The notes under the pieces: model-generated
Databases searched by the model: none
The model's input: the letters and a program-made list of their open reading frames with translations, nothing else
What the model was told of the DNA's origin: nothing
Part shown: positions 1 to 59,480 of the stretch, in pieces
Layout: each line of letters opens with the position of its first letter
Position numbering within the stretch: position 1 is the stretch's first letter
Sequence record: SRR2962707_3147
DNA length: 59,480 bases
Direction: 5' to 3' (one strand)
Program-made: the position numbers and the translations under genes

Positions 1-92
1 AAGCACGTTGCATTGAATCGTATTCATGCAGTGTGCTTCAGTTTTGTGTTTTATTCCGAAAACCGGCTCCCTCTTTTTAGAACACGTTTTAG
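1..92. repeat. Rhizobial intergenic palindromic (RIME-like) element, copy 1; left end cut by the window edge
   Basis: First 38 nt match 26742-26779 at 36/38 positions (aagcacgttgcattgaatYgtattcaWgcagtgtgctt). Shared tail attccgaaaaccg...gaacacgYtttag and an internal hairpin aagcac...gtgctt. Confidence 0.8.
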
Positions 93-769
93 CGGACTTT
101 CTTGTAGATTGCATTCATGTGGCTCTTTCGGACCATGGTCTTGCGCTTGAAGCCATGCTTGGCAAGCCAGGGCTCGAGCTCCGAAATCAGGACACCGCCC
201 TCATAGACCGGCTCTCTGGAGACTTCGCTTTCCAGGTAATCGACGGCGGCCAGCGTGCGGGCAGCCCCTTGCAGACACATCAGTTCCGCGCCCTGCACAT
301 CCAGCACCAGCACGTCCACCGTTTCAGGCCGGACTCCAACATCATCAAGCGCCGCATCCAGAGTGCGCATGGGAAGTTTCAGGACTTCGCCTGTCTCGCG
401 CACGTTCGAGAACCGGTCAGTTTCGCCGCGGCTCATCTTGAACATCGAGTTTGAAGCGCCATCATTGTCAAACAGGAAGAATTCAGCGGACCCGCCGTCT
501 TCTGCCCCGACCAGGGCCTGCACTGTAATATGGCGGGTCTGGGGCTGGCCCGTGAGCCAGCAGAACCAGCTTTTGGGGCGGGCAGCCATGGACGCGATGT
601 GTTCCTCAAGCACCGGATAAATATCCGGTGCGGCCTCGAACCAGACCACCGTGCTGGCGCCCCAATCCTGATAGCGGGCCGCTTCTTCGCCATAGTGGGC
701 ACCAACGTGGACAACGGTCTTGTTGCGCAGTGTCCGGCCCCGCATCAGGAGATATCTGAGAATATTCAT
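89..769 (-). CDS. FkbM-family SAM-dependent methyltransferase
   Basis: Motifs [19 protein letters not shown] and [20 protein letters not shown] at 769 has a GGAGG RBS, so the ORF-track extension to 1048 (which overlaps the next gene) was not used. Confidence 0.85.
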
Positions 770-938
770 GTTGCGGCCTCCACGCATTTGGCGACAGTTC
801 GGGCGGTGTTGAACAGCGAAGTGCGCCGCTTGATGCCATGCACCTCGCAGCCCTTGTTGAACAGGACCTCCGACAGACAGGCGCCATCCTGACCGGTCAC
901 GCCGGTGACGAGAGCCATTTTGGGAGATACGGAATGGG

Positions 939-1841
939 TCATAAGCGGGGTGTATCCCTTCGGGCGGCGTTTTCAATGATCCGCGCGGCCGCAAGTTCAT
1001 GGTTTGCGTAACGCCCCGCTTTTTCCTTGTTCCTGGCGACAAATTCAAGCCGTGACTGATAATCGCCGGGAGATATGTTGGCGATCGCTGCCTTGATGTC
1101 GGACAGCGTTTCGCAGATCAGCATGCCGCGCGTGTCAAATGTATCGGCAATGCGTTGCGCGCCCCAGTAGATAGGCACGGTTTCGCACAGCAGACAATCG
1201 ATCAGCTTTTCGGTGAAATAATCAGGCTCGCGAACATTCTCGATGATAACGGAATAACGGTAGGGGGCCAGCCCGTCAGACTTGCGCTCAAACGGTGCAT
1301 ATCCGCGACCCAGAATGTCCGCGTCGATGTTTTGCGCCCTGATCCAGTCGACAACTTGATGCCTGAGCCTGTGCCCTTCAAGGTCGGTCTTGGACGAGGC
1401 TATCAGGGACAGCATGCGGCTCTTGCGCATATCGACATCTTGCCAATCAGGAACCCAGGTGGAGCCGTACAGATAGCGGAGGCCATTGGGGGCCGCGGCC
1501 AGCAGCGACGGATTGGCCGTCAGCACACGGTAAAACCGCCGCCAAAACAACTTCAGCCAGGCCATCTTGCGGCCCTGAACCACTTGTGGCTCAACCGCCA
1601 TCACCGAAACTTTCGCCCGGACGCCGGGACGCGGCATGTAGAGCAGCCGGGATGTGACGTAGGCCAAGAGGTGGTCGGTCTCCTTCATGTCGGAGATCGA
1701 GCCCTGGCTGAGCCGGTCCGGACGGCCCAGCGGCCATTCGAGCGCATCAAGCGATAGCCCGGCGAGCTTTCGGGTCACCCTGGTATTGTAGGGCAACAAG
1801 GCTATGGCCGGGGCGTTGTCCGGAAGAGGGCTGTCCGTCAT
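939..1841 (-). CDS. GT10 (alpha-1,3-fucosyltransferase-like) glycosyltransferase
   Basis: [34 protein letters not shown] matches the GT10 signature (Y.F...ENS...DY.TEK......VPIYWG). Confidence 0.8.
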
Positions 1842-2003
1842 GATTAGATTCTGCAAATTCTCTGAACGTGGAAAGAGGCCCAAGAAACAATCTTATGAGG
1901 TTCTTGTGCTGTTTTTGATGCCAATTCAAGGGCGATTCAGGTCACGTTGCGGAATCATACCCGATATCGGCTTCGGGCTTTCAAACCGCCTGGCCGGCGC
2001 CAG

Positions 2004-2789
2004 TTACCGTTTCGGCTCGGTGCTGGTGGCGGGGGCCTCAGCGTCCTGCGTCTCGAAGTCGCGAACCATGCTGTCGTAAGAGGGGTGCACGGTGCCCATC
2101 ATCCGGTCCCAGATGGAAAAGAAATTGCCGTAATTGTAGCGGAACGTCGAGTGATGCAGATCATGGAAAGATGTGCAGATCATCGGTGACGGCCAGCGCG
2201 AGGTCGGCGAGGCGAAATACTCAAAGCCAGAGTGCCCGATCATGCCGGATATCTGGTCGAACACCCGCTGTGCGGCCAGCGCCAGCGCCGGCATCGGCAG
2301 CACGAACCAGACGATCAAATAGTATCCATGCTCGATCAGGGTATCGACGGTGGTGGAGGAATCATTGCTCCACACCGTGGGCGCCACCGACTTGTGATGC
2401 GGCGCGTGCCAGCGGTAAAACATCTTTAGGTGCAACAACCGGTGGCCCCAATAGAACCAGGCATCGTAAAGCACCATGGAAACCCCGAACATCAGCGCCA
2501 CCGACCACCAGGAGGTTTCGAGCGGCGCAATCGTCCAGCCGCGCACCTGGGCAAAATAGCCGAAGGAGAGCATCGCGGCCGAAACCGCCAGCGCAGACAG
2601 GGAGGAGCGGATCTCGACCCACATGCGCTTGTCGCCGTTGCGGGTTTTCTGGATGCGGCGATCCGGATGACGCCGGTTGATGAGGGTCATGCCGATCCCG
2701 GTCGCGAAATAGATCACCACCGTCGCGCCATAGACGATGGCGAAATACAGCAGATATTGCGAAACAGGGCCCATCAACGAAGACAACAT
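2004..2789 (-). CDS. Sterol desaturase / fatty-acid hydroxylase superfamily protein (paralog 1)
   Basis: His boxes HRLLH, HAPHH and HDLHH; NYGNFFSIWDRMMGT; TM segments; AGGAG RBS before ATG 2789. Confidence 0.88.
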   Translation of the reverse strand: MLSSLMGPVSQYLLYFAIVYGATVVIYFATGIGMTLINRRHPDRRIQKTRNGDKRMWVEIRSSLSALAVSAAMLSFGYFAQVRGWTIAPLETSWWSVALMFGVSMVLYDAWFYWGHRLLHLKMFYRWHAPHHKSVAPTVWSNDSSTTVDTLIEHGYYLIVWFVLPMPALALAAQRVFDQISGMIGHSGFEYFASPTSRWPSPMICTSFHDLHHSTFRYNYGNFFSIWDRMMGTVHPSYDSMVRDFETQDAEAPATSTEPKR

Positions 2790-3198
2790 GCCGATACGAT
2801 TCTCCTGATTTTCCTGTGCCGGGTATATCTCAGTGCAGTCGGGATCCAAGCAAGTCCGAGTAGTCTCATATAGCTCAGCCGGTACGCAAGTTTAATCCCC
2901 CTGCCAAATGCGCGCACCCTGCCTGCGAACCTACGTTGGAACACGGCAATAGCCAGAAGGGTCTTCGCCGGACGTTTGAACAAGCAGAGCTGCGCTACAG
3001 ATCAAATGGGTAGTCCATGAACTGCATTGAACCCGCAGCGGTTTGTCCTTAAAGCTTTGTCTTGGTCAAACGCATCGGCAAAACCGGCAGTTTGAGAGCT
3101 GGAGACCAACTTTCGATCGAGACGCAGGCCGTCAGGCATGCCGTTTCGGGCTGCAAGTGCCAACGGGACATAGCTTACCGGACAGGGACGACGGATCA

Positions 3199-3975
3199 TT
3201 GATACAGTTGATAGCAGAATTTGCACTGTTCTGGATCGTTGCCTATGCAGCCGGCGTCACGATCATGTTCAGCGTCGGCTTCGTGATCATCCAGATCAAC
3301 AAGCGGCACCCGGAACGAAAGATCCAGAAACGGGAACCGACACATTCCGCCCGGAAGGACATCTTGTCGTCTCTCAAGCAGATTGCAGTCACAGCGACCT
3401 GTCTTGCGGTTGGCTTCTTTTCCCAATGGAAAGGCTGGACGATTACGCCGGTCGACCTTAGCTGGTGGTCCTTTCCGGTTTTCTTTGTCATCAGCATCGT
3501 GCTGCACGACGCATGGTTTTATGCCGGGCACCGCCTTTTGCACACCAAGGCGCTCTACCGCTTTCACAAGCCGCACCACATGACCATCACTCCCACGGTG
3601 TGGTCGAACGATGCTGGCTCGTCGGTCGATACACTGTTTGCCCACAGCTACTACGCACTGGTTCTGTTCGTGATCCCGATGCCGGCGGCCAGCCTGATCG
3701 CGCACCGCCTTTTCGACCAGGTGAGCGCCATTATCGGGCATTCGGGCTATGAGTACTTCGCCAACTCGACCAGCCGGGCACCATGGCCAATGATCTGCGT
3801 GACCTATCACGATCAGCACCATTCCGAATTCGTCTACAATTACGCGAACTATTTCAGCTGGTGGGACCGGATTTTCGGCACCATCCACCCGCATTACGAT
3901 CACATCATCAAGGGGTGGGAAGAAACTGACGCGCGACCACACATGCCGAAGGCCAAGGAACAGATAGACTATTAG
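3199..3975 (+). CDS. Sterol desaturase / fatty-acid hydroxylase superfamily protein (paralog 2)
   Basis: His boxes HRLLH, HKPHH and HDQHH; NYANYFSWWDRIFGT. Start uncertain; TTG 3199 chosen by alignment with the paralogs. Confidence 0.86.
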   Translation: MIQLIAEFALFWIVAYAAGVTIMFSVGFVIIQINKRHPERKIQKREPTHSARKDILSSLKQIAVTATCLAVGFFSQWKGWTITPVDLSWWSFPVFFVISIVLHDAWFYAGHRLLHTKALYRFHKPHHMTITPTVWSNDAGSSVDTLFAHSYYALVLFVIPMPAASLIAHRLFDQVSAIIGHSGYEYFANSTSRAPWPMICVTYHDQHHSEFVYNYANYFSWWDRIFGTIHPHYDHIIKGWEETDARPHMPKAKEQIDY

Positions 3976-4121
3976 ACTGATGTGCATGGTGCACGATCGG
4001 TCGCGAATCCTGACTGCTGAAATTCGTGGCGACCTAACTGCTGTTCGTGTCATCATTGGAGACGCGCCAAACCAGCGGTGAACCCTATCATTCACCCGAA
4101 TCCCCGGAAGATGTCACCGAC

Positions 4122-4925
4122 ATGCATGTAATCATCACTGGTGGATCCAGCGGAATCGGTGCCGCGATAGCTGAAATCGAAACGCAGCGCGGTGCGAGAG
4201 TTTCGATTGTTGCCAGGCGTGAAGAGCCGCTCAGAGAGCTTCGTGCACAGATCCTGGCACAGTATCCGTCCGGACAGATCAACATTTGTGCTGCCGATGT
4301 TACAGATGCTGAGGCGCTGGAGAGGGCCATTGAAACCTGCGAGGAAGTCTCTGGCCCGTGTGACCGGCTGATTGCTGCAGCTGGCATTGTCGAACCTGGG
4401 GAATTGATCTCGCAGGACATGGAGAGTTTCCGCTCGCAGATCGAAACCAACCTGTTCGGAACGGCCAATGCGGTTCGTGCTGTCTATTCCGGGATGGTCC
4501 AGCGCCAATCGGGACAGATCGTCATCATATCGTCGGGAGCCGGACTGATCGGGATTCACGGCTATACGGCCTATTGCGCCTCCAAACATGCGCTTGCGGG
4601 GTTTGCCGAAGCTCTGCGCCAGGAAGCAAAGCCAAATGGAATAGCCATTTCCATCTGCTTTCCGCCGGACACAGAAACGCAGCAACTGGCAGCAGAACTG
4701 CCGCTGCGTTCGCCGGCGGCCGCGGCCATCATCGGAGGCGCGAAACCCTGGCCGGCGGACCGGGTCGCGCGCATTATCGTCAAAGGCGCGGACCGTGGCC
4801 GGTTCGAGATTTATCCAGGGGTGCTGATGGCGCTGCTGGGCCGGTTCGGAGCGCTCATCGCCCCTGTGCTGCGGTGGCACTTCGACCTGAAAATCGCAGC
4901 TGTCCGCAAGAACCAGGACCAGTGA
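4122..4925 (+). CDS. SDR oxidoreductase, 3-ketodihydrosphingosine reductase (KDSR/Tsc10)-like
   Basis: TGGSSGIG Rossmann motif; YCASK catalytic motif; ALAGFAEALRQE and CFPPDTET resemble the KDSR PPDTDTP motif. Confidence 0.82.
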   Translation: MHVIITGGSSGIGAAIAEIETQRGARVSIVARREEPLRELRAQILAQYPSGQINICAADVTDAEALERAIETCEEVSGPCDRLIAAAGIVEPGELISQDMESFRSQIETNLFGTANAVRAVYSGMVQRQSGQIVIISSGAGLIGIHGYTAYCASKHALAGFAEALRQEAKPNGIAISICFPPDTETQQLAAELPLRSPAAAAIIGGAKPWPADRVARIIVKGADRGRFEIYPGVLMALLGRFGALIAPVLRWHFDLKIAAVRKNQDQ

Positions 4926-5127
4926 GCGCTTTGCCTTTTGCGCAGCCGTGAAATACCCTGTCGACGTTCGCCCTGCATCGCTTCACACGACGTGCGCATT
5001 GCAGGAAACAGTAGAATCGGCTGGAGGCATTCGAGTATGTCACGTTGTAAACGCGTTATGCTTCGCAAACGCTGCCGCGCAGTTCTCCATGAATACTTAT
5101 AACCCGCTGAAACCTGACAGGCTCCAG

Positions 5128-6174
5128 ATGAAACCACTCGACTTGATCAAGGCGCCGATATGGCTGGCGGAACTGGCCAGCGGCGCCAAATCGTTCAAGA
5201 ACAATCCGATTATCGGAAGCCGATGGCTTAATGAGCGTGGGTTGCACATCGCCCGCCTGCGGCAGGCCGAAAGCATGGCCGACAGCAGGCGGCGACGGTT
5301 GACCCATCTGGTCGACAGCGAGGACGCGGAGAGCTTTGCCCGCGACGGCTATGTGATGCGCCGCAACGCCCTGCCCGCCGATGTGTTTGCGCGGCTGCGC
5401 CGGCAGGTGGAAGAGCATGAATTTCCGGCACAGGAAATGCTGCAGGGCAATGCCGTCACCCGCTTCATCCCGATCACGCGGGCGATGATGGACACGCATG
5501 CCGAGCTTGGCGCTTTCGTGCGCGGACGGCTGTTCCAGGGGCTGCTTCGCTACGTTGCCGCTGCCAACGCGGACCCGATAAGCTTCATCCACACGGTCTT
5601 CGCCGAGCCCCACCGGGGGCCACGCGACCCGCAGACCCTGTTTCACTCTGACACGTTCCATTCCACCGCCAAGGCCTGGTATTTTCTGACCGATGTAGCC
5701 GAAGACGGCGGGCCGTTGACTTATGTGCCGGGTTCGCACCGGATGACGCCCGCGCGCCTTGCCTGGGAACAGGAACAAAGCCTCACCGCGCGGAGCAACG
5801 TCAACAGCCATCACGCGAGCGGCTCGTTTCGGGTATCGGACGAGCAGCTACGCGATATGGGGTATGCAGCGCCCGCACGTATTGCCGTGCCGGCCAATAC
5901 GCTGGTGGTCGCCGATACGCACGGGTTTCACGCCAGAGCGGCCAGCGAGAGGCCGACTGTGCGCCTCAGTCTTTACGGCTCGCTGCGCCGCAATCCGTTT
6001 GTGCCCTGGACCGGCCTCGACCCTTTCAGCCTGCCCGGGCTGCAAGGCCGCCAGGCGGAAATCCACGACGCGATCAACACCTGGCAAGCGCAGCGAGGCG
6101 CATCGGGCCAGCCGCCGGTGGGACCGGTCAAGCCACTCGACCCGCCGCGCCGCTGGGACAAGAGCGCTGACTGA
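5128..6174 (+). CDS. Phytanoyl-CoA dioxygenase (PhyH) family Fe(II)/2-oxoglutarate dioxygenase (paralog 1)
   Basis: HSD...H facial triad (FHSDTFH, DTHGFHAR) and GPLTYVPGSH. Confidence 0.85.
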   Translation: MKPLDLIKAPIWLAELASGAKSFKNNPIIGSRWLNERGLHIARLRQAESMADSRRRRLTHLVDSEDAESFARDGYVMRRNALPADVFARLRRQVEEHEFPAQEMLQGNAVTRFIPITRAMMDTHAELGAFVRGRLFQGLLRYVAAANADPISFIHTVFAEPHRGPRDPQTLFHSDTFHSTAKAWYFLTDVAEDGGPLTYVPGSHRMTPARLAWEQEQSLTARSNVNSHHASGSFRVSDEQLRDMGYAAPARIAVPANTLVVADTHGFHARAASERPTVRLSLYGSLRRNPFVPWTGLDPFSLPGLQGRQAEIHDAINTWQAQRGASGQPPVGPVKPLDPPRRWDKSAD

Positions 6175-6187
6175 TTGAGTCAACGCG

Positions 6188-7237
6188 CTAATCCTGCGGC
6201 AAGCGCAGTTCGCCGAGCATGTACCAGTGCTCGACATTCTCGATCACCAGCGGTTCGAAGATCTCGTTGAATTTCAGAACTGTTGCGGCAACCGGATAAG
6301 GCTTGTCAGCGTCGCTCGCCTTGGCCAGTGGCGGCAGGATGACGAGTTTGAAGCGGGCACCTCTGGTCCGTTTGAGGTAAACCGGCAGCAGCGTGCCGCC
6401 GGTGGAATTGGCAAGCTTGACCGCAACAACCGCATTGCCCTTGTCGGGAGGTGAGCGGCCGAACAGCGGCAGATGTATCTGAAAATCGCGGACGTCATCG
6501 AGGAAGAAGATCACAGACGCCGCACCACCACCGGCGAGCAGGCGCTGCAGCCTGAAGGCACTGCGTTGGCCGGGCGGAAACATATAGTGATTGCGCCGCT
6601 TGCGGCTGCCATAGACGATCCGGTTGGTAAACCGGCTGGGTTCCGGTTGGAAGGGCCCGATGTTGGGCGATGCGATGCCCTGCTGGGCCGCGGCTGCAGT
6701 TGCCTCCCAGGTGGACAGGTGCATGGAAACCAGAACCAGCGGGCCACCTTGCGCATGGGCCGCCGCCAGATTCTCCACGCCTTCGACGGTGATCCGACCC
6801 TTTGGCCAGAGAGCGTTGACGATAGAATACTCGGCCATTGTCCGGCCGATATTGCTCCACCAACGGATCAATGCAGCCCGATGGCGGGCGGGTGTATCGC
6901 AGCGTTCCGGAGCGAGAGCCTGCAAATTTCCGGCGATCCGTTTGGCAAAGATCCGGTCCTTGTAGCGCCAATAGGCGAGCAAGCTCAGCTGTCCCGCCAG
7001 GGCGGAGCCAAGGTCACAGGGCAAGAAGCGGAACAATGTGTGGGAGATCTGGTTGATCCGGCCTTCTATCGGCTGCTTGAGCCAGTAAAGCTTCGCCCAT
7101 GAGCGTTTCGGCTGGTCTTTTGCCCAGACATCCCGGAGAGGCGGCGCTTCGGCTTCCTGCGGATAGGTTTCCTCAAACGGAATGTCCGCAAGCGTCAGTG
7201 GGGCGCGTTTCCCGTCATCGTTGATCTTGTCCTTCAC
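6188..7237 (-). CDS. LpxL/HtrB-like lipid acyltransferase
   Basis: HLSTWE (HxxxxE), NIGRTMAEY, LPLFGR, C-terminal HWYM. Lies 7 bp downstream of the P450 on the same strand. Confidence 0.8.
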   Translation of the reverse strand: MKDKINDDGKRAPLTLADIPFEETYPQEAEAPPLRDVWAKDQPKRSWAKLYWLKQPIEGRINQISHTLFRFLPCDLGSALAGQLSLLAYWRYKDRIFAKRIAGNLQALAPERCDTPARHRAALIRWWSNIGRTMAEYSIVNALWPKGRITVEGVENLAAAHAQGGPLVLVSMHLSTWEATAAAAQQGIASPNIGPFQPEPSRFTNRIVYGSRKRRNHYMFPPGQRSAFRLQRLLAGGGAASVIFFLDDVRDFQIHLPLFGRSPPDKGNAVVAVKLANSTGGTLLPVYLKRTRGARFKLVILPPLAKASDADKPYPVAATVLKFNEIFEPLVIENVEHWYMLGELRLPQD

Positions 7238-7244
7238 TTCGCGC

Positions 7245-8648
7245 TCACCCGGATCGAGGCTGCAGGATCATCGGCAGCGTCTCGCCGGGACGCAGCGTCA
7301 GCCGGCAGACCGGCTGTACATCCGTGCCGGGCTTGAGCTTCAGATCGAACTGCCGTGCCAGCATCACCAGACTCAGGATCGACTCGGTCATGCCGAACTG
7401 AAGGCCGGGACATATGCGTGGGCCGATGCTGAACGGCACATAGCCGTATTTGTTGGGCTTCATGCTGTCTTGCAGAAACCGTTCCGGCCAGAATGTATCT
7501 GGCAAATCCCAGAGCACAGGATTGCGGTGCATGAGCCATGGAACCACCAGAACCAGAGAGCCCTTGCGGATCGGTTTGTTGCTGATCGAGGTGTCTTCAG
7601 TCGCCTCCCGCGCCAGAATGGGCACCGGCGGGTAGAGCCGCAGCGTTTCCTCGATCACCGCCTTGGCATAGGGCAGGCTGGCAATATCCTTGAACGTTGG
7701 CGTCCGGTCACCTAGCACTGCATCGATCTCGGCGTGCAGCTTGGTGCGAACGCGGGACGACTGCGAGATTAGGTACCATGTCCAGGCCAGCGTATTGGCG
7801 GTGGTTTCATGCCCGGCCATGAAGATGACCGCTGCCTCGTTGCGGATCGCCTCGCGCGACAACGGGTTGCCGTTGTCATCGCGGGCTTCCAGCAGGCCGC
7901 CGATGACGGACACTTCACCGGCGTCCTTTCGGGCGTGGTAGCTGTCGATGATTTCATCGAGAACTTCGAGAATGCGTGTCTTGGCCTGCTTCAGCGCCTT
8001 GCTGCGATAGCGCGGGAGCCAATCCGGCAGGCCGAAGATCGCAAAAAGATCGACCTGGTCGATGTGCTTCTGGTACTCGGTAAAGCCCCGGACCACTTCG
8101 CTCGCATAATCCTTGCCAAGCTGACGCCCGAAGATGGTACGGCTGATGATTTCCGCCGTCAGGTGCGCCATTTCGGCCAGGACATCGATCTCGGACCCAC
8201 TGGGCCTGGACGCCCACTCGGCGCGTTTTTCCTCGATCGTGTCGACCATGATCGGGGCAAAACCCGGAACCCGCGAGCCGTGGATGATCGGCGCGACCAG
8301 CTTCCGCCGCTTCATCCAGGTCTCGCCATCGCTGACAAACAGACCGTCACCCAACAGCGGTTGCAGGGCATGACGCATTTGCGGGCTCTTGCGTTGCAAG
8401 GCAGCGTGGTTGGTCTGGAAGGCTTCGCGAACGACATCAGGCCGGTTGCAAAGAATCAACTCGCGGCTGAACACCTTGAGGCTTCTCAGCCGTCCCTGAA
8501 AATCTCTGGTTCCCCAGATCGACAGGAAGTTCTTCTTTGCCATGCCAATCAGGGTCCACACCGGCGGTGTGACTTCGTGGCGGAAGGGATAGGGCGGAAC
8601 GAAATCGTTTGCGTCTTCGTTATGCAAGACAGGATCGGTCAGGCTCAC
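7245..8648 (-). CDS. Cytochrome P450
   Basis: I-helix AGHETTA, ExxR in EETLRLYPP, PERF, heme motif PFSIGPRICPG. Start uncertain (GTG 8648; frame open to 8852). Confidence 0.93.
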   Translation of the reverse strand: MSLTDPVLHNEDANDFVPPYPFRHEVTPPVWTLIGMAKKNFLSIWGTRDFQGRLRSLKVFSRELILCNRPDVVREAFQTNHAALQRKSPQMRHALQPLLGDGLFVSDGETWMKRRKLVAPIIHGSRVPGFAPIMVDTIEEKRAEWASRPSGSEIDVLAEMAHLTAEIISRTIFGRQLGKDYASEVVRGFTEYQKHIDQVDLFAIFGLPDWLPRYRSKALKQAKTRILEVLDEIIDSYHARKDAGEVSVIGGLLEARDDNGNPLSREAIRNEAAVIFMAGHETTANTLAWTWYLISQSSRVRTKLHAEIDAVLGDRTPTFKDIASLPYAKAVIEETLRLYPPVPILAREATEDTSISNKPIRKGSLVLVVPWLMHRNPVLWDLPDTFWPERFLQDSMKPNKYGYVPFSIGPRICPGLQFGMTESILSLVMLARQFDLKLKPGTDVQPVCRLTLRPGETLPMILQPRSG

Positions 8649-8944
8649 ACAGGCTTCCACTTCGGCTACGAGGGTCAGGGATGAATTCTTACGGGTTCGC
8701 TTTGTGTTTAATGCATCAACAGGCGAGTTTCCCCAACATAATTGCCCATTCGCACACAAACCGGCCGCTACGACACGAACCGCCTGGCCACCCGCACATG
8801 CATGGCCGGGATGCGCCTGCGACGACATAGCCCCGGCCCCGCTCTTTCGCAATCCTGAGCAGATGCGCTATAGAGGCACCACATCCGGGATTGCAAAGCC
8901 GCCTGGCGGCAGATTTGTTTTCTTGTATTAGGAGAAAACCTGAA

Positions 8945-9730
8945 ATGATGGAAATCATGAATTTCGGCGATGCCGACAGCTGGTTTGCTCTGGCCAAACA
9001 GTTTCTTTCGCTGTTTGGCGTGGTGTTACTGGCCCTCGTCATCGTGCTTGTCAGCGTTGGCCTCGTGTTCGAGTTTCTCAACGCGCGACACCCCGAACGG
9101 AAGATTCAAAAAGGCCGGACCAACAAACGCAAATGGAAAGAGCTCTACCGGGCGCCGGGATCGCTTGCGATCATCGCGTTCTGCTTTTCGGGCGGTTTGT
9201 TCGCGCAGATGAAGGGCTGGACCATCACGCCCTTCGCGCTCAACTGGTGGACAGGCCCGCTTTTTCTGGCCGCATCGGTTGTGCTCTATGACACCTGGTT
9301 CTACTGGATCCACCGGCTGCTGCACCTCAAGCCGTTCTACCGCTTTCATGCCCTGCATCACAAAAGCCTGGCGCCAACGGTGTGGAGCAACCACAATGAA
9401 TCGCTGACCGAAGCCTTTCTCAATCAGGCCTTTTATCTGATCATCCCGTTTTTCCTGCCCATTCCCTGGCAAATGCTGGTTTTGCAGAAGCTCTATGACC
9501 AGGTCAGCGGCATGTTGGGCCACGCCGGTTTCGAGCATTTCGCGTCACCTGCCGGCCGCACACCGTTTCCGCTGGCAAGCACGGTTTTTCACGATCAGCA
9601 TCACTCACATTTTTCGTACAATTACGGCCATACGTTTTCGATCTGGGACCGCATGCTCGGCACGCTTTACCCCAAATACGATGCTACGCTTGAAAGCTTC
9701 GAGGCCCCCAAGCCTGGCAAACCGGAATAA
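8945..9730 (+). CDS. Sterol desaturase / fatty-acid hydroxylase superfamily protein (paralog 3)
   Basis: His boxes HRLLH, HALHH and HDQHH; NYGHTFSIWDRMLGT; AGGAG RBS. Confidence 0.88.
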   Translation: MMEIMNFGDADSWFALAKQFLSLFGVVLLALVIVLVSVGLVFEFLNARHPERKIQKGRTNKRKWKELYRAPGSLAIIAFCFSGGLFAQMKGWTITPFALNWWTGPLFLAASVVLYDTWFYWIHRLLHLKPFYRFHALHHKSLAPTVWSNHNESLTEAFLNQAFYLIIPFFLPIPWQMLVLQKLYDQVSGMLGHAGFEHFASPAGRTPFPLASTVFHDQHHSHFSYNYGHTFSIWDRMLGTLYPKYDATLESFEAPKPGKPE

Positions 9731-9786
9731 TCCGGCGACGCGATGGCTCGGTTGACGCTCCCGGGACGGCGCGTGACGATGACACT

Positions 9787-10596
9787 TCAGTTCCCCGGTT
9801 CGGGTGACTTGAGCCATCGTTTATGTGCGGCCTGTACGCCGTCTTTGCGGATCGGGCCGATCGGGTCGCTGACAATGAAAAAGTTGTAACGGGGAATATC
9901 GGTCGGCTCTCTGGAAAGCGATATGGTATTGCCGTTGCCGTTGATCTCGAACACCTGCAACTGGCGCAGATTCTCGATGATTGCAGGCTCCTCGCCCCAT
10001 CCGATCGCCTGGAAAATATCGCGCGCAGCGCCGATCGCCTGTTCGAGCACCGGACCTGCCAATTCTCCATCGAGGAAATTGATCTTGAGCCGCACCGACG
10101 AAACATTGTCGCTGCCCATGCCGCGGGCCGAGACAAACAGCGAGCCGGCGGGTGAGTCCGTATCACCCGCACCAGCAACAATCTTCTCCGCGCCGCAGCT
10201 CCAGGTCCGCTGACCCAGATCCGCGACCTGCCATTGCTGGCTCACCCAGCCATTCTTTTGCAAGGCGCTGCAAATGTCTTCGCGGCGTCGGGTGATGGTG
10301 AGGCGAAATCCGTCCTGTGGCGCAACCACCGGCGGATCGAGCATCCGTTCAGGAATATGGATTACCGGGGTGGGCGGTTTGGCAGCAGGTTCGACCGGTG
10401 GCACGTATGCTTCGCGCGGCAAAGGCTTGGCGACAGGGGCAATGCCAAGACGGCTCAGAAGACGCTGCAGATTGCGGGAGTCGTTGGCAAGCAGGACGAC
10501 ACTGGCCAGGCCGCCAATCATGACAAACATACCCATCAGGAACCAGATTCGGCTCCTTTGCGGTTTGATCGTCATTTTCGCGTTGCCATTCATCAC
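9787..10596 (-). CDS. Membrane-anchored hypothetical protein (possibly DUF6030-like)
   Basis: N-terminal TM helix, Pro-rich linker and a globular C-terminal domain with two Cys. The family call is from memory only. Confidence 0.65.
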   Translation of the reverse strand: MMNGNAKMTIKPQRSRIWFLMGMFVMIGGLASVVLLANDSRNLQRLLSRLGIAPVAKPLPREAYVPPVEPAAKPPTPVIHIPERMLDPPVVAPQDGFRLTITRRREDICSALQKNGWVSQQWQVADLGQRTWSCGAEKIVAGAGDTDSPAGSLFVSARGMGSDNVSSVRLKINFLDGELAGPVLEQAIGAARDIFQAIGWGEEPAIIENLRQLQVFEINGNGNTISLSREPTDIPRYNFFIVSDPIGPIRKDGVQAAHKRWLKSPEPGN

Positions 10597-10754
10597 TCAC
10601 TTTCAGAACTGCCGGCAATGTAACATTTGCTGGACCAAACCCTTCGAACCCGGCGAAGTCTCACCGTGATCAAAGCGAATGCCTGCCGAACAGGCTAATT
10701 AAAGCATCGTTCGATTAATAGGATGCGAACCGGGGAGACATGCAGTGGTTGCGG

Positions 10755-11306
10755 CTACCGCGTCTCGGCAAAGCCGCGCTCGATCATGTCGGTCGCGACA
10801 TCGAGGCCTTCTTTTCCGCATTTGACGTAAGTCCATGCGTCTGTCTCTTCGGTGGGAACACAGAAGACGTCCCTCGACGTGAGAAGCTCTTCAAACGTAT
10901 TGCGGGCCATGATGCCGCAGCCCCATCGCTTGCCCTGCTTGTCGAGACAGATCTTCGAATTGGCCACCGGTTCGGCGCCGGACAGTTTGTAGCTCTTGGT
11001 CTTGTAGATGAAACTCACACTGTCGCGAACGCGAAAGAATCCGCGGACACGGAAAGACCCCGTTGGCCGGGCATTGGGCAAGATTGTTGGCTGCTTGGGC
11101 GGCAGTCTCTCATAATTCTGTTGGCTTGGGTCAATGCGGCGGACCTCGTTTGACCACAGCGGCTCCTCCGCACTGGCCACCGACACAGCGACCAAAACGG
11201 CAGCGAACAGCGCCATCACCAGGCCTAAGACTGCTCCGGGCACCCGCGAAAAGCCGTTGCTGTTGGCCCAAGCGGCTGTTCCGAGCCTCAGGCAGGGTCG
11301 GCTCAC
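10755..11306 (-). CDS. Secreted thermonuclease (SNase)-fold protein, catalytic motifs apparently degenerate
   Basis: Pattern C..GKRWGCG..A...L...VFC...C....DVA..MIERGFA is typical of rhizobial SNase-like/ExoI-like proteins. Has a signal-like hydrophobic stretch. GTG start overlaps the upstream stop; alternative ATG at 11216. Confidence 0.7.
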   Translation of the reverse strand: MSRPCLRLGTAAWANSNGFSRVPGAVLGLVMALFAAVLVAVSVASAEEPLWSNEVRRIDPSQQNYERLPPKQPTILPNARPTGSFRVRGFFRVRDSVSFIYKTKSYKLSGAEPVANSKICLDKQGKRWGCGIMARNTFEELLTSRDVFCVPTEETDAWTYVKCGKEGLDVATDMIERGFAETR

Positions 11307-12709
11307 GTCTTCACGAAATCCATGACATCCTTGATATCGATGGATGAAATATCGATCCCGAGAGCAACGATGGTCTGCAGTGCCTTGGCCGTCTGGGTTG
11401 CGGCATAGTCGAGCTGCTCTTCGGTGTGATCGTAATTGATGAAGAAGCGCAAGCGCGCCGAGCCCTCAGGCACGGCGGGAAACAGGATCGGCAATACGTT
11501 GATGCCTACATCCATCATCGCCCGCGACAGCATCGCCGCCCTGATCGAATCCCCAACCATGACCGGTACCACCGCAAAACCGGCACAGAAACCGGTTTCA
11601 AGCCCGGCTGCCTTCAATTGCCGGACGAAATATTGCGACCTGTCGCGCAACTGGGCGACACGGCCCGGTTCTTCGACGATCAGATCAACCGATCTGGCGG
11701 CGGCAGCGGCAATCGACGGCGGCAGGCCGACGCTGTAGACAAACCCGCCAGCGTAACCTTTCAGAATATCGATCAATTCGGCTTTGCCGGCGATGTATCC
11801 GCCGCAGCTTGCAGTCGACTTCGACAGGGTCCCCATCCAGATGTCGATGTCGTTCGGATCGACACCGAAATGCTCGGCCGAGCCGCGCCCTGTCTCGCCC
11901 AGTATGCCAACAGAATGGGCCTCATCGACCATCAACCAGAAACCGTGCTTGCGCCTCAGTTCGATCAGTCTGGGCAGATCGGCAAGATCTCCGTCCATCG
12001 AATACAGGCCTTCAACGATGACCAGCACACGCCGATGCCGTGACGACAGCCGCAGCAACATGCGCTCCAGATCAACGAGATCATTGTGCTTGAAGCTCCG
12101 CCGGGTGGCGCCTGAGGCCTGAGCACCGGCAAGAATGCTGTTATGGATGAGCTCGTCATGCAGGATGAGATCGGTGGGGCCCATCAGGCAGGTGATGGTC
12201 GTCAGATTGGTCAGATAGCCGCTGACCATCGCGACGGCGGCTTCCACCCCGTGAAACGCCGCAAGCTTGGCTTCAAGCTGCTGGTGAATGGGACGTTCGC
12301 CTGCCACCAGCCGGCTGGCGGAAGATGAAATCCCGTACTTTCCCATTGCTTCAATCGCAGCCGCGCGAACCCGGTCATCCTGGTTCAGGCTCAGATAATC
12401 ATAGGACGCAAAATTCGTGTAGGTCGTGCCGCTGATCACGGTTGTGGCGCCCGGAGCGCCCTCATGCGCCCGGTAGAACGGATTCTCGATGCCCAAGGCA
12501 ACGCCGGCAGCCTGGTGCGCCTGCATCTGCTTGTATTGCGGCAGGTCTGAAAAAGCCGGAACCGGCCTGAGCGGCGCGGCTTCAGAACCGGCGTCCCTGG
12601 CCTGGCGTGCTGGTGGCTGTGCCTTTCCGGTTTTGGTGTTCATGAAATCAAGTGCTGCGCGCTTGATCCCACCACCAGCCGTTCCGGAGGGCTTGGACTC
12701 GTCTGTCAT
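11303..12709 (-). CDS. rkpG: PLP-dependent alpha-oxoamine synthase (AONS/serine palmitoyltransferase family), RkpG/WcbT-like
   Basis: NFASYDYL, DELIHNS, EGLYSMDGD, DEAHS and GTLSKS (PLP lysine). ATGA overlap with the PKS stop. Confidence 0.88.
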   Translation of the reverse strand: MTDESKPSGTAGGGIKRAALDFMNTKTGKAQPPARQARDAGSEAAPLRPVPAFSDLPQYKQMQAHQAAGVALGIENPFYRAHEGAPGATTVISGTTYTNFASYDYLSLNQDDRVRAAAIEAMGKYGISSSASRLVAGERPIHQQLEAKLAAFHGVEAAVAMVSGYLTNLTTITCLMGPTDLILHDELIHNSILAGAQASGATRRSFKHNDLVDLERMLLRLSSRHRRVLVIVEGLYSMDGDLADLPRLIELRRKHGFWLMVDEAHSVGILGETGRGSAEHFGVDPNDIDIWMGTLSKSTASCGGYIAGKAELIDILKGYAGGFVYSVGLPPSIAAAAARSVDLIVEEPGRVAQLRDRSQYFVRQLKAAGLETGFCAGFAVVPVMVGDSIRAAMLSRAMMDVGINVLPILFPAVPEGSARLRFFINYDHTEEQLDYAATQTAKALQTIVALGIDISSIDIKDVMDFVKT

Positions 12710-15700
12710 GAAGCCGATGCCTTTGCGTCGTTGGCCTTGGTGTGCCGGGTCGCAAGTTCCTCCAGGATTTCCTTTTTGTCTTCTTCGGAATCCTGTTCGC
12801 TTGTCCCGACAATACGCAAATAGAGCTTGTGGCTGACATCGCCAACCGTGGTGGCATCGGTAATATTGTTCAAAGGCAGATTGAAGCCGGTCTTTTGCTG
12901 GAAACCCATGCCAAGTTCCATCGCCATCAGGCTGTCGATACCGATATCGCGGATGACACGATTGCGACGGATCTCGCTGGCCGGGATGTGCAATGTCCGG
13001 GCGATCTCGCTGGCGATGAGTTCGTAGATGTAGGTCTCCGCCTCTTCCGGCGATTTGCCTTCTATGGCCCCGGCCAGGTCGAACTGACCATCACTGAGGT
13101 CTGAGGGGTTGAGCTTGAGAATCCGGGACGGAACGTCGAACAACGGAGATTCGACAATCTTGAGGTTCTGCGCCGCGTTCCAGTGAATGTCGGCAATGTA
13201 GACCGACGCCGCGTCGACGGTCCCCGGGTCAATCGACAGGACTTCGCTCAACCGCTCCAGAACATCACCCGACGTCATCGAGAATTTCTCGAGCCGCTTG
13301 GTCAGGGCAGCCTTGTTTTCCTCGTCCGTGGTCAGGTAGCCCACATCAGAGATGGCCGAGAAACCAACGGTCAGGGCCGGCAGGTTCATCTGACGACGTG
13401 CTCTCGCCAGTCCCTCGAGATAGCCATTGGCCGCCACATAATTGGCCTGACCCGGATTGCCGATCAACGTGGTCATCGATGAGAACATGATGAACTCTTC
13501 AATCGGATCGGTTTGGGTCAGCTTGTGCAGAAGTTCAGCACCGCGGGCCTTGGTATCAATAACGGCCTTGTTGCGCTCATGGGTCAGATTGACCAGCAGC
13601 GCATCATCAAGCTGCATTGCAGCGTGGACAATGCCCACCACCGGCGTTTCCGAGCGAAGCTCCGTGAGCAGACCATCGAGATCGTCTTCCGATGTCACGT
13701 CACAGGCGTGTGTGCTGACGACGACGCCAAGGCCTCTCCAGCGGGCGACCTTGTCCTTGCCGATGTCACTCAATTCGCCGCGCAACGAGACCAGCGCAAG
13801 CCGTTTGCATCCGCGCTCGACGAGCCATTCACTGGTGGCGAGACCAAATCCACGGGTGCCGCCGAAAACCACATAAGCGCCGTTCTTGTTCTCGAGCCGG
13901 ACGCTTGCCGGTTTGCGTGCGACCAGATCCCGACCGGGCTTGGGCGGGACCACAAGGATCTTGCCGATGTGGCCGGAGGCCTGCATCAGCCGGAACGCAT
14001 CGCGGATTTCGTCATAGGCGAATTCGCGATAGGGGATGACGTAGTTGTCACCACTGTCAAACAGCGCAGAAATGCGTTCAAACACATGCGCCGTGATGCC
14101 CGGGCGGAACTTGAGAAGCTGGTCGGCATCAATGCCGAAATAGCTGATGTTCTGGCGGAATGGACGCAGTCCGATCTTGCTGTCGGAATAATAGTCGCGC
14201 TTGCCCAGTTCGAGGAAGCGGCCGAACGGCTTGAGCAGAGAAATGCTGCGTTCCATCGCCTCGCCGAACAGCGAGTTAAGCACCACGTCGACGCCGCGGC
14301 CTTCGGTGGCTTCATGAACGCCGTCGACGAAATCCAGCGATCGCGAGTCATACACGAAGTCGGCGCCCAGGGTGGTCAGCAGATTGCGTTTCTCATCGGT
14401 ACCGGCGGTGGCAATCACCGTGGCGCCAACACCCTTTGCGATCTGTAGCGCCGCCAATCCGACGGCGCCGGCGCCGCCGTGAACCAGAACCGTATCGCCA
14501 GCCTTCAGGCCGCCGAGTTCTATCAGCGCGTAGTAGGTCGTCAGGAAGGCGACAGGCAATGTTGCCCCGGCCACAACCGGAACGGAATTGGGAAGCTTTG
14601 CCACACCCCTGGCATCGGTCACGACATGGGTTGCGAACGCCTGGGGCGCCACGCCAATCACCAGGTCGCCAACCACGTAATTCTCAACGCCGCTGCCAAC
14701 TTCGATCACCCGTCCGGAAAACTCCATGCCGATCGATGGACCGGCAAAGCCGTCTTCGAACGCTTCTTCCGACAGAAGACCCATTGTCCACATAAGATCG
14801 CGGTAATTCAAAGCGGTTGCGGCGACTTCCACGCGCACCTCTCCGGCCTCGAGCGACCTTTGTGTGGCGACCTCCCAGCCCAAAGTGCCGATGGAGGACA
14901 CCGCATCGGCTCTCACCAGTGCGGTTTCGTAAGAGCTGGTCAAAGTAACACCCGGGGTGGCAGGTCCGGGAACGGCGCGAATTTCGCGCAGGCCACCCTG
15001 GTCCGCATCCCAATACCATTCCTGGTTTTCGCTCTCTGACTCACAGATCTGGCTGGCGAGCCTGACTTGCTCGGCGAGCGGAAGGTCAGACCCAAGCAGA
15101 TCAAACGAGTGGATCTCGATTGCCGGATACTCGTTGCGGGCAACCCGCAGGAACTGCCAGAGACCGGCATTGCGTGCCGCAGTCAAATCACCGGACGACG
15201 CGGCCAGCAGCGGCGCGCCGCCTGGCATCAACACTGCCAGCTGCAGCAGTGCGGATTCCGGATCCGGCTCGGTCTGGTTTTCAGTGGCCCTGATGAGGAT
15301 CGACGACAGAATGTCGATATTGGCAAGCAAAGCGGCCGAGCCTTCCTCTTCACCAAAACTCTCGGATACGAATGTCAGCACCACGCCGGGCTGCCATACC
15401 TGGGGGCCGTCTTCAAACAGCACAGCTGTATCGGTCGGGGCAATCCACTGCGGCGCATCGGGCAATGTGGTCCCGGTCTTGGCGGCATCGGCTGTCTGTT
15501 GGCTGGCAATGACGATTGCCGGCTCAGGCTGCGCAAGGCCAGCAGGCACGGAGACTTCGCCACCCCATGCAAGCATTATCACTTCGCCTGCCGGTGTGGC
15601 CATCACGGCCTGATCGCTCTTGGCGACGGCAAGTTGCTCTGCCAGACGCTGCCAGTCCTCGGCGGCCGGCTGGTCACCTATGGGGAACTGCGAGTCGAGG

Positions 15701-18700
15701 GTTCCGGCAAACCAGTCATCGCGCAAGCCGAAGACGAAATCGTCAAAAAAGCTTGTCGTATCGACGCAGGCAAGGAATGCCCCGCTGTTTTCCAGGGTCT
15801 TGACCAGAAACGTACGGCCAGGACCATCGGTTGCAAGAAGCTTAAAGCTGCCGGTCGAAGCGCTCACCACGACATCGGCGGACAAGCCGGTCGATGGCTC
15901 CGCCAGGACGTTGACGTGTGGCGATGTGTCAAAGGCGAGTTCAAGATCGCTGCGCCGCCGCTCATTGGCTTCGGTCACGGTGAATCGCGCACCGAATTCT
16001 TCGGCGATGCCTGCCAATTGCCGGGAAAAGGCCTTGGACACGGACGTCATTTCCACAATGTGGCGAACCGGCCGATGCCCGGCCTTGCTGGCTTCCAGCG
16101 TCTGACGCAGCGCCGACAGAAGGTACTGCTGTCGCGATGGCACTGTGCGGCCGTGGCTGTAAATATGCTCCAGCGTGGTGGCAGACATCTGCTCGGTGAC
16201 GCCTTCGGAATCGGATGTTGCCGTTGCGGAAGAGCCCAAGCTCAGTGCCGAATAGTAGGCGTCGTTCAAAAGGATCGCTTCGACAGATCGCGCGCCATCT
16301 TCCTTGAACAATTCCTTCAGAAGCTCGGCGAATTCCGGAATCGGGCAGTCAGCGGCAAGTTGCCAGCTTTCATCGGTTTCATCCCAGGTCGCCAGATCGA
16401 CGGACACCAACGCGTTAAGGCAACTGACGATGAAACTGTCAACGTTCTTGTCTTCACCAAGATCGGCCATCGACAGGCGTCCGGATGCCGGCATCCATTG
16501 CTTGGTGACATCGTACGCAGCCCGGTAAAGTCCTGCATTGAGAATTTGTGTCGCGTCGCTCTGCCCGGGATTGGCGATAGCTGAAAAGTCGAACGCGGCC
16601 AGATCGGCAGGCACAGTGGGTATGCGGGTTGCGGCATCGTTGCCCTGGATGGGCAGATCGGTGGCAATAGCCTGATAGTGATAGGTCTGTGCCGTCAGCG
16701 TTTTTCGAGCCTTCAAATGGGCGCGACGCAGTCGGCAATCCCTAAGGCGCGCGACGACAACGCCGTTCTCGTCCAGAAGGTTGAGGCTGGCCTTGATGGA
16801 GTACTTGCTGGCTCGCTCGATGGCGATAACGGCGCGGCGGATGACGCTTCGCGGCTGATAGACCTGGATCGCTCCGAAGTGCACCGGGATGTAAGGGGCG
16901 GTTCCATTGTCGGGCGCAAGATGGGCAAAAAGACCGACAAGTCCGTGCAAGGCGGCATCGGTGGAAACCGGATGCAGTTCGTGCGTGACGAAGGGATGGC
17001 CTTCCCCGGTCGGCGCGGCCAGGTCAATCTCCAGATACCGGTCACCGAACCGCTGAACCTGCTGCAGAAGCTGGAAGTCCGGGCCGTAATCCAGCTTGAA
17101 CCGCTTGGCGATCCTGTAGACGTCGTCCGCACTGATTGTTTCGGACGGAGTCCCTGATGGCGCCTTGATGGCAGGCGAAGCCGTGCTTGTCGACCGGCGC
17201 GTGCGGGCGACGACATTGAGCGTCCAGTCCGCTTCGTTCAGCCGCTCTCTCGATTTGACCTCGATGTGACCTGTTTCGGCGGAGACGACAGTTGCCACCT
17301 CAAGGATCTTCGACGTCGACAGCGCAAGCGGCTGGAGAATTTCGAGATTGGTGACCTCGAAAGCGTGCTCGCCGTGGAACCTCCGCGCTGCGGCAATCAC
17401 CATGTCGATAAATGCGCTTGCCGGCAAAATGGCATTGCCGTCGACAACATGCTGGGCCAGATCGGGGTAGAGATGCGCGTCGATATTGTTATGCCAGACG
17501 TAACCGGTCAGATCGACGCGCCAGCCGATCAGTGTGTGCACATCACTGTTGCGGTCGCCGTAAAGGTCAATTGCCTCAATCGTCCGGGAATAGCGGGGAG
17601 CCTTCGATTGAAACGGCAGCGGCGGCAGTTGCGTCCATGCATTGCGCTCACCGATGGCGCGCGATTTGTCGAATGCAGCGCCGGAAGCGGCAGCCTTGCT
17701 GAAGGATCGGAAAACCGGATCATGATCCTCGGATTCCTTGACTTCAAATGTCGAAACCACGGCGCCATTGACCTCTTCGGAGGCAATGAGCTCACGAAGA
17801 TAGGAAGCCAGGATCGGTCGCGGGCCAATCTCGACAAAGACTTCACAGCCCGTGCCAATGGCGGTCCTGGTTGCCGCCGTGAACTGGACGGGTTGCTGGA
17901 TGTTTCTCCACCAGTAGTCGGATCCGAATTCGCTACCGTCCGCGATTTCGCCAGTCACCGACGAAACGCAGGTGATTTCGGTTTTTCGCAAGTCGATTGA
18001 GCCGAAATCCTTGACGAATTGCTCATGGGCCGAGCCGATCATCGGGTGATGGAACGGATAATCGATATCAAGCACGCGCACTGCAGCGCCTTGCTTGCGG
18101 GCGACATCCTTGAATGCCGCTATCTCGTCGTTCGGCCCTGATACGGTGGATGACTTCGGACTGTTGAATGCGGCGCAGACAATATTCTCAAGTCCTGCCG
18201 CGGCTGCCATTTCAACAGCCTCCTCCGCGCCAAGGGCAACGGCCGCCATGCCACCCTTGCCGGCCAAGGCATGCTGATATTTAGAGCGCAGGAACACGAT
18301 CTTGACGGCGTCGACCAGTGAAATCGCACCGGCAAAGTGGGCCGCGGCAATCTCTCCGATCGAATGGCCATAGGTAACCGTCGGCATCAAGCCAATTTCC
18401 GTCAGGCTCTTTGCGAGAGATATCTGGGTCGCAACCAACAGGGGTTGCGCTATGCGGGTGTCGGCCAGCTTGGTTTCGAGTTCGGGATCGGTAAGCAGAT
18501 CCAGCAGCGAAAACTGTGCGATTGTCTTGTAGAGCGCGTCAATCATCTCGAAATGACGCCGGAAGCTCGCGGAATTCTTCAGCGCGTTGACGCCCATGCC
18601 AACCCACTGCGAGCCGTTGCCGGAAAAGACAAACGCAGTCTTGGCCTGGTTTTGAAATGTGCGGCCCACAGCCGCGACTTCAGGCAGCTGATCGTTGAGA

Positions 18701-20205
18701 TAGCTGTCGATTTCCGTATTGACCACGGCCGGGTCACGTCCGTCGATGACAAAACGATGGCGCATGTGATGGCGATTGGCGCCAATGGCGGCAAACAATC
18801 CCGGAAGCTCCGAACTCTCGGTTGCGGCAATCGCTTCCTGATAGGATTCGAGGAGTTCCCTGAGGCTGTCTTCGCTTTGCGCGCTGACGAAAAGGACCTT
18901 GCTTTCCGGCTCCGGGCGTTTTGGCGCTACCCGGTCGGGATCGCATATGACGATATGCGCATTTGTGCCGCCAAAGCCAAAGGAGTTGATCCCCGCATAC
19001 CGGGTGTGTTTCGAAGACAGCAGGTCGAGCCCCATCGAGGCGACGCTGACATTGAGCCCCCGAAAATCGATATCTTCATTGGTTTGTTCGGCATTCAGCG
19101 TCGGCGGGAAAAAGTCGTTTTCCAGAGACAGCATTGCCTTCATCAGACCAACCAGTCCGGATGCAGGTTCGGTATGTCCGATATTCGACTTGACCGAGCC
19201 GATCGGAATCGGCGCATTTCGGCGCTGACCAATCTCGGTGCCGATGGCCCAGACTTCTGCAGGGTCTCCGACCTTTGTGCCGGTGCCGTGGCCTTCCACG
19301 AAAGCAAGGCGAGACAAATCAATGCCCTCGCCCTGGTAGATGGAACGCAAAAGAGCGGCCTGCGATTCCCTTGAGGGCAGCGAAATGCCGTTGGTCCGGC
19401 CGGCCGAATTTACGCCCGTTGCAACAATCCGGGCATGGCTGCGGTCGCCCTGCGCGGTGGCGTAATCCGATTTGCGCAGAATAATGGCGACGCCACCTTC
19501 CGAGCGCACATAGCCTTCGCCGTTGTTTCCGTAGGCCCGGCACAGACCTTCGGGCGAAAGCATGCGGGCCTGCGCAAAACCGACGAACGACAACGGGTGG
19601 GCAAGAATACTGATACTGCCCACAATGGCAGTATCAATATCTCCGGCCTCCAGGGCACGAACGGCCAGATCAAGAGCCACCATGCCTGACGAACAAGCGG
19701 TATCGACCGTCATGCTCGGCCCTTTGACTCCCAGCACATGCGAAAGCCTGTTGGAAATGACGGAAAGCGTGTTGCCGGTCATGAAATAGGGACTGGCAGC
19801 GGCCGGGTCGCCGACGACAAGGTTGCCGTATTCGATATTCGAGGCCCCGACATAGACGCCTACCCGCTCGTCCTTGATGTCTTCCGCAGTGAGGTTGGCA
19901 TCCTCCAGGGCCCGCCAGACCAGTTGCAGGATCCATCGCTGCTGCGGGTCAAGACTCTCGGCTTCGCGCGGCGAAATTCCATACACCGCGTGGTCGATGT
20001 CCAGGGTGTTTGGAACAATGCCTGCCTTGAACGTGTAGGTCTTGCCGAGCACCCCCATTTGCGGGTGCCAGTAACGAGCCTTGTCCCAACGCTCATCGGG
20101 AATTTCGGTAATAGTAGACTTTCGTTCGCAGAGCAGTTTGAAGAGTTCCTCAGGGGAATCAGCTCCCGGAACTCGGCATGAACGACCAATAATCTCAATA
20201 CTCAC
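12706..20205 (-). CDS. rkpA: Highly reducing type I polyketide synthase KS-AT-DH-(pseudo-MT)-ER-KR-ACP, RkpA/WcbR-like
   Basis: KS DTACSS, HGTGT and KSNIGH; AT GHSIG and YPFH; DH HVVDGNAILP; ER HGGAGAVG; KR GGTRGFG, LDD and NYVAAN; ACP GIDSL. No thioesterase. 2499 aa, uninterrupted. Confidence 0.95.
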   Translation of the reverse strand: MSIEIIGRSCRVPGADSPEELFKLLCERKSTITEIPDERWDKARYWHPQMGVLGKTYTFKAGIVPNTLDIDHAVYGISPREAESLDPQQRWILQLVWRALEDANLTAEDIKDERVGVYVGASNIEYGNLVVGDPAAASPYFMTGNTLSVISNRLSHVLGVKGPSMTVDTACSSGMVALDLAVRALEAGDIDTAIVGSISILAHPLSFVGFAQARMLSPEGLCRAYGNNGEGYVRSEGGVAIILRKSDYATAQGDRSHARIVATGVNSAGRTNGISLPSRESQAALLRSIYQGEGIDLSRLAFVEGHGTGTKVGDPAEVWAIGTEIGQRRNAPIPIGSVKSNIGHTEPASGLVGLMKAMLSLENDFFPPTLNAEQTNEDIDFRGLNVSVASMGLDLLSSKHTRYAGINSFGFGGTNAHIVICDPDRVAPKRPEPESKVLFVSAQSEDSLRELLESYQEAIAATESSELPGLFAAIGANRHHMRHRFVIDGRDPAVVNTEIDSYLNDQLPEVAAVGRTFQNQAKTAFVFSGNGSQWVGMGVNALKNSASFRRHFEMIDALYKTIAQFSLLDLLTDPELETKLADTRIAQPLLVATQISLAKSLTEIGLMPTVTYGHSIGEIAAAHFAGAISLVDAVKIVFLRSKYQHALAGKGGMAAVALGAEEAVEMAAAAGLENIVCAAFNSPKSSTVSGPNDEIAAFKDVARKQGAAVRVLDIDYPFHHPMIGSAHEQFVKDFGSIDLRKTEITCVSSVTGEIADGSEFGSDYWWRNIQQPVQFTAATRTAIGTGCEVFVEIGPRPILASYLRELIASEEVNGAVVSTFEVKESEDHDPVFRSFSKAAASGAAFDKSRAIGERNAWTQLPPLPFQSKAPRYSRTIEAIDLYGDRNSDVHTLIGWRVDLTGYVWHNNIDAHLYPDLAQHVVDGNAILPASAFIDMVIAAARRFHGEHAFEVTNLEILQPLALSTSKILEVATVVSAETGHIEVKSRERLNEADWTLNVVARTRRSTSTASPAIKAPSGTPSETISADDVYRIAKRFKLDYGPDFQLLQQVQRFGDRYLEIDLAAPTGEGHPFVTHELHPVSTDAALHGLVGLFAHLAPDNGTAPYIPVHFGAIQVYQPRSVIRRAVIAIERASKYSIKASLNLLDENGVVVARLRDCRLRRAHLKARKTLTAQTYHYQAIATDLPIQGNDAATRIPTVPADLAAFDFSAIANPGQSDATQILNAGLYRAAYDVTKQWMPASGRLSMADLGEDKNVDSFIVSCLNALVSVDLATWDETDESWQLAADCPIPEFAELLKELFKEDGARSVEAILLNDAYYSALSLGSSATATSDSEGVTEQMSATTLEHIYSHGRTVPSRQQYLLSALRQTLEASKAGHRPVRHIVEMTSVSKAFSRQLAGIAEEFGARFTVTEANERRRSDLELAFDTSPHVNVLAEPSTGLSADVVVSASTGSFKLLATDGPGRTFLVKTLENSGAFLACVDTTSFFDDFVFGLRDDWFAGTLDSQFPIGDQPAAEDWQRLAEQLAVAKSDQAVMATPAGEVIMLAWGGEVSVPAGLAQPEPAIVIASQQTADAAKTGTTLPDAPQWIAPTDTAVLFEDGPQVWQPGVVLTFVSESFGEEEGSAALLANIDILSSILIRATENQTEPDPESALLQLAVLMPGGAPLLAASSGDLTAARNAGLWQFLRVARNEYPAIEIHSFDLLGSDLPLAEQVRLASQICESESENQEWYWDADQGGLREIRAVPGPATPGVTLTSSYETALVRADAVSSIGTLGWEVATQRSLEAGEVRVEVAATALNYRDLMWTMGLLSEEAFEDGFAGPSIGMEFSGRVIEVGSGVENYVVGDLVIGVAPQAFATHVVTDARGVAKLPNSVPVVAGATLPVAFLTTYYALIELGGLKAGDTVLVHGGAGAVGLAALQIAKGVGATVIATAGTDEKRNLLTTLGADFVYDSRSLDFVDGVHEATEGRGVDVVLNSLFGEAMERSISLLKPFGRFLELGKRDYYSDSKIGLRPFRQNISYFGIDADQLLKFRPGITAHVFERISALFDSGDNYVIPYREFAYDEIRDAFRLMQASGHIGKILVVPPKPGRDLVARKPASVRLENKNGAYVVFGGTRGFGLATSEWLVERGCKRLALVSLRGELSDIGKDKVARWRGLGVVVSTHACDVTSEDDLDGLLTELRSETPVVGIVHAAMQLDDALLVNLTHERNKAVIDTKARGAELLHKLTQTDPIEEFIMFSSMTTLIGNPGQANYVAANGYLEGLARARRQMNLPALTVGFSAISDVGYLTTDEENKAALTKRLEKFSMTSGDVLERLSEVLSIDPGTVDAASVYIADIHWNAAQNLKIVESPLFDVPSRILKLNPSDLSDGQFDLAGAIEGKSPEEAETYIYELIASEIARTLHIPASEIRRNRVIRDIGIDSLMAMELGMGFQQKTGFNLPLNNITDATTVGDVSHKLYLRIVGTSEQDSEEDKKEILEELATRHTKANDAKASAS

Positions 20206-20485
20206 GAGAACCGCTTCCCTATTTTACACTCGAAACAGATCGTCTACCTATCGGCGGCACAGACGCATACTATATCGAGTTACCTTCATTCATGTCCAAC
20301 TCAAGCCTATCAGGCTCTTTCCACGCCCCCAAACCGTGACATTCCTTCATATACTTAAGGAGGCTCGCAACACAAGCAACGACCACGTTATACGGCATCC
20401 CCGATCGAGGAGATCAGCCCGGCTGTCTTTATCATTGCGCCAAGGCAAATGCTTCTGGAGCTCACCGGAAAACCCAACCCGGGCA

Positions 20486-21760
20486 TCACATTTCATGTCG
20501 CAGCTTCCGCTCGTCAACAAAGCGAGGCGGCACTTCCACGAAGGCATCGGGACAATTTACGGCACCGTTGATGATACGGGCAACGATTTCGGCGATAGCC
20601 ACCATGCGTCCGGTCTTGTTGTAGAAATCGCCTTTGACCTGAATCGACGCAGCCAGCGCTCTTGTAAACTGGTCAAGCAATGCAGGATCGACCGGTGTCG
20701 GGTCGTTCCAGAAACTGTCCAACCCCTCCTGATGGGTAAGGCCCTTGACGTCATAGACGGCACTGCCCAGCACAATTGTCGGCCGTCGCGCGGCAAGGCT
20801 ATGCAGGCCAACCGTGGAATTGACGACGATGACACCGCTGACTTTCGGCAGCAAAATGTTGATATCGCCCTTGTCGATGAAGTCCACACGCTTGGCAAGA
20901 CCATAACGATCAGCAATCTGCGGAACAACTTTCTCCCACCTCTCCAGACCGTTGTCCAAAGGATGCTGCTTGATCACAAGACGCACATGTTCCGGCGCAA
21001 ATTCGGCGAATGACCGAATCACTTCCTCCAGCATTTCCGACAAATGCGCATACGGTGAGTTCGCGCGGATCTGGTAGTCGCTCTGCAACTGAAGAGCGAG
21101 CATGAAGAAAGGCGGGCTATCATTTTTCAGGTACCGCGCCGGCATGGTTTTCGGCCGCCGGAACATGCGGGGCAACCACATGACATATTCGAAGAACGGA
21201 TCGTAGTATTTGTCAGCCTGGTAGCGGGGGAAAATCAGGCGACCCAGATACGCCGCCAGATTGTAGACAACCTCATTCGAGGCCTCCTGCCAGAATTTGT
21301 GCGGGTAACGCACGACCATATCGGCCGGACCGACCTGGCTGGCGATGGTGGCTATCTGCTCAGGCTGATCGGGAAAATGTGACAGGCGCCCCATGCCACC
21401 GCGTTCCAGAGTGATCCAGTCCGGGCGCAGATATCCATTCTCAACCGCATGACACTTGACGCCGAAGCGCTTCGCTACTTCCGCTGCGACACGATGATAG
21501 GGCAGCTGATCTGCATAATAGAGAATATCGGTGATGTTCTCGCGAACAATGAAGTCACTGAGATAAGCCGACCAGGCAGACAACGGCTTTCTGAAGTTCC
21601 GGGCACCCGGCTTCTGCCAGTAAAGCCAGTCCCCGAGCGAGAAATTGACATGATGAGCCTTAACGCCTGCAGCCTCGAAGCCCTGCGCCAGCTCGCGCCA
21701 GAATATGGACGGCGGCCCTTGAAGCAACAAAACGGCAGGCTGCTGCGTTTCACTCGACAT
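20486..21760 (-). CDS. kpsS: KpsS/RkpJ/WcbO-family capsule biosynthesis protein (paralog 1)
   Basis: LLLQGP, ENGYLRPDWITLE, LQLQSDYQIRANS, KQHPLD and VNSTVG. Confidence 0.88.
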   Translation of the reverse strand: MSSETQQPAVLLLQGPPSIFWRELAQGFEAAGVKAHHVNFSLGDWLYWQKPGARNFRKPLSAWSAYLSDFIVRENITDILYYADQLPYHRVAAEVAKRFGVKCHAVENGYLRPDWITLERGGMGRLSHFPDQPEQIATIASQVGPADMVVRYPHKFWQEASNEVVYNLAAYLGRLIFPRYQADKYYDPFFEYVMWLPRMFRRPKTMPARYLKNDSPPFFMLALQLQSDYQIRANSPYAHLSEMLEEVIRSFAEFAPEHVRLVIKQHPLDNGLERWEKVVPQIADRYGLAKRVDFIDKGDINILLPKVSGVIVVNSTVGLHSLAARRPTIVLGSAVYDVKGLTHQEGLDSFWNDPTPVDPALLDQFTRALAASIQVKGDFYNKTGRMVAIAEIVARIINGAVNCPDAFVEVPPRFVDERKLRHEM

Positions 21761-22087
21761 TACGTGACACTTTCTGACCTGCCGAAGCGGCTCCGGCTCG
21801 ATGGAGCGAGAGACCTGCCCTGCATGCATTATTACGCTCTGCCGTCGGACAACCAAGGCGTTCAATAGGATTTGCGTGTGGCTGTACTCGAAAACACATC
21901 AAATTGAAATCAACCAAGTGACTAAACCACAGTCAATACGACAGCGTGACGATCAAGAATAACGAATCGTAAACAAACAAGACCGGAACCGGTCACACAG
22001 CAGGGGCCGGTGTGACACGTCTGGTTGCCACAAGCCGGCGCATGGATGATAAGGGCGCGAACAACAAGCTGACGTTTTGGAATCTTC

Positions 22088-23398
22088 ATGGCGAATACAA
22101 TCTTGTTCCTGCAGGGGCCGTCTTCACCGTACCTGAAGTATGCGGCAGACAGTCTTCAGTCAAACGGCTGGAGAGTTCACAAGTTGCATTTTTGCATGGG
22201 AGACGCCGTTCTCTGGTGGCCGAAGCCCGGCGACTGGTTCAAAAAGCCAACGACCGAGTGGCCGGCCTTCCTGAAACAGTACATTCTCGATCACGGCGTA
22301 ACGGACATGGCGATGCTCGGCGATGGCCGCACCCGCCACGCGGAAGCTCTCAAGGTCGGTCTGGCGCTCGGAATACGGATTCACGTGTTTGAGCACGGTT
22401 ATCTGCGCCCTGACTGGCTGATGATTGAAACCCGCAGCTCGACTGAAGGGACGCCCCGGCGTTCAGACGCCCTCACCGTCAAAAGCCTGACAGAAAAAGG
22501 GACGCCCGACCGATCATGGACCCAGCCGGTCTTTACCCAGAGCTTTCTGGTCTCTTCCCTGTATGACCTGGCTTTCCACGTCCCGAATGTGATTTTGGGA
22601 CGCCTGGTTCACCCTCACTACCGGACCCACGGCCCGGTTCATCCGTTTGTGGAATATGCCGGATGGGTGAAGAAGGGGCTGATTCGAAAAAGCCGCCGCC
22701 GAGACGCGCTGCATATGCAGACCCGCTATCTTGAAGAAGCTCCCGACTATTTTCTGTTCGCCTTGCAGTTGTTCGGCGATTACCAGATCCGCAACCATGC
22801 ACCGGCCGGCAGCCTTTACAAAATCGTCGATGGCGCCATCAGATCGTTTGCAAAATACGCGCCGCCCCATTGCAGGCTCCTGTTCAAAACCCACCCGCTG
22901 GACAATGGCCTGTACAACTGGTCGAGCAACATTGCGGCCGAGGCTCGCAAACATGGCATCGAAGACCGCGTCGATGTGATTGACGGGGGGGATCTCGACG
23001 CCTTGATCGACAAGTCTGTCGGCGTGGTGACGGTCAACTCCACCGTCGGGGTTACAGCGCTGCTTGCGCACAAACCGGTTCTGGCCCTGGGCCGGGCGAT
23101 TTACGATCAGCAGGGGCTGACGCATCAGTCCAGCATGCGGGATTTCTGGACCGATCCACGAGGGCCCGAGGCCGGACTTCCCGAGGCGTTCGCGGAAAAA
23201 CTGATCGAGCTTACGCATTTTCGCGGCGGATTCATCGGCAGAGCTGCGATGGAAACAGGGGGCAGGAACATGGCGGACCGAATCGAGGCCAATGCTATGA
23301 AAACCAGCCATGACGATTTCTCCGGAGCTTCAGAGTTTCGCTACGAAGACGAGCTGTTCAACCTGCCCGACCCGCAAGACAGGTCTGACCCGGCTTGA
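22088..23398 (+). CDS. kpsS: KpsS/RkpJ/WcbO-family capsule biosynthesis protein (paralog 2)
   Basis: LFLQGP, EHGYLRPDWL, LQLFGDYQIRNH, KTHPLD and VNSTVG. Confidence 0.86.
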   Translation: MANTILFLQGPSSPYLKYAADSLQSNGWRVHKLHFCMGDAVLWWPKPGDWFKKPTTEWPAFLKQYILDHGVTDMAMLGDGRTRHAEALKVGLALGIRIHVFEHGYLRPDWLMIETRSSTEGTPRRSDALTVKSLTEKGTPDRSWTQPVFTQSFLVSSLYDLAFHVPNVILGRLVHPHYRTHGPVHPFVEYAGWVKKGLIRKSRRRDALHMQTRYLEEAPDYFLFALQLFGDYQIRNHAPAGSLYKIVDGAIRSFAKYAPPHCRLLFKTHPLDNGLYNWSSNIAAEARKHGIEDRVDVIDGGDLDALIDKSVGVVTVNSTVGVTALLAHKPVLALGRAIYDQQGLTHQSSMRDFWTDPRGPEAGLPEAFAEKLIELTHFRGGFIGRAAMETGGRNMADRIEANAMKTSHDDFSGASEFRYEDELFNLPDPQDRSDPA

Positions 23399-23494
23399 AA
23401 AAAGCCCGCAAATCGTGGATTTTGTGCGCCATGCCGTAGCTTAAATTTCATTAAGGAAATTATGCAAAATTGCCACACCGGTCGGGTTCACCCC

Positions 23495-23504
23495 AAAAAA
23501 AAAA
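23495..23504 (+). repeat. A10 homopolymer upstream of the polysaccharide export gene
   Basis: cccc-aaaaaaaaaa-ggg read directly from the sequence. Confidence 0.9.
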
Positions 23505-23559
23505 GGGCATCCTTCTCGTCATTGTTAATTTAAAGCTGTAGAGAGTGTGCGAATATCGC

Positions 23560-24771
23560 ATGACTATGGTTCGGGGATCTGGTTTGAGACAATCTAGAGC
23601 AATCAAGCAGATGGCAACACTTGGACTCTGCTTGTCCCTGAGTGCATGCCAGATAGTTCCAGGCCAGGGGCCTCTTACCTCGCAGATCGTCGATAATGCT
23701 GGCCGGTCTGCGAAGGAGCTTTCCCTCCCGCACGCCACAGTCTTCGCATTGACGCAGGTGGATACGCCCATCGCGCGGCTTTTGTCACAATACCGGGCCC
23801 GGACCCTGAGCACGCGTTTCGGTTTCGGCAATGGCAAGAACTCGGCTGCCATCGGCGTCGGCGACCAGTTGAAGATCACGATTTTTGAAGCCGGCAGCGA
23901 CGGCCTGTTTTCGACAACCGACACGAAGCAGATTTCATTTGATCTGGTTGTCCAGCCAGATGGCACCGGCGCCATTCCCTATGTTGGCGACGTCCGCTTT
24001 GCCGGGCGCACCCTGGCTCAGGCGCGCGCCACAATCAAAGCAGGACTTGAAGGCAAGGCAGTCCAGCCAGATGTTATCGTGACCGCAATGGGAACTGCAT
24101 CGCGCACAGTCACCGTATCGGGAGCTGTCAATGCCGCAGGGCTCATTCCGATCAGTCTCAGTGGCGATCAGCTTGCCGAAGTCATTGCCAAGGCCGGCGG
24201 CAACAACGCCCAGCCCTACGAGACCCAGGTGACGGTCATGCGCGGCAAGAAAGTTGCCCGGGTCCTCTACAGCTCGATCATCGAGAACTCGAGCGAGAAT
24301 ATTTACATCTATCCCGGAGATCAGATTTTTCTGGCCCGTGACCCACAGACATTTACGGTCTTGGGGGAAGCCATTTCCAACAAGCGTGTCGAGTTTGGTT
24401 CGAGCAGTCTCAATCTGGCTGAAGCGGTGGCGCTTGCCGGTGGTGGTTCCGACAGTCGTGTTGATGCGAATGGTTATTTCGTGTTCCGCTTCGAACAACG
24501 CGAAGTCATCGAAGCCGTGCTTGGCAGGGACAAGTTCCAGCAGCTGCTCGCCAAGGGCATGGAGCCGGACGAGTTCAATCGCTACCCGATTGTATACCAG
24601 TTCGACATGAGCAAGGCCGACAGCCTGTTCGTTGCTCAGAATTTCCGCATCAACAGCCGCGACGTGGTCTATCTGTCGAGGCATCCGTCCGTTGATATAG
24701 CGAAATTCGTTGCGATGGTTCAGGGGCCGATTTCGGTCGCCTCGTCCATCAGCGACATTGCTACTCCCTGA
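23560..24771 (+). CDS. OPX-family polysaccharide export outer-membrane lipoprotein (Wza/WcbC/RkpU-like)
   Basis: Lipobox LSAC; PES domain IGVGDQLKITIFE...VQPDGTGAIPYVG; SLBB repeats (VTVSGAV, TVLGEA). Start uncertain. Confidence 0.88.
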   Translation: MTMVRGSGLRQSRAIKQMATLGLCLSLSACQIVPGQGPLTSQIVDNAGRSAKELSLPHATVFALTQVDTPIARLLSQYRARTLSTRFGFGNGKNSAAIGVGDQLKITIFEAGSDGLFSTTDTKQISFDLVVQPDGTGAIPYVGDVRFAGRTLAQARATIKAGLEGKAVQPDVIVTAMGTASRTVTVSGAVNAAGLIPISLSGDQLAEVIAKAGGNNAQPYETQVTVMRGKKVARVLYSSIIENSSENIYIYPGDQIFLARDPQTFTVLGEAISNKRVEFGSSSLNLAEAVALAGGGSDSRVDANGYFVFRFEQREVIEAVLGRDKFQQLLAKGMEPDEFNRYPIVYQFDMSKADSLFVAQNFRINSRDVVYLSRHPSVDIAKFVAMVQGPISVASSISDIATP

Positions 24772-25062
24772 TCACGCAGCGCAGCGGGATCGAAATCGGC
24801 TGCTTGTTGAATGCTGCGCTGTAATCAGCAAGGTGACACCGGACATGAGCCCGTGTATCGTGCCCGAAAGAGCACGGGTAAATGCTTGTGAATGATCCTG
24901 ATGATCAAACGCTTGCTCCGCAAGCTTCTCATTGCGCTGCCACCGTCAGGTTTATTGCGCATATGGGTGGTTCATCTTCCCCCTTGAGGGGGTTTGCTTT
25001 CCTCGCTTGGGTCGCACGCTTAAACAGCAGCCAGCTTCAAGCGAAATGTTGATCTTTCGGGC

Positions 25063-26706
25063 ATGAGTTTCATGCAGAACGGGATTCCTGGAATGAACAC
25101 TCAGAGTTACAATGTCTTGCTTCTCTATCCCCGCTTTACCGCAGGATCGTTCTGGAACTACGGCGCCACATGTGAACTCATCGGAGCCAAATATCCGGCG
25201 CCTCCTCTCGGATTGATCACTGTCGCGGCGATGCTGCCCGATTCCTGGAACGCCCGCCTGGTTGACCGCAACACCGATGAATTGACGGATGCCGACTTCG
25301 AATGGGCCGACATGGTGTTCACCGGCGGTATGTTGCCGCAACAGGCAGATGCCTTGAGAATGATCCGGAAGTGCAAGCAATTCGGAGTGCCTGCAGTGGT
25401 GGGCGGTCCCGATGCAACGTCGAGCCCGGAAATTTACGAAGCAGCTGAATTCCGCGTTCTCGGCGAAGCCGAAGGCATTTTTGAAAAATTTATTGAGGCC
25501 TGGGAACGGGGTGAGCGCAGTGGGACGTTTGCGGCGGAGAAGTTCAAGGCCGACGTGACAACGACGCCAATTCCCCGCTTCGACCTGCTGAACTTCAAAA
25601 ACTATGTGCAGGTCAACGTGCAGTTCTCGCGCGGGTGCCCCTTTACCTGCGAATTCTGCGATATCATCGAGCTTTACGGCCGCAGGCCACGAACAAAGAA
25701 CAATGCGCAGATGCTTGCCGAACTCGACCGGTTGTACGAACTTGGCTACCGCGGTCACGTGGACTTTGTCGATGACAACCTCATCGGCAACAAGAAGGCT
25801 GTGAAGGCCTTTCTGCCGGATCTGATCGAATGGCAGAAAAAGCACAACAATGCCTTCGAGATGTCGACCGAAGCGTCGCTTAATCTGGCGGATGACAAGG
25901 CGCTGCTGGACATGATGCAGCAGGCGCGGTTCTTCTCGGTGTTCATCGGCATCGAGAGCCCTGACCCGGATGTGCTGATCGCTGCTCAAAAGAAACAGAA
26001 TACACGTCGCGACATCGCCAAGAGCGTACACCGTATTTACGATGCGGGAATCTGGGTTCTGGCAGGCTTCATTGTCGGTTTTGATGAGGAAAACGATCAC
26101 GTCGCCAAGGAGATCTCGGCGCTGATCGAAGAGGCGGCTATCCCGGTTTCGATGGTCGGACTTCTGTTCGCCTTGCCCACAACACAGCTCACCCGCCGGC
26201 TTGAGCGGGAAGGTCGTCTTCACACAACCTTCGATACTTTCGATGAAGATACAGAAGATCACTTCGGAGATCAGTGCACGGCCGGCCTGAATTTCGAGAC
26301 CAAGCGTGACCGCGTCAAGATCCTTCAGGACTACAGGGATATTGTTGACCGGATATATGAACCGGAAGCCTATTTCCGCCGGGTCCGAAATGTCAGCGAC
26401 ATGCTCAACATGAAGGGCGAAAATGGCGCGCTTCTGGGGGCTGGATTTGGTCACGACCTGAAAATGTTCGGCAAGCTGATCTGGTCCATGACATTTACCA
26501 ACACCACCTATCGCGGCCCATTCTGGCGCACCCTGATACACACCGCGTTTCACAATTTCCGCGCGATCAAGCCGGTCATGATGATGATCGCCCTCTATGT
26601 GCATCTCGGACCCTTCTCACGCTATGTCGTCCAGCAGATAGACGCGCAGATTGCAGAAGTCGAAAGCGGAGAGTGGACCGCGCCGGAGCTGGTTGCTGCG
26701 GAATGA
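25063..26706 (+). CDS. Cobalamin-binding radical SAM protein (HpnP-related, DUF4070-type C-terminus)
   Basis: N-terminal B12 domain (PPLGLITVAA, VVGGP); RGCPFTCEFC (CxxxCxxC); FVDDNLIGN; IGIES. Confidence 0.88.
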   Translation: MSFMQNGIPGMNTQSYNVLLLYPRFTAGSFWNYGATCELIGAKYPAPPLGLITVAAMLPDSWNARLVDRNTDELTDADFEWADMVFTGGMLPQQADALRMIRKCKQFGVPAVVGGPDATSSPEIYEAAEFRVLGEAEGIFEKFIEAWERGERSGTFAAEKFKADVTTTPIPRFDLLNFKNYVQVNVQFSRGCPFTCEFCDIIELYGRRPRTKNNAQMLAELDRLYELGYRGHVDFVDDNLIGNKKAVKAFLPDLIEWQKKHNNAFEMSTEASLNLADDKALLDMMQQARFFSVFIGIESPDPDVLIAAQKKQNTRRDIAKSVHRIYDAGIWVLAGFIVGFDEENDHVAKEISALIEEAAIPVSMVGLLFALPTTQLTRRLEREGRLHTTFDTFDEDTEDHFGDQCTAGLNFETKRDRVKILQDYRDIVDRIYEPEAYFRRVRNVSDMLNMKGENGALLGAGFGHDLKMFGKLIWSMTFTNTTYRGPFWRTLIHTAFHNFRAIKPVMMMIALYVHLGPFSRYVVQQIDAQIAEVESGEWTAPELVAAE

Positions 26707-26738
26707 GGCGATCCGTTGGGTATGATGCTGCCTGGGTT

Positions 26739-26845
26739 CTAAAGCACGTTGCATTGAATTGTATTCAAGCAGTGTGCTTTAGGCTTCTGTTTTAGCGCGT
26801 GTTCTATTCCGAAAACCGTTCCCCACTTTTCGGAACACGCTTTAG
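26739..26845. repeat. RIME-like intergenic palindromic element, copy 2
   Basis: Two hairpins (ctaaagcac...gtgctttag and gcgtgttc...gaacacgc); similar to 1-92. Confidence 0.8.
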
Positions 26846-26918
26846 AGCCGTTCGATTGATCGGACCACGGCCGAGATTCATTGCCGTATTTGAGCACCCT
26901 GATTCTGCGGCCACCAAC

Positions 26919-27014
26919 GCGCGTCACATCAAACCGGTTCCGGGTGACGCGCTTTAGCTCTTTGTTTTTGCATGCCGTTATCGCAAAACCGCTCAACACA
27001 TTTGCGCGACATGC
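26919..27014. repeat. More divergent RIME-like element, copy 3
   Basis: Hairpin gcgcgtcac...gtgacgcgc, then tttag-ctctttgttttt and gcatg...cgcaaaaccg...catgc. Same two-hairpin architecture as copy 2. Confidence 0.7.
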
Positions 27015-27044
27015 ATGAATGCGGAGCTGCGTTCACGAGACCTC

Positions 27045-28076
27045 TCAGATCTGCGCCGGCGCATTGACCGTCACCGCACCAACCGGCCGCCAGATGTGCG
27101 GTTTCTTCAGGTATTTCTCCTGCGCGTCCGAAACCGCCATGAACAGCTGCAATTCGCGTCCGCGAATTCCCGGCAGGGACTTGGGGTCGAGCCCCGTCCA
27201 GGGGAGAAACGGGCTGCGGCGCATGTGCCAATGCAGTTCGCAGCGAATTGTCGGCTTGTCCGACGGGGTCCGTCCATGAAAGGCAAATGTATCGGCGACG
27301 ATCAACGTGTTGGCCCGGACGGCCATGCGCACGGGTTGGCGCAGGTTCAAGCCGGAGAGCTCTTCCGGCTGCACACGGAATGATCCACTGGCATGATGGC
27401 TATCGGGATCGGTGGCTGCGGAAAGAGAACACTGATGCTGCCAGTTGAGCCGTTCAGGCGTCAGCCGGTGGGAGCCGGGGACAAAGCAGAAGGGACCGTC
27501 CTCCTCGCTCACATCCTGGAGGAACAGCCATGCCTTTGAGGTGGCATGGAACGTGTCCGAATGGATGTTGGATTGAGGATCTTTCTGACCGGAAGGATCA
27601 ACGATCACAGTCTGGAAAAAACTGATCGGCTCGCCTCCCTGCGAGGCAGCATAGCGGATCTGGGCCAAAGCCCGCGGATCACGAAGGGCTCTGGCAACTG
27701 CGGGGTGGCGGTCAAGAACCTCGGGTGGCAATGGCACCATTCTGGTCACAGCCTGGCCCTGCCGCATCTCGCGGGCCTCGAACCGCTCTTCGAAAGCGGC
27801 CTTGCGCAGGGCTTCAAAATCCTCCTTGGGCAGAAAATCCTTCGTCAGGAAGTAGCCGTTTTCGTCAAAGGAGTTGCGGTCAGATTCCGACAAGCTCGAA
27901 GCCAGCCGTGCACGACGCATCTTTGCCATTTTGGCGGCCACCGACACACGCGTGCGATGAAGCCCCAACCGGTTCAGATACGGACTTCCAAGGATGGGGT
28001 TCTTGCGCAGTGACTTCTCCGCGCCGGCAACGCCGAGAATCCAGAACGGCAGATTGAGATATTCGAGAGCCTTCAT
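27045..28076 (-). CDS. PhyH-family Fe(II)/2-oxoglutarate dioxygenase (paralog 2)
   Basis: IHSDTFH, GPFCFVPGSH and DTFAFHGR; collinear with the 5128-6174 protein. Confidence 0.86.
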   Translation of the reverse strand: MKALEYLNLPFWILGVAGAEKSLRKNPILGSPYLNRLGLHRTRVSVAAKMAKMRRARLASSLSESDRNSFDENGYFLTKDFLPKEDFEALRKAAFEERFEAREMRQGQAVTRMVPLPPEVLDRHPAVARALRDPRALAQIRYAASQGGEPISFFQTVIVDPSGQKDPQSNIHSDTFHATSKAWLFLQDVSEEDGPFCFVPGSHRLTPERLNWQHQCSLSAATDPDSHHASGSFRVQPEELSGLNLRQPVRMAVRANTLIVADTFAFHGRTPSDKPTIRCELHWHMRRSPFLPWTGLDPKSLPGIRGRELQLFMAVSDAQEKYLKKPHIWRPVGAVTVNAPAQI

Positions 28077-28578
28077 GAATCGGCGTTCCCCGTTGGATGG
28101 ATTTCCTGAGATGGTGATGTCACTTGCAGACGTTCAACTGATCTTGTTCCCATTGCGGCGGGCTCCTGTCGCTTTAGTTGCAGCTCCAGCACGCGTCGAT
28201 GAATGTGAGCGCTTGGCAGTCATGCGCAAAGGAACCGGTCTCAGCAAGACGCCCGCATCGAATTTGCACCGCCATACCCACTTCTTGTCTTGGTGGCACC
28301 TGACTTTAGCCCTGTTGAGCGTGCGATTGTAACGTCAGAGAGCATCCGGGGTCTGCGAACCCAAATTTTCACAAGGTAATAACCCAATCGGCCGGACAGC
28401 AGTAAACCCGATTTTCAGCGCGCTCGCTTATACCGACGGCGCCACCAATAAGCTTCTCACCCGCCATTTTGATGTATGTCGCCGATTGTGCAAAGCCATA
28501 TTCGTCAATATACGATACATTTTCATTGCCTTATGCTGCCAAGTCTTTACTTCAGGGGCATCTGACAAGGAGAGCATC

Positions 28579-29454
28579 ATGAAGGGCATCATACTTGCCG
28601 GTGGCAGCGGTACGCGCCTCAATCCGATGACCCAGGCCATTTCCAAGCAAATGCTGCCGATCTACGACAAGCCGATGATCTACTACCCGCTGAGCGTGCT
28701 GATGCTCGCCGGTATTCGCGAAATTCTGGTGATTTCGACACCGCGTGACCTGCCGATGTTCCGGCATCTGCTCGGGGACGGTGCAAACTACGGCATATCC
28801 ATCGACTATGCCGAACAGGCAGCACCCAACGGCCTGGCGGAAGCCTTCATAATCGGGCGCAATTTTATCGGCACGGACAGCTGTGCGCTGGTGCTCGGAG
28901 ACAACATCTTCTACGGCGCAAATTTCTCGGCAATGTGCAACGAGGCCACCCAGCGCACCTCCGGCGCCACGGTCTTCGCCTACAATGTGCGGGATCCCGA
29001 ACGCTATGGCGTGGTGACCTTCGACCGCGAAACCGGGCAGGCACAGGATATCGAGGAAAAGCCGCAGGTTGCCAAATCAAGCTGGGCGGTGACCGGTCTT
29101 TATTTCTACGACAATGATGTTCTCGACATCGCAGCCTCGATCAAGCCATCGAAGCGTGGCGAGCTCGAAATCACCGACGTCAACCGGACCTATCTGCAGC
29201 GCGGTGACCTGTTCGTGCAGCAACTGGGGCGCGGTTTTGCCTGGCTCGACACCGGCACCCCCGACAGCATGCATGAAGCCTCGTCCTTCGTGCGCACCAT
29301 TGAGCATCGCCAGGGCATCAAGATCGCCTGCCTTGAAGAAATCGGGCTCGAAAACGGCTGGCTTGACGCAGAGCATGTGCTGAGGATTGCCACGGACATG
29401 GGAAAGACAGACTACGGCGCCTATCTGCATCGCCTGGTCGGGGATCTCGCCTGA
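28579..29454 (+). CDS. rfbA: Glucose-1-phosphate thymidylyltransferase
   Basis: [33 protein letters not shown] and WLDTGT; AAGGAG RBS. Confidence 0.97.
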
Positions 29455-30014
29455 TGCCGGTGTTTCGCGAACTCGCGATTGCGGGACTGATCGAGGTCGT
29501 GCCTGATCGCCACGGCGACGACCGCGGCTATTTTTCCGAAGTCTACAATGAAGCCCTGTGGCGCGATGGCGGCATCGACGCTGGCTTTGTCCAGGACAAC
29601 CATTCGCTCAGCCGCGAGACCGGCACCTTGCGCGGTCTGCACCTGCAGACACCGCCGATGGCACAGGCCAAGCTGGTGCGTGTCGCGCGCGGCCGGGTTT
29701 TTGATGTCGCAGTCGATGTCCGCGCCGGATCGCCGACCTTCCGGCAATGGGTCGGCATTGAGCTGAGCGCGGAAAAAGGCAATCAGCTTTATATTCCGAC
29801 CGGGTTCGCCCACGGCTTCCTGACGCTTGAGCCTGACACCGAGTTTCTCTACAAGGTATCCGCACCCTATTCCCGACCAAATGACCGGTCAATCCGGTTT
29901 GATGACCCGGCTATCGGCATCGACTGGCCGATCGAAATCAACATCGATGGCTTGTCAGCGAAGGACCGTGAGGCGGGTTTGCTGGTCGAGACCGATACAG
30001 GTTTTGTTTATTGA
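29454..30014 (+). CDS. rfbC: dTDP-4-dehydrorhamnose 3,5-epimerase
   Basis: [20 protein letters not shown] and GFAHGF. Confidence 0.97.
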
Positions 30015-30027
30015 AGGATGCAGCCAT

Positions 30028-31089
30028 ATGAGGTTTCTGGTTACCGGCGGCGCCGGCTTCATCGGTTCGGCAGTGTGCCGCCGGCTGGTGATGAATCCGC
30101 AGCACAGGGTCGTCAATCTCGATTGCCTGACCTATGCCGGCAACCTGACCTCGCTGCGCCAGATCGAGAACTATCCGAATTACCGTTTCGTCAAAGCCGA
30201 TATCTGCGATGGCCCGACTGTTGCCAGCATCCTGAGAGACGAACAGATCGACGTGATCATGCATCTGGCTGCGGAAAGCCATGTCGACCGCTCCATCGAC
30301 GGGCCCGAGGCCTTTATCGAGACCAACATAATCGGCACCTTTCGGTTGCTCACCGCAGCGCGGGCCTATCGCGACACCCTGCCGTCCGAGCGCGCCGAGC
30401 GTTTCCGGTTCCACCACGTCTCGACCGATGAAGTCTTCGGCGACCTGCCATTTGATGATGGTATCTTCACCGAGGAGACAGCTTATGCGCCCTCGTCCCC
30501 CTATTCGGCGTCGAAAGCCGCATCCGACCATCTGGTCCGGGCCTGGAGCCACACCTATGGCCTGCCGGTGGTGCTGTCGAACTGCTCAAACAATTACGGT
30601 CCGTTCCACTTCCCGGAAAAGCTCATTCCGCTGGTCATTCTCAATGCGCTCGATGAAAAGCCGCTTCCGGTCTATGGCAAGGGCGAGAATGTGCGTGACT
30701 GGCTCTATGTCGAAGACCACGCTGCAGCGCTCGAGGCTGTCGCGACAGGCGGCCGTCCGGGGGAAAGCTACAATATCGGCGGCCGCGCCGAACGCCGCAA
30801 CATCGATGTGGTCCAGACAATATGCCGGATTCTCGATGGCAAACGGCCACGCGCCGGCGGAAAGAGCTATGGCGACCTGATCACCATGGTCTCGGACCGG
30901 CCCGGACATGACCGGCGCTACGCCATCGATCCGGGTAAGATAGAGACCGAACTGGGCTGGTCTGCTGCCGAAACCTTCGAAAGCGGCATGGCCAAGACCA
31001 TCGACTGGTACCTTGCCAATGACTGGTGGTGGAAACCGATCCGCGCGCAAAAATATACCGGCGCACGACTGGGCGAAAAGGCGGGGTGA
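30028..31089 (+). CDS. rfbB: dTDP-glucose 4,6-dehydratase
   Basis: [31 protein letters not shown] and DRPGHDRRY. Confidence 0.97.
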
Positions 31090-31093
31090 ACCG

Positions 31094-31978
31094 ATGCGAA
31101 TCGCGGTGACAGGCAGGCATGGTCAATTGACCCGTTCGCTTCAGGAGCGCGCGGCAGCGGACACGAGTATCACCCTAGTGTGTTTGGGGCGTCCCGAGCT
31201 TGACCTCTCCCGCCCCGACAGCATAGCCCAGGCACTGGCCGGCTGCGACGCCGATCTGGTGATCAATGCCGCCGCCTATACCGAGGTGGACAAGGCCGAA
31301 AGTGAAGCGGACGCGGCATTTGCTGTCAACGCTGCAGGCGCAGGCACGGTGGCCAGTGCTGCTGCAGATCTGGGTTTGCCGGTGATCCAGGTTTCGACCG
31401 ATTACGTCTTTGACGGCCAGGCCAGCGTGCCCTACCCCGAGACCGCCACGACCAGTCCGGTTTCGGTCTATGGTGCCAGCAAGCTTGCGGGCGAGGCGGC
31501 AGTCGCTGCGGCCAATCCGCAGCATCTGATCATCCGCACCGCCTGGGTCTACAGCCCGTTCGGCAAGAATTTCGTCAAGACCATGCTTCGCCTGGCGGGC
31601 GAGCGCGACGAACTGCGCGTCGTTGACGACCAGACCGGCAACCCGACCTCGGCGCTTGACCTTGCTGACGGAGTGCTGGCAGCCGCGCGCGCGGCCCTGC
31701 AACCCGGCTTCAGCGAGTGGGGTGTTTACAACATCGCCGGATCAGGCTCGACCTCCTGGGCCGGATTTGCCGCCCATGTGCTCGATGAGAGTGGCCGCGC
31801 CGGTGGCGCAACTGCAAAGATCGAACCCATCCCAGGATCCGAGTTTGTCACGGCGGCGAAGCGGCCGTCGAATTCCCGGCTCGACTGCACAAAGGCAGAG
31901 ACAATCTTAGGTTACCGGGCACCAGACTGGCGGCAATCTTCCTCGATCATCGTCAAACGGTTACTTTCCGAAAGCTGA
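31094..31978 (+). CDS. rfbD: dTDP-4-dehydrorhamnose reductase
   Basis: TGRHGQL, NAAAYTEVD, STDYVFDG and YGASK. Confidence 0.96.
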   Translation: MRIAVTGRHGQLTRSLQERAAADTSITLVCLGRPELDLSRPDSIAQALAGCDADLVINAAAYTEVDKAESEADAAFAVNAAGAGTVASAAADLGLPVIQVSTDYVFDGQASVPYPETATTSPVSVYGASKLAGEAAVAAANPQHLIIRTAWVYSPFGKNFVKTMLRLAGERDELRVVDDQTGNPTSALDLADGVLAAARAALQPGFSEWGVYNIAGSGSTSWAGFAAHVLDESGRAGGATAKIEPIPGSEFVTAAKRPSNSRLDCTKAETILGYRAPDWRQSSSIIVKRLLSES

Positions 31979-32456
31979 AGTTCACCACCGGTTTGCGCAG
32001 AAAAAGTTTCCCTGCGCGCCGTTTCCGGCTCCTGAACGGATGAATACCTGCGGCGGCAACACCTTTTGCTCGGCGAGAGCTGCTAAATGCTACTCTCGAG
32101 CCTGCGGTTTGCCGCCGTTGCCATTGAGCAAAGCCTCGAACCCACTGGTGAATTCTCCATCAGGGAGTCTTGATTTTCTTGCCGGACCGGTAAATAGACT
32201 TATCCCATGGCTAACCGCCGGTTGTCAGGCCATTGTGGTGTTTGGAATGCAACGTGCTATCAGCACATGTATCGAAGCGCCCATCCGATACGCGAAATAA
32301 AATGCGATGGAGTCGTTGCGTGCCGCACGCTCTGATCCAGAATGGATGAATATCAGGATATTCAAACACCCGAGCAAACATTGCCAGTGCGGACAAACGG
32401 TACTGTATGTGTGGGCATTTTCCACCTTATGACCTTGGCCAGAGACGGAACTATTC

Positions 32457-33377
32457 ATGATTGACAGACTCTCAAAGGGCATTCTTCAGCTTCGCCAGGG
32501 GCTTGAAAAGTGGCTCGGAAGCTGGACGTCACCCCAACCTATCAAGGATAGCATGGATTTTCTTGCCTCCGGCGACGTGTCGGCAAGTGAACAGTTCACC
32601 CAATATGAAATGCGGCTCCCCAGCCACCAGAATGCAATCGACCTCTTGCCGGGGTGGAGTTCCGCCTTCCCTTCCAACCCGGGGCTGACTGCAGGCAATA
32701 TCCCGCTTTTTGCAGACACCAGAATCCTTTCCGCGCTTGACAGCTACGGCTCGATCAAAGGCAAGACCGTTCTCGAAGTGGGGCCGCTTGAAGGGATGCA
32801 CACCTATATCCTGAACGGGCGCGGGCCTGCCAGGATTGATGCCATCGAGGCAAACAAGCTGTGTTACTTGCGCTGCCTTGTCACCAAGGAAATCCTGAAG
32901 CTGACCAATGCCAACTTCTATCTGGGCGATGTCCGGAGCTGGCTGACCGAGACCGAAACAGTTTACGATCTGGCGATCGCTTCGGGTGTGCTTTACCACA
33001 TGCATGATCCGGCGGAATTCCTCAAGAGCCTTGCGGCCCGCTCCAACGCGATCTTCATATGGACGCATTTTTATGATGAAGCGGCCATGCCGCCGTCCGA
33101 TCTGAGAAATCTGCCTTTCAGCGGCAAAGTCGAGATTCGCGATCTTGATGGGTTGAAATTGCATTATCACGAACGCAGCTATCAACAGGCCAACACCAAT
33201 GCTTCGTTCTGCGGCGGCATGCGGGACCGGCACTACTGGATGCGCAAGGATGAAATCCTGTCACTTCTGGCGCATTACGGATACGTTGACATTGACGAAC
33301 TGGACGTGAATCTGGACCATGCCGGCGGACCGTGCATCTCGGTTTTTGCGAGAAAAAGGCCCGAAGCGGCCTCTTGA
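32457..33377 (+). CDS. Class I SAM-dependent methyltransferase
   Basis: Motif I VLEVGPLEG; YDLAIASGVLYH. Confidence 0.82.
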   Translation: MIDRLSKGILQLRQGLEKWLGSWTSPQPIKDSMDFLASGDVSASEQFTQYEMRLPSHQNAIDLLPGWSSAFPSNPGLTAGNIPLFADTRILSALDSYGSIKGKTVLEVGPLEGMHTYILNGRGPARIDAIEANKLCYLRCLVTKEILKLTNANFYLGDVRSWLTETETVYDLAIASGVLYHMHDPAEFLKSLAARSNAIFIWTHFYDEAAMPPSDLRNLPFSGKVEIRDLDGLKLHYHERSYQQANTNASFCGGMRDRHYWMRKDEILSLLAHYGYVDIDELDVNLDHAGGPCISVFARKRPEAAS

Positions 33378-33399
33378 GAAACACAGACGGATCGCTCAA

Positions 33400-34461
33400 T
33401 TGCTGTTCAACCTCGAATATGATCGCGGAGATTACATAGAGGGCTACCTGATACCGGATAGCTTTTCCAACAAGCCCGTCGTCAAAGTCACGTTGAACGA
33501 CGGGTCGTCCTTCGTGCAACCCTGCGATCAGATGAGGCAGGCCGCACTGGATACCGGCAGGCATGCGACGGGTCTTGTCGGCTTTCGGATTGACCAGAGC
33601 ACAGTCCCCGACCTGACCGAGCAAACCAGCCTGTCGATCCATGACGCGGACACAGGCTTGCTGATCTACCGCAGGCCGGGACCACGCAAGATACTCGAAA
33701 TGAAGATGTTCAGGCTCGAGTTGGCGATGATCCCAGCACTCAAGCTCGACAAGCAATGCGGGCTCAGTTTCCAGTATGCCATGTCGGGGGCCGAGCGGTT
33801 TGGAAACGAAACGACATTGCAGATGTTCCATCTCAATGCCATCAAGTCGATCTATGTCAGTGGCCGGCTGCAGTTGCGTGGTTACGAAGAGTTTCTCGAC
33901 AAGGGGTTCATGTTTGTCGGGTCCATTCCCGAGCCCTATTACGAAATGGCCAGCCGCCTGTTCATCCTGAAACGGCTGTCGCGCGAACCGGTAACCTTCC
34001 TCAGCGACCGGGACCATATTTTCCTGCAGCCGGCAGCGCGTCATTTTGCCGAGGTCAATCTTCGCGACGAAGGTGAGGTCAAGCGCGCCTTGAAAAGGGC
34101 CGATAGCAAGGTCAGGAACATTCTGGTATCGCCGATCACGCGGCAACTGGTGTGCAACGATCCGGAGCAGCAGGTCACGCGTCGCGACATAGCCGCTGCA
34201 ATCGATGCGGTTTCACGTTTCACGACGGTGGGCTATGACAATGATATTGGCCACTTCCATGAGTCCATCGGTGAGTTGCTCAATATACCAACCGAGGAAT
34301 TGCCTATCACACCCCGATATTCGCTTCTCGAGCAGATGGCCGACAGATTGCGCACCATGCACATCGCCGAAACCATGTTGGAAGAAGACCTCATATTTGA
34401 TTATTATGTGCGCAAGGCCGTGACACCGGAGCCCGCGACACTGACGGAGGCGTCCTCATGA
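33400..34461 (+). CDS. Hypothetical protein in the capsule operon (possible degenerate sulfotransferase-like fold)
   Basis: Long co-oriented ORF whose stop overlaps the next gene (ATGA). TTG start inferred. Confidence 0.7.
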   Translation: MLFNLEYDRGDYIEGYLIPDSFSNKPVVKVTLNDGSSFVQPCDQMRQAALDTGRHATGLVGFRIDQSTVPDLTEQTSLSIHDADTGLLIYRRPGPRKILEMKMFRLELAMIPALKLDKQCGLSFQYAMSGAERFGNETTLQMFHLNAIKSIYVSGRLQLRGYEEFLDKGFMFVGSIPEPYYEMASRLFILKRLSREPVTFLSDRDHIFLQPAARHFAEVNLRDEGEVKRALKRADSKVRNILVSPITRQLVCNDPEQQVTRRDIAAAIDAVSRFTTVGYDNDIGHFHESIGELLNIPTEELPITPRYSLLEQMADRLRTMHIAETMLEEDLIFDYYVRKAVTPEPATLTEASS

Positions 34462-35723
34462 CAAAACCGCTCGATGCACGCACCCAAAACGACCAGCCGC
34501 AAGTGGACACGGCACAAAACGCGCCGCGCGCCGGCTGGCTGAGCCGCTTCGGTTCCGACAGGCGCCGGCAGGTTCCTCCGCAGACAATCCCGACACTTGA
34601 TTTTGACCCATCCGTGGTACCGGTTGCGCAAGCAGGCGGCAAACCCCCGTGGTCCATGATCACGTTCCTTTTGGTGGTGATCATCCCGTCGCTGATCTCG
34701 GTGATCTACTTCACGCTGATTGCAGCGGACCAGTACACCGCCGAAGCCCGTTTTGCCGTGCGCTCACTGGCGGATGACAGCGATGATGTCGAGACGAGCG
34801 GAAATCTCTTCACCATGAGAGCCGCAAACCAGGATTCCTATGTCGTCACCAGCTTCATCCACTCCTCCGAGATCCTCAAACGGCTGGATGGAAAGATCGA
34901 TTACCGAGCCATTTTCGAATCGCCGAGTGCCGATTTCTGGAGCCGCCTCGACCCCGATGCATCGCGTGAGGAATTCCTGGACTACTGGGCCAACCAGGTA
35001 ACAGCCTATATCGACGGTCCGTCCAGCATTGTCACGCTGACCGTTCGAACCTTCCATCCCGAAGATTCCGTCCGGCTGGCTTCGGCAATACTGGAAGAAA
35101 GCGAAAAGCTGGTCAACGAACTGACCATTCGCGCACGGGAAGACCTTCTGGCCAGCTATCAGCAAGAGGTCGACAGAACCACGATACAGTACCGCGAAGC
35201 GCTCGCCGACCTGAGCCGGTTGCAGAAGCAGACCGGATTTTTGAGCCCGGTGGACGAGGCCACGCAAACCGGCACCTTGCTCACGGGGCTGCTCGCCCAG
35301 GCGATGGAACTGGACAGCCGGATATTCGTCCTGCGCCAGTCAAACGGCACCGGCGCCCCATCCTATCAGCAGCTTCTCAATGCGCGGGAAAGCCTGTCCC
35401 AGCAGATCGACAATCTGCGACAACGTCTCGTTGGCAGCGACGATGCGGCATTGTCCAACCTGATCACCGAGTATTCCCAGGTCGAAACGAACCGTATCGT
35501 GGCCGAGAAACTCTTCGAGACCTCGCGGAAGAATTACGATCAGGCGCTTGCCGCAGCCCTTCGCAAGGCACTCTATCTGACGGTGTTCATCGATCCATCG
35601 TTGCCCGAGGACTCGTTCTATCCGCGCCGCTTCGTTTCCCCGTTGCTTCTGTCGCTGGGATTTCTGGTGTTCTGGTCGCTGCTCTCGCTGGTGTGGGCAT
35701 CTGTCGAAGACCACAGGCTTTAG
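34458..35723 (+). CDS. kpsE: Capsule export inner-membrane protein, KpsE/RkpR family (paralog 1)
   Basis: Two terminal TM helices; YFTLIAADQYTAEARFAVR; coiled-coil core; YLTVFIDPSLPEDSFYPRR. Confidence 0.88.
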   Translation: MTKPLDARTQNDQPQVDTAQNAPRAGWLSRFGSDRRRQVPPQTIPTLDFDPSVVPVAQAGGKPPWSMITFLLVVIIPSLISVIYFTLIAADQYTAEARFAVRSLADDSDDVETSGNLFTMRAANQDSYVVTSFIHSSEILKRLDGKIDYRAIFESPSADFWSRLDPDASREEFLDYWANQVTAYIDGPSSIVTLTVRTFHPEDSVRLASAILEESEKLVNELTIRAREDLLASYQQEVDRTTIQYREALADLSRLQKQTGFLSPVDEATQTGTLLTGLLAQAMELDSRIFVLRQSNGTGAPSYQQLLNARESLSQQIDNLRQRLVGSDDAALSNLITEYSQVETNRIVAEKLFETSRKNYDQALAAALRKALYLTVFIDPSLPEDSFYPRRFVSPLLLSLGFLVFWSLLSLVWASVEDHRL

Positions 35724-35731
35724 GTGCCGCA

Positions 35732-36385
35732 GTGATCCGCTTCAAGAACGTTTCCAAGCACTTCAAGACGCAAAAGCATAAAAAGATCATTCTCGATCAC
35801 GTCGATTTCGAATTCGATGGCAACTATTCCTATGGCGTGCTGGGCGTCAATGGAGCGGGAAAATCCACGACGTTGCGGATGATCGCCGGGACCATGCTTC
35901 CGAACTCCGGCACGATCAGGAAAAACATCAGGGTTTCCTGGCCGCTGGGTTTTGCCGCAGGCTTCAACGCCCTGCTGACGGGCAAGGAGAACTTGCAGTT
36001 CGTTGCCCGCGCATACGGTGAGGACGTTGTCAGGGTGTTGCGTTTTGTCGAGGATTTCGCGGAGATCGGCGATTACATCAATGCCCCGGTGAGAACCTAT
36101 TCTTCCGGGATGACGGCCCGATTGGCATTTGGCCTTTCGATGGCCATAGAGTTCGAGTGTTATCTGGTTGACGAAATCACCGCAGTCGGCGACGCGCGGT
36201 TCCAGAAAAGATGCAAGGCCGCATTTGCCAGCCGCCGAAAAACCGCCAATGTCATCATGGTATCTCACAGCATGAAAACGATCGAGGAATTCTGCGACAG
36301 GGGCGTTCTGCTTGTTGATGGCCGCATGATGCTCTATGAGGATGTGGAGCAGGCCGTTGCAGCTTATTACCGGTTGAACCGCTAG
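35732..36385 (+). CDS. kpsT: Capsule ABC transporter ATP-binding protein
   Basis: Walker A GVNGAGKST; signature YSSGM; YLVDEITAVGD; VSH. Confidence 0.93.
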   Translation: MIRFKNVSKHFKTQKHKKIILDHVDFEFDGNYSYGVLGVNGAGKSTTLRMIAGTMLPNSGTIRKNIRVSWPLGFAAGFNALLTGKENLQFVARAYGEDVVRVLRFVEDFAEIGDYINAPVRTYSSGMTARLAFGLSMAIEFECYLVDEITAVGDARFQKRCKAAFASRRKTANVIMVSHSMKTIEEFCDRGVLLVDGRMMLYEDVEQAVAAYYRLNR

Positions 36386-36452
36386 AATTGATTGCTGCTT
36401 ATTTGCCAATCCAAAAGCAAAACAGGTAAATGGAAGGCGTGAGTCAATATCC

Positions 36453-37727
36453 ATGATGCAGACTGGGCAAGGCGAAAAAGACGCTCGCAATCAGCAAGTT
36501 GGGATCCAGGCGAGTCGCAATGTTTCCGCCCGGTTGACTGCGGCCGCGCGCCTGTTGCGGCTATCAACGTCGTCGCGAAGCAACATTTTCAAAGTGGTCG
36601 GGCTCAGACCGCGGATGCTCGACCGGATTTTCTACATAGCATCAATCCTGCTTTTGGTCTTTTGCCTGATCATACCGACCATCACGGCGGTCGCTTACTA
36701 TGGCTACTTCGCCTCCGACCAATACGAATCCGAGACACGCTTCACGGTCAGATCCTCGACGCCGGCGCTGGGCAGCGACCAGCTTGGCGAAGCCACCGGC
36801 ATTCCCTCCGCCAAGATTGTCCAGGACACGCAAATCGCGCTCAATTTCATTGAGAGCCATGAAATGCTCGATGTCCTTGCCGAGCGGAATGTCGATCTGC
36901 ACGACGTTTTCGGCCGTGAGTCGATCGACTGGTGGGCGCGTCTGCCAGAGGATGCTTCCAGCGATGATATGCTCGAGTATTGGAAATACATGGTTTCCAC
37001 CTCAGTGAACCCCTCAAGCGGGATCGTTACCATCTATGTCCGCGCCTTTACCGCGGAAGATTCTGCCATGCTGGTGCGGGAGATTCTCTCGGCATCGGAA
37101 TACGTCGTCAACCGGGTGAATGACCGGATCTGGAAAGATGTCATCGCGACATCAAACACCAATCTGGAGAATGCGAAGAAGCAGTTGCAGGAAGCCCGGG
37201 AAGCGCTGGCCGGTGCCCGCAATCGTGACGGCGTCCTCACCGTCGAAGGCAGTTCAGCGATCGTGACCAATCTGATCAGCGCAATGGAGACCGAGAGGCT
37301 CAACCTGCAGCACAGGTATGATGCGCAACTCTCTGTTGTGTCTGCCGATGCACCGCAGATGCTTGTTCTCAAACGAGAGATCGACAGCAAGGAGCAGCAA
37401 ATCAGTGAGCTGAAAAGCCAGCTGGCGGGCGACACCGGAGACACGCGGAACCTGGCCGATGTTTCGCAGGAGATGTCACAGCTGCAACTCGCTCAAAGTC
37501 TCGCCGAACAGCAATTTTCTGCCAGTCTGAGCACGGTAGAGCAGATCCAGTTCGTCAGCCGCCAGCAGTTGCTTTATCTCGAGAGCTTCCTCGACCCTCG
37601 CGTCCCCGACGAAGCGATGTATCCGAAGCGGGTTCTGTCGATCAGCCTGATTTTTGCCGCGAGCCTTTTGTTATGGGGATCACTCCTCGGCATCCTTCAC
37701 GCCGTTCGCAACCAGATTTCGAATTGA
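36453..37727 (+). CDS. kpsE: Capsule export inner-membrane protein, KpsE/RkpR family (paralog 2)
   Basis: YYGYFASDQYESETRFTVR; coiled coil; YLESFLDPRVPDEAMYPKR followed by a TM helix. Confidence 0.88.
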   Translation: MMQTGQGEKDARNQQVGIQASRNVSARLTAAARLLRLSTSSRSNIFKVVGLRPRMLDRIFYIASILLLVFCLIIPTITAVAYYGYFASDQYESETRFTVRSSTPALGSDQLGEATGIPSAKIVQDTQIALNFIESHEMLDVLAERNVDLHDVFGRESIDWWARLPEDASSDDMLEYWKYMVSTSVNPSSGIVTIYVRAFTAEDSAMLVREILSASEYVVNRVNDRIWKDVIATSNTNLENAKKQLQEAREALAGARNRDGVLTVEGSSAIVTNLISAMETERLNLQHRYDAQLSVVSADAPQMLVLKREIDSKEQQISELKSQLAGDTGDTRNLADVSQEMSQLQLAQSLAEQQFSASLSTVEQIQFVSRQQLLYLESFLDPRVPDEAMYPKRVLSISLIFAASLLLWGSLLGILHAVRNQISN

Positions 37728-37734
37728 GCCGATC

Positions 37735-38817
37735 ATGCTGATGCGCGGATTTGGCGATGTCCTGTACAAGATCATTCCCAAACCGCGGGTCCGTCGTCAA
37801 GAAGCACATGTCAGGCATCGCGCCGAGCGGCTGCTGGTGCTGACAAAGGGAAACAACCCGACTTTCTCGTATTATCTTGAAGAACGGCTCAATCGCTCCC
37901 CCTATCCGTCGCAGGTTCGTGATCTGGCTGACGGGCTCGATGATATCGATCCGGAAGGTCTCTTTGTTGTCATCTGCCGGTATATACGGCCCCGGCAGTT
38001 GCAGTGGCTGTATCGCAACAGAAAGCGGATCGCCGGCGCCGCCTTGTTCCTGGATGACGACATTGCGGCAACGCTTGTCTCCAGGGAAGGCGAGTTGGGC
38101 TACAAGGCATACATCACTGCGGTGGGAATATTGCCTCTGATGGTCCTGAACCGTGTCCTGACCGACATTTGGGTCTCGACCCCGGCTTTGCGCAAGGCTC
38201 TGGAAAACAAAACGGCCGGTATCAAGGTCGTTGGGCCCCTTCCCGCCAAACTGACCTATGACCGCAGGAAGAATGACACCGAGACGGACCATGTCGTGAT
38301 GGCATTTCACACGGGCGGATGCCACGAAGCCGAGCACAATTTCCTGGTCCCCGTCGTCAGGGAAGCGCTGCGCCGCTGCCGGAATTTGCGCTATGAAGTG
38401 GTTGCAACAGGCAAGATTGCGAAAATGTGGCAGAACGCGGATTTGCCTGAAGGGCAATTCGTCATACACAGTAACAAGATCTGGGCGGACTATCTCGAGG
38501 ATACGCTGAAATCAAAGGTCGATATTCTTCTGGTGCCTCTGGCTCAAAGCCGTATGAACGATGTCAGGGCAGGGACCAAGCGCATAGACGCGGTTCGCAT
38601 GGGAGCGGCGGCAATTCTGTCGCGCAGCCACGTCTATCAGCACGCTGCTAGCAATGGAGAGGTCTTCGTCGATTATGACCCCACAGACTGGGTTGAAGAG
38701 ATCTGCAGGCTGGCAGGGAACATCACCTTGCGCCACCGCGCGCGTGACGCAACCGCCAATGTCGTCAAATGGATTGCCGAAAACGAAGCCGCGTCCTTTC
38801 CCTTGCATGTCGAGTGA
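37735..38817 (+). CDS. Putative GT-B fold glycosyltransferase
   Basis: FLDDD, IWVSTPAL and DILLVPL....N..R...K; position within the operon. Confidence 0.65.
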   Translation: MLMRGFGDVLYKIIPKPRVRRQEAHVRHRAERLLVLTKGNNPTFSYYLEERLNRSPYPSQVRDLADGLDDIDPEGLFVVICRYIRPRQLQWLYRNRKRIAGAALFLDDDIAATLVSREGELGYKAYITAVGILPLMVLNRVLTDIWVSTPALRKALENKTAGIKVVGPLPAKLTYDRRKNDTETDHVVMAFHTGGCHEAEHNFLVPVVREALRRCRNLRYEVVATGKIAKMWQNADLPEGQFVIHSNKIWADYLEDTLKSKVDILLVPLAQSRMNDVRAGTKRIDAVRMGAAAILSRSHVYQHAASNGEVFVDYDPTDWVEEICRLAGNITLRHRARDATANVVKWIAENEAASFPLHVE

Positions 38818-38828
38818 CCGTTAAGCCC

Positions 38829-39641
38829 ATGACAATGACACACAGCGATACCCGGCCCAAGATCACCATCGGGGCCGCTTTGCGGGAAAAACGCAATGTG
38901 ATGACCGCTGTCGTGCTGCGCGACATCAGGAGCCGTTATTTCAATCACGGCCTGGGGTTTCTGCTTGTAGCGATCTGGCCCCTGGCGCACATGCTGATCC
39001 TTCTTGCTGTCTATGGGTTGCTGGGCAGACAGGCGCCCTATGGCGACAGCCTGCGGGTGTTTTTCGCAACAGGACTCATCCCGACGCTTGCCTTCATGTA
39101 TGTCTCGCGCTGGATGTCGCTTTCGCTCATCCTGAACAGACCGATGTTGGCGTTTCCTGTCGTGACCGTCATCGACATCATGGCGGCCCGGGCTTTCCTC
39201 GAAATAACAGCCGCCGTGCTGACCCTGATTTTCCTGTTCGCAATCCTGCTGTTCCTGGGCGACAATCCCTATCCCGCTGATCCCTATCAGGCGGCTTATG
39301 CCTATCTTGCCAGCCTGTTGCTGGCTCTGGGGTTTGGCTCGGTTGCAGGGGTGCTGGTGATGTTCATGCCGGTTTTTGCAACGGTCTATGCCTTGACCAT
39401 GATCCTGTTCTATCTCTTGTCCGGTACCTTGTTCGTCCCGTCAGCGCTTCCCGAACCCATTGCCTACGCTCTGTCCTGGAACCCCGTCTTCCAGACGGTC
39501 GAATGGATGCGCTCGGCCTATTATCTCGGCTACAGCGGCAAGTATCTCGACAAGGCCTACACATTGGGCTTTGGCATGTCTTCGCTTTGCCTTGGTTTGC
39601 TGATGGAGCGGATCTTTCGCCGGAGGATGCTCGAGGCATGA
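38829..39641 (+). CDS. kpsM: Capsule ABC transporter permease
   Basis: AVVLRDIRSRY, about six TM helices, LSGTLF and WNPVFQTVEWMR. Confidence 0.9.
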   Translation: MTMTHSDTRPKITIGAALREKRNVMTAVVLRDIRSRYFNHGLGFLLVAIWPLAHMLILLAVYGLLGRQAPYGDSLRVFFATGLIPTLAFMYVSRWMSLSLILNRPMLAFPVVTVIDIMAARAFLEITAAVLTLIFLFAILLFLGDNPYPADPYQAAYAYLASLLLALGFGSVAGVLVMFMPVFATVYALTMILFYLLSGTLFVPSALPEPIAYALSWNPVFQTVEWMRSAYYLGYSGKYLDKAYTLGFGMSSLCLGLLMERIFRRRMLEA

Positions 39642-41866
39642 CCAAAGCTGTTGAACTTCACATCACCGCAGCCAATGATCTGGACCCGAGCGGTGCTCCT
39701 GAAGCCAACACCTGGGAAAGCACCGGGAGCGACCCGTTTTTCAGGATCCGCTATCCGGTTCTGCGGTCGCCGATCATTGTGGCTTACCTGAAAAGCGATG
39801 ATCGTGACATTGACCCGCAAGCCTATATCCAACGCGGATCCGGCTTTACCGAGGAGGATGCAACCGCCTTGCCCATCGGCCGTGGCTTCATCATCATCGC
39901 TGATGTCGGGCGAATTGGTGTCAATTGCGCGTTGCGCATCGATCCGGCCACGTTCCCCTGCACATTCAAGTTCTCGGTCGAAACCTATGCAAACCGGCAG
40001 GAAGCCGAACGCGCCGTCAGCGTCCGGCAGGCTGAAGACATGGCTGACGCCATGCGCTGCGACCTCGGCCGTCTGCCCCGGTTCAGCCCGAACATCGGGT
40101 TGCCATCGCTGCGGCGGTCGAGAAAAGACGCCGCAACGTTTGCCAAAGCCCAATACCAGTTGGCCGAAGCATTGCCCGCACCATTACCCGCGTCAGACGG
40201 TTCAATCTGGCTGAGTACAGTCGTGCCGGTCTACAACGCGCCCAGGCGATATCTCGACGACCTTCTGCGCTCTTTTGAAACCCAGGACACCCCGGGCACA
40301 CAATTGATACTGAGCGACGATGCATCGACCTCTCAGGAAACGCTAAGGTGGTATGACGATCAGGCTAAAAATGAACGGGTCCAGATCGTCCGGAACGTTA
40401 CCAATGGCGGAATAGCCAAAGCCACAAATGCCGGCCTTGCGCAGGCCAGTGGAACCTGGGTCGCATTGCTCGATCATGATGATGTCATCGCGCCGCATGC
40501 CTTCAAGGTCATCGCCAACACGCTGGCACAGCACCCCGAAGCCCGTTTCGTCTACACCGACGAGCTGGTGGTCGATGACAAACTCGCGCCGAAAGGCGTG
40601 ATGCTGAAGCCCGCTTATGATGCGGTGCTGCTGACAGGTGTAAACTACATCAACCACTTCTCGCTTTACCGGCGCGATCGGCTGGAGAGCATCGGATATC
40701 TCCGCCTCGGCTTCGACGGATCTCAAGATTATGATCTGCTGTTGCGCTACCTGGAGGGAATACCCGAAAACCAGATACTGCATCTGCCCTATCTCGCCTA
40801 TTGGTGGCGCCGAACCGCCACCACCTTTTCGCAACGGTTTATCGAAACGGCCACCGCAGCGGCACGCACCGCAATCAAGGAACGCTTTGCGCGGGACGGC
40901 ATTGCAGTGACGGTGGAGCCGGCACTGACCAGCACCCTGCATCGTGTCGAATTTACCGTCGCCAACGAGGCGGAATGGCCGAAAATTTCGATCATCATTC
41001 CCAACAGGGACAAAATCGAACTGATCTCGAGCATTCTTGCCAATCTGTTCGAGCGCACCGACTACCCCAACTTCGAAGTCATCGTGATCGACAACGGATC
41101 CACGGATTCAAAGGTGCTTGATCTTTATGCGGAGTACGAACGGACACAGCCCGGTTTCCGGGCGCTGATCAGGCAAGAAAAATTCAATTTTTCGAGATCG
41201 ATCAATCGCGGGATGCGCAACGCTTCGGGCGAGCATTTCCTATTGCTCAACAACGATGTCGAGGTGATCGAGAGCAACTGGCTCAAGGAGATGGTGTCCT
41301 GCCTGAACTTTGACAGTACAGGCATCGTCGGCGCCAAACTGCTCTACCCCGATGACACGATACAGCATGCAGGCGTGATCACCGGCCTCGGCGGCCTGGC
41401 AGGTCATTGGTATCTGAACAAACCCAGCACCTTCGGCGGCCCGATGAAACGGCTTCATCTGCGCAATTCGATGACCTGCGTGACCGGAGCGGTCATGCTG
41501 GTCTCCGGCGAATGCGCCCGCGCCATCGGACCCTGGGATGAAGAGAATTTCACCGTGGGCTACAATGATGTCGATTATTGCCTGCGCGCCTTCAAGGCAG
41601 GCTATCGCATCATCTGGACTCCTTATGCCTGCCTCTATCACCACGAGTCGCAGTCACGCGGCTCCGACAAGAGTGGTGAAAGCAAGAGCCGTTTTGACAA
41701 GGAGAAGGAAAACCTTCGCCGGCTCCATGACACCGGAGCGTTTGAAGACCCGGCACTCAACCCGGGCTATGAAAAGGGAAAGTCCGATCCAGGCCTGCGG
41801 ATACCCGGCACATTGGCTCTGGCACGTTTCGGTTTTATGCGACATCGTCTTGATAAACGCGAATAG
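39638..41866 (+). CDS. Tandem GT2 glycosyltransferase with an N-terminal accessory domain
   Basis: Two GT-A modules: VVPVYN, DDAS, LLDHDD, QDYD; and IIIPNRD, IDNGS, LLNND, NDVDYCLR. ATGA overlap with kpsM. Confidence 0.9.
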   Translation: MTKAVELHITAANDLDPSGAPEANTWESTGSDPFFRIRYPVLRSPIIVAYLKSDDRDIDPQAYIQRGSGFTEEDATALPIGRGFIIIADVGRIGVNCALRIDPATFPCTFKFSVETYANRQEAERAVSVRQAEDMADAMRCDLGRLPRFSPNIGLPSLRRSRKDAATFAKAQYQLAEALPAPLPASDGSIWLSTVVPVYNAPRRYLDDLLRSFETQDTPGTQLILSDDASTSQETLRWYDDQAKNERVQIVRNVTNGGIAKATNAGLAQASGTWVALLDHDDVIAPHAFKVIANTLAQHPEARFVYTDELVVDDKLAPKGVMLKPAYDAVLLTGVNYINHFSLYRRDRLESIGYLRLGFDGSQDYDLLLRYLEGIPENQILHLPYLAYWWRRTATTFSQRFIETATAAARTAIKERFARDGIAVTVEPALTSTLHRVEFTVANEAEWPKISIIIPNRDKIELISSILANLFERTDYPNFEVIVIDNGSTDSKVLDLYAEYERTQPGFRALIRQEKFNFSRSINRGMRNASGEHFLLLNNDVEVIESNWLKEMVSCLNFDSTGIVGAKLLYPDDTIQHAGVITGLGGLAGHWYLNKPSTFGGPMKRLHLRNSMTCVTGAVMLVSGECARAIGPWDEENFTVGYNDVDYCLRAFKAGYRIIWTPYACLYHHESQSRGSDKSGESKSRFDKEKENLRRLHDTGAFEDPALNPGYEKGKSDPGLRIPGTLALARFGFMRHRLDKRE

Positions 41867-41902
41867 GCCGGTTCTGCACACTTGTTTTGAGGGGCAACAA
41901 TC

Positions 41903-42886
41903 ATGAAGAATGTTCTTGTCACCGGGGGCGCTGGTTACATCGGGTCGCACGCCTGCAAACTTCTGGCACAGCAAGGTTATGTGCCGGTGGCCTTCGACAG
42001 CCTTGTGACCGGCTGGGCCAGTGCCGCGAAATTCGGCCCGCTAGTGCAGGGTGATCTTCTTGATCGTGACGCGCTCGATGCAGCCTTTGCCGAATACGAA
42101 CCCGTTGCGGTCATGCATTTTGCAGCATTGAGCCAGGTCGGCGAGGCCGAGCGCGAACCGGGCCGCTACTGGCGCAACAACATGCTTGGCTCGCTCACCC
42201 TGGTCGAAGCGATGATGGCAGCGGATTGCAAAAATCTGGTGTTTTCATCTACCTGCGCGACCTATGGCGACCAGGACGGCGTGGTGCTGGACGAACTGAG
42301 CGGCCAGAAGCCGCTGAATGCCTACGGCGCGTCCAAGCGGGCGGTTGAAGAGATCTTGCGGGACTTCGGCGTGAGCGATGGCCTTGAGGCCGTGGTGTTT
42401 CGCTATTTCAACGTGGCGGGTGCCGACGTCGACGCTGAAATCGGTGAATGGCACCAGCCGGAAACTCACCTGATCCCGGTGATGATTGAAGCTGCCGCAG
42501 GCGCGCGCGGTGCGCTGACGATCTATGGTACGGATTATCCGACGCCTGACGGCACCTGCGTGCGCGACTATGTGCACGTCATGGATCTGGTAGACGCACA
42601 CCTCAAAGGCCTTGAGTGGCTGCTTGAAGGCAAGGGCAGCCGGGCATTCAACCTGGGGACCGGAACCGGGTTCTCGGTCAAGGAGGTCATCGCCGAGTGC
42701 AAGGCAGCCACCGGCCATGACGTGCCGCACAGCATTGGCCCGCGGCGCGCGGGCGATGCGGCGGCACTTGTATCGGGCAGTCGCCGGGCAATCGAGGAAC
42801 TCGGTTGGACGCCGGAACGTTCGACACTGCAGCACATGATTGCCGACGCCTGGCGCTGGTACAAGACCGGCGGCTATTCCGGATAG
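41903..42886 (+). CDS. galE: UDP-glucose 4-epimerase
   Basis: TGGAGYIGSH, FSSTCATYG, YGASK, RYFNVAGA and TPDGTCVRDY. Confidence 0.95.
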   Translation: MKNVLVTGGAGYIGSHACKLLAQQGYVPVAFDSLVTGWASAAKFGPLVQGDLLDRDALDAAFAEYEPVAVMHFAALSQVGEAEREPGRYWRNNMLGSLTLVEAMMAADCKNLVFSSTCATYGDQDGVVLDELSGQKPLNAYGASKRAVEEILRDFGVSDGLEAVVFRYFNVAGADVDAEIGEWHQPETHLIPVMIEAAAGARGALTIYGTDYPTPDGTCVRDYVHVMDLVDAHLKGLEWLLEGKGSRAFNLGTGTGFSVKEVIAECKAATGHDVPHSIGPRRAGDAAALVSGSRRAIEELGWTPERSTLQHMIADAWRWYKTGGYSG

Positions 42887-42905
42887 CGCCGGGCTGGCTC
42901 AGCAA

Positions 42906-45900
42906 TCAGGCTTCAGCAGGTGCCTTGACGTCGTTCGGCTTTGCCTTGCGGCGGCGAGTGACCAGCACGAAGAACAGCGGCACGAACAGAATTCCCAGCA
43001 CAGTGCCCGAAATCGTGCCGCCGAGCACGCTGGTGCCGATGGCGTTGCGACCGCCGGACCCTGCGCCGGTGCTGATGACCAGAGGCAACACGCCGAGCGA
43101 GAAGGCCATCGAGGTCATGATGATCGGACGGAAGCGCTGCCGCGCTGCCTCACGCACCGCGTCGAGCAAGGGTTCTCCGGCCTCGTAGCGCTCACGCGCA
43201 AACTCTACAATGAGGATGGCATTCTTGCCGGTCAGACCGACGACGGTGAGAAGACCCACCTGGAAGAACACGCCGTTCTGGTAGCCACCGAACAGGGTCC
43301 ACAACAGCGCGCCGAGGATACCGACCGGCATGGCGAGCATGACCGCGAACGGGATCGACCAGCTTTCATACAGCGCTGCGAGACACAGGAAGACAGCGGC
43401 CAGCGACAAGGCGTAGAGCAATGGCGCCTGATTGCCCGATTCCCGCTCTTCAAGCGACAGTCCGGTCCATGACACGCCAAAACCGGGCATTTGCGCGGCA
43501 AGCTGTTCGATCTCCGCCATGGCTTCACCGGTGGTCACGCCAGCGGCCGGAGATCCCTGGATCTGCATGGAGTTGACCGCGTTGTAGCGATTAAGACCCT
43601 GCGGACCGAAGGTCCAGCTGCCCTGAGCGAAGTTGGCGAAGGGAACCAGCCCGCCGCTTGCATTGCGCACTTTCCATTTCGAAAGGTCGGATGGAAGGGC
43701 GCGGGAATCGGCCTCTCCCTGAATATAGACGCGCTTGATCCGGTCGCGGTCGATGAAGTCGTTCACATAGGTGCCAGCCCATGCGACCTGCAGCAGCTGG
43801 GCGACATTGGAGGCGTTGATGCCCATTGCACCGGCGGCACGCCAGTCAATGTCGAGGTGATATTGCGAAGCATCTTCAAGGCCGGAAGGACGAGCTGACG
43901 CAATAAGCGGGCTCTGCGCGGCCATTCCAAGCAACTGGTTTCTCGCTGCCAGCAATGCGTCATGGGACTGGCCATCGCGGGCTTCGAGGTAGAAGTCGAA
44001 ACCGCTCATGATGCCGAGTTCGGGAACCGAGGGCGGCACGATCGGGAAGGCCATCGCGTCCTTGATGCCCATGAAGGCAGGAAAGGCGCGACCGGCAATC
44101 GCCTGGGCGCTTTGGCCCGGCCCTGTCCGTTCCGACCAGTCCTTCAGACGCACGAAGGCGAGACCCATGTTCTGGCCCTGGCCGGAAAACGAGAAGCCGA
44201 CAACACCGAAGACTGAATCGACATTGTCCTTCTCGTTGACGAGGAAGTGGTTCTCGACCTGTTCCAGAACCTTCTGGGTGCGGCCCGCGGTGGCGCCGGT
44301 AGGTGCCTGGATCAGTGCCAGCAAGATACCCTGGTCCTCGTCAGGCAGGAAGGCGGTTGGTGTCTGGATGAAACTCCATGCCATGAGGCCAACAAGCGCC
44401 AGATAGACCACACCGACACGGAAGGGCCGCCGGACGATCCAGCCGACACTGCTGCCATAGCCGCCGCTGATCCGCTCAAACACGCTGTTGAACCAGCGGG
44501 CGGGGCCCTTCTTTTCGTGATGGGCAGACTTTGCGGTGAGAAGCGTGGCGCACAGGGCCGGGGTCAGGGTCAGCGCAACCAGCACAGAAAGCCCCATGGC
44601 CGACACGATGGTGATCGAAAACTGCTGGTAGATGACCCCTGTCGAGCCGCCGAAGAAAGCCATCGGCACATACACTGCCGACAGCACCAGAGCGATGCCG
44701 ATCAGGGCGCCGGTGATCTGGCCCATGGATTTGCGGGTGGCCTCAAGCGGGCTGAGCCCCTCCTCCTCCATGATGCGCTCGACATTTTCCACCACCACGA
44801 TGGCGTCATCGACCAGCAGGCCGATGGCAAGAACCATGGCGAGCATGGTCAGCGTGTTGATGGAGAAGCCGAAGAGCGCCAGAATGCCGAAGGTGCCCAG
44901 AAGCACGACCGGGACAGCGAGTGTCGGTATCAGCGTGGCGCGGAAATTCTGCAGAAAAACCAGCATGACGAAGAAAACCAGCACGATGGCCTCGATCAGC
45001 GTCTTGACCACTTCCTCGATGGAAATCTGGACGAAGGGGGTGGTGTCGTAAGGCACGACATAGGAGACCCCTTCGGGGAAGAAGGCCGAGGCCTCCTCGA
45101 TCTTCGACTTCACCAGTTCCGCCGTATCGAGCGCATTGGCGCCGGCTGCCAGACGGATGGCCATGCCGGTGGCGGGGTTGCCGTTGTAGCGGGCAATTGT
45201 GGAATAGTTTTCCGATCCGATTTCGACGCGGGCGACGTCGTTCAGCAGCACCAGGCCGCCATCGGTGGCAGCGCGGATGACGATGCCTTCGAAGTCCTCG
45301 GGCGTCGTCAGCAGCGATTGCGCGGTAATGGTGGCATTGAGCTGCTGTCCTTCGACCGATGGCAATGTGCCGAACGCGCCTGCGGAAATCTGGGCATTTT
45401 CTGTTGAAACAGCGCTCAGCACATCGCTTGGCGCCAGGCCGTAGGCGGCGAGCTTGACCGGGTCGAGCCAGATCCGCATGGCGTATTTTGCGCCGAACAC
45501 CTGAACTTCGCCAACGCCTTCAAGACGGCTGAATTCATCTACGAGATTGGTGTTGAGATAATCGGAAAGGTCGGTCTGATCGAGCGCGCCATCGTTGGAA
45601 ATCAGGCCAATCACCATAAGGAAACTGGCGGATGATTTCTGCACGGTCACACCCTGGCGCTGCACCGTTTCCGGCAGCAGTGACGTTGCTTGCGACAGTT
45701 TGTTCTGCACCTGAACCTGGGCAATATCGGGATCGATCCCGGTCTCGAAGGTCAGCGTGATCGATGCCGTTCCGGCCGAGGTCGAGCTCGACGAGAAATA
45801 GCGCAGGCCATCAAGACCGGTCAGCCGCTGCTCGATGACCTGCGTCACCGTGTTGGCAATGGTCTGCGCCGAAGCGCCGGGGTAGCTGGCATTGATCGAG

Positions 45901-46028
45901 ATGGTCGGCGGCGCGATCTGCGGATATTGCGCGATCGGCAACGTCAGGATGGAAAGAACGCCGGCACCCATGATGATGATCGAGATCACCCAAGCAAAGA
46001 TCGGCCTGTCGATAAAAAAGCGTGCCAT
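42906..46028 (-). CDS. acrB: HAE1 RND efflux permease (AcrB-like)
   Basis: [39 protein letters not shown] and RFRPIIMTS. Confidence 0.95.
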
Positions 46029-46044
46029 GTCGGTCTCCGCGAGG

Positions 46045-47166
46045 TCAGTTCTGAGCCGGGTCTTCGGCGCGTTCTTCGGGGGCAACAGTGGCGCCGACGG
46101 CAATCTTCTGCAGGCCTTCGACGATCACCTTGTCGCCAGTCGCTACTCCGTCAGTGACGATCCAGTCGGAACCGCGATCGCTGACGACAGTCAGCGTGCG
46201 CTGCTCGACCACATTGTCAGCGGAGACAACCATGGCGGTCGGGTTGCCGCGACGGTCACGCGACACGCCTTCCTGCGGAACAAGAACCGCATTGTCGATG
46301 ACGCCCTGCGGCATCTCGACCTGCACATACATGCCCGGCAACAGCATTTCATCGGGGTTGGGGAACTGCAGGCGCAAGGTCACAACGCCGGTGAGCTCGT
46401 CCACATGCGGTTCCGCCGCGGTCAGCTCGCCGGTCTGATCATAGGCCGAGCGATCTGCGAGCGTCAGTTCCACCCTGGTGTCTGCATTTGCGCCAACAGA
46501 TTCGGGGCCTTTGCGCTTCCAGCGGATGAGGTCGGCGGCTGACTGGGCCACGTCGACATAGACGGGATCGAGCTTGCGGATCACCGCCAGCGGACTGCTC
46601 TGCCCGGAAATGACGAGCGCGCCCTGGGTGGTCAGCGAAAGGCCGATGGCGCCGGAAATCTGGGCCCGGATAGTGGTTCGATCGAGATCAATATTGGCTG
46701 CAAGCAATTGCGCGTTGGCAACCTGCAAAGCCGCATCCGCGCCATCGCGAGTGGACTGCGCCGTATCGACAGCCTGCTCGCTGGCGACGTTGCTCTTGCG
46801 CAGCTCTTCCATGCGCTTGAGCTCACGATTGGCCGAATCGAGGCTCACCTGCGCCTGATTGACGGCAGCTTCGGCGGCGACGACTTGTGCCCGGTAGGTG
46901 GCCGGGTCAATGCGATAGAGGACATCGCCCTCCTGCACTTTCGAGCCTTCCTCGAACAGCCGCTCGACGATAATGCCGTTGACCTGCGGACGCACTTCGG
47001 CGACGCCGGAAGCGACGACACGCCCGGGAAGGGTGGAGGTCACGGTGACTGTCTCGGACTTCAGCGTGACAACGGTGACCGGCGTAGGCGGGCGTTCCTG
47101 CTGCTGCGCCGAGGCGGCGGACGCCACCACCAGAGATATACAAAGCGCGTAAGGTGCTAACCTCAT
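46045..47166 (-). CDS. acrA: RND periplasmic adaptor (AcrA-like)
   Basis: [17 protein letters not shown] and LLPGMYV; GGAG RBS before ATG 47166. Confidence 0.93.
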
Positions 47167-47221
47167 CAAATTTCTCCACCAGATCAGGAGTATCCACTTG
47201 GCGAACATTCGCTCATTGGAT

Positions 47222-47248
47222 AATATGGAAACCAATCGGTTTTATATT
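47222..47248. promoter_or_regulatory. Candidate TetR operator
   Basis: Imperfect palindrome aatat-gg-AAACC-aatc-GGTTT-t-atatt between divergent acrA and tetR. Confidence 0.55.
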
Positions 47249-47305
47249 TGTTTTCTCGCGGGACGCAAGCAGCAATGCTGCAGCCGCGAAGACGGGAGAG
47301 ACAAC

Positions 47306-47962
47306 GTGTTGCCAAAGTGCCGCAATTCGCGACGCGGTCCGGGCCGACCACGCCTACTCGATATTGCTGAACGCGAAGCGATCATCATTGATGCTGCGCA
47401 ACGGATCATTGTGGCCGAGGGACTTGCCGGAGCCTCAATGGCGGCGATCGCAAACGAGGCCGGTATGTCGAAAAGAACACTTTACGACGTGTTTGAAAGC
47501 CGTACCGCGCTGTTTGCGTCAATCATCCGGCGTTTGCACAAAACGGTCACGCGGCCACTGAAAGAAACTGAACTCGACCTGCCGCTTTGCGAACGCCTGC
47601 GCTTGTTGCTGACACCGATGGACGAGAAATTCTCTGATCCGCTTCCTCTGGCAATTCTTCGCGCCGTCATCACCGAAGCGGAGCGGCAGCCGGATCTTGT
47701 GCGGGAATTTCTGCAGGAAGGGCCGTATGCGTTCTTTGGCATGATTCGCGTGGAACTCGACCGTTCGGTTGCCCGCGGCGAAATTCGCATCAGCGACACG
47801 GAAGCTGCGGCGCGCCTGATGACGGACATGGCGCACGGGAGCGTGCTCGAACATCTGCTCGTCTCCCAATCAGCCTGCGGGCGTCAGGAAGCTTACGAAC
47901 GACGGCTCAAGCTCGCCATTCGTGTGTTTCTGGGTGGTATCGGCGAAAGCGAAAACGCGTAA
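47306..47962 (+). CDS. TetR/AcrR-family transcriptional regulator
   Basis: GRPR and HTH ASMAAIANEAGMSKRTLYDVF; divergent from acrAB; GTG start with a GGGAG RBS. Confidence 0.92.
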   Translation: MLPKCRNSRRGPGRPRLLDIAEREAIIIDAAQRIIVAEGLAGASMAAIANEAGMSKRTLYDVFESRTALFASIIRRLHKTVTRPLKETELDLPLCERLRLLLTPMDEKFSDPLPLAILRAVITEAERQPDLVREFLQEGPYAFFGMIRVELDRSVARGEIRISDTEAAARLMTDMAHGSVLEHLLVSQSACGRQEAYERRLKLAIRVFLGGIGESENA

Positions 47963-48098
47963 GCCAGCATATTGCTCGCCTTGAAACAGGTGCAGCGCCA
48001 AGTCCGAGCGCTGCCGAGGCAAGCTACCTATTCTTATCCAGAAAGCCTCGCACAAGCGCTCAGCCGCATGCTGCCCACTGATTTCTGATGTTTCTAAT

Positions 48099-48113
48099 TT
48101 AAGGTTTCATTAA
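48099..48113. promoter_or_regulatory. CtrA-type box
   Basis: TTAA-ggtttca-TTAA, about 77 bp upstream of the kinase ATG. Confidence 0.6.
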
Positions 48114-48189
48114 TCATAAAATACCAAATTGCACGACTCTAGCCCAAGTAGACATCGGTAGATCCGATACAGAAAGCGAAAACCAGAAC

Positions 48190-51100
48190 ATGACGCAAAA
48201 AGGCATTGGACTGGTTCTGGCGAGAATACTTCTGGTTGCCGCCCTATACTTCGTTTCGGGGCGGCTTGGCCTGCTTCTGGCAGTCCCTCCTGGGTATGCC
48301 ACCGTCATCTGGCCACCGTCGGGAATAGCGCTCGGCGCACTGTTTATCTATGGCTGGAGACTCTGGCCCGGAATCCTGCTCGGGTCGTTTCTGCTCAACA
48401 GCTACATCTCCGGCGCTTATACTCCCGAAACAGGTCTGGATGGCGCAAGGATACTGACTGCTCTGGCCATTGCATCGGGCTCAACCCTGCAAGGGCTGAT
48501 CGGGTTTACGTTGGTCAGGCGGGCTGTAGGTTTGCCGCTGTCGTTCGACAGTAAACGGCAGGTTTTGCTGGTGTTTGTCATCGCCGGACCGCTGGCCTGT
48601 ACCGTCGGGGCCAGCATTGGTGTCTGGTCTCTCTACACCTCGGGAATTCTGCCGGCCACGAAGCTGACCGAAAACTGGTTTACCTGGTGGACCGGTGACG
48701 TTTTCGGTGTTGTCATTTTCCTGCCGCTGCTGCTGCTGACACCGATCAACAAACACAAGCTTACCTGGCGCGGAACGGCGCTTGGCAGACTGCCCGTTAC
48801 GGCACTTCTCATCCTGCTGATTCCGCTTGGCCTGACATTCTACGCCTGGAAAATTTCCTCGGAAGCCAACAACAGCAATGGCAAGATCCTGTTTGAATCG
48901 TTGGCTACTGAAAGCAAGAAGGCACTCCTGAGCCGGATCAATTCCTATGAGAATGCTCTTCTTGGCGGCGTGGCCTATTTTCAGGGGTCCGACAAGATCA
49001 ACCGCGATGAATGGCGACGCTATGTCGGCATGCTTGAAGTTCAGAAAAATTTTCCGGGCATCAACGGCCTGGGCTGGATCACGTCACTGGCATCTTCCGG
49101 TGTCGACAGGTTCCTCAAAGCGGCGCGAGCTGATGGCGCGCCAAACTTCGAGATCCGCCCGGAGAATGTCGAGGCAGGCCAATACATCATCACCTATATC
49201 GAGCCCGAAACAACCAACCGGCAAGCGATCGGGTTGAATATTGCTTTTGAAGAAAACCGGAAGCAGGCCGCCGATCTGTCCCGTGAAACAGGAAAGCCGG
49301 CAATCACCAAGCGCATCATTCTGGTGCAGGATGCAGAGAAAACGCCAGGTTTTCTGTTGCTGCACCCGATGTACAAGGAGGGCTTCGAGCCGGGATCGGC
49401 CTCGGACGAATGGGCCACATTCGATGGGTGGATTTATGCTCCTTTCATAGCCAAAAACTTCATGAAAGAACTGACCCGGAGTCAGGGAAACACTATCAAT
49501 TTCCGGGTCTATGACGGCAGTCAGGAAGACCCGGACGCGTTGATCTACGACAGCCGCACCGTACGCGTGACGGATTTCGCACCGGCATTTACCAAGCGCG
49601 AGCAGATCGACGTCATGCAACAGAAGTGGCTGATCGTCTGGGAGAGTACGCCGGGTTTCGAACAAAGCTCGAGAAACAACAATCCTGTTCTCGTTCTTGC
49701 CGGCGGCCTGCTGATATCCTTCCTGCTGGGGCTGTTTCTGTTTGTCGCCAACATTCGCAGATCCGAAACCATCGAGAATACACTCGGCCTCAAGGCTCTG
49801 ATCCTGCCAACCACGGTATTTGTCATTCTGGCTGTTGGTTCGCTGGCGCTCTATCGCGCTCTGACAACGACCGAACGGGATTACCTAAAGGCACTGATCA
49901 ACAACGAAACCAACCGGATCAGTTCGATTGTCGCGGCAGAGGCGAGCGGAAAGATTTCCGCGCTTGAGCGAATGGCAGCCAGGCTGGAGTTCAGCAAGAA
50001 CCTGCCATCACAAGCCTGGCACACCGACACCGCGAATTTCATCCATGACTTCAGGGGGCTGAGGGTGATTGGCCAGGTGGGTCCGGGCAATTTGATGCTG
50101 GAAACGCACCAGGCGGCAGAAAATGAAAGGCTTATCTGGGTCAACGCGATACTCGACGACACCCAAGCAGACGTGGCGCAGGCAGCCATTGCCGCTGATG
50201 TCCCGAAACTGAGTTCACCAATTACATTAACGACCGGCAGCAGCGCCTTCGTTGCCTATTTCCCGCTCAGCCTGGCGGGCAAATCGGACGGATATCTCGC
50301 TGCGGTTTTCTCCGTTCAAGAGTTCTTTGGAAGCGACGTTCCATCGGAACTGCTGGATCGCTACCGCTTTGAAATCGCGTATCAAGGACAGGTCTTGGCG
50401 ACATCAGGCAACACCAGTGAGCCGCTGGAGACGGACTGGCTGCTCGAAAGCAAAATTCAAGTTCTCGACAAAGACTGGTCGATCCTGACCATTCCCACGT
50501 CCGAATTCCTGAAGTCCGAGCGCACCCAGCTGCCAAATGTCGCCTTGATAGCCGGCTTCCTGATATCCGTTCTCGCAGCCATTACTGCCTTCATGACACT
50601 GCTTTCGCGGTTGAAAACGGCTCACCTTGAAGCGTCCAATGTCCGCATTCGGGAAGTGGCAACCCGGAATTCAACAATCATGAATACCGTTCTGGACTGC
50701 GTTATCACCATCAGTTCGCATGGCCGGATCGAAACGATCAACCCTGCCGGCCTGCGGCTCTTTGGTTACGCGAAGGGAGAGGTCGTCGGCAGGAACGTGA
50801 AAATGCTGATGCCGTCGCCCTATCATGAAAACCATGATGACTACCTGAACAATTACCTTGAGACGGGCGACCGAAAGGTGATCGGCATCGGGCGGCAGGT
50901 CGTGGCGATGCGCAAGAACGGTGCGACCTTCCCGATTGATCTGACTGTCAATGAAATGAACCTTGACGGCAAACGCATGTTTGTCGGCACTATACGGGAT
51001 ACCAGCGAAGCTGTCGCCGCAGCTCAGGCATTGCGGGAATCCAACGCGCTGCAATCAGCAGTGCTTGCCAGTACTGCCTTCATGATTATCGCATCTGATA

Positions 51101-52557
51101 TTGACGGCAAGATCGTGATCTTCAATGAGGCTGCGGAGAATGCCCTGGGCTACTCGGCCGAAGAGGTGCTCGGACAGCAAATGCCGGGAATATGGCACGA
51201 TCCCGAGCAGGTGGCAGAGCGGGCAAGGTCACTCTCGGCCGAAACGGGTGAAACCGTAGCTCATGACTTCAAGGCGCTCGTGAAGAAAGTTGACGAGTAC
51301 GGCATCGATGAAAATGAATGGAATTACATTCGCAAAGACGGCACACGCTTCCCGGTGGTGGCGACGGTGACGGCTTTGCGTGATGATACCAACCTGATCA
51401 CCGGCTATCTTGGCGTTGTCGTCGACATAACCAAGCAAAAGGAAATGGACCGCCTGAAGTCGGATTTTGTTTCCATCGTCAGTCATGAACTGCGAACCCC
51501 GCTGACCTCCATTCGCGGTGCGCTTGGCCTGATGGCAGGACCGATGGCAAAAGATCTGCCGGAAAAGGCCAACCGCCTGATCGACATCGCACACAAAAAC
51601 TCCGAGCGCCTCACCCTGCTGATCAATGACATACTCGACATCGACAAGATCGAGTCTGGTCAGATGCGCTTTGACATGAAGGAAGAGGACCTCGGCGGAA
51701 TGCTGACGCAAGCCGTTGAAGTCAATCAACCTTATGCGGAAAAGCTCGGAGTGGTTTTCCGCGCAACCGAGATTGAGCCTGAGTTGAAGGTGAACGTTGA
51801 TGCGGCCCGTTTGGCTCAGGTTCTGGCAAACCTTCTCTCCAATGCTGCAAAATTCTCCAACAGAGGCGACGAAGTCGAGATCTCGGCATCCAGAACAGGC
51901 AAGCGGGTTCGAATATCAGTCAAGGACTACGGCGCCGGAATTTCAGAGGATTTCCGGCCGGAGATTTTTGGAAAATTCTCTCAGGGTGATTCCTCCTCGA
52001 CACGGGTCAAGGGCGGCAGCGGTCTGGGGCTTCACATCAGCAAACAGATCGTCGAGAGAATGGGCGGTGAAATCGGATTTGAAACCGAATTGGACAAAGG
52101 CACGACCTTCTGGTTCGAACTGCCACTGCTGGTGGAGGGACATGTTGTCAGTGCTCTGGAGAAGGGTGATGTCCAGCGTACGCTCCTCCATTACAAGAGC
52201 AAGGAAGCTCCTACACTTCTGCATATCGAAGATGATGAGGACCTGAGTCGTGTTCTGGCAATGTCGCTGCAGGGCAGAATCGACGTGGTGCCCGCGAGCA
52301 GTTTGAAGGAGGCAGAAGACCTGCTTCGCAATCAGCACTTTGATCTGGTGGTGCTTGATATCCAGCTTCCGGACGGCTCTGGTCTTGATTTGCTCACAAG
52401 TCTTATCAACCAGATTGAGCCACCTGTTCCGGTGATGATCCTCTCGGCCAGCGAAGTCTCGGACGAGATAGAAAAAACGGTTGCCTCTGCTCTGGTGAAA
52501 TCCCGCGCATCCGAAGCTACAATCATCAGTAAGATTGAAAGCCTGGTTCTGGCATGA
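48190..52557 (+). CDS. Hybrid sensor histidine kinase MASE1-CHASE-(CHASE-like)-PAS-PAS-HisKA-HATPase-REC
   Basis: MASE1 WPPSGIA and WWTGD; CHASE IGLNI; SHELRTPLT; NLLSNAAKF; GSGLGL; C-terminal REC VVLDIQLPDGSG. Confidence 0.93.
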   Translation: MTQKGIGLVLARILLVAALYFVSGRLGLLLAVPPGYATVIWPPSGIALGALFIYGWRLWPGILLGSFLLNSYISGAYTPETGLDGARILTALAIASGSTLQGLIGFTLVRRAVGLPLSFDSKRQVLLVFVIAGPLACTVGASIGVWSLYTSGILPATKLTENWFTWWTGDVFGVVIFLPLLLLTPINKHKLTWRGTALGRLPVTALLILLIPLGLTFYAWKISSEANNSNGKILFESLATESKKALLSRINSYENALLGGVAYFQGSDKINRDEWRRYVGMLEVQKNFPGINGLGWITSLASSGVDRFLKAARADGAPNFEIRPENVEAGQYIITYIEPETTNRQAIGLNIAFEENRKQAADLSRETGKPAITKRIILVQDAEKTPGFLLLHPMYKEGFEPGSASDEWATFDGWIYAPFIAKNFMKELTRSQGNTINFRVYDGSQEDPDALIYDSRTVRVTDFAPAFTKREQIDVMQQKWLIVWESTPGFEQSSRNNNPVLVLAGGLLISFLLGLFLFVANIRRSETIENTLGLKALILPTTVFVILAVGSLALYRALTTTERDYLKALINNETNRISSIVAAEASGKISALERMAARLEFSKNLPSQAWHTDTANFIHDFRGLRVIGQVGPGNLMLETHQAAENERLIWVNAILDDTQADVAQAAIAADVPKLSSPITLTTGSSAFVAYFPLSLAGKSDGYLAAVFSVQEFFGSDVPSELLDRYRFEIAYQGQVLATSGNTSEPLETDWLLESKIQVLDKDWSILTIPTSEFLKSERTQLPNVALIAGFLISVLAAITAFMTLLSRLKTAHLEASNVRIREVATRNSTIMNTVLDCVITISSHGRIETINPAGLRLFGYAKGEVVGRNVKMLMPSPYHENHDDYLNNYLETGDRKVIGIGRQVVAMRKNGATFPIDLTVNEMNLDGKRMFVGTIRDTSEAVAAAQALRESNALQSAVLASTAFMIIASDIDGKIVIFNEAAENALGYSAEEVLGQQMPGIWHDPEQVAERARSLSAETGETVAHDFKALVKKVDEYGIDENEWNYIRKDGTRFPVVATVTALRDDTNLITGYLGVVVDITKQKEMDRLKSDFVSIVSHELRTPLTSIRGALGLMAGPMAKDLPEKANRLIDIAHKNSERLTLLINDILDIDKIESGQMRFDMKEEDLGGMLTQAVEVNQPYAEKLGVVFRATEIEPELKVNVDAARLAQVLANLLSNAAKFSNRGDEVEISASRTGKRVRISVKDYGAGISEDFRPEIFGKFSQGDSSSTRVKGGSGLGLHISKQIVERMGGEIGFETELDKGTTFWFELPLLVEGHVVSALEKGDVQRTLLHYKSKEAPTLLHIEDDEDLSRVLAMSLQGRIDVVPASSLKEAEDLLRNQHFDLVVLDIQLPDGSGLDLLTSLINQIEPPVPVMILSASEVSDEIEKTVASALVKSRASEATIISKIESLVLA

Positions 52558-52651
52558 GCAACTGGCGAACGAGACCGAAATGGCACGACCTATCAACGCC
52601 CCGCAAAAAAGGGACAGTTCAGGCCGATGAGCCGGAAGTTGGAAACCTCAC

Positions 52652-53038
52652 ATGACCGAGCCTCTCAAGATACTGTATGTAGATGATGAAGATGACATCC
52701 GGGAGATCGCGGTCATGTCGCTTGAGCTTGATCCCGAAATTGCGGTGAAAGCATGCAACTCGGGCTCCGGCGCGTTGACGGTCGCGCCCGAATGGCTGCC
52801 GGACCTGATATTGCTGGATGTCATGATGCCAGACATGGACGGACCGGAGACTTTGGAACGGCTTCGGCTTGACCCGAAAACGGCATCGATACCGGTGGTA
52901 TTTGCAACCGCACGCAGCCAACCCGAGGACCTCGAGCGGTTCATGAGCTTGGGCGCTGCGGGCGTTATTTCCAAACCCTTCGACCCGATGACACTGGCCG
53001 AGCAGGCGCGGGAGCTGTTTGCAAAAACAAGAAGTTGA
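52652..53038 (+). CDS. Single-domain response regulator (CheY-like)
   Basis: YVDDE, LLDVMMPDMDG and SKPF. Confidence 0.93.
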   Translation: MTEPLKILYVDDEDDIREIAVMSLELDPEIAVKACNSGSGALTVAPEWLPDLILLDVMMPDMDGPETLERLRLDPKTASIPVVFATARSQPEDLERFMSLGAAGVISKPFDPMTLAEQARELFAKTRS

Positions 53039-53090
53039 AAAGTCTCACAGATAGGCCGCTGCAAGCGGGTATTGGCAAACGGCTCCGATT

Positions 53091-53438
53091 TCAGTCGAGC
53101 GCGTTCAACTGCTCGATCAGTCCGTCCATCGCCTGGGTAAAATCAGCTTCGCTATAACCGGTTTCCCGCACGGTGTTTTCCAGCTTGAAGGCAGCTTCGC
53201 CCAAAGGCTGGAAGCCGAATATGCCCGATGTTCCGACAAGTGAATGTGCCAGGGTCATGAGGTCCGCATCTGCCGCCTGCACTTCACCGGCGGATTGTCT
53301 TTTGACCAGAAGCTCCCGGATTTGAACCAGATGCCCCTTTGACCGCTCGATAAAGAGAAGCCGCAGTTGCTCGATGCGATCACGGGCTGCTTCCGGCAGC
53401 TGGTCCAGCTTGCTTGCACTCATCATCTGATTGGCCAT
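53091..53438 (-). CDS. Stand-alone Hpt phosphotransfer protein
   Basis: AHSLVGTSGIFGF matches the HxLxGxS motif; helical, 115 aa. Confidence 0.85.
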   Translation of the reverse strand: MANQMMSASKLDQLPEAARDRIEQLRLLFIERSKGHLVQIRELLVKRQSAGEVQAADADLMTLAHSLVGTSGIFGFQPLGEAAFKLENTVRETGYSEADFTQAMDGLIEQLNALD

Positions 53439-53532
53439 CGGCTTGTCTTTCTCTTGTTTGCAGCGGACCGGGAACCTGGCTTATCGCCGCCGTTACCGGC
53501 CACTGCCGCCTCACTGAAGACGACTGCAGCGC

Positions 53533-54777
53533 CTATTCCTGAGCATCGCAGAATTCGATACCGATCTCATCGTTGACATGCCAGCATTTCCGGACCCGCC
53601 GCAGCGGACCGGAGGCGGTGATCTTGATCAGGAAATATTCGGGCAGGGCCATCTGTCTTTCGAGACGGACGCGGGCGCCGCCTTCGGAAAGGCTGCGCAC
53701 GGTGCAATTGATTTTGGATGACCACTCTTCCAGAGCGATATAGGCCGGCTTCAATGTCCGCATACGGTTTGAACGGCGCCGCTCTCTCGGATCGCCAGGA
53801 CCGGCGGCCGCAGGAAGTGTGCTCCAGTCCTCCGGACCGCTTTGAATTGCCAGTGCCTGCCGCTGGCGGCTCAGCTCAGTGGCAAGATACTGCTCCATAT
53901 GCGCAAGGTCTTCATGCTCGCTGGAAATCGCAGCGCCGATCAATGGCGAGATGCGCAGCTCCACCGATTTGAGGTGGTGCGAGAATGTCAGTTGTTCATT
54001 GAGCCGGGCCAGCCGCTCGTTGACGACCGGAATCGAAACATTGCGGTCCATGACGTAATGGAACGTGTCTTCATCATACCTGCCGCAAAAATCATCCGAT
54101 CTGATGTTCGTCCGGATTTTGGACGCGAAACTGCGGAGAATTTCATCCGCGTTGGCGACACCGAAATTGGTGGAGATTTTCCGGTACTCAGCCAGAGAGA
54201 TCGAGAAAACAACAAATTTGCTGCCCTGGTGCAGGGCCGTAGCCGATACCAGCGAGAGTTTCTTGTCGAGTTCAGCCCGGCTGTACATACCGGTGAGATC
54301 ATCGAACAGCGCCTTCTTGCGCAGTTCCGAAACCTCGTCATCGCGCGAGGCTTCCACCTCATGGCGAGCAATCGATTTCTTGATGGCGATGGTGATCTCG
54401 TCAATGCGCAGATTGCGCTTGGGCAAAAAGTCATAAAGGCCCATGCGAAATGCCTTGATCGCAGTTCGCTGAGATTCGTCGCCTGACAACATGATGACAG
54501 GCGACAGATTCTTGTAACGCAGTCTCAACTGCTCATGCAGCCGGAATCCGTTTTCGGATTCCAGGTTGTAGTCGAGCAGGATGCAGTCCGGCATCTCTTT
54601 GTCCAGAACCGTCGCGAGGCTGTCGCTGTCGCCGGCCTCCATGGTTCGCAGATGGGCCTGGCCGAGCAGCGCGGAGAGGTGCAACCGGTAGAGATTGTCG
54701 TCGTCTACAATACAGACAGAGCGTCCGTCCAGATTGATGCCGCTGCCGTCGGTCGCCTGTTCATAGGTAACACTCAT
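53533..54777 (-). CDS. REC-degenerate GGDEF-PilZ protein
   Basis: REC IVDDD and LLDYNL; DDLTGMYSR; RSDD I-site with RYDEDTF in place of R.GGDEF; PilZ RRSNR...SLSEGG. Confidence 0.85.
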   Translation of the reverse strand: MSVTYEQATDGSGINLDGRSVCIVDDDNLYRLHLSALLGQAHLRTMEAGDSDSLATVLDKEMPDCILLDYNLESENGFRLHEQLRLRYKNLSPVIMLSGDESQRTAIKAFRMGLYDFLPKRNLRIDEITIAIKKSIARHEVEASRDDEVSELRKKALFDDLTGMYSRAELDKKLSLVSATALHQGSKFVVFSISLAEYRKISTNFGVANADEILRSFASKIRTNIRSDDFCGRYDEDTFHYVMDRNVSIPVVNERLARLNEQLTFSHHLKSVELRISPLIGAAISSEHEDLAHMEQYLATELSRQRQALAIQSGPEDWSTLPAAAGPGDPRERRRSNRMRTLKPAYIALEEWSSKINCTVRSLSEGGARVRLERQMALPEYFLIKITASGPLRRVRKCWHVNDEIGIEFCDAQE

Positions 54778-54862
54778 TTGCTTGATCCAATCCACAGAAG
54801 AGAACCATCAGAAGCCGAAGCCTTGTGACCACCCTGGTGATCCGTGCGAGGTGTGGGCTCAT

Positions 54863-56218
54863 TCATGCCTTGTCTCCCGCACCGGCTTCGGGGGCTTTCG
54901 ACACGGGTGGTTCATTTTTGGCCAGCACCAGCTGATTGCGCCCCTTGTTCTTGGCCAGGTAGAGCGCCCGGTCGGCTTCCGCGAAAAGCTCGGCGGCGTT
55001 TTCGCACGTATCGCTGCCCGCGACGCCGATACTGATGGTCAGGGAAAACTTTTCCGGACGGCCGTCAAAGACGATCTCGGCGAAGTGTTTGCGAAACTTT
55101 TCCAGAACTTCGAAGACAGCCTCGGGAGAGGTATCTAGCAACAGCACCGCAAACTCTTCGCCACCATAGCGTCCGACAACATCGGTCTTTCGGACCCAGC
55201 CGACCAGTGTGCGTGCCAGGATCGACAGAACCTGGTCACCAACCGGGTGGCCCCAGGTATCATTGACCTTCTTGAAATGATCGACATCGATCATGGCGAC
55301 GCAAAATTGCAGATTTGTGCGGTTGACCCGAGCCATCTCGTGGCCGACGCGCTCGTTGAACCGGCGGTGATTGAGAAGGCCGGTCAAGCCGTCCCGTTCG
55401 ATCAAGGACCGCAATACACGTGCACGCTCGACGCGCAGGTTGATCAGCATCACCAGTGCATCAAGATCAGCGCGTTTGGAGATGAAATCGTCGCCGCCGA
55501 ACTGCCGCGCCTTCATCTGGATAACCTTGTTTTCTTCAGACGACAAAAACACGATCGGAATGGAAAGATGGCTCTGATGCTGGCGAATGATCTTCGCGAT
55601 CTCGATACCATCCGTGTTGGGCATCTGAAGATCCATGACAATAATGTCGAAGAACGTTCCATTGATCGTCTGGATGACCTTCAGAGGGTCATTGAGAACA
55701 TGCACAATCATGCCGTTGGCCCGCAGCATTTCAGCGTAGACCGCCGAAGCAAGCGGGTCGTCGTCAACCAGCAATATTGATGCGGGCTGTTCGCTCAACT
55801 GGCCACCCAGATGCTCCAGCCAATGAACCAGCTCTGCCTGATCAATCGGGTTGTTGATGATTGTGCTGACGTTGGACCGCGCACATTTGGCGCGAAACGA
55901 GAAACTGGTCTCGGATGAAACAAGGATTTTCGGGAGGGTCTCGCCGAGGTCTTCACAGATCGTCAGCGCATCGGGAATGGATCCGTCAATCAGAACAAGC
56001 GCGCCATCGTCGCCCTTGGCGACTGCGGCAGGCCCCTGCTTGCCGTCGACAGTTGTTGCGGTGTAGTTCAATGGCTGCATGACCCGCGAGACCTCGGCGA
56101 GGAATTTTCCTCCGCCAATGACGTGTACGGAAGGCCTCGAGAGACTGCTGAATATCGTTTCCACTTGCGCCGATTTGCTGGCCCGGGAAAGTTCGACTGG
56201 ATTTGAAATTTGAAACAT
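54863..56218 (-). CDS. Response-regulator diguanylate cyclase (pseudo-REC, REC, GGEEF)
   Basis: LVDDD and MDLQMP; DGLTGLLN; DVDHFKKVND; RKTD I-site; RYGGEEF. Confidence 0.92.
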   Translation of the reverse strand: MFQISNPVELSRASKSAQVETIFSSLSRPSVHVIGGGKFLAEVSRVMQPLNYTATTVDGKQGPAAVAKGDDGALVLIDGSIPDALTICEDLGETLPKILVSSETSFSFRAKCARSNVSTIINNPIDQAELVHWLEHLGGQLSEQPASILLVDDDPLASAVYAEMLRANGMIVHVLNDPLKVIQTINGTFFDIIVMDLQMPNTDGIEIAKIIRQHQSHLSIPIVFLSSEENKVIQMKARQFGGDDFISKRADLDALVMLINLRVERARVLRSLIERDGLTGLLNHRRFNERVGHEMARVNRTNLQFCVAMIDVDHFKKVNDTWGHPVGDQVLSILARTLVGWVRKTDVVGRYGGEEFAVLLLDTSPEAVFEVLEKFRKHFAEIVFDGRPEKFSLTISIGVAGSDTCENAAELFAEADRALYLAKNKGRNQLVLAKNEPPVSKAPEAGAGDKA

Positions 56219-56412
56219 TTTTGTCTTTCTTGATACTCGCGATTTGCGCGGATGTTTACTTTCCCGGCAAATCGAACTCTGAAAGTCTGTCTCTTGCAGC
56301 CAAGCTCCAGTCAGATTGCTGTTTCACTGCAGGACAACCGCCCGCAAAACTCACCAGACTGCCGATTCCAAACCCTTGGGTAGCCTAGCTTTTTATAAAT
56401 CACGCATATACA

Positions 56413-56427
56413 TTAATTGACTCTTAA
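56413..56427. promoter_or_regulatory. CtrA-type box containing a GANTC site
   Basis: TTAA-ttgactc-TTAA with GACTC at 56419-56423, in the AT-rich region between the divergent DGC and EAL genes. Confidence 0.6.
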
Positions 56428-56979
56428 ATGAGCACTACTGATTATCACGTGCGATTTTTGCAACCCATCAGTAAAGCTTTCGCCCTTACCCCTGCCGGAT
56501 CTTCCGTTTGCAGGACGTTGTAAACAAAATTTCGTTTCACAAAGATTGAGTATCGGCGAATATTTGAAGCTGAAACTTTTCAACATCAATCTTTTTGCAA
56601 CACAGCAGATATCTCTGCCGCCACTATCGCCAGCCATGCAAACTGATCCATGAAGATGGCTGCGCGTCTTCGAAAAAATGCATGTGCCTTATCAAATTGA
56701 CGCACCAATTCGAATGGAACACGAAACAAGCCACTGTTCCGAAATCTCTTCCAAGCGACCGTTTAACCGTTGGGGTGTCCCAAAATGAACGAAATGGCCA
56801 CTGGACAACCAGGAGCAGAAGGTTTTTGGGGCTGTTTGCAAGCAAAATTGGCGACAGACCTGTCAAATCTATCAAAATGCGAGCTCAATTCATTAATCCG
56901 GAAATTGTACTTTGGTTGAAGCGGAACCGGCTGCCTGCCTGATTCAGTGGAATGTAATAGTGTGAGATTACCTGACATC

Positions 56980-58362
56980 ATGCCAGACACTTCGCAGCCA
57001 TCCCTCGGCAACAAGCCATCACAACGACTGATGTTTGCTTATCAAGGCGCATCCCTGATTGTTGTTCTTTCAGGTCTCGGGTGGTTTTTTTACTTTGCTT
57101 CAGTGGACAACTGGCCACTTGCCTACACAGACCTGACCATGGTTGCTCTTGGAGGGCTGGGCTGGCTGCTGATCAGAAATCATCAGATCAACGCTGCACT
57201 GATCCTCTCGGAAGTCGCTTTCCTGATCTTTACCATTGGCTTCTGCCTGGTTTTCGATGTCCCGACCGAGGCCAATCCGCGGGTTTCCCACCTGTTTTTG
57301 CCAGCCATCGCGCTGCTTGCCTATTTCAATTACCTCCGTGAGAAATCGAACTTCCAGCTTTTTGTCATCGCGGCGTCGCTTCTAAGCTTCATCTTTTTCT
57401 CCAGCACAAAGACAGCGGTTCCCTTCGCGCAGAGCGTCCCCGACGAGGTCCGGTATCTGGGGATCTGGATCAACTCCACCCTGGCGACAGCAATGCTGTG
57501 TGGCGGTGTCTACGCAATCCATCGCGCGTCCACGGGGCAAACCGGGATATCGCGTGCATTGCGCACGGCTGTTCGCGACAACCAGATGGAATTGCATTTC
57601 CAGCCCCAACTCGACAATGCGCGACAGATCATAGGCGCTGAAGCCCTTTTGCGCTGGAAGCATCCGCAACGCGGTTACATTCCGCCGGACACATTCATTC
57701 CGATCGCCGAAGAGAATGGCTTGATGCCGCTGATCGGGGGCTGGGTTCTGAAAGAAGCTTGCCGAACATTGGCTGCATGGCAAGAGGACCCTGCTCTCAA
57801 CGGGCTTACTCTTGCGGTCAATGTCAGCGCAAACCAGTTTAACGTCGACGGCTTCGAGCAATCGGTTCTCGAAGCCGTCGAACTCTTCAACGTCGACCCG
57901 GCCAAGCTCAAACTGGAACTTACAGAGAGCGTCATCATTTCCGGCGTTGAACCGGTCGTCGCCAAGATGAATGTCCTGCGCGCCTCGGGTATTGAATTCG
58001 CACTTGATGATTTCGGTACGGGCTATTCCTCCCTGAGCTATCTGCGGCAGTTGCCGGTCAGCCAGCTGAAAATCGACCGCAGCTTCGTTCAGGAATCACT
58101 GGAAAGCCCGGGTGGCGCGTCGTTGATCAGAAGCATTGTCAGAATGGGGCTGGAGCTTGACCTTACGGTTCTCGCAGAAGGCATCGAGACCGCGCCCCAG
58201 CACCTGTTTCTGCTCGATTGTGGCTGCCACGAGTTCCAGGGCTACTATTTCGGACGTCCGGTTTCGGAAGAGGACTTCAAGACCCACGTCATGAAAGCCA
58301 TGGAAACCGCGTCTGGTCCGGTGCAACTATCTCCGGTGCGCAAATCGGTTGCCCGATCGTAG
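56980..58362 (+). CDS. Membrane-anchored EAL c-di-GMP phosphodiesterase
   Basis: About six N-terminal TM helices; EALLRW, VNVS, LELTES, DDFGTGYSS, KIDRSF, AEGIE and QGYYF. Confidence 0.92.
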   Translation: MPDTSQPSLGNKPSQRLMFAYQGASLIVVLSGLGWFFYFASVDNWPLAYTDLTMVALGGLGWLLIRNHQINAALILSEVAFLIFTIGFCLVFDVPTEANPRVSHLFLPAIALLAYFNYLREKSNFQLFVIAASLLSFIFFSSTKTAVPFAQSVPDEVRYLGIWINSTLATAMLCGGVYAIHRASTGQTGISRALRTAVRDNQMELHFQPQLDNARQIIGAEALLRWKHPQRGYIPPDTFIPIAEENGLMPLIGGWVLKEACRTLAAWQEDPALNGLTLAVNVSANQFNVDGFEQSVLEAVELFNVDPAKLKLELTESVIISGVEPVVAKMNVLRASGIEFALDDFGTGYSSLSYLRQLPVSQLKIDRSFVQESLESPGGASLIRSIVRMGLELDLTVLAEGIETAPQHLFLLDCGCHEFQGYYFGRPVSEEDFKTHVMKAMETASGPVQLSPVRKSVARS

Positions 58363-58405
58363 CAGGGCTTTCTGCCTTGCCCGCAATTGGAATCAATGTG
58401 GAACA

Positions 58406-58444
58406 GAAAAAGCAACGGCCCGCCCCGGTGAGGGCGAGCCATTG
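58406..58444 (-). terminator. Rho-independent terminator after the aldehyde dehydrogenase
   Basis: Minus strand caatggctcgccc-tcaccg-gggcgggccgttg forms a 13-bp stem with two G-U pairs, followed by cttttt. Confidence 0.75.
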
Positions 58445-58472
58445 GTCATTTCGGTGGCCTTGCAGAAGCCGG

Positions 58473-59480
58473 TTAGTTGACGTCGCTGTCCCAGCCGGAG
58501 ATGGCCTTGGCTTCGAGGAACTCCTCGATGCCCCAGACGCCGCCTTCGCGAGCCCGGCCGGATGCCTTGACGCCGCCGAACGGAGCGCCTGCGCCACGTG
58601 ACTTGCCGTTCATCTCGACCATGCCGGAGCGCAAACGCCGTGCCATGCGGTTACGCTTGGCGCCATCCTGGCTCTGAACGTAGTTGGTCAGGCCGTAGAT
58701 CGTGTCGTTGGCGATCTCGACTGCGTGCTCTTCATTGTCGAACGGAATGATCGACAGCACAGGTCCGAAGATTTCCTCGCGGGCGATGGTCATGTCGTTT
58801 GTCACGTCTGCAAAAATCGTCGGGCGGACAAAGTAACCACGGTTGAAGCCTTCGGGACGTCCGGTACCACCGGCGACGAGGCGCGCGCCTTCATCAATGC
58901 CCTTCTGGATCAGGCCCTGGATCTTGTCGTACTGCGCTGCGGAAACGACCGGACCGATGTGGTTGCCCTCATCGTGGGAGGAGCCGACCTTGGTCGAGGC
59001 GGCGACTTCGATGGCCTTGTCGACTGTCTGGTCATAGACCGAACGCTCTACCAGCATGCGGGTTGGCGCGTTGCAGCTCTGGCCGGTGTTGTTGAAGCAA
59101 TGGCGAACGCCACGCTCGACGGCCTTGGCATCGGCATCAGCAAAGATCACGTTGGCGCCCTTGCCTCCGAGTTCCAGGCAAACCCGCTTGAAGGTGTCGG
59201 CGGCAGCCTTGGAAATGGCAGCGCCAGCACGGGCCGAGCCGGTAAAGCTGATCATCTCGACGTCCGTATGGGTCGACAGATCGGTGCCGACACCGACGCC
59301 ATCGCCATTGACCATGTTGAACACGCCTGCCGGCACACCTGCGGCGTGGACAATCTCGGCAAAGACGATGGACGACAACGGCGCGACCTCAGACGGCTTG
59401 AGCACCATGGTGCAGCCCGCCAGCAGCGCCGGGATGACCTTCAGCGTCACCTGGTTCATCGGCCAGTTCCACGGCGTGAT
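58473..59480 (-). CDS. Aldehyde dehydrogenase (5' end outside the window)
   Basis: ITPWNWP at the window edge, KPSE, FTGS, LELGGK, catalytic GQSC and EEIFGP. Confidence 0.95.
   Translation of the reverse strand: MTPWNWPMNQVTLKVIPALLAGCTMVLKPSEVAPLSSIVFAEIVHAAGVPAGVFNMVNGDGVGVGTDLSTHTDVEMISFTGSARAGAAISKAAADTFKRVCLELGGKGANVIFADADAKAVERGVRHCFNNTGQSCNAPTRMLVERSVYDQTVDKAIEVAASTKVGSSHDEGNHIGPVVSAAQYDKIQGLIQKGIDEGARLVAGGTGRPEGFNRGYFVRPTIFADVTNDMTIAREEIFGPVLSIIPFDNEEHAVEIANDTIYGLTNYVQSQDGAKRNRMARRLRSGMVEMNGKSRGAGAPFGGVKASGRAREGGVWGIEEFLEAKAISGWDSDVN

Follow-up and report, generated by a model that had tools for sequence, protein, structure and literature searches.

What product is encoded by a capsule locus that also carries a polyketide synthase (PKS) and an array of candidate lipid-modifying enzymes? 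The initial annotation of window SRR2962707_3147 (the whole stretch of DNA analyzed here, 59,480 nucleotides) proposed a heavily oxidized long-chain amino-alcohol or ceramide-like lipid that may anchor the capsule.

Gene content of the locus

Genes in the window were called by open reading frame (ORF) listing, Pfam, and NCBIfam (Table 1). The source is a marine Hoeflea-type bacterium, and the window holds a capsule island of the Hoeflea type, conserved from approximately 2.0 to 42 kb. Capsule-export genes, a PKS sphingolipid-like route, and approximately nine candidate decorating enzymes form one block, and the latter probably carry out lipid hydroxylation, acylation, and methylation. All of the genes originally listed were present, but kpsE (2 copies), kpsT, and kpsM, although genuine, were found at 34458-39641 (34.4-39.6 kb), beyond the 2004..28076 span first given to the pathway. 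The PKS and alpha-oxoamine synthase (AOS) genes overlap by 4 bp.

For three ORFs the called 5' end lies too far upstream; alignments to orthologues started near residue 56-68 of the P450, 61 of PhyH1, and 30-52 of FAH2, and the true start of FAH2 is probably about 30-50 codons further downstream. Intact catalytic motifs were present in the PKS, FAH1-3, both PhyH proteins, the acyltransferase, and the P450; we take these to be His boxes (FA hydroxylases), HxD (PhyH), HX4E (acyltransferase), and FxxGxRxCxG (P450). Neither a headgroup transferase nor a CMP-Kdo synthesis gene was recognized in the window by Pfam or NCBIfam.

The entire block was present in 4 of 32 Hoeflea species genomes. Orthologues of AOS and the P450 were found in the same 4 of 32, with identical gene order, and Hoeflea genomes gain or lose the island as a whole. 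Because synteny is conserved in four other Hoeflea genomes, the arrangement is not due to chance.

Table 1. Features of the capsule island, in order along the window
Feature	Position	Strand	Basis
FAH1, membrane di-iron FA_hydroxylase family (Sur2/Scs7/sterol-desaturase superfamily)	2004..2849	-	PF04116 1.2e-26, His boxes
FAH2, FAH1 paralogue (~54% identical)	3043..3975	+	Pfam 1.2e-23
Classical SDR, candidate 3-keto-sphingoid reductase	4047..4925	+	adh_short 3.4e-47
PhyH1, Fe(II)/2-oxoglutarate dioxygenase	5128..6174 (ORF open from 4948)	+	PF05721 1.7e-12, HxD
Acyltransferase, LpxL-type (Lip_A_acyltrans, LPLAT superfamily)	6188..7237	-	PF03279 3.3e-14, HX4E
Cytochrome P450	7245..8852 (real start near 8650-8690)	-	PF00067 1.2e-84
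FAH3, third FA_hydroxylase paralogue	8891..9730	+	PF04116 1.3e-25
DUF6030 protein, N-terminal membrane anchor	9787..10596	-	PF19495 8.8e-48
orf183, small exported protein (predicted)	10755..11306	-	Signal-peptide-like N-terminus; overlaps AOS stop by 4 bp
AOS, RkpG/WcbT/SgaB type	11303..12709	-	Aminotran_1_2 2.2e-47
PKS, monomodular iterative type I, RkpA/WcbR/SgaA type	12706..20205	-	Pfam domain order, motifs
KpsS-like 1 (RkpJ position), putative beta-Kdo transferase	20486..21865	-	Capsule_synth 7e-72
KpsS/KpsC-like 2	22088..23398	+	Capsule_synth 5.1e-63
OPX outer-membrane polysaccharide export protein (KpsD/Wza-like)	23545..24771	+	Poly_export + SLBB; PRK15078 3.9e-31
B12-binding radical SAM with DUF4070, candidate C-methyltransferase	25063..26706	+	Pfam
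PhyH2, PhyH1 paralogue (45% identical)	27045..28076	-	PF05721 1.7e-11
rmlA-C-B-D, dTDP-rhamnose synthesis for capsule polymer	28486..31978	+	Pfam
Class I methyltransferase + o380 (no family)	32457..34461	+	Pfam, NCBIfam; Shinella comparison
KpsE-KpsT-KpsE-o387-KpsM export genes	34458..39641	+	TIGR01010 2.6e-61, 4.2e-58; KpsM NF050053 2.4e-19; ABC_tran
Double GT2 glycosyltransferase + NAD-dependent epimerase, right end of capsule block	39503..42886	+	Pfam

The PKS-AOS-SDR core

The PKS is a 2499-aa protein with domain order KS-AT-DH-ER-KR-ACP, in which Pfam found no TE or R domain and only about 40 aa beyond the ACP. It was 82-94% identical to its counterparts in Hoeflea and 44-50% identical to a Shinella plasmid PKS; the specificity motif of the AT domain, YPFH, is ambiguous. 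The AOS, 50-57% identical to the PKS-adjoining AOS genes of other Hyphomicrobiales, would by analogy off-load the PKS, to which its gene is translationally coupled. The third member had been described as a KDSR-like reductase, but is instead a generic classical SDR, for which the yeast-type KDSR TSC10 (8jat) was only about the 31st PDB hit. It was 53% identical to the SDR directly 3' of AOS on the Shinella plasmid and 42-45% identical to the SDRs of P450-acyltransferase modules in genomes G102 and G345, and was not the best reciprocal hit of a canonical RkpH-position SDR.

This core belongs to the family RkpA/G/H, equivalent to WcbR/T/P and SgaA/B/C. According to the available portion of a 2025 report, SgaA/B/C of Pseudomonas fluorescens produce C24-C28 sphinganines and phosphoglycerol-sphingolipids with serine incorporated, and homologous clusters are listed in its supplement for Sinorhizobium, Rhizobium, Ensifer, Shinella, and Burkholderia (PMC12134224). 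Formation of a long-chain amino-alcohol by PKS, AOS, and SDR, as first proposed for this locus, has thus been shown for homologues and is already published, so a sphingoid base made by a PKS can no longer be called new. With the core route known from Pseudomonas, the new element is the decoration set.

Proposed pathway

With slightly better than even confidence in the pathway as a whole, we propose from its genes that the product would be a very-long-chain sphingolipid, modified by hydroxylation and acylation, on which an ABC-transporter capsule would be primed or anchored. The fully reducing iterative PKS would use its own ACP to assemble a saturated, very long acyl chain. The SPT-like AOS would then release that chain in a decarboxylative condensation, the amino acid partner most likely being serine by analogy, to yield a 3-keto sphingoid base, and the SDR would reduce the 3-keto group. 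These three steps have been shown for homologues elsewhere and are inferred for Hoeflea.

The subsequent steps are drawn only from gene linkage and co-occurrence. FAH1, FAH2, FAH3, and the P450, perhaps joined by PhyH1 and PhyH2, may introduce hydroxyls or double bonds. The LpxL-type acyltransferase may acylate either the amine, giving a ceramide-like product, or a freshly added hydroxyl, giving an acyloxy group of the kind that LpxL forms on lipid A. The B12 radical SAM enzyme may carry out C-methylation. A phospho-headgroup would be added, by analogy with the phosphoglycerol-sphingolipids of Pseudomonas; the two KpsS/KpsC-type enzymes would then use this lipid as acceptor and begin on it the Kdo linker of the capsule, which would contain rhamnose and be exported by KpsMT-KpsE-OPX.

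Linkage of the lipid genes to the capsule

KpsS-like 1 scored 217 bits with the NCBIfam KpsS model, not reaching the cut-off of 600, and was 41-50% identical to the KpsS-like gene adjoining other PKS-AOS pairs; KpsS/KpsC-like 2 had no sequence match in the PDB. The methyltransferase and o380 have counterparts on the Shinella plasmid (61% and 52% identical, respectively), where the order PKS-AOS-SDR-methyltransferase-o380-KpsE places both within the PKS-AOS-SDR string. The double GT2 gene is conserved in genome G433.

A possible, if less probable, scenario is that the decorated lipid does not anchor the capsule but is a (glyco)sphingolipid, either free in the outer membrane or released, and that the capsule is built on an ordinary phospholipid acceptor. 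Of 30 other PKS-AOS loci, 12 had a KpsS-like gene no more than 20 kb away and 18 did not; however, among AOS-positive genomes without an adjacent copy, 10 of 10 tested had one elsewhere in the genome, versus 2 of 10 AOS-negative genomes. KpsS-like 1 shares the strand of the PKS in Hoeflea and lies 280 bp upstream of it. Stand-alone glycolipids would fit the cluster of genome G630 (PKS-AOS-PhyH-GT4-P450), which had no kps genes in the 80 kb examined, and a second PKS-AOS cluster in G102, which carries glycosyl- and sulfotransferases. On the other hand, a phosphoglycerol sphingoid base would be a single-chain phosphoglycerol lipid similar to lyso-PG, and lyso-PG is the acceptor of E. coli KpsS. 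The lipids found in the Pseudomonas study were free sphinganines and phosphoglycerol-sphingolipids, and its available text had 0 matches to capsul, kps, kdo, or polysaccharide (PMC12134224). In contrast, the available portions of two other reports indicate that KPS is absent in rkp-1 mutants and that poly-Kdo secretion requires rkp-1 (PMC4881576, PMC5539429), and rkp-1 is described in the former as making "a specific lipid carrier" for KPS.

Tailoring genes and their distribution

FAH1 had 87-95% identical orthologues in the 4 Hoeflea genomes and 64-65% identical homologues in tandem triplets of G352 and G396. The top PDB matches of the P450 were CYP97A3 (1e-52) and CYP102 (approximately 1e-39). 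The acyltransferase gene starts 7 bp downstream of the P450 gene, and the same gene was directly 3' of the P450 in 26 of 33 P450-positive genomes. Genome G002 has lost both the acyltransferase and FAH2, which are therefore dispensable. The radical SAM gene was 91-98% identical and in the same position in Hoeflea, with weak NCBIfam matches to PhpK, BchE, HpnR, and ladderane-lipid radical SAM enzymes; homologues (at least 53%) were found in 24 of 80 AOS-positive genomes, the only genomes counted, never near AOS, and no linkage was seen outside Hoeflea.

The initial annotation held that the six oxidative tailoring enzymes go well beyond the canonical rkp/wcb sets known. None of 30 other Hyphomicrobiales rkp-type loci had a tailoring gene within 20 kb, but the set is not unique to Hoeflea: many PKS-AOS-bearing Hyphomicrobiales carry close homologues, usually at sites unlinked to PKS-AOS, and genomes without AOS almost never do. 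In one order-level sample (Hyphomicrobiales), 80 AOS-positive genomes were compared with 80 AOS-negative genomes. Close P450 homologues were found in 33/80 versus 0/80 (Fisher p = 3.5e-12), PhyH at 40% identity or greater in 33/80 versus 1/80 (p = 7.7e-11), and FAH at 42% identity or greater in 18/80 versus 1/80 (p = 2.9e-5), all with phylogeny ignored. Shared ancestry inflates this co-occurrence. In favor of the association, the P450 label required 5-9 changes on the AOS tree. Because tailoring homologues are unlinked to PKS-AOS in most genomes, with the P450-acyltransferase pair within 20 kb of AOS in only 5 of 33 P450-positive genomes, the case rests largely on co-occurrence. Hoeflea consolidates an accessory set that is usually dispersed.

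This dispersal bears on another reading, which we consider unlikely, that a sphingoid lipid is made while the tailoring enzymes, in part or entirely, serve a shared envelope program with other targets: PhyH1, PhyH2, and the radical SAM enzyme would act on Kdo or capsule sugars, and the acyltransferase, P450, and FA hydroxylases on acyl chains such as those of lipid A or ornithine lipids. The PhyH2 and radical SAM genes lie between OPX and rml, outside the lipid half, and the closest solved folds to the AF2 model of PhyH2 (pLDDT 81) were those of SnoN, HygX, and KanJ, which modify sugars, with a resemblance (TM approximately 0.4-0.5) at no more than family level. In AOS-negative genome G281 a PhyH homologue adjoins KpsS; however, PhyH lies directly after AOS in the G630 cluster described above. 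FAH3 weakly matched the ornithine-lipid hydroxylase OlsE (5.6e-07, NCBIfam), the family name of the acyltransferase refers to lipid A, and FAH triplets and P450-acyltransferase pairs are mostly far from PKS-AOS, amid housekeeping genes. Yet the near absence of P450, FAH, and PhyH at matching identity from AOS-negative genomes argues against such targets, and we know of no confinement of lipid A or ornithine lipids to AOS-positive genomes.

Physical linkage elsewhere also favors tailoring of the sphingolipid. The P450 was beside PKS-AOS in at least 8 other genomes with differing gene orders, and the P450-acyltransferase pair adjoined PKS-AOS in G234, G317, G123, G345, G102, G478, and the Shinella plasmid, in several architectures being wedged between KpsS/Kps genes and PKS-AOS. 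An FAH gene was within the second PKS-AOS cluster of G102 (62% identical to FAH3) and another near the Shinella cluster. In a class-level sample, P450 homologues of at least 42% identity outside Hoeflea were within approximately 17 kb of PKS-AOS in 3 of 3 cases, versus 0 of 9 at 34-41% identity.

Substrate of the AOS and genes 3' of it

It is highly doubtful that the AOS takes alanine or glycine to give a 1-deoxy- or 1-desoxymethyl-sphingoid aminopolyol, a fumonisin/AAL-like bioactive and not a structural lipid: although BioF ranked first in NCBIfam (353 bits, below cut-off), followed by a BioF/Kbl subfamily model and then the SPT models, and the many oxygenases recall fungal aminopolyol clusters (available part of PMC7711896), a parallel drawn initially that holds as analogy of logic and not as homology, the closest solved relatives were serine palmitoyltransferases (3a2b/8guh, 2e-69; SPTLC2, 6e-68), SgaB shows a strong preference for serine over either alanine or glycine (available part of PMC12134224), and the locus is amid capsule genes, with fungal-type tricarballylic-ester, transporter, and self-resistance genes absent from the window by Pfam.

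Two further conserved genes are directly 3' of AOS. The product of orf183 had no match in Pfam or NCBIfam; an Atlas lead to the thermonuclease family was of 0.90 only. The DUF6030 protein had no match in 30 other PKS-AOS loci and was kept at 58-84% in the 4 Hoeflea genomes.

Gene order and core enzymes of the island

The host of the window is a Hoeflea-type alphaproteobacterium; the alpha-oxoamine synthase (AOS) protein was 94, 90, and 88% identical to those of three Hoeflea genome records. ORF listing and family scans recovered all of the genes from which the initial annotation had proposed a polyketide synthase (PKS)-derived sphingoid-base pathway within a capsule locus. The KpsE, KpsM, and KpsT genes are likewise real, but lie at 34.4-39.6 kb, beyond the 2004-28076 span to which they had been assigned. 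Three ORF starts in the initial listing had been called too far upstream. In the table, FAH1 to FAH3 are FA_hydroxylase paralogues and PhyH1 and PhyH2 are 2-oxoglutarate (2-OG) dioxygenases.

Gene order of the conserved block, with strands, and coordinates of features in the window and in compared genomes (G, genome; L, fetched stretch)
Feature	Stretch	Coordinates	Strand
FkbM-type methyltransferase and GT10 genes	window	89-1883	
Block, first: FAH1	window		-
Block, second: FAH2-SDR-PhyH1	window		+
Block, third: LpxL-type acyltransferase <- P450	window		-
Block, fourth: FAH3	window		+
Block, fifth: DUF6030 <- orf183 <- AOS <- PKS <- KpsS-like 1	window		-
DUF6030 gene	window	9787-10596	-
orf183	window	10755-11306	-
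PKS/AOS overlap	window	12706-12709	-
Block, sixth: KpsS-like 2 -> OPX -> B12 radical SAM	window		+
Block, seventh: PhyH2	window		-
Block, last: rmlACBD, methyltransferase, o380, KpsE, KpsT, KpsE, o387, KpsM, double GT2, epimerase	window		+
Methyltransferase and o380	window	32457-34461	+
KpsE paralogues	window	34458-35723, 36453-37727	+
RND efflux pair and TetR gene	window	42906-47962	
c-di-GMP signalling group	window	48190-58362	
Island variant, Hoeflea G002	L002	15329-17842	
Island variant, Hoeflea G003	L003	16488-18822	
Methyltransferase and o380, Shinella plasmid	L215	684-2599	
Duplicated P450-acyltransferase pair	G162	G162:C16:12941-17969	
Compact PKS-AOS cluster, G630	L164/L165	G630:C1:2205000-2244999	
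Second PKS-AOS cluster, G102	L196	G102:C9:1-20000	
FA_hydroxylase triplet, G352	L194	9361-11744	
FA_hydroxylase triplet, G396	L195	9218-11627	
P450-acyltransferase region, Rhizobium tropici CIAT 899 pRtrCIAT899c	L216	1174741-1216135	
KpsS-like gene and PhyH homologue, G281	G281	G281:C51:3451-5668	

By Pfam domain order, the PKS is a single KS-AT-DH-ER-KR-ACP module with approximately 40 aa between the ACP and the C-terminus, and Pfam detected no thioesterase or reductase domain for release. The motifs DTACSS, HGTGT, DPQQR, GHSIGE, HxxxGxxxxP, HGGAGAVG, LDD/YxxxN, and GIDSL were present. An active C-methyltransferase domain is lacking from the PKS; only a degenerate MT-like stretch was seen, in the DH-ER linker. 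The AOS gene is directly downstream with a 4-bp overlap, and the AOS and orf183 reading frames also share 4 bp. Among solved structures, the best relatives of the AOS were serine palmitoyltransferases (SPTs; 2e-69), with BioF/KBL enzymes almost level (1e-66), and BioF ranked first against NCBIfam with a score below its cut-off. The catalytic motifs of the PKS domains were intact, as were the His boxes of FAH1 to FAH3, the HxD motifs of PhyH1 and PhyH2, the HX4E motif of the acyltransferase, and the motif of the P450.

The reductase, previously termed KDSR-like, proved to be a generic classical SDR that is not recognizably KDSR; yeast TSC10 was approximately 31st among its PDB matches. It was 53% identical to the AOS-adjacent SDR of a Shinella plasmid and only 29-36% identical to SDRs at the RkpH position. 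As a candidate canonical RkpH orthologue it failed the reciprocal-best test, being only the third-best match.

A promoter and terminator scan of positions 1800-12000 returned 2 promoter-like sites compared to 3.4 expected. Neither a GC anomaly nor a tRNA gene marking an island border was seen in the window. Pfam at E <= 5 gave no match for orf183 or o380; weak Atlas leads were "thermonuclease family" (0.90) for orf183 and Sulfotransfer_2 (38% of one cluster, 161 shared features) for o380.

Conservation among Hoeflea genomes

The whole block was present in identical order in four Hoeflea genomes (G001, G002, G003, and G433). Orthologues of the AOS (at least 84% identical) and of the P450 (at least 86%) were confined to exactly the same 4 of 32 Hoeflea species genomes, and the block therefore behaves as one unit of gain or loss. 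Two of the islands are variants: G002 has lost the acyltransferase, except for a 38-aa remnant, and FAH2, and in G003 the acyltransferase and PhyH1 are separated by a 2.3-kb insert encoding a 445-aa ORF of no known (Pfam) family. The window genes to the left of FAH1 encode a methyltransferase of FkbM type and a fucosyltransferase-like GT10 protein. Since the GT10 gene was kept there in G001 and G002 and not found there in G433, the conserved island probably starts at FAH1.

Co-occurrence of tailoring genes with the PKS-AOS pair

An RkpG-like AOS was found at E <= 1e-90 in 104 of an even set of 401 genomes of the order Hyphomicrobiales, and with the exception of G001 each was at most 57% identical to the window AOS. 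Against the PKS-AOS pairs of other Hyphomicrobiales, the window AOS was 44-57% and the window PKS 35-42% identical. We took 20 kb on either side of the AOS for 30 of the 104 genomes. A PKS adjoined the AOS in 29 of these loci, 12 had a KpsS-like gene in the PKS-AOS(-SDR)-KpsS order of rkp-1 and wcb, and 8 had OPX. Matches (E <= 1e-3) to FAH1-3, P450, PhyH1/2, the acyltransferase, DUF6030, orf183, or the radical SAM gene were absent from all 30, in agreement with the earlier view that the tailoring enzymes go beyond the canonical rkp/wcb sets. Taken alone, the 30 loci suggested a Hoeflea-only invention; genome-wide matches overturned that reading.

For those matches, the 80 best AOS-positive genomes of the 104 were compared with 80 AOS-negative genomes of the same sample (every third of 297 negatives, G005 to G318). 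Fisher tests, which ignore shared ancestry, gave p values of 3.5e-12 for P450, 7.7e-11 for PhyH, and 2.9e-5 for FA hydroxylase. An association of tailoring genes with AOS-positive genomes was seen for these three families.

Genomes with tailoring-gene homologues, by AOS status
Family	Threshold	AOS-positive	AOS-negative
P450	E <= 1e-95	33/80	0/80
PhyH	>= 40% identity	33/80	1/80
PhyH	E <= 1e-20	33/80	5/80
FA hydroxylase	>= 42% identity	18/80	1/80
FA hydroxylase	E <= 1e-15	19/80	5/80
LpxL-type acyltransferase (AOS-positive set only)	E <= 1e-15	28/80	
Radical SAM (AOS-positive set only)	>= 53% identity	24/80	

When mapped on a quick tree of 55 AOS rows, P450 presence required 5-9 changes, so the P450-positive genomes do not form one clade, although they are still clustered. 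Of the 33 genomes with a P450, 26 had an acyltransferase match immediately after it in the same orientation. Radical SAM homologues were never near the AOS in the 24 genomes that had them. In a class-level sample (401 genomes), a P450 of at least 42% identity occurred only in G001, G630, G478, and G102, and the three non-Hoeflea genes were 1-17 kb from a PKS-AOS pair; nine weaker P450s (34-41%) had no PKS-AOS in the flanking 11-40 kb examined. These genome comparisons mark the predicted tailoring set as a real extension of the known PKS-AOS core that had not been described before, the comparative support being good for the P450-acyltransferase pair, fair for FA hydroxylase and PhyH, and weak for radical SAM.

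Linked and dispersed arrangements in other genomes

Five of the 33 genomes with a P450 (G234, G317, G123, G345, and G102) have the P450-acyltransferase pair no more than 20 kb from the AOS. With AT for the acyltransferase, the arrangements were KpsM-T-E-P450-AT-KpsS<-AOS<-PKS in G234, P450-AT-KpsS<-AOS<-PKS in G317, PKS-AOS followed by AT<-P450 in G123, and OPX with P450-AT-SDR-PKS-AOS in G345. A pair also adjoins PKS-AOS in G478. Unlinked pairs were two-gene units amid unrelated housekeeping genes. A tandem duplication of the pair was observed in G162, and the megaplasmid of R. tropici CIAT 899, a strain much studied for its lipids, carries a P450 (48% identical) followed by an LpxL-type acyltransferase, with no PKS within 20 kb.

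Two further clusters differed in content. The PKS-AOS-PhyH-GT4-P450 cluster of G630 is compact, and 80 kb of sequence there showed no kps genes; it is possibly a stand-alone glycosphingolipid cluster. The second PKS-AOS cluster of G102 contains GT4, LpxL-type acyltransferase, PF10118 "Metal_hydrol", and methyltransferase genes, together with an FA hydroxylase (62% identical to FAH3), a Stf0-type sulfotransferase, and CysNC/CysD, and by this content looks like a cluster for a sulfated or glycosylated sphingoid lipid.

The tailoring genes nearest to those of Hoeflea were found in G352, G396, and G375 (P450 70-76%, radical SAM 73-76%, and acyltransferase 50-52% identical), with AOS identities of only 53-54% in G352 and G396 and 52% in G375. 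G352 and G396 each have a tandem FA_hydroxylase triplet that includes FAH1-like (64-65%) and FAH2-like (60-66%) members; in both, it lies beside housekeeping genes and a gene for an 806-aa patatin/DUF3376 protein and is distant from that genome's PKS-AOS. G375 has two FA hydroxylase copies (54-58%). In all three genomes the tailoring genes are split over four or more sites, and the Hoeflea island thus brings together genes that are usually dispersed.

Among named relatives, the one nearest to the Hoeflea core was on plasmid pgSHIWSC3 (NZ_OZ000537.1) of Shinella sp. WSC3-e, and in the AOS tree its AOS and the Hoeflea clade were sisters (SH-aLRT 99). Shared with the window are the genes of the plasmid string KpsE-o380-MT-SDR-AOS-PKS-KpsS, which is followed by P450-"lipid A biosynthesis lauroyl acyltransferase", then a gene annotated as "sterol desaturase family protein", and OPX, the whole fitting into 30 kb. 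Unlike the window, with its three FA hydroxylases, the plasmid has one, and PhyH, radical SAM, and DUF6030 genes are absent from the stretch; the cluster is plasmid-borne and only generically annotated. Identities to the window were 56% for AOS, 44-50% for PKS, 46% for P450, and 51% for FA hydroxylase. The methyltransferase (MT; 61%) and o380 (52%), which come after the rml genes in Hoeflea, stand in the string PKS-AOS-SDR-MT-o380-KpsE in Shinella. Both may belong to the lipid pathway.

Comparison with described sphingoid-base systems

The core of the proposed pathway is sound, but it has already been published for Pseudomonas. In that 2025 article, SgaA, an iterative type I PKS, and the AOS SgaB of P. 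fluorescens MYb115 make sphinganines of C24, C26, and C28, and further compounds with an additional 154 Da were assigned as phosphoglycerol-sphingolipids (PMC12134224). The article also describes SPT activity of SgaB with a strong serine preference and in vivo incorporation of labelled serine, and SgaC, a nearby SDR, as the proposed keto-reductase (PMC12134224). Peters et al. (Nat Commun 2025) counted 6,101 homologous clusters, with Burkholderia (3452), Sinorhizobium (241), Rhizobium (142), Ensifer (87), Shinella (4), and others in the genus table, from which Hoeflea is absent (PMC12134224). Because this homologue search includes those genera, it places rkpA/G and wcbR/T in the same family as SgaA/B. 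We judged homology of the PKS-AOS family through Hyphomicrobiales pairs and the Shinella plasmid. Like the window, SgaABC comprises an iterative monomodular PKS, an adjacent AOS, and an SDR; unlike the window, it has no oxygenases or acyltransferase described and no capsule link drawn, and the article text does not mention capsule, kps, Kdo, rkp, wcb, hydroxylase, or P450 (PMC12134224).

The Sinorhizobium rkp-1 region (rkpA, G, H, I, J) and Burkholderia wcbR/T/P/O share with the window a PKS, AOS, SDR, and KpsS-like gene and an ABC-transporter capsule; identity between the AOS of Hoeflea and those of such canonical loci does not exceed 57%, and these loci have none of the FA hydroxylase, P450, PhyH, LpxL-type, or radical SAM genes within 20 kb (0 of 30). 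A lipid-carrier role is proposed for rkp-1-type genes (PMC4881576, PMC3908369), the products of which are stated to synthesize "a specific lipid carrier" for KPS and to modify it (PMC4881576). The same literature gives the poly-Kdo KPS of S. meliloti a lipid anchor (PMC4881576, PMC5539429) and places RkpA/WcbR in a distinct clade of monomodular PKSs (PMC3908369).

The earlier likening to fumonisin synthesis stands as a resemblance of logic, but the clusters are not homologous. Fungal sphinganine analogues are made by a reducing PKS without a release domain, off-loading by an AOS, keto-reduction, and then hydroxylation by P450s and 2-OG dioxygenases. The amino acid in those clusters is alanine. 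The fumonisin (FUM1/8/13/3), AAL toxin, and sphingofungin clusters share this logic with the window, but their products are secreted toxins, whereas the window genes are embedded among capsule export genes. No fumonisin-type accessory genes (tricarballylic esterification) were among the annotated window ORFs. The KDSR homologues FUM13/SphF are cited in the Pseudomonas article (PMC12134224).

Capsule genes and a candidate lipid anchor

The window contains an export set of KpsT (ABC_tran), KpsM (NF050053, 2.4e-19), OPX (Poly_export and SLBB), and two KpsE (TIGR01010, 2.6e-61 and 4.2e-58), with all KpsM/T/E/OPX scores below the NCBIfam equivalog cut-offs. The KpsE paralogues, approximately 30% identical to each other, flank KpsT, a pairing also seen in G102 and G433. 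Two single-domain Capsule_synth proteins (7e-72 and 5e-63) scored 217 and 192 bits against the KpsS model (cut-off 600). KpsS-like 2 had no PDB sequence match. KpsS-like 1 and the PKS share a strand, with KpsS-like 1 lying 280 bp upstream. All 10 of the AOS-positive genomes examined that had no KpsS-like gene next to the AOS carried one elsewhere, often 26-50 kb away, compared to 2 of 10 large AOS-negative genomes. No headgroup transferase was recognized in the window.

The E. coli and Neisseria group 2 systems resemble the window in their KpsM, T, E, OPX, and KpsS/C-family genes. They differ in having KpsS plus a two-domain KpsC, whereas the window has the two single-domain proteins and no kpsF/kpsU-type CMP-Kdo supply genes among its annotated ORFs; such genes could be located elsewhere in the genome. 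The lipid acceptor would differ as well, being lyso-phosphatidylglycerol (lyso-PG) in E. coli and Neisseria and, as proposed here, a PKS-made sphingoid phospholipid in the window. E. coli KpsS starts the Kdo linker on lyso-PG. Like this acceptor, a sphingoid base bearing phosphoglycerol is a single-chain phosphoglycerol lipid. The group 2 terminus is described as a Kdo linker on phosphatidylglycerol (PMC13721041). In a literature search that covered few subscription journals, no paper tied the PKS lipids of rkpA/wcbR-type genes to sphingolipid anchors of capsules or to the tailoring genes described here, and the capsule reviews searched do not mention a PKS or sphingolipid in the context of the anchor (PMC12220298, PMC13721041).

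A capsule-anchor role of the PKS lipid is plausible. In its broadest form the proposal is speculative, and we consider it doubtful: PKS-made sphingoid phospholipids, rather than lyso-PG, would anchor ABC-transporter capsules across many Alpha-, Beta-, and Gammaproteobacteria carrying rkpA, wcbR, or sgaA; an accessory set not recognized before (P450-LpxL-type acyltransferase pair, FA hydroxylase arrays, PhyH dioxygenases, and B12 radical SAM) would remodel the anchor into a lipid-A-like form with several hydroxyls and more than one acyl chain; and the Hoeflea island would hold the whole pathway in a single locus. The product of the rkp-1/wcb "lipid carrier" genes has been a question since the 1990s. 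The 2025 Pseudomonas work supplies chemistry (sphinganines and phosphoglycerol-sphingolipids) without a capsule connection, and the Hoeflea island joins the two. The island is also a key to otherwise orphan P450-acyltransferase pairs, "sterol desaturase" arrays, and PhyH genes, which are scattered over many Hyphomicrobiales genomes almost only where PKS-AOS is present. The proposal predicts lipid mass shifts in defined mutants and the identity of the lipid at the capsule reducing end.

Possible PhyH substrates and flanking genes

PDB sequence searches gave no match for PhyH1 or FAH3. A model of PhyH2 (pLDDT 81) was nearest to SnoN, HygX, and KanJ by Foldseek, a family-level resemblance only (TM about 0.4-0.5). 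The PhyH enzymes may act on sugars. In G281, where no RkpG-like AOS reached E <= 1e-90, a PhyH homologue (37% identical) comes immediately after a KpsS-like gene, a hint that the family may act on Kdo or on the capsule side.

Directly to the right of the capsule block are an AcrB/AcrA RND efflux pair and a divergent TetR regulator. The c-di-GMP signalling group comprises a 1455-aa MASE1-CHASE-PAS hybrid histidine kinase, REC-GGDEF-PilZ and REC-GGDEF proteins, and an EAL protein.
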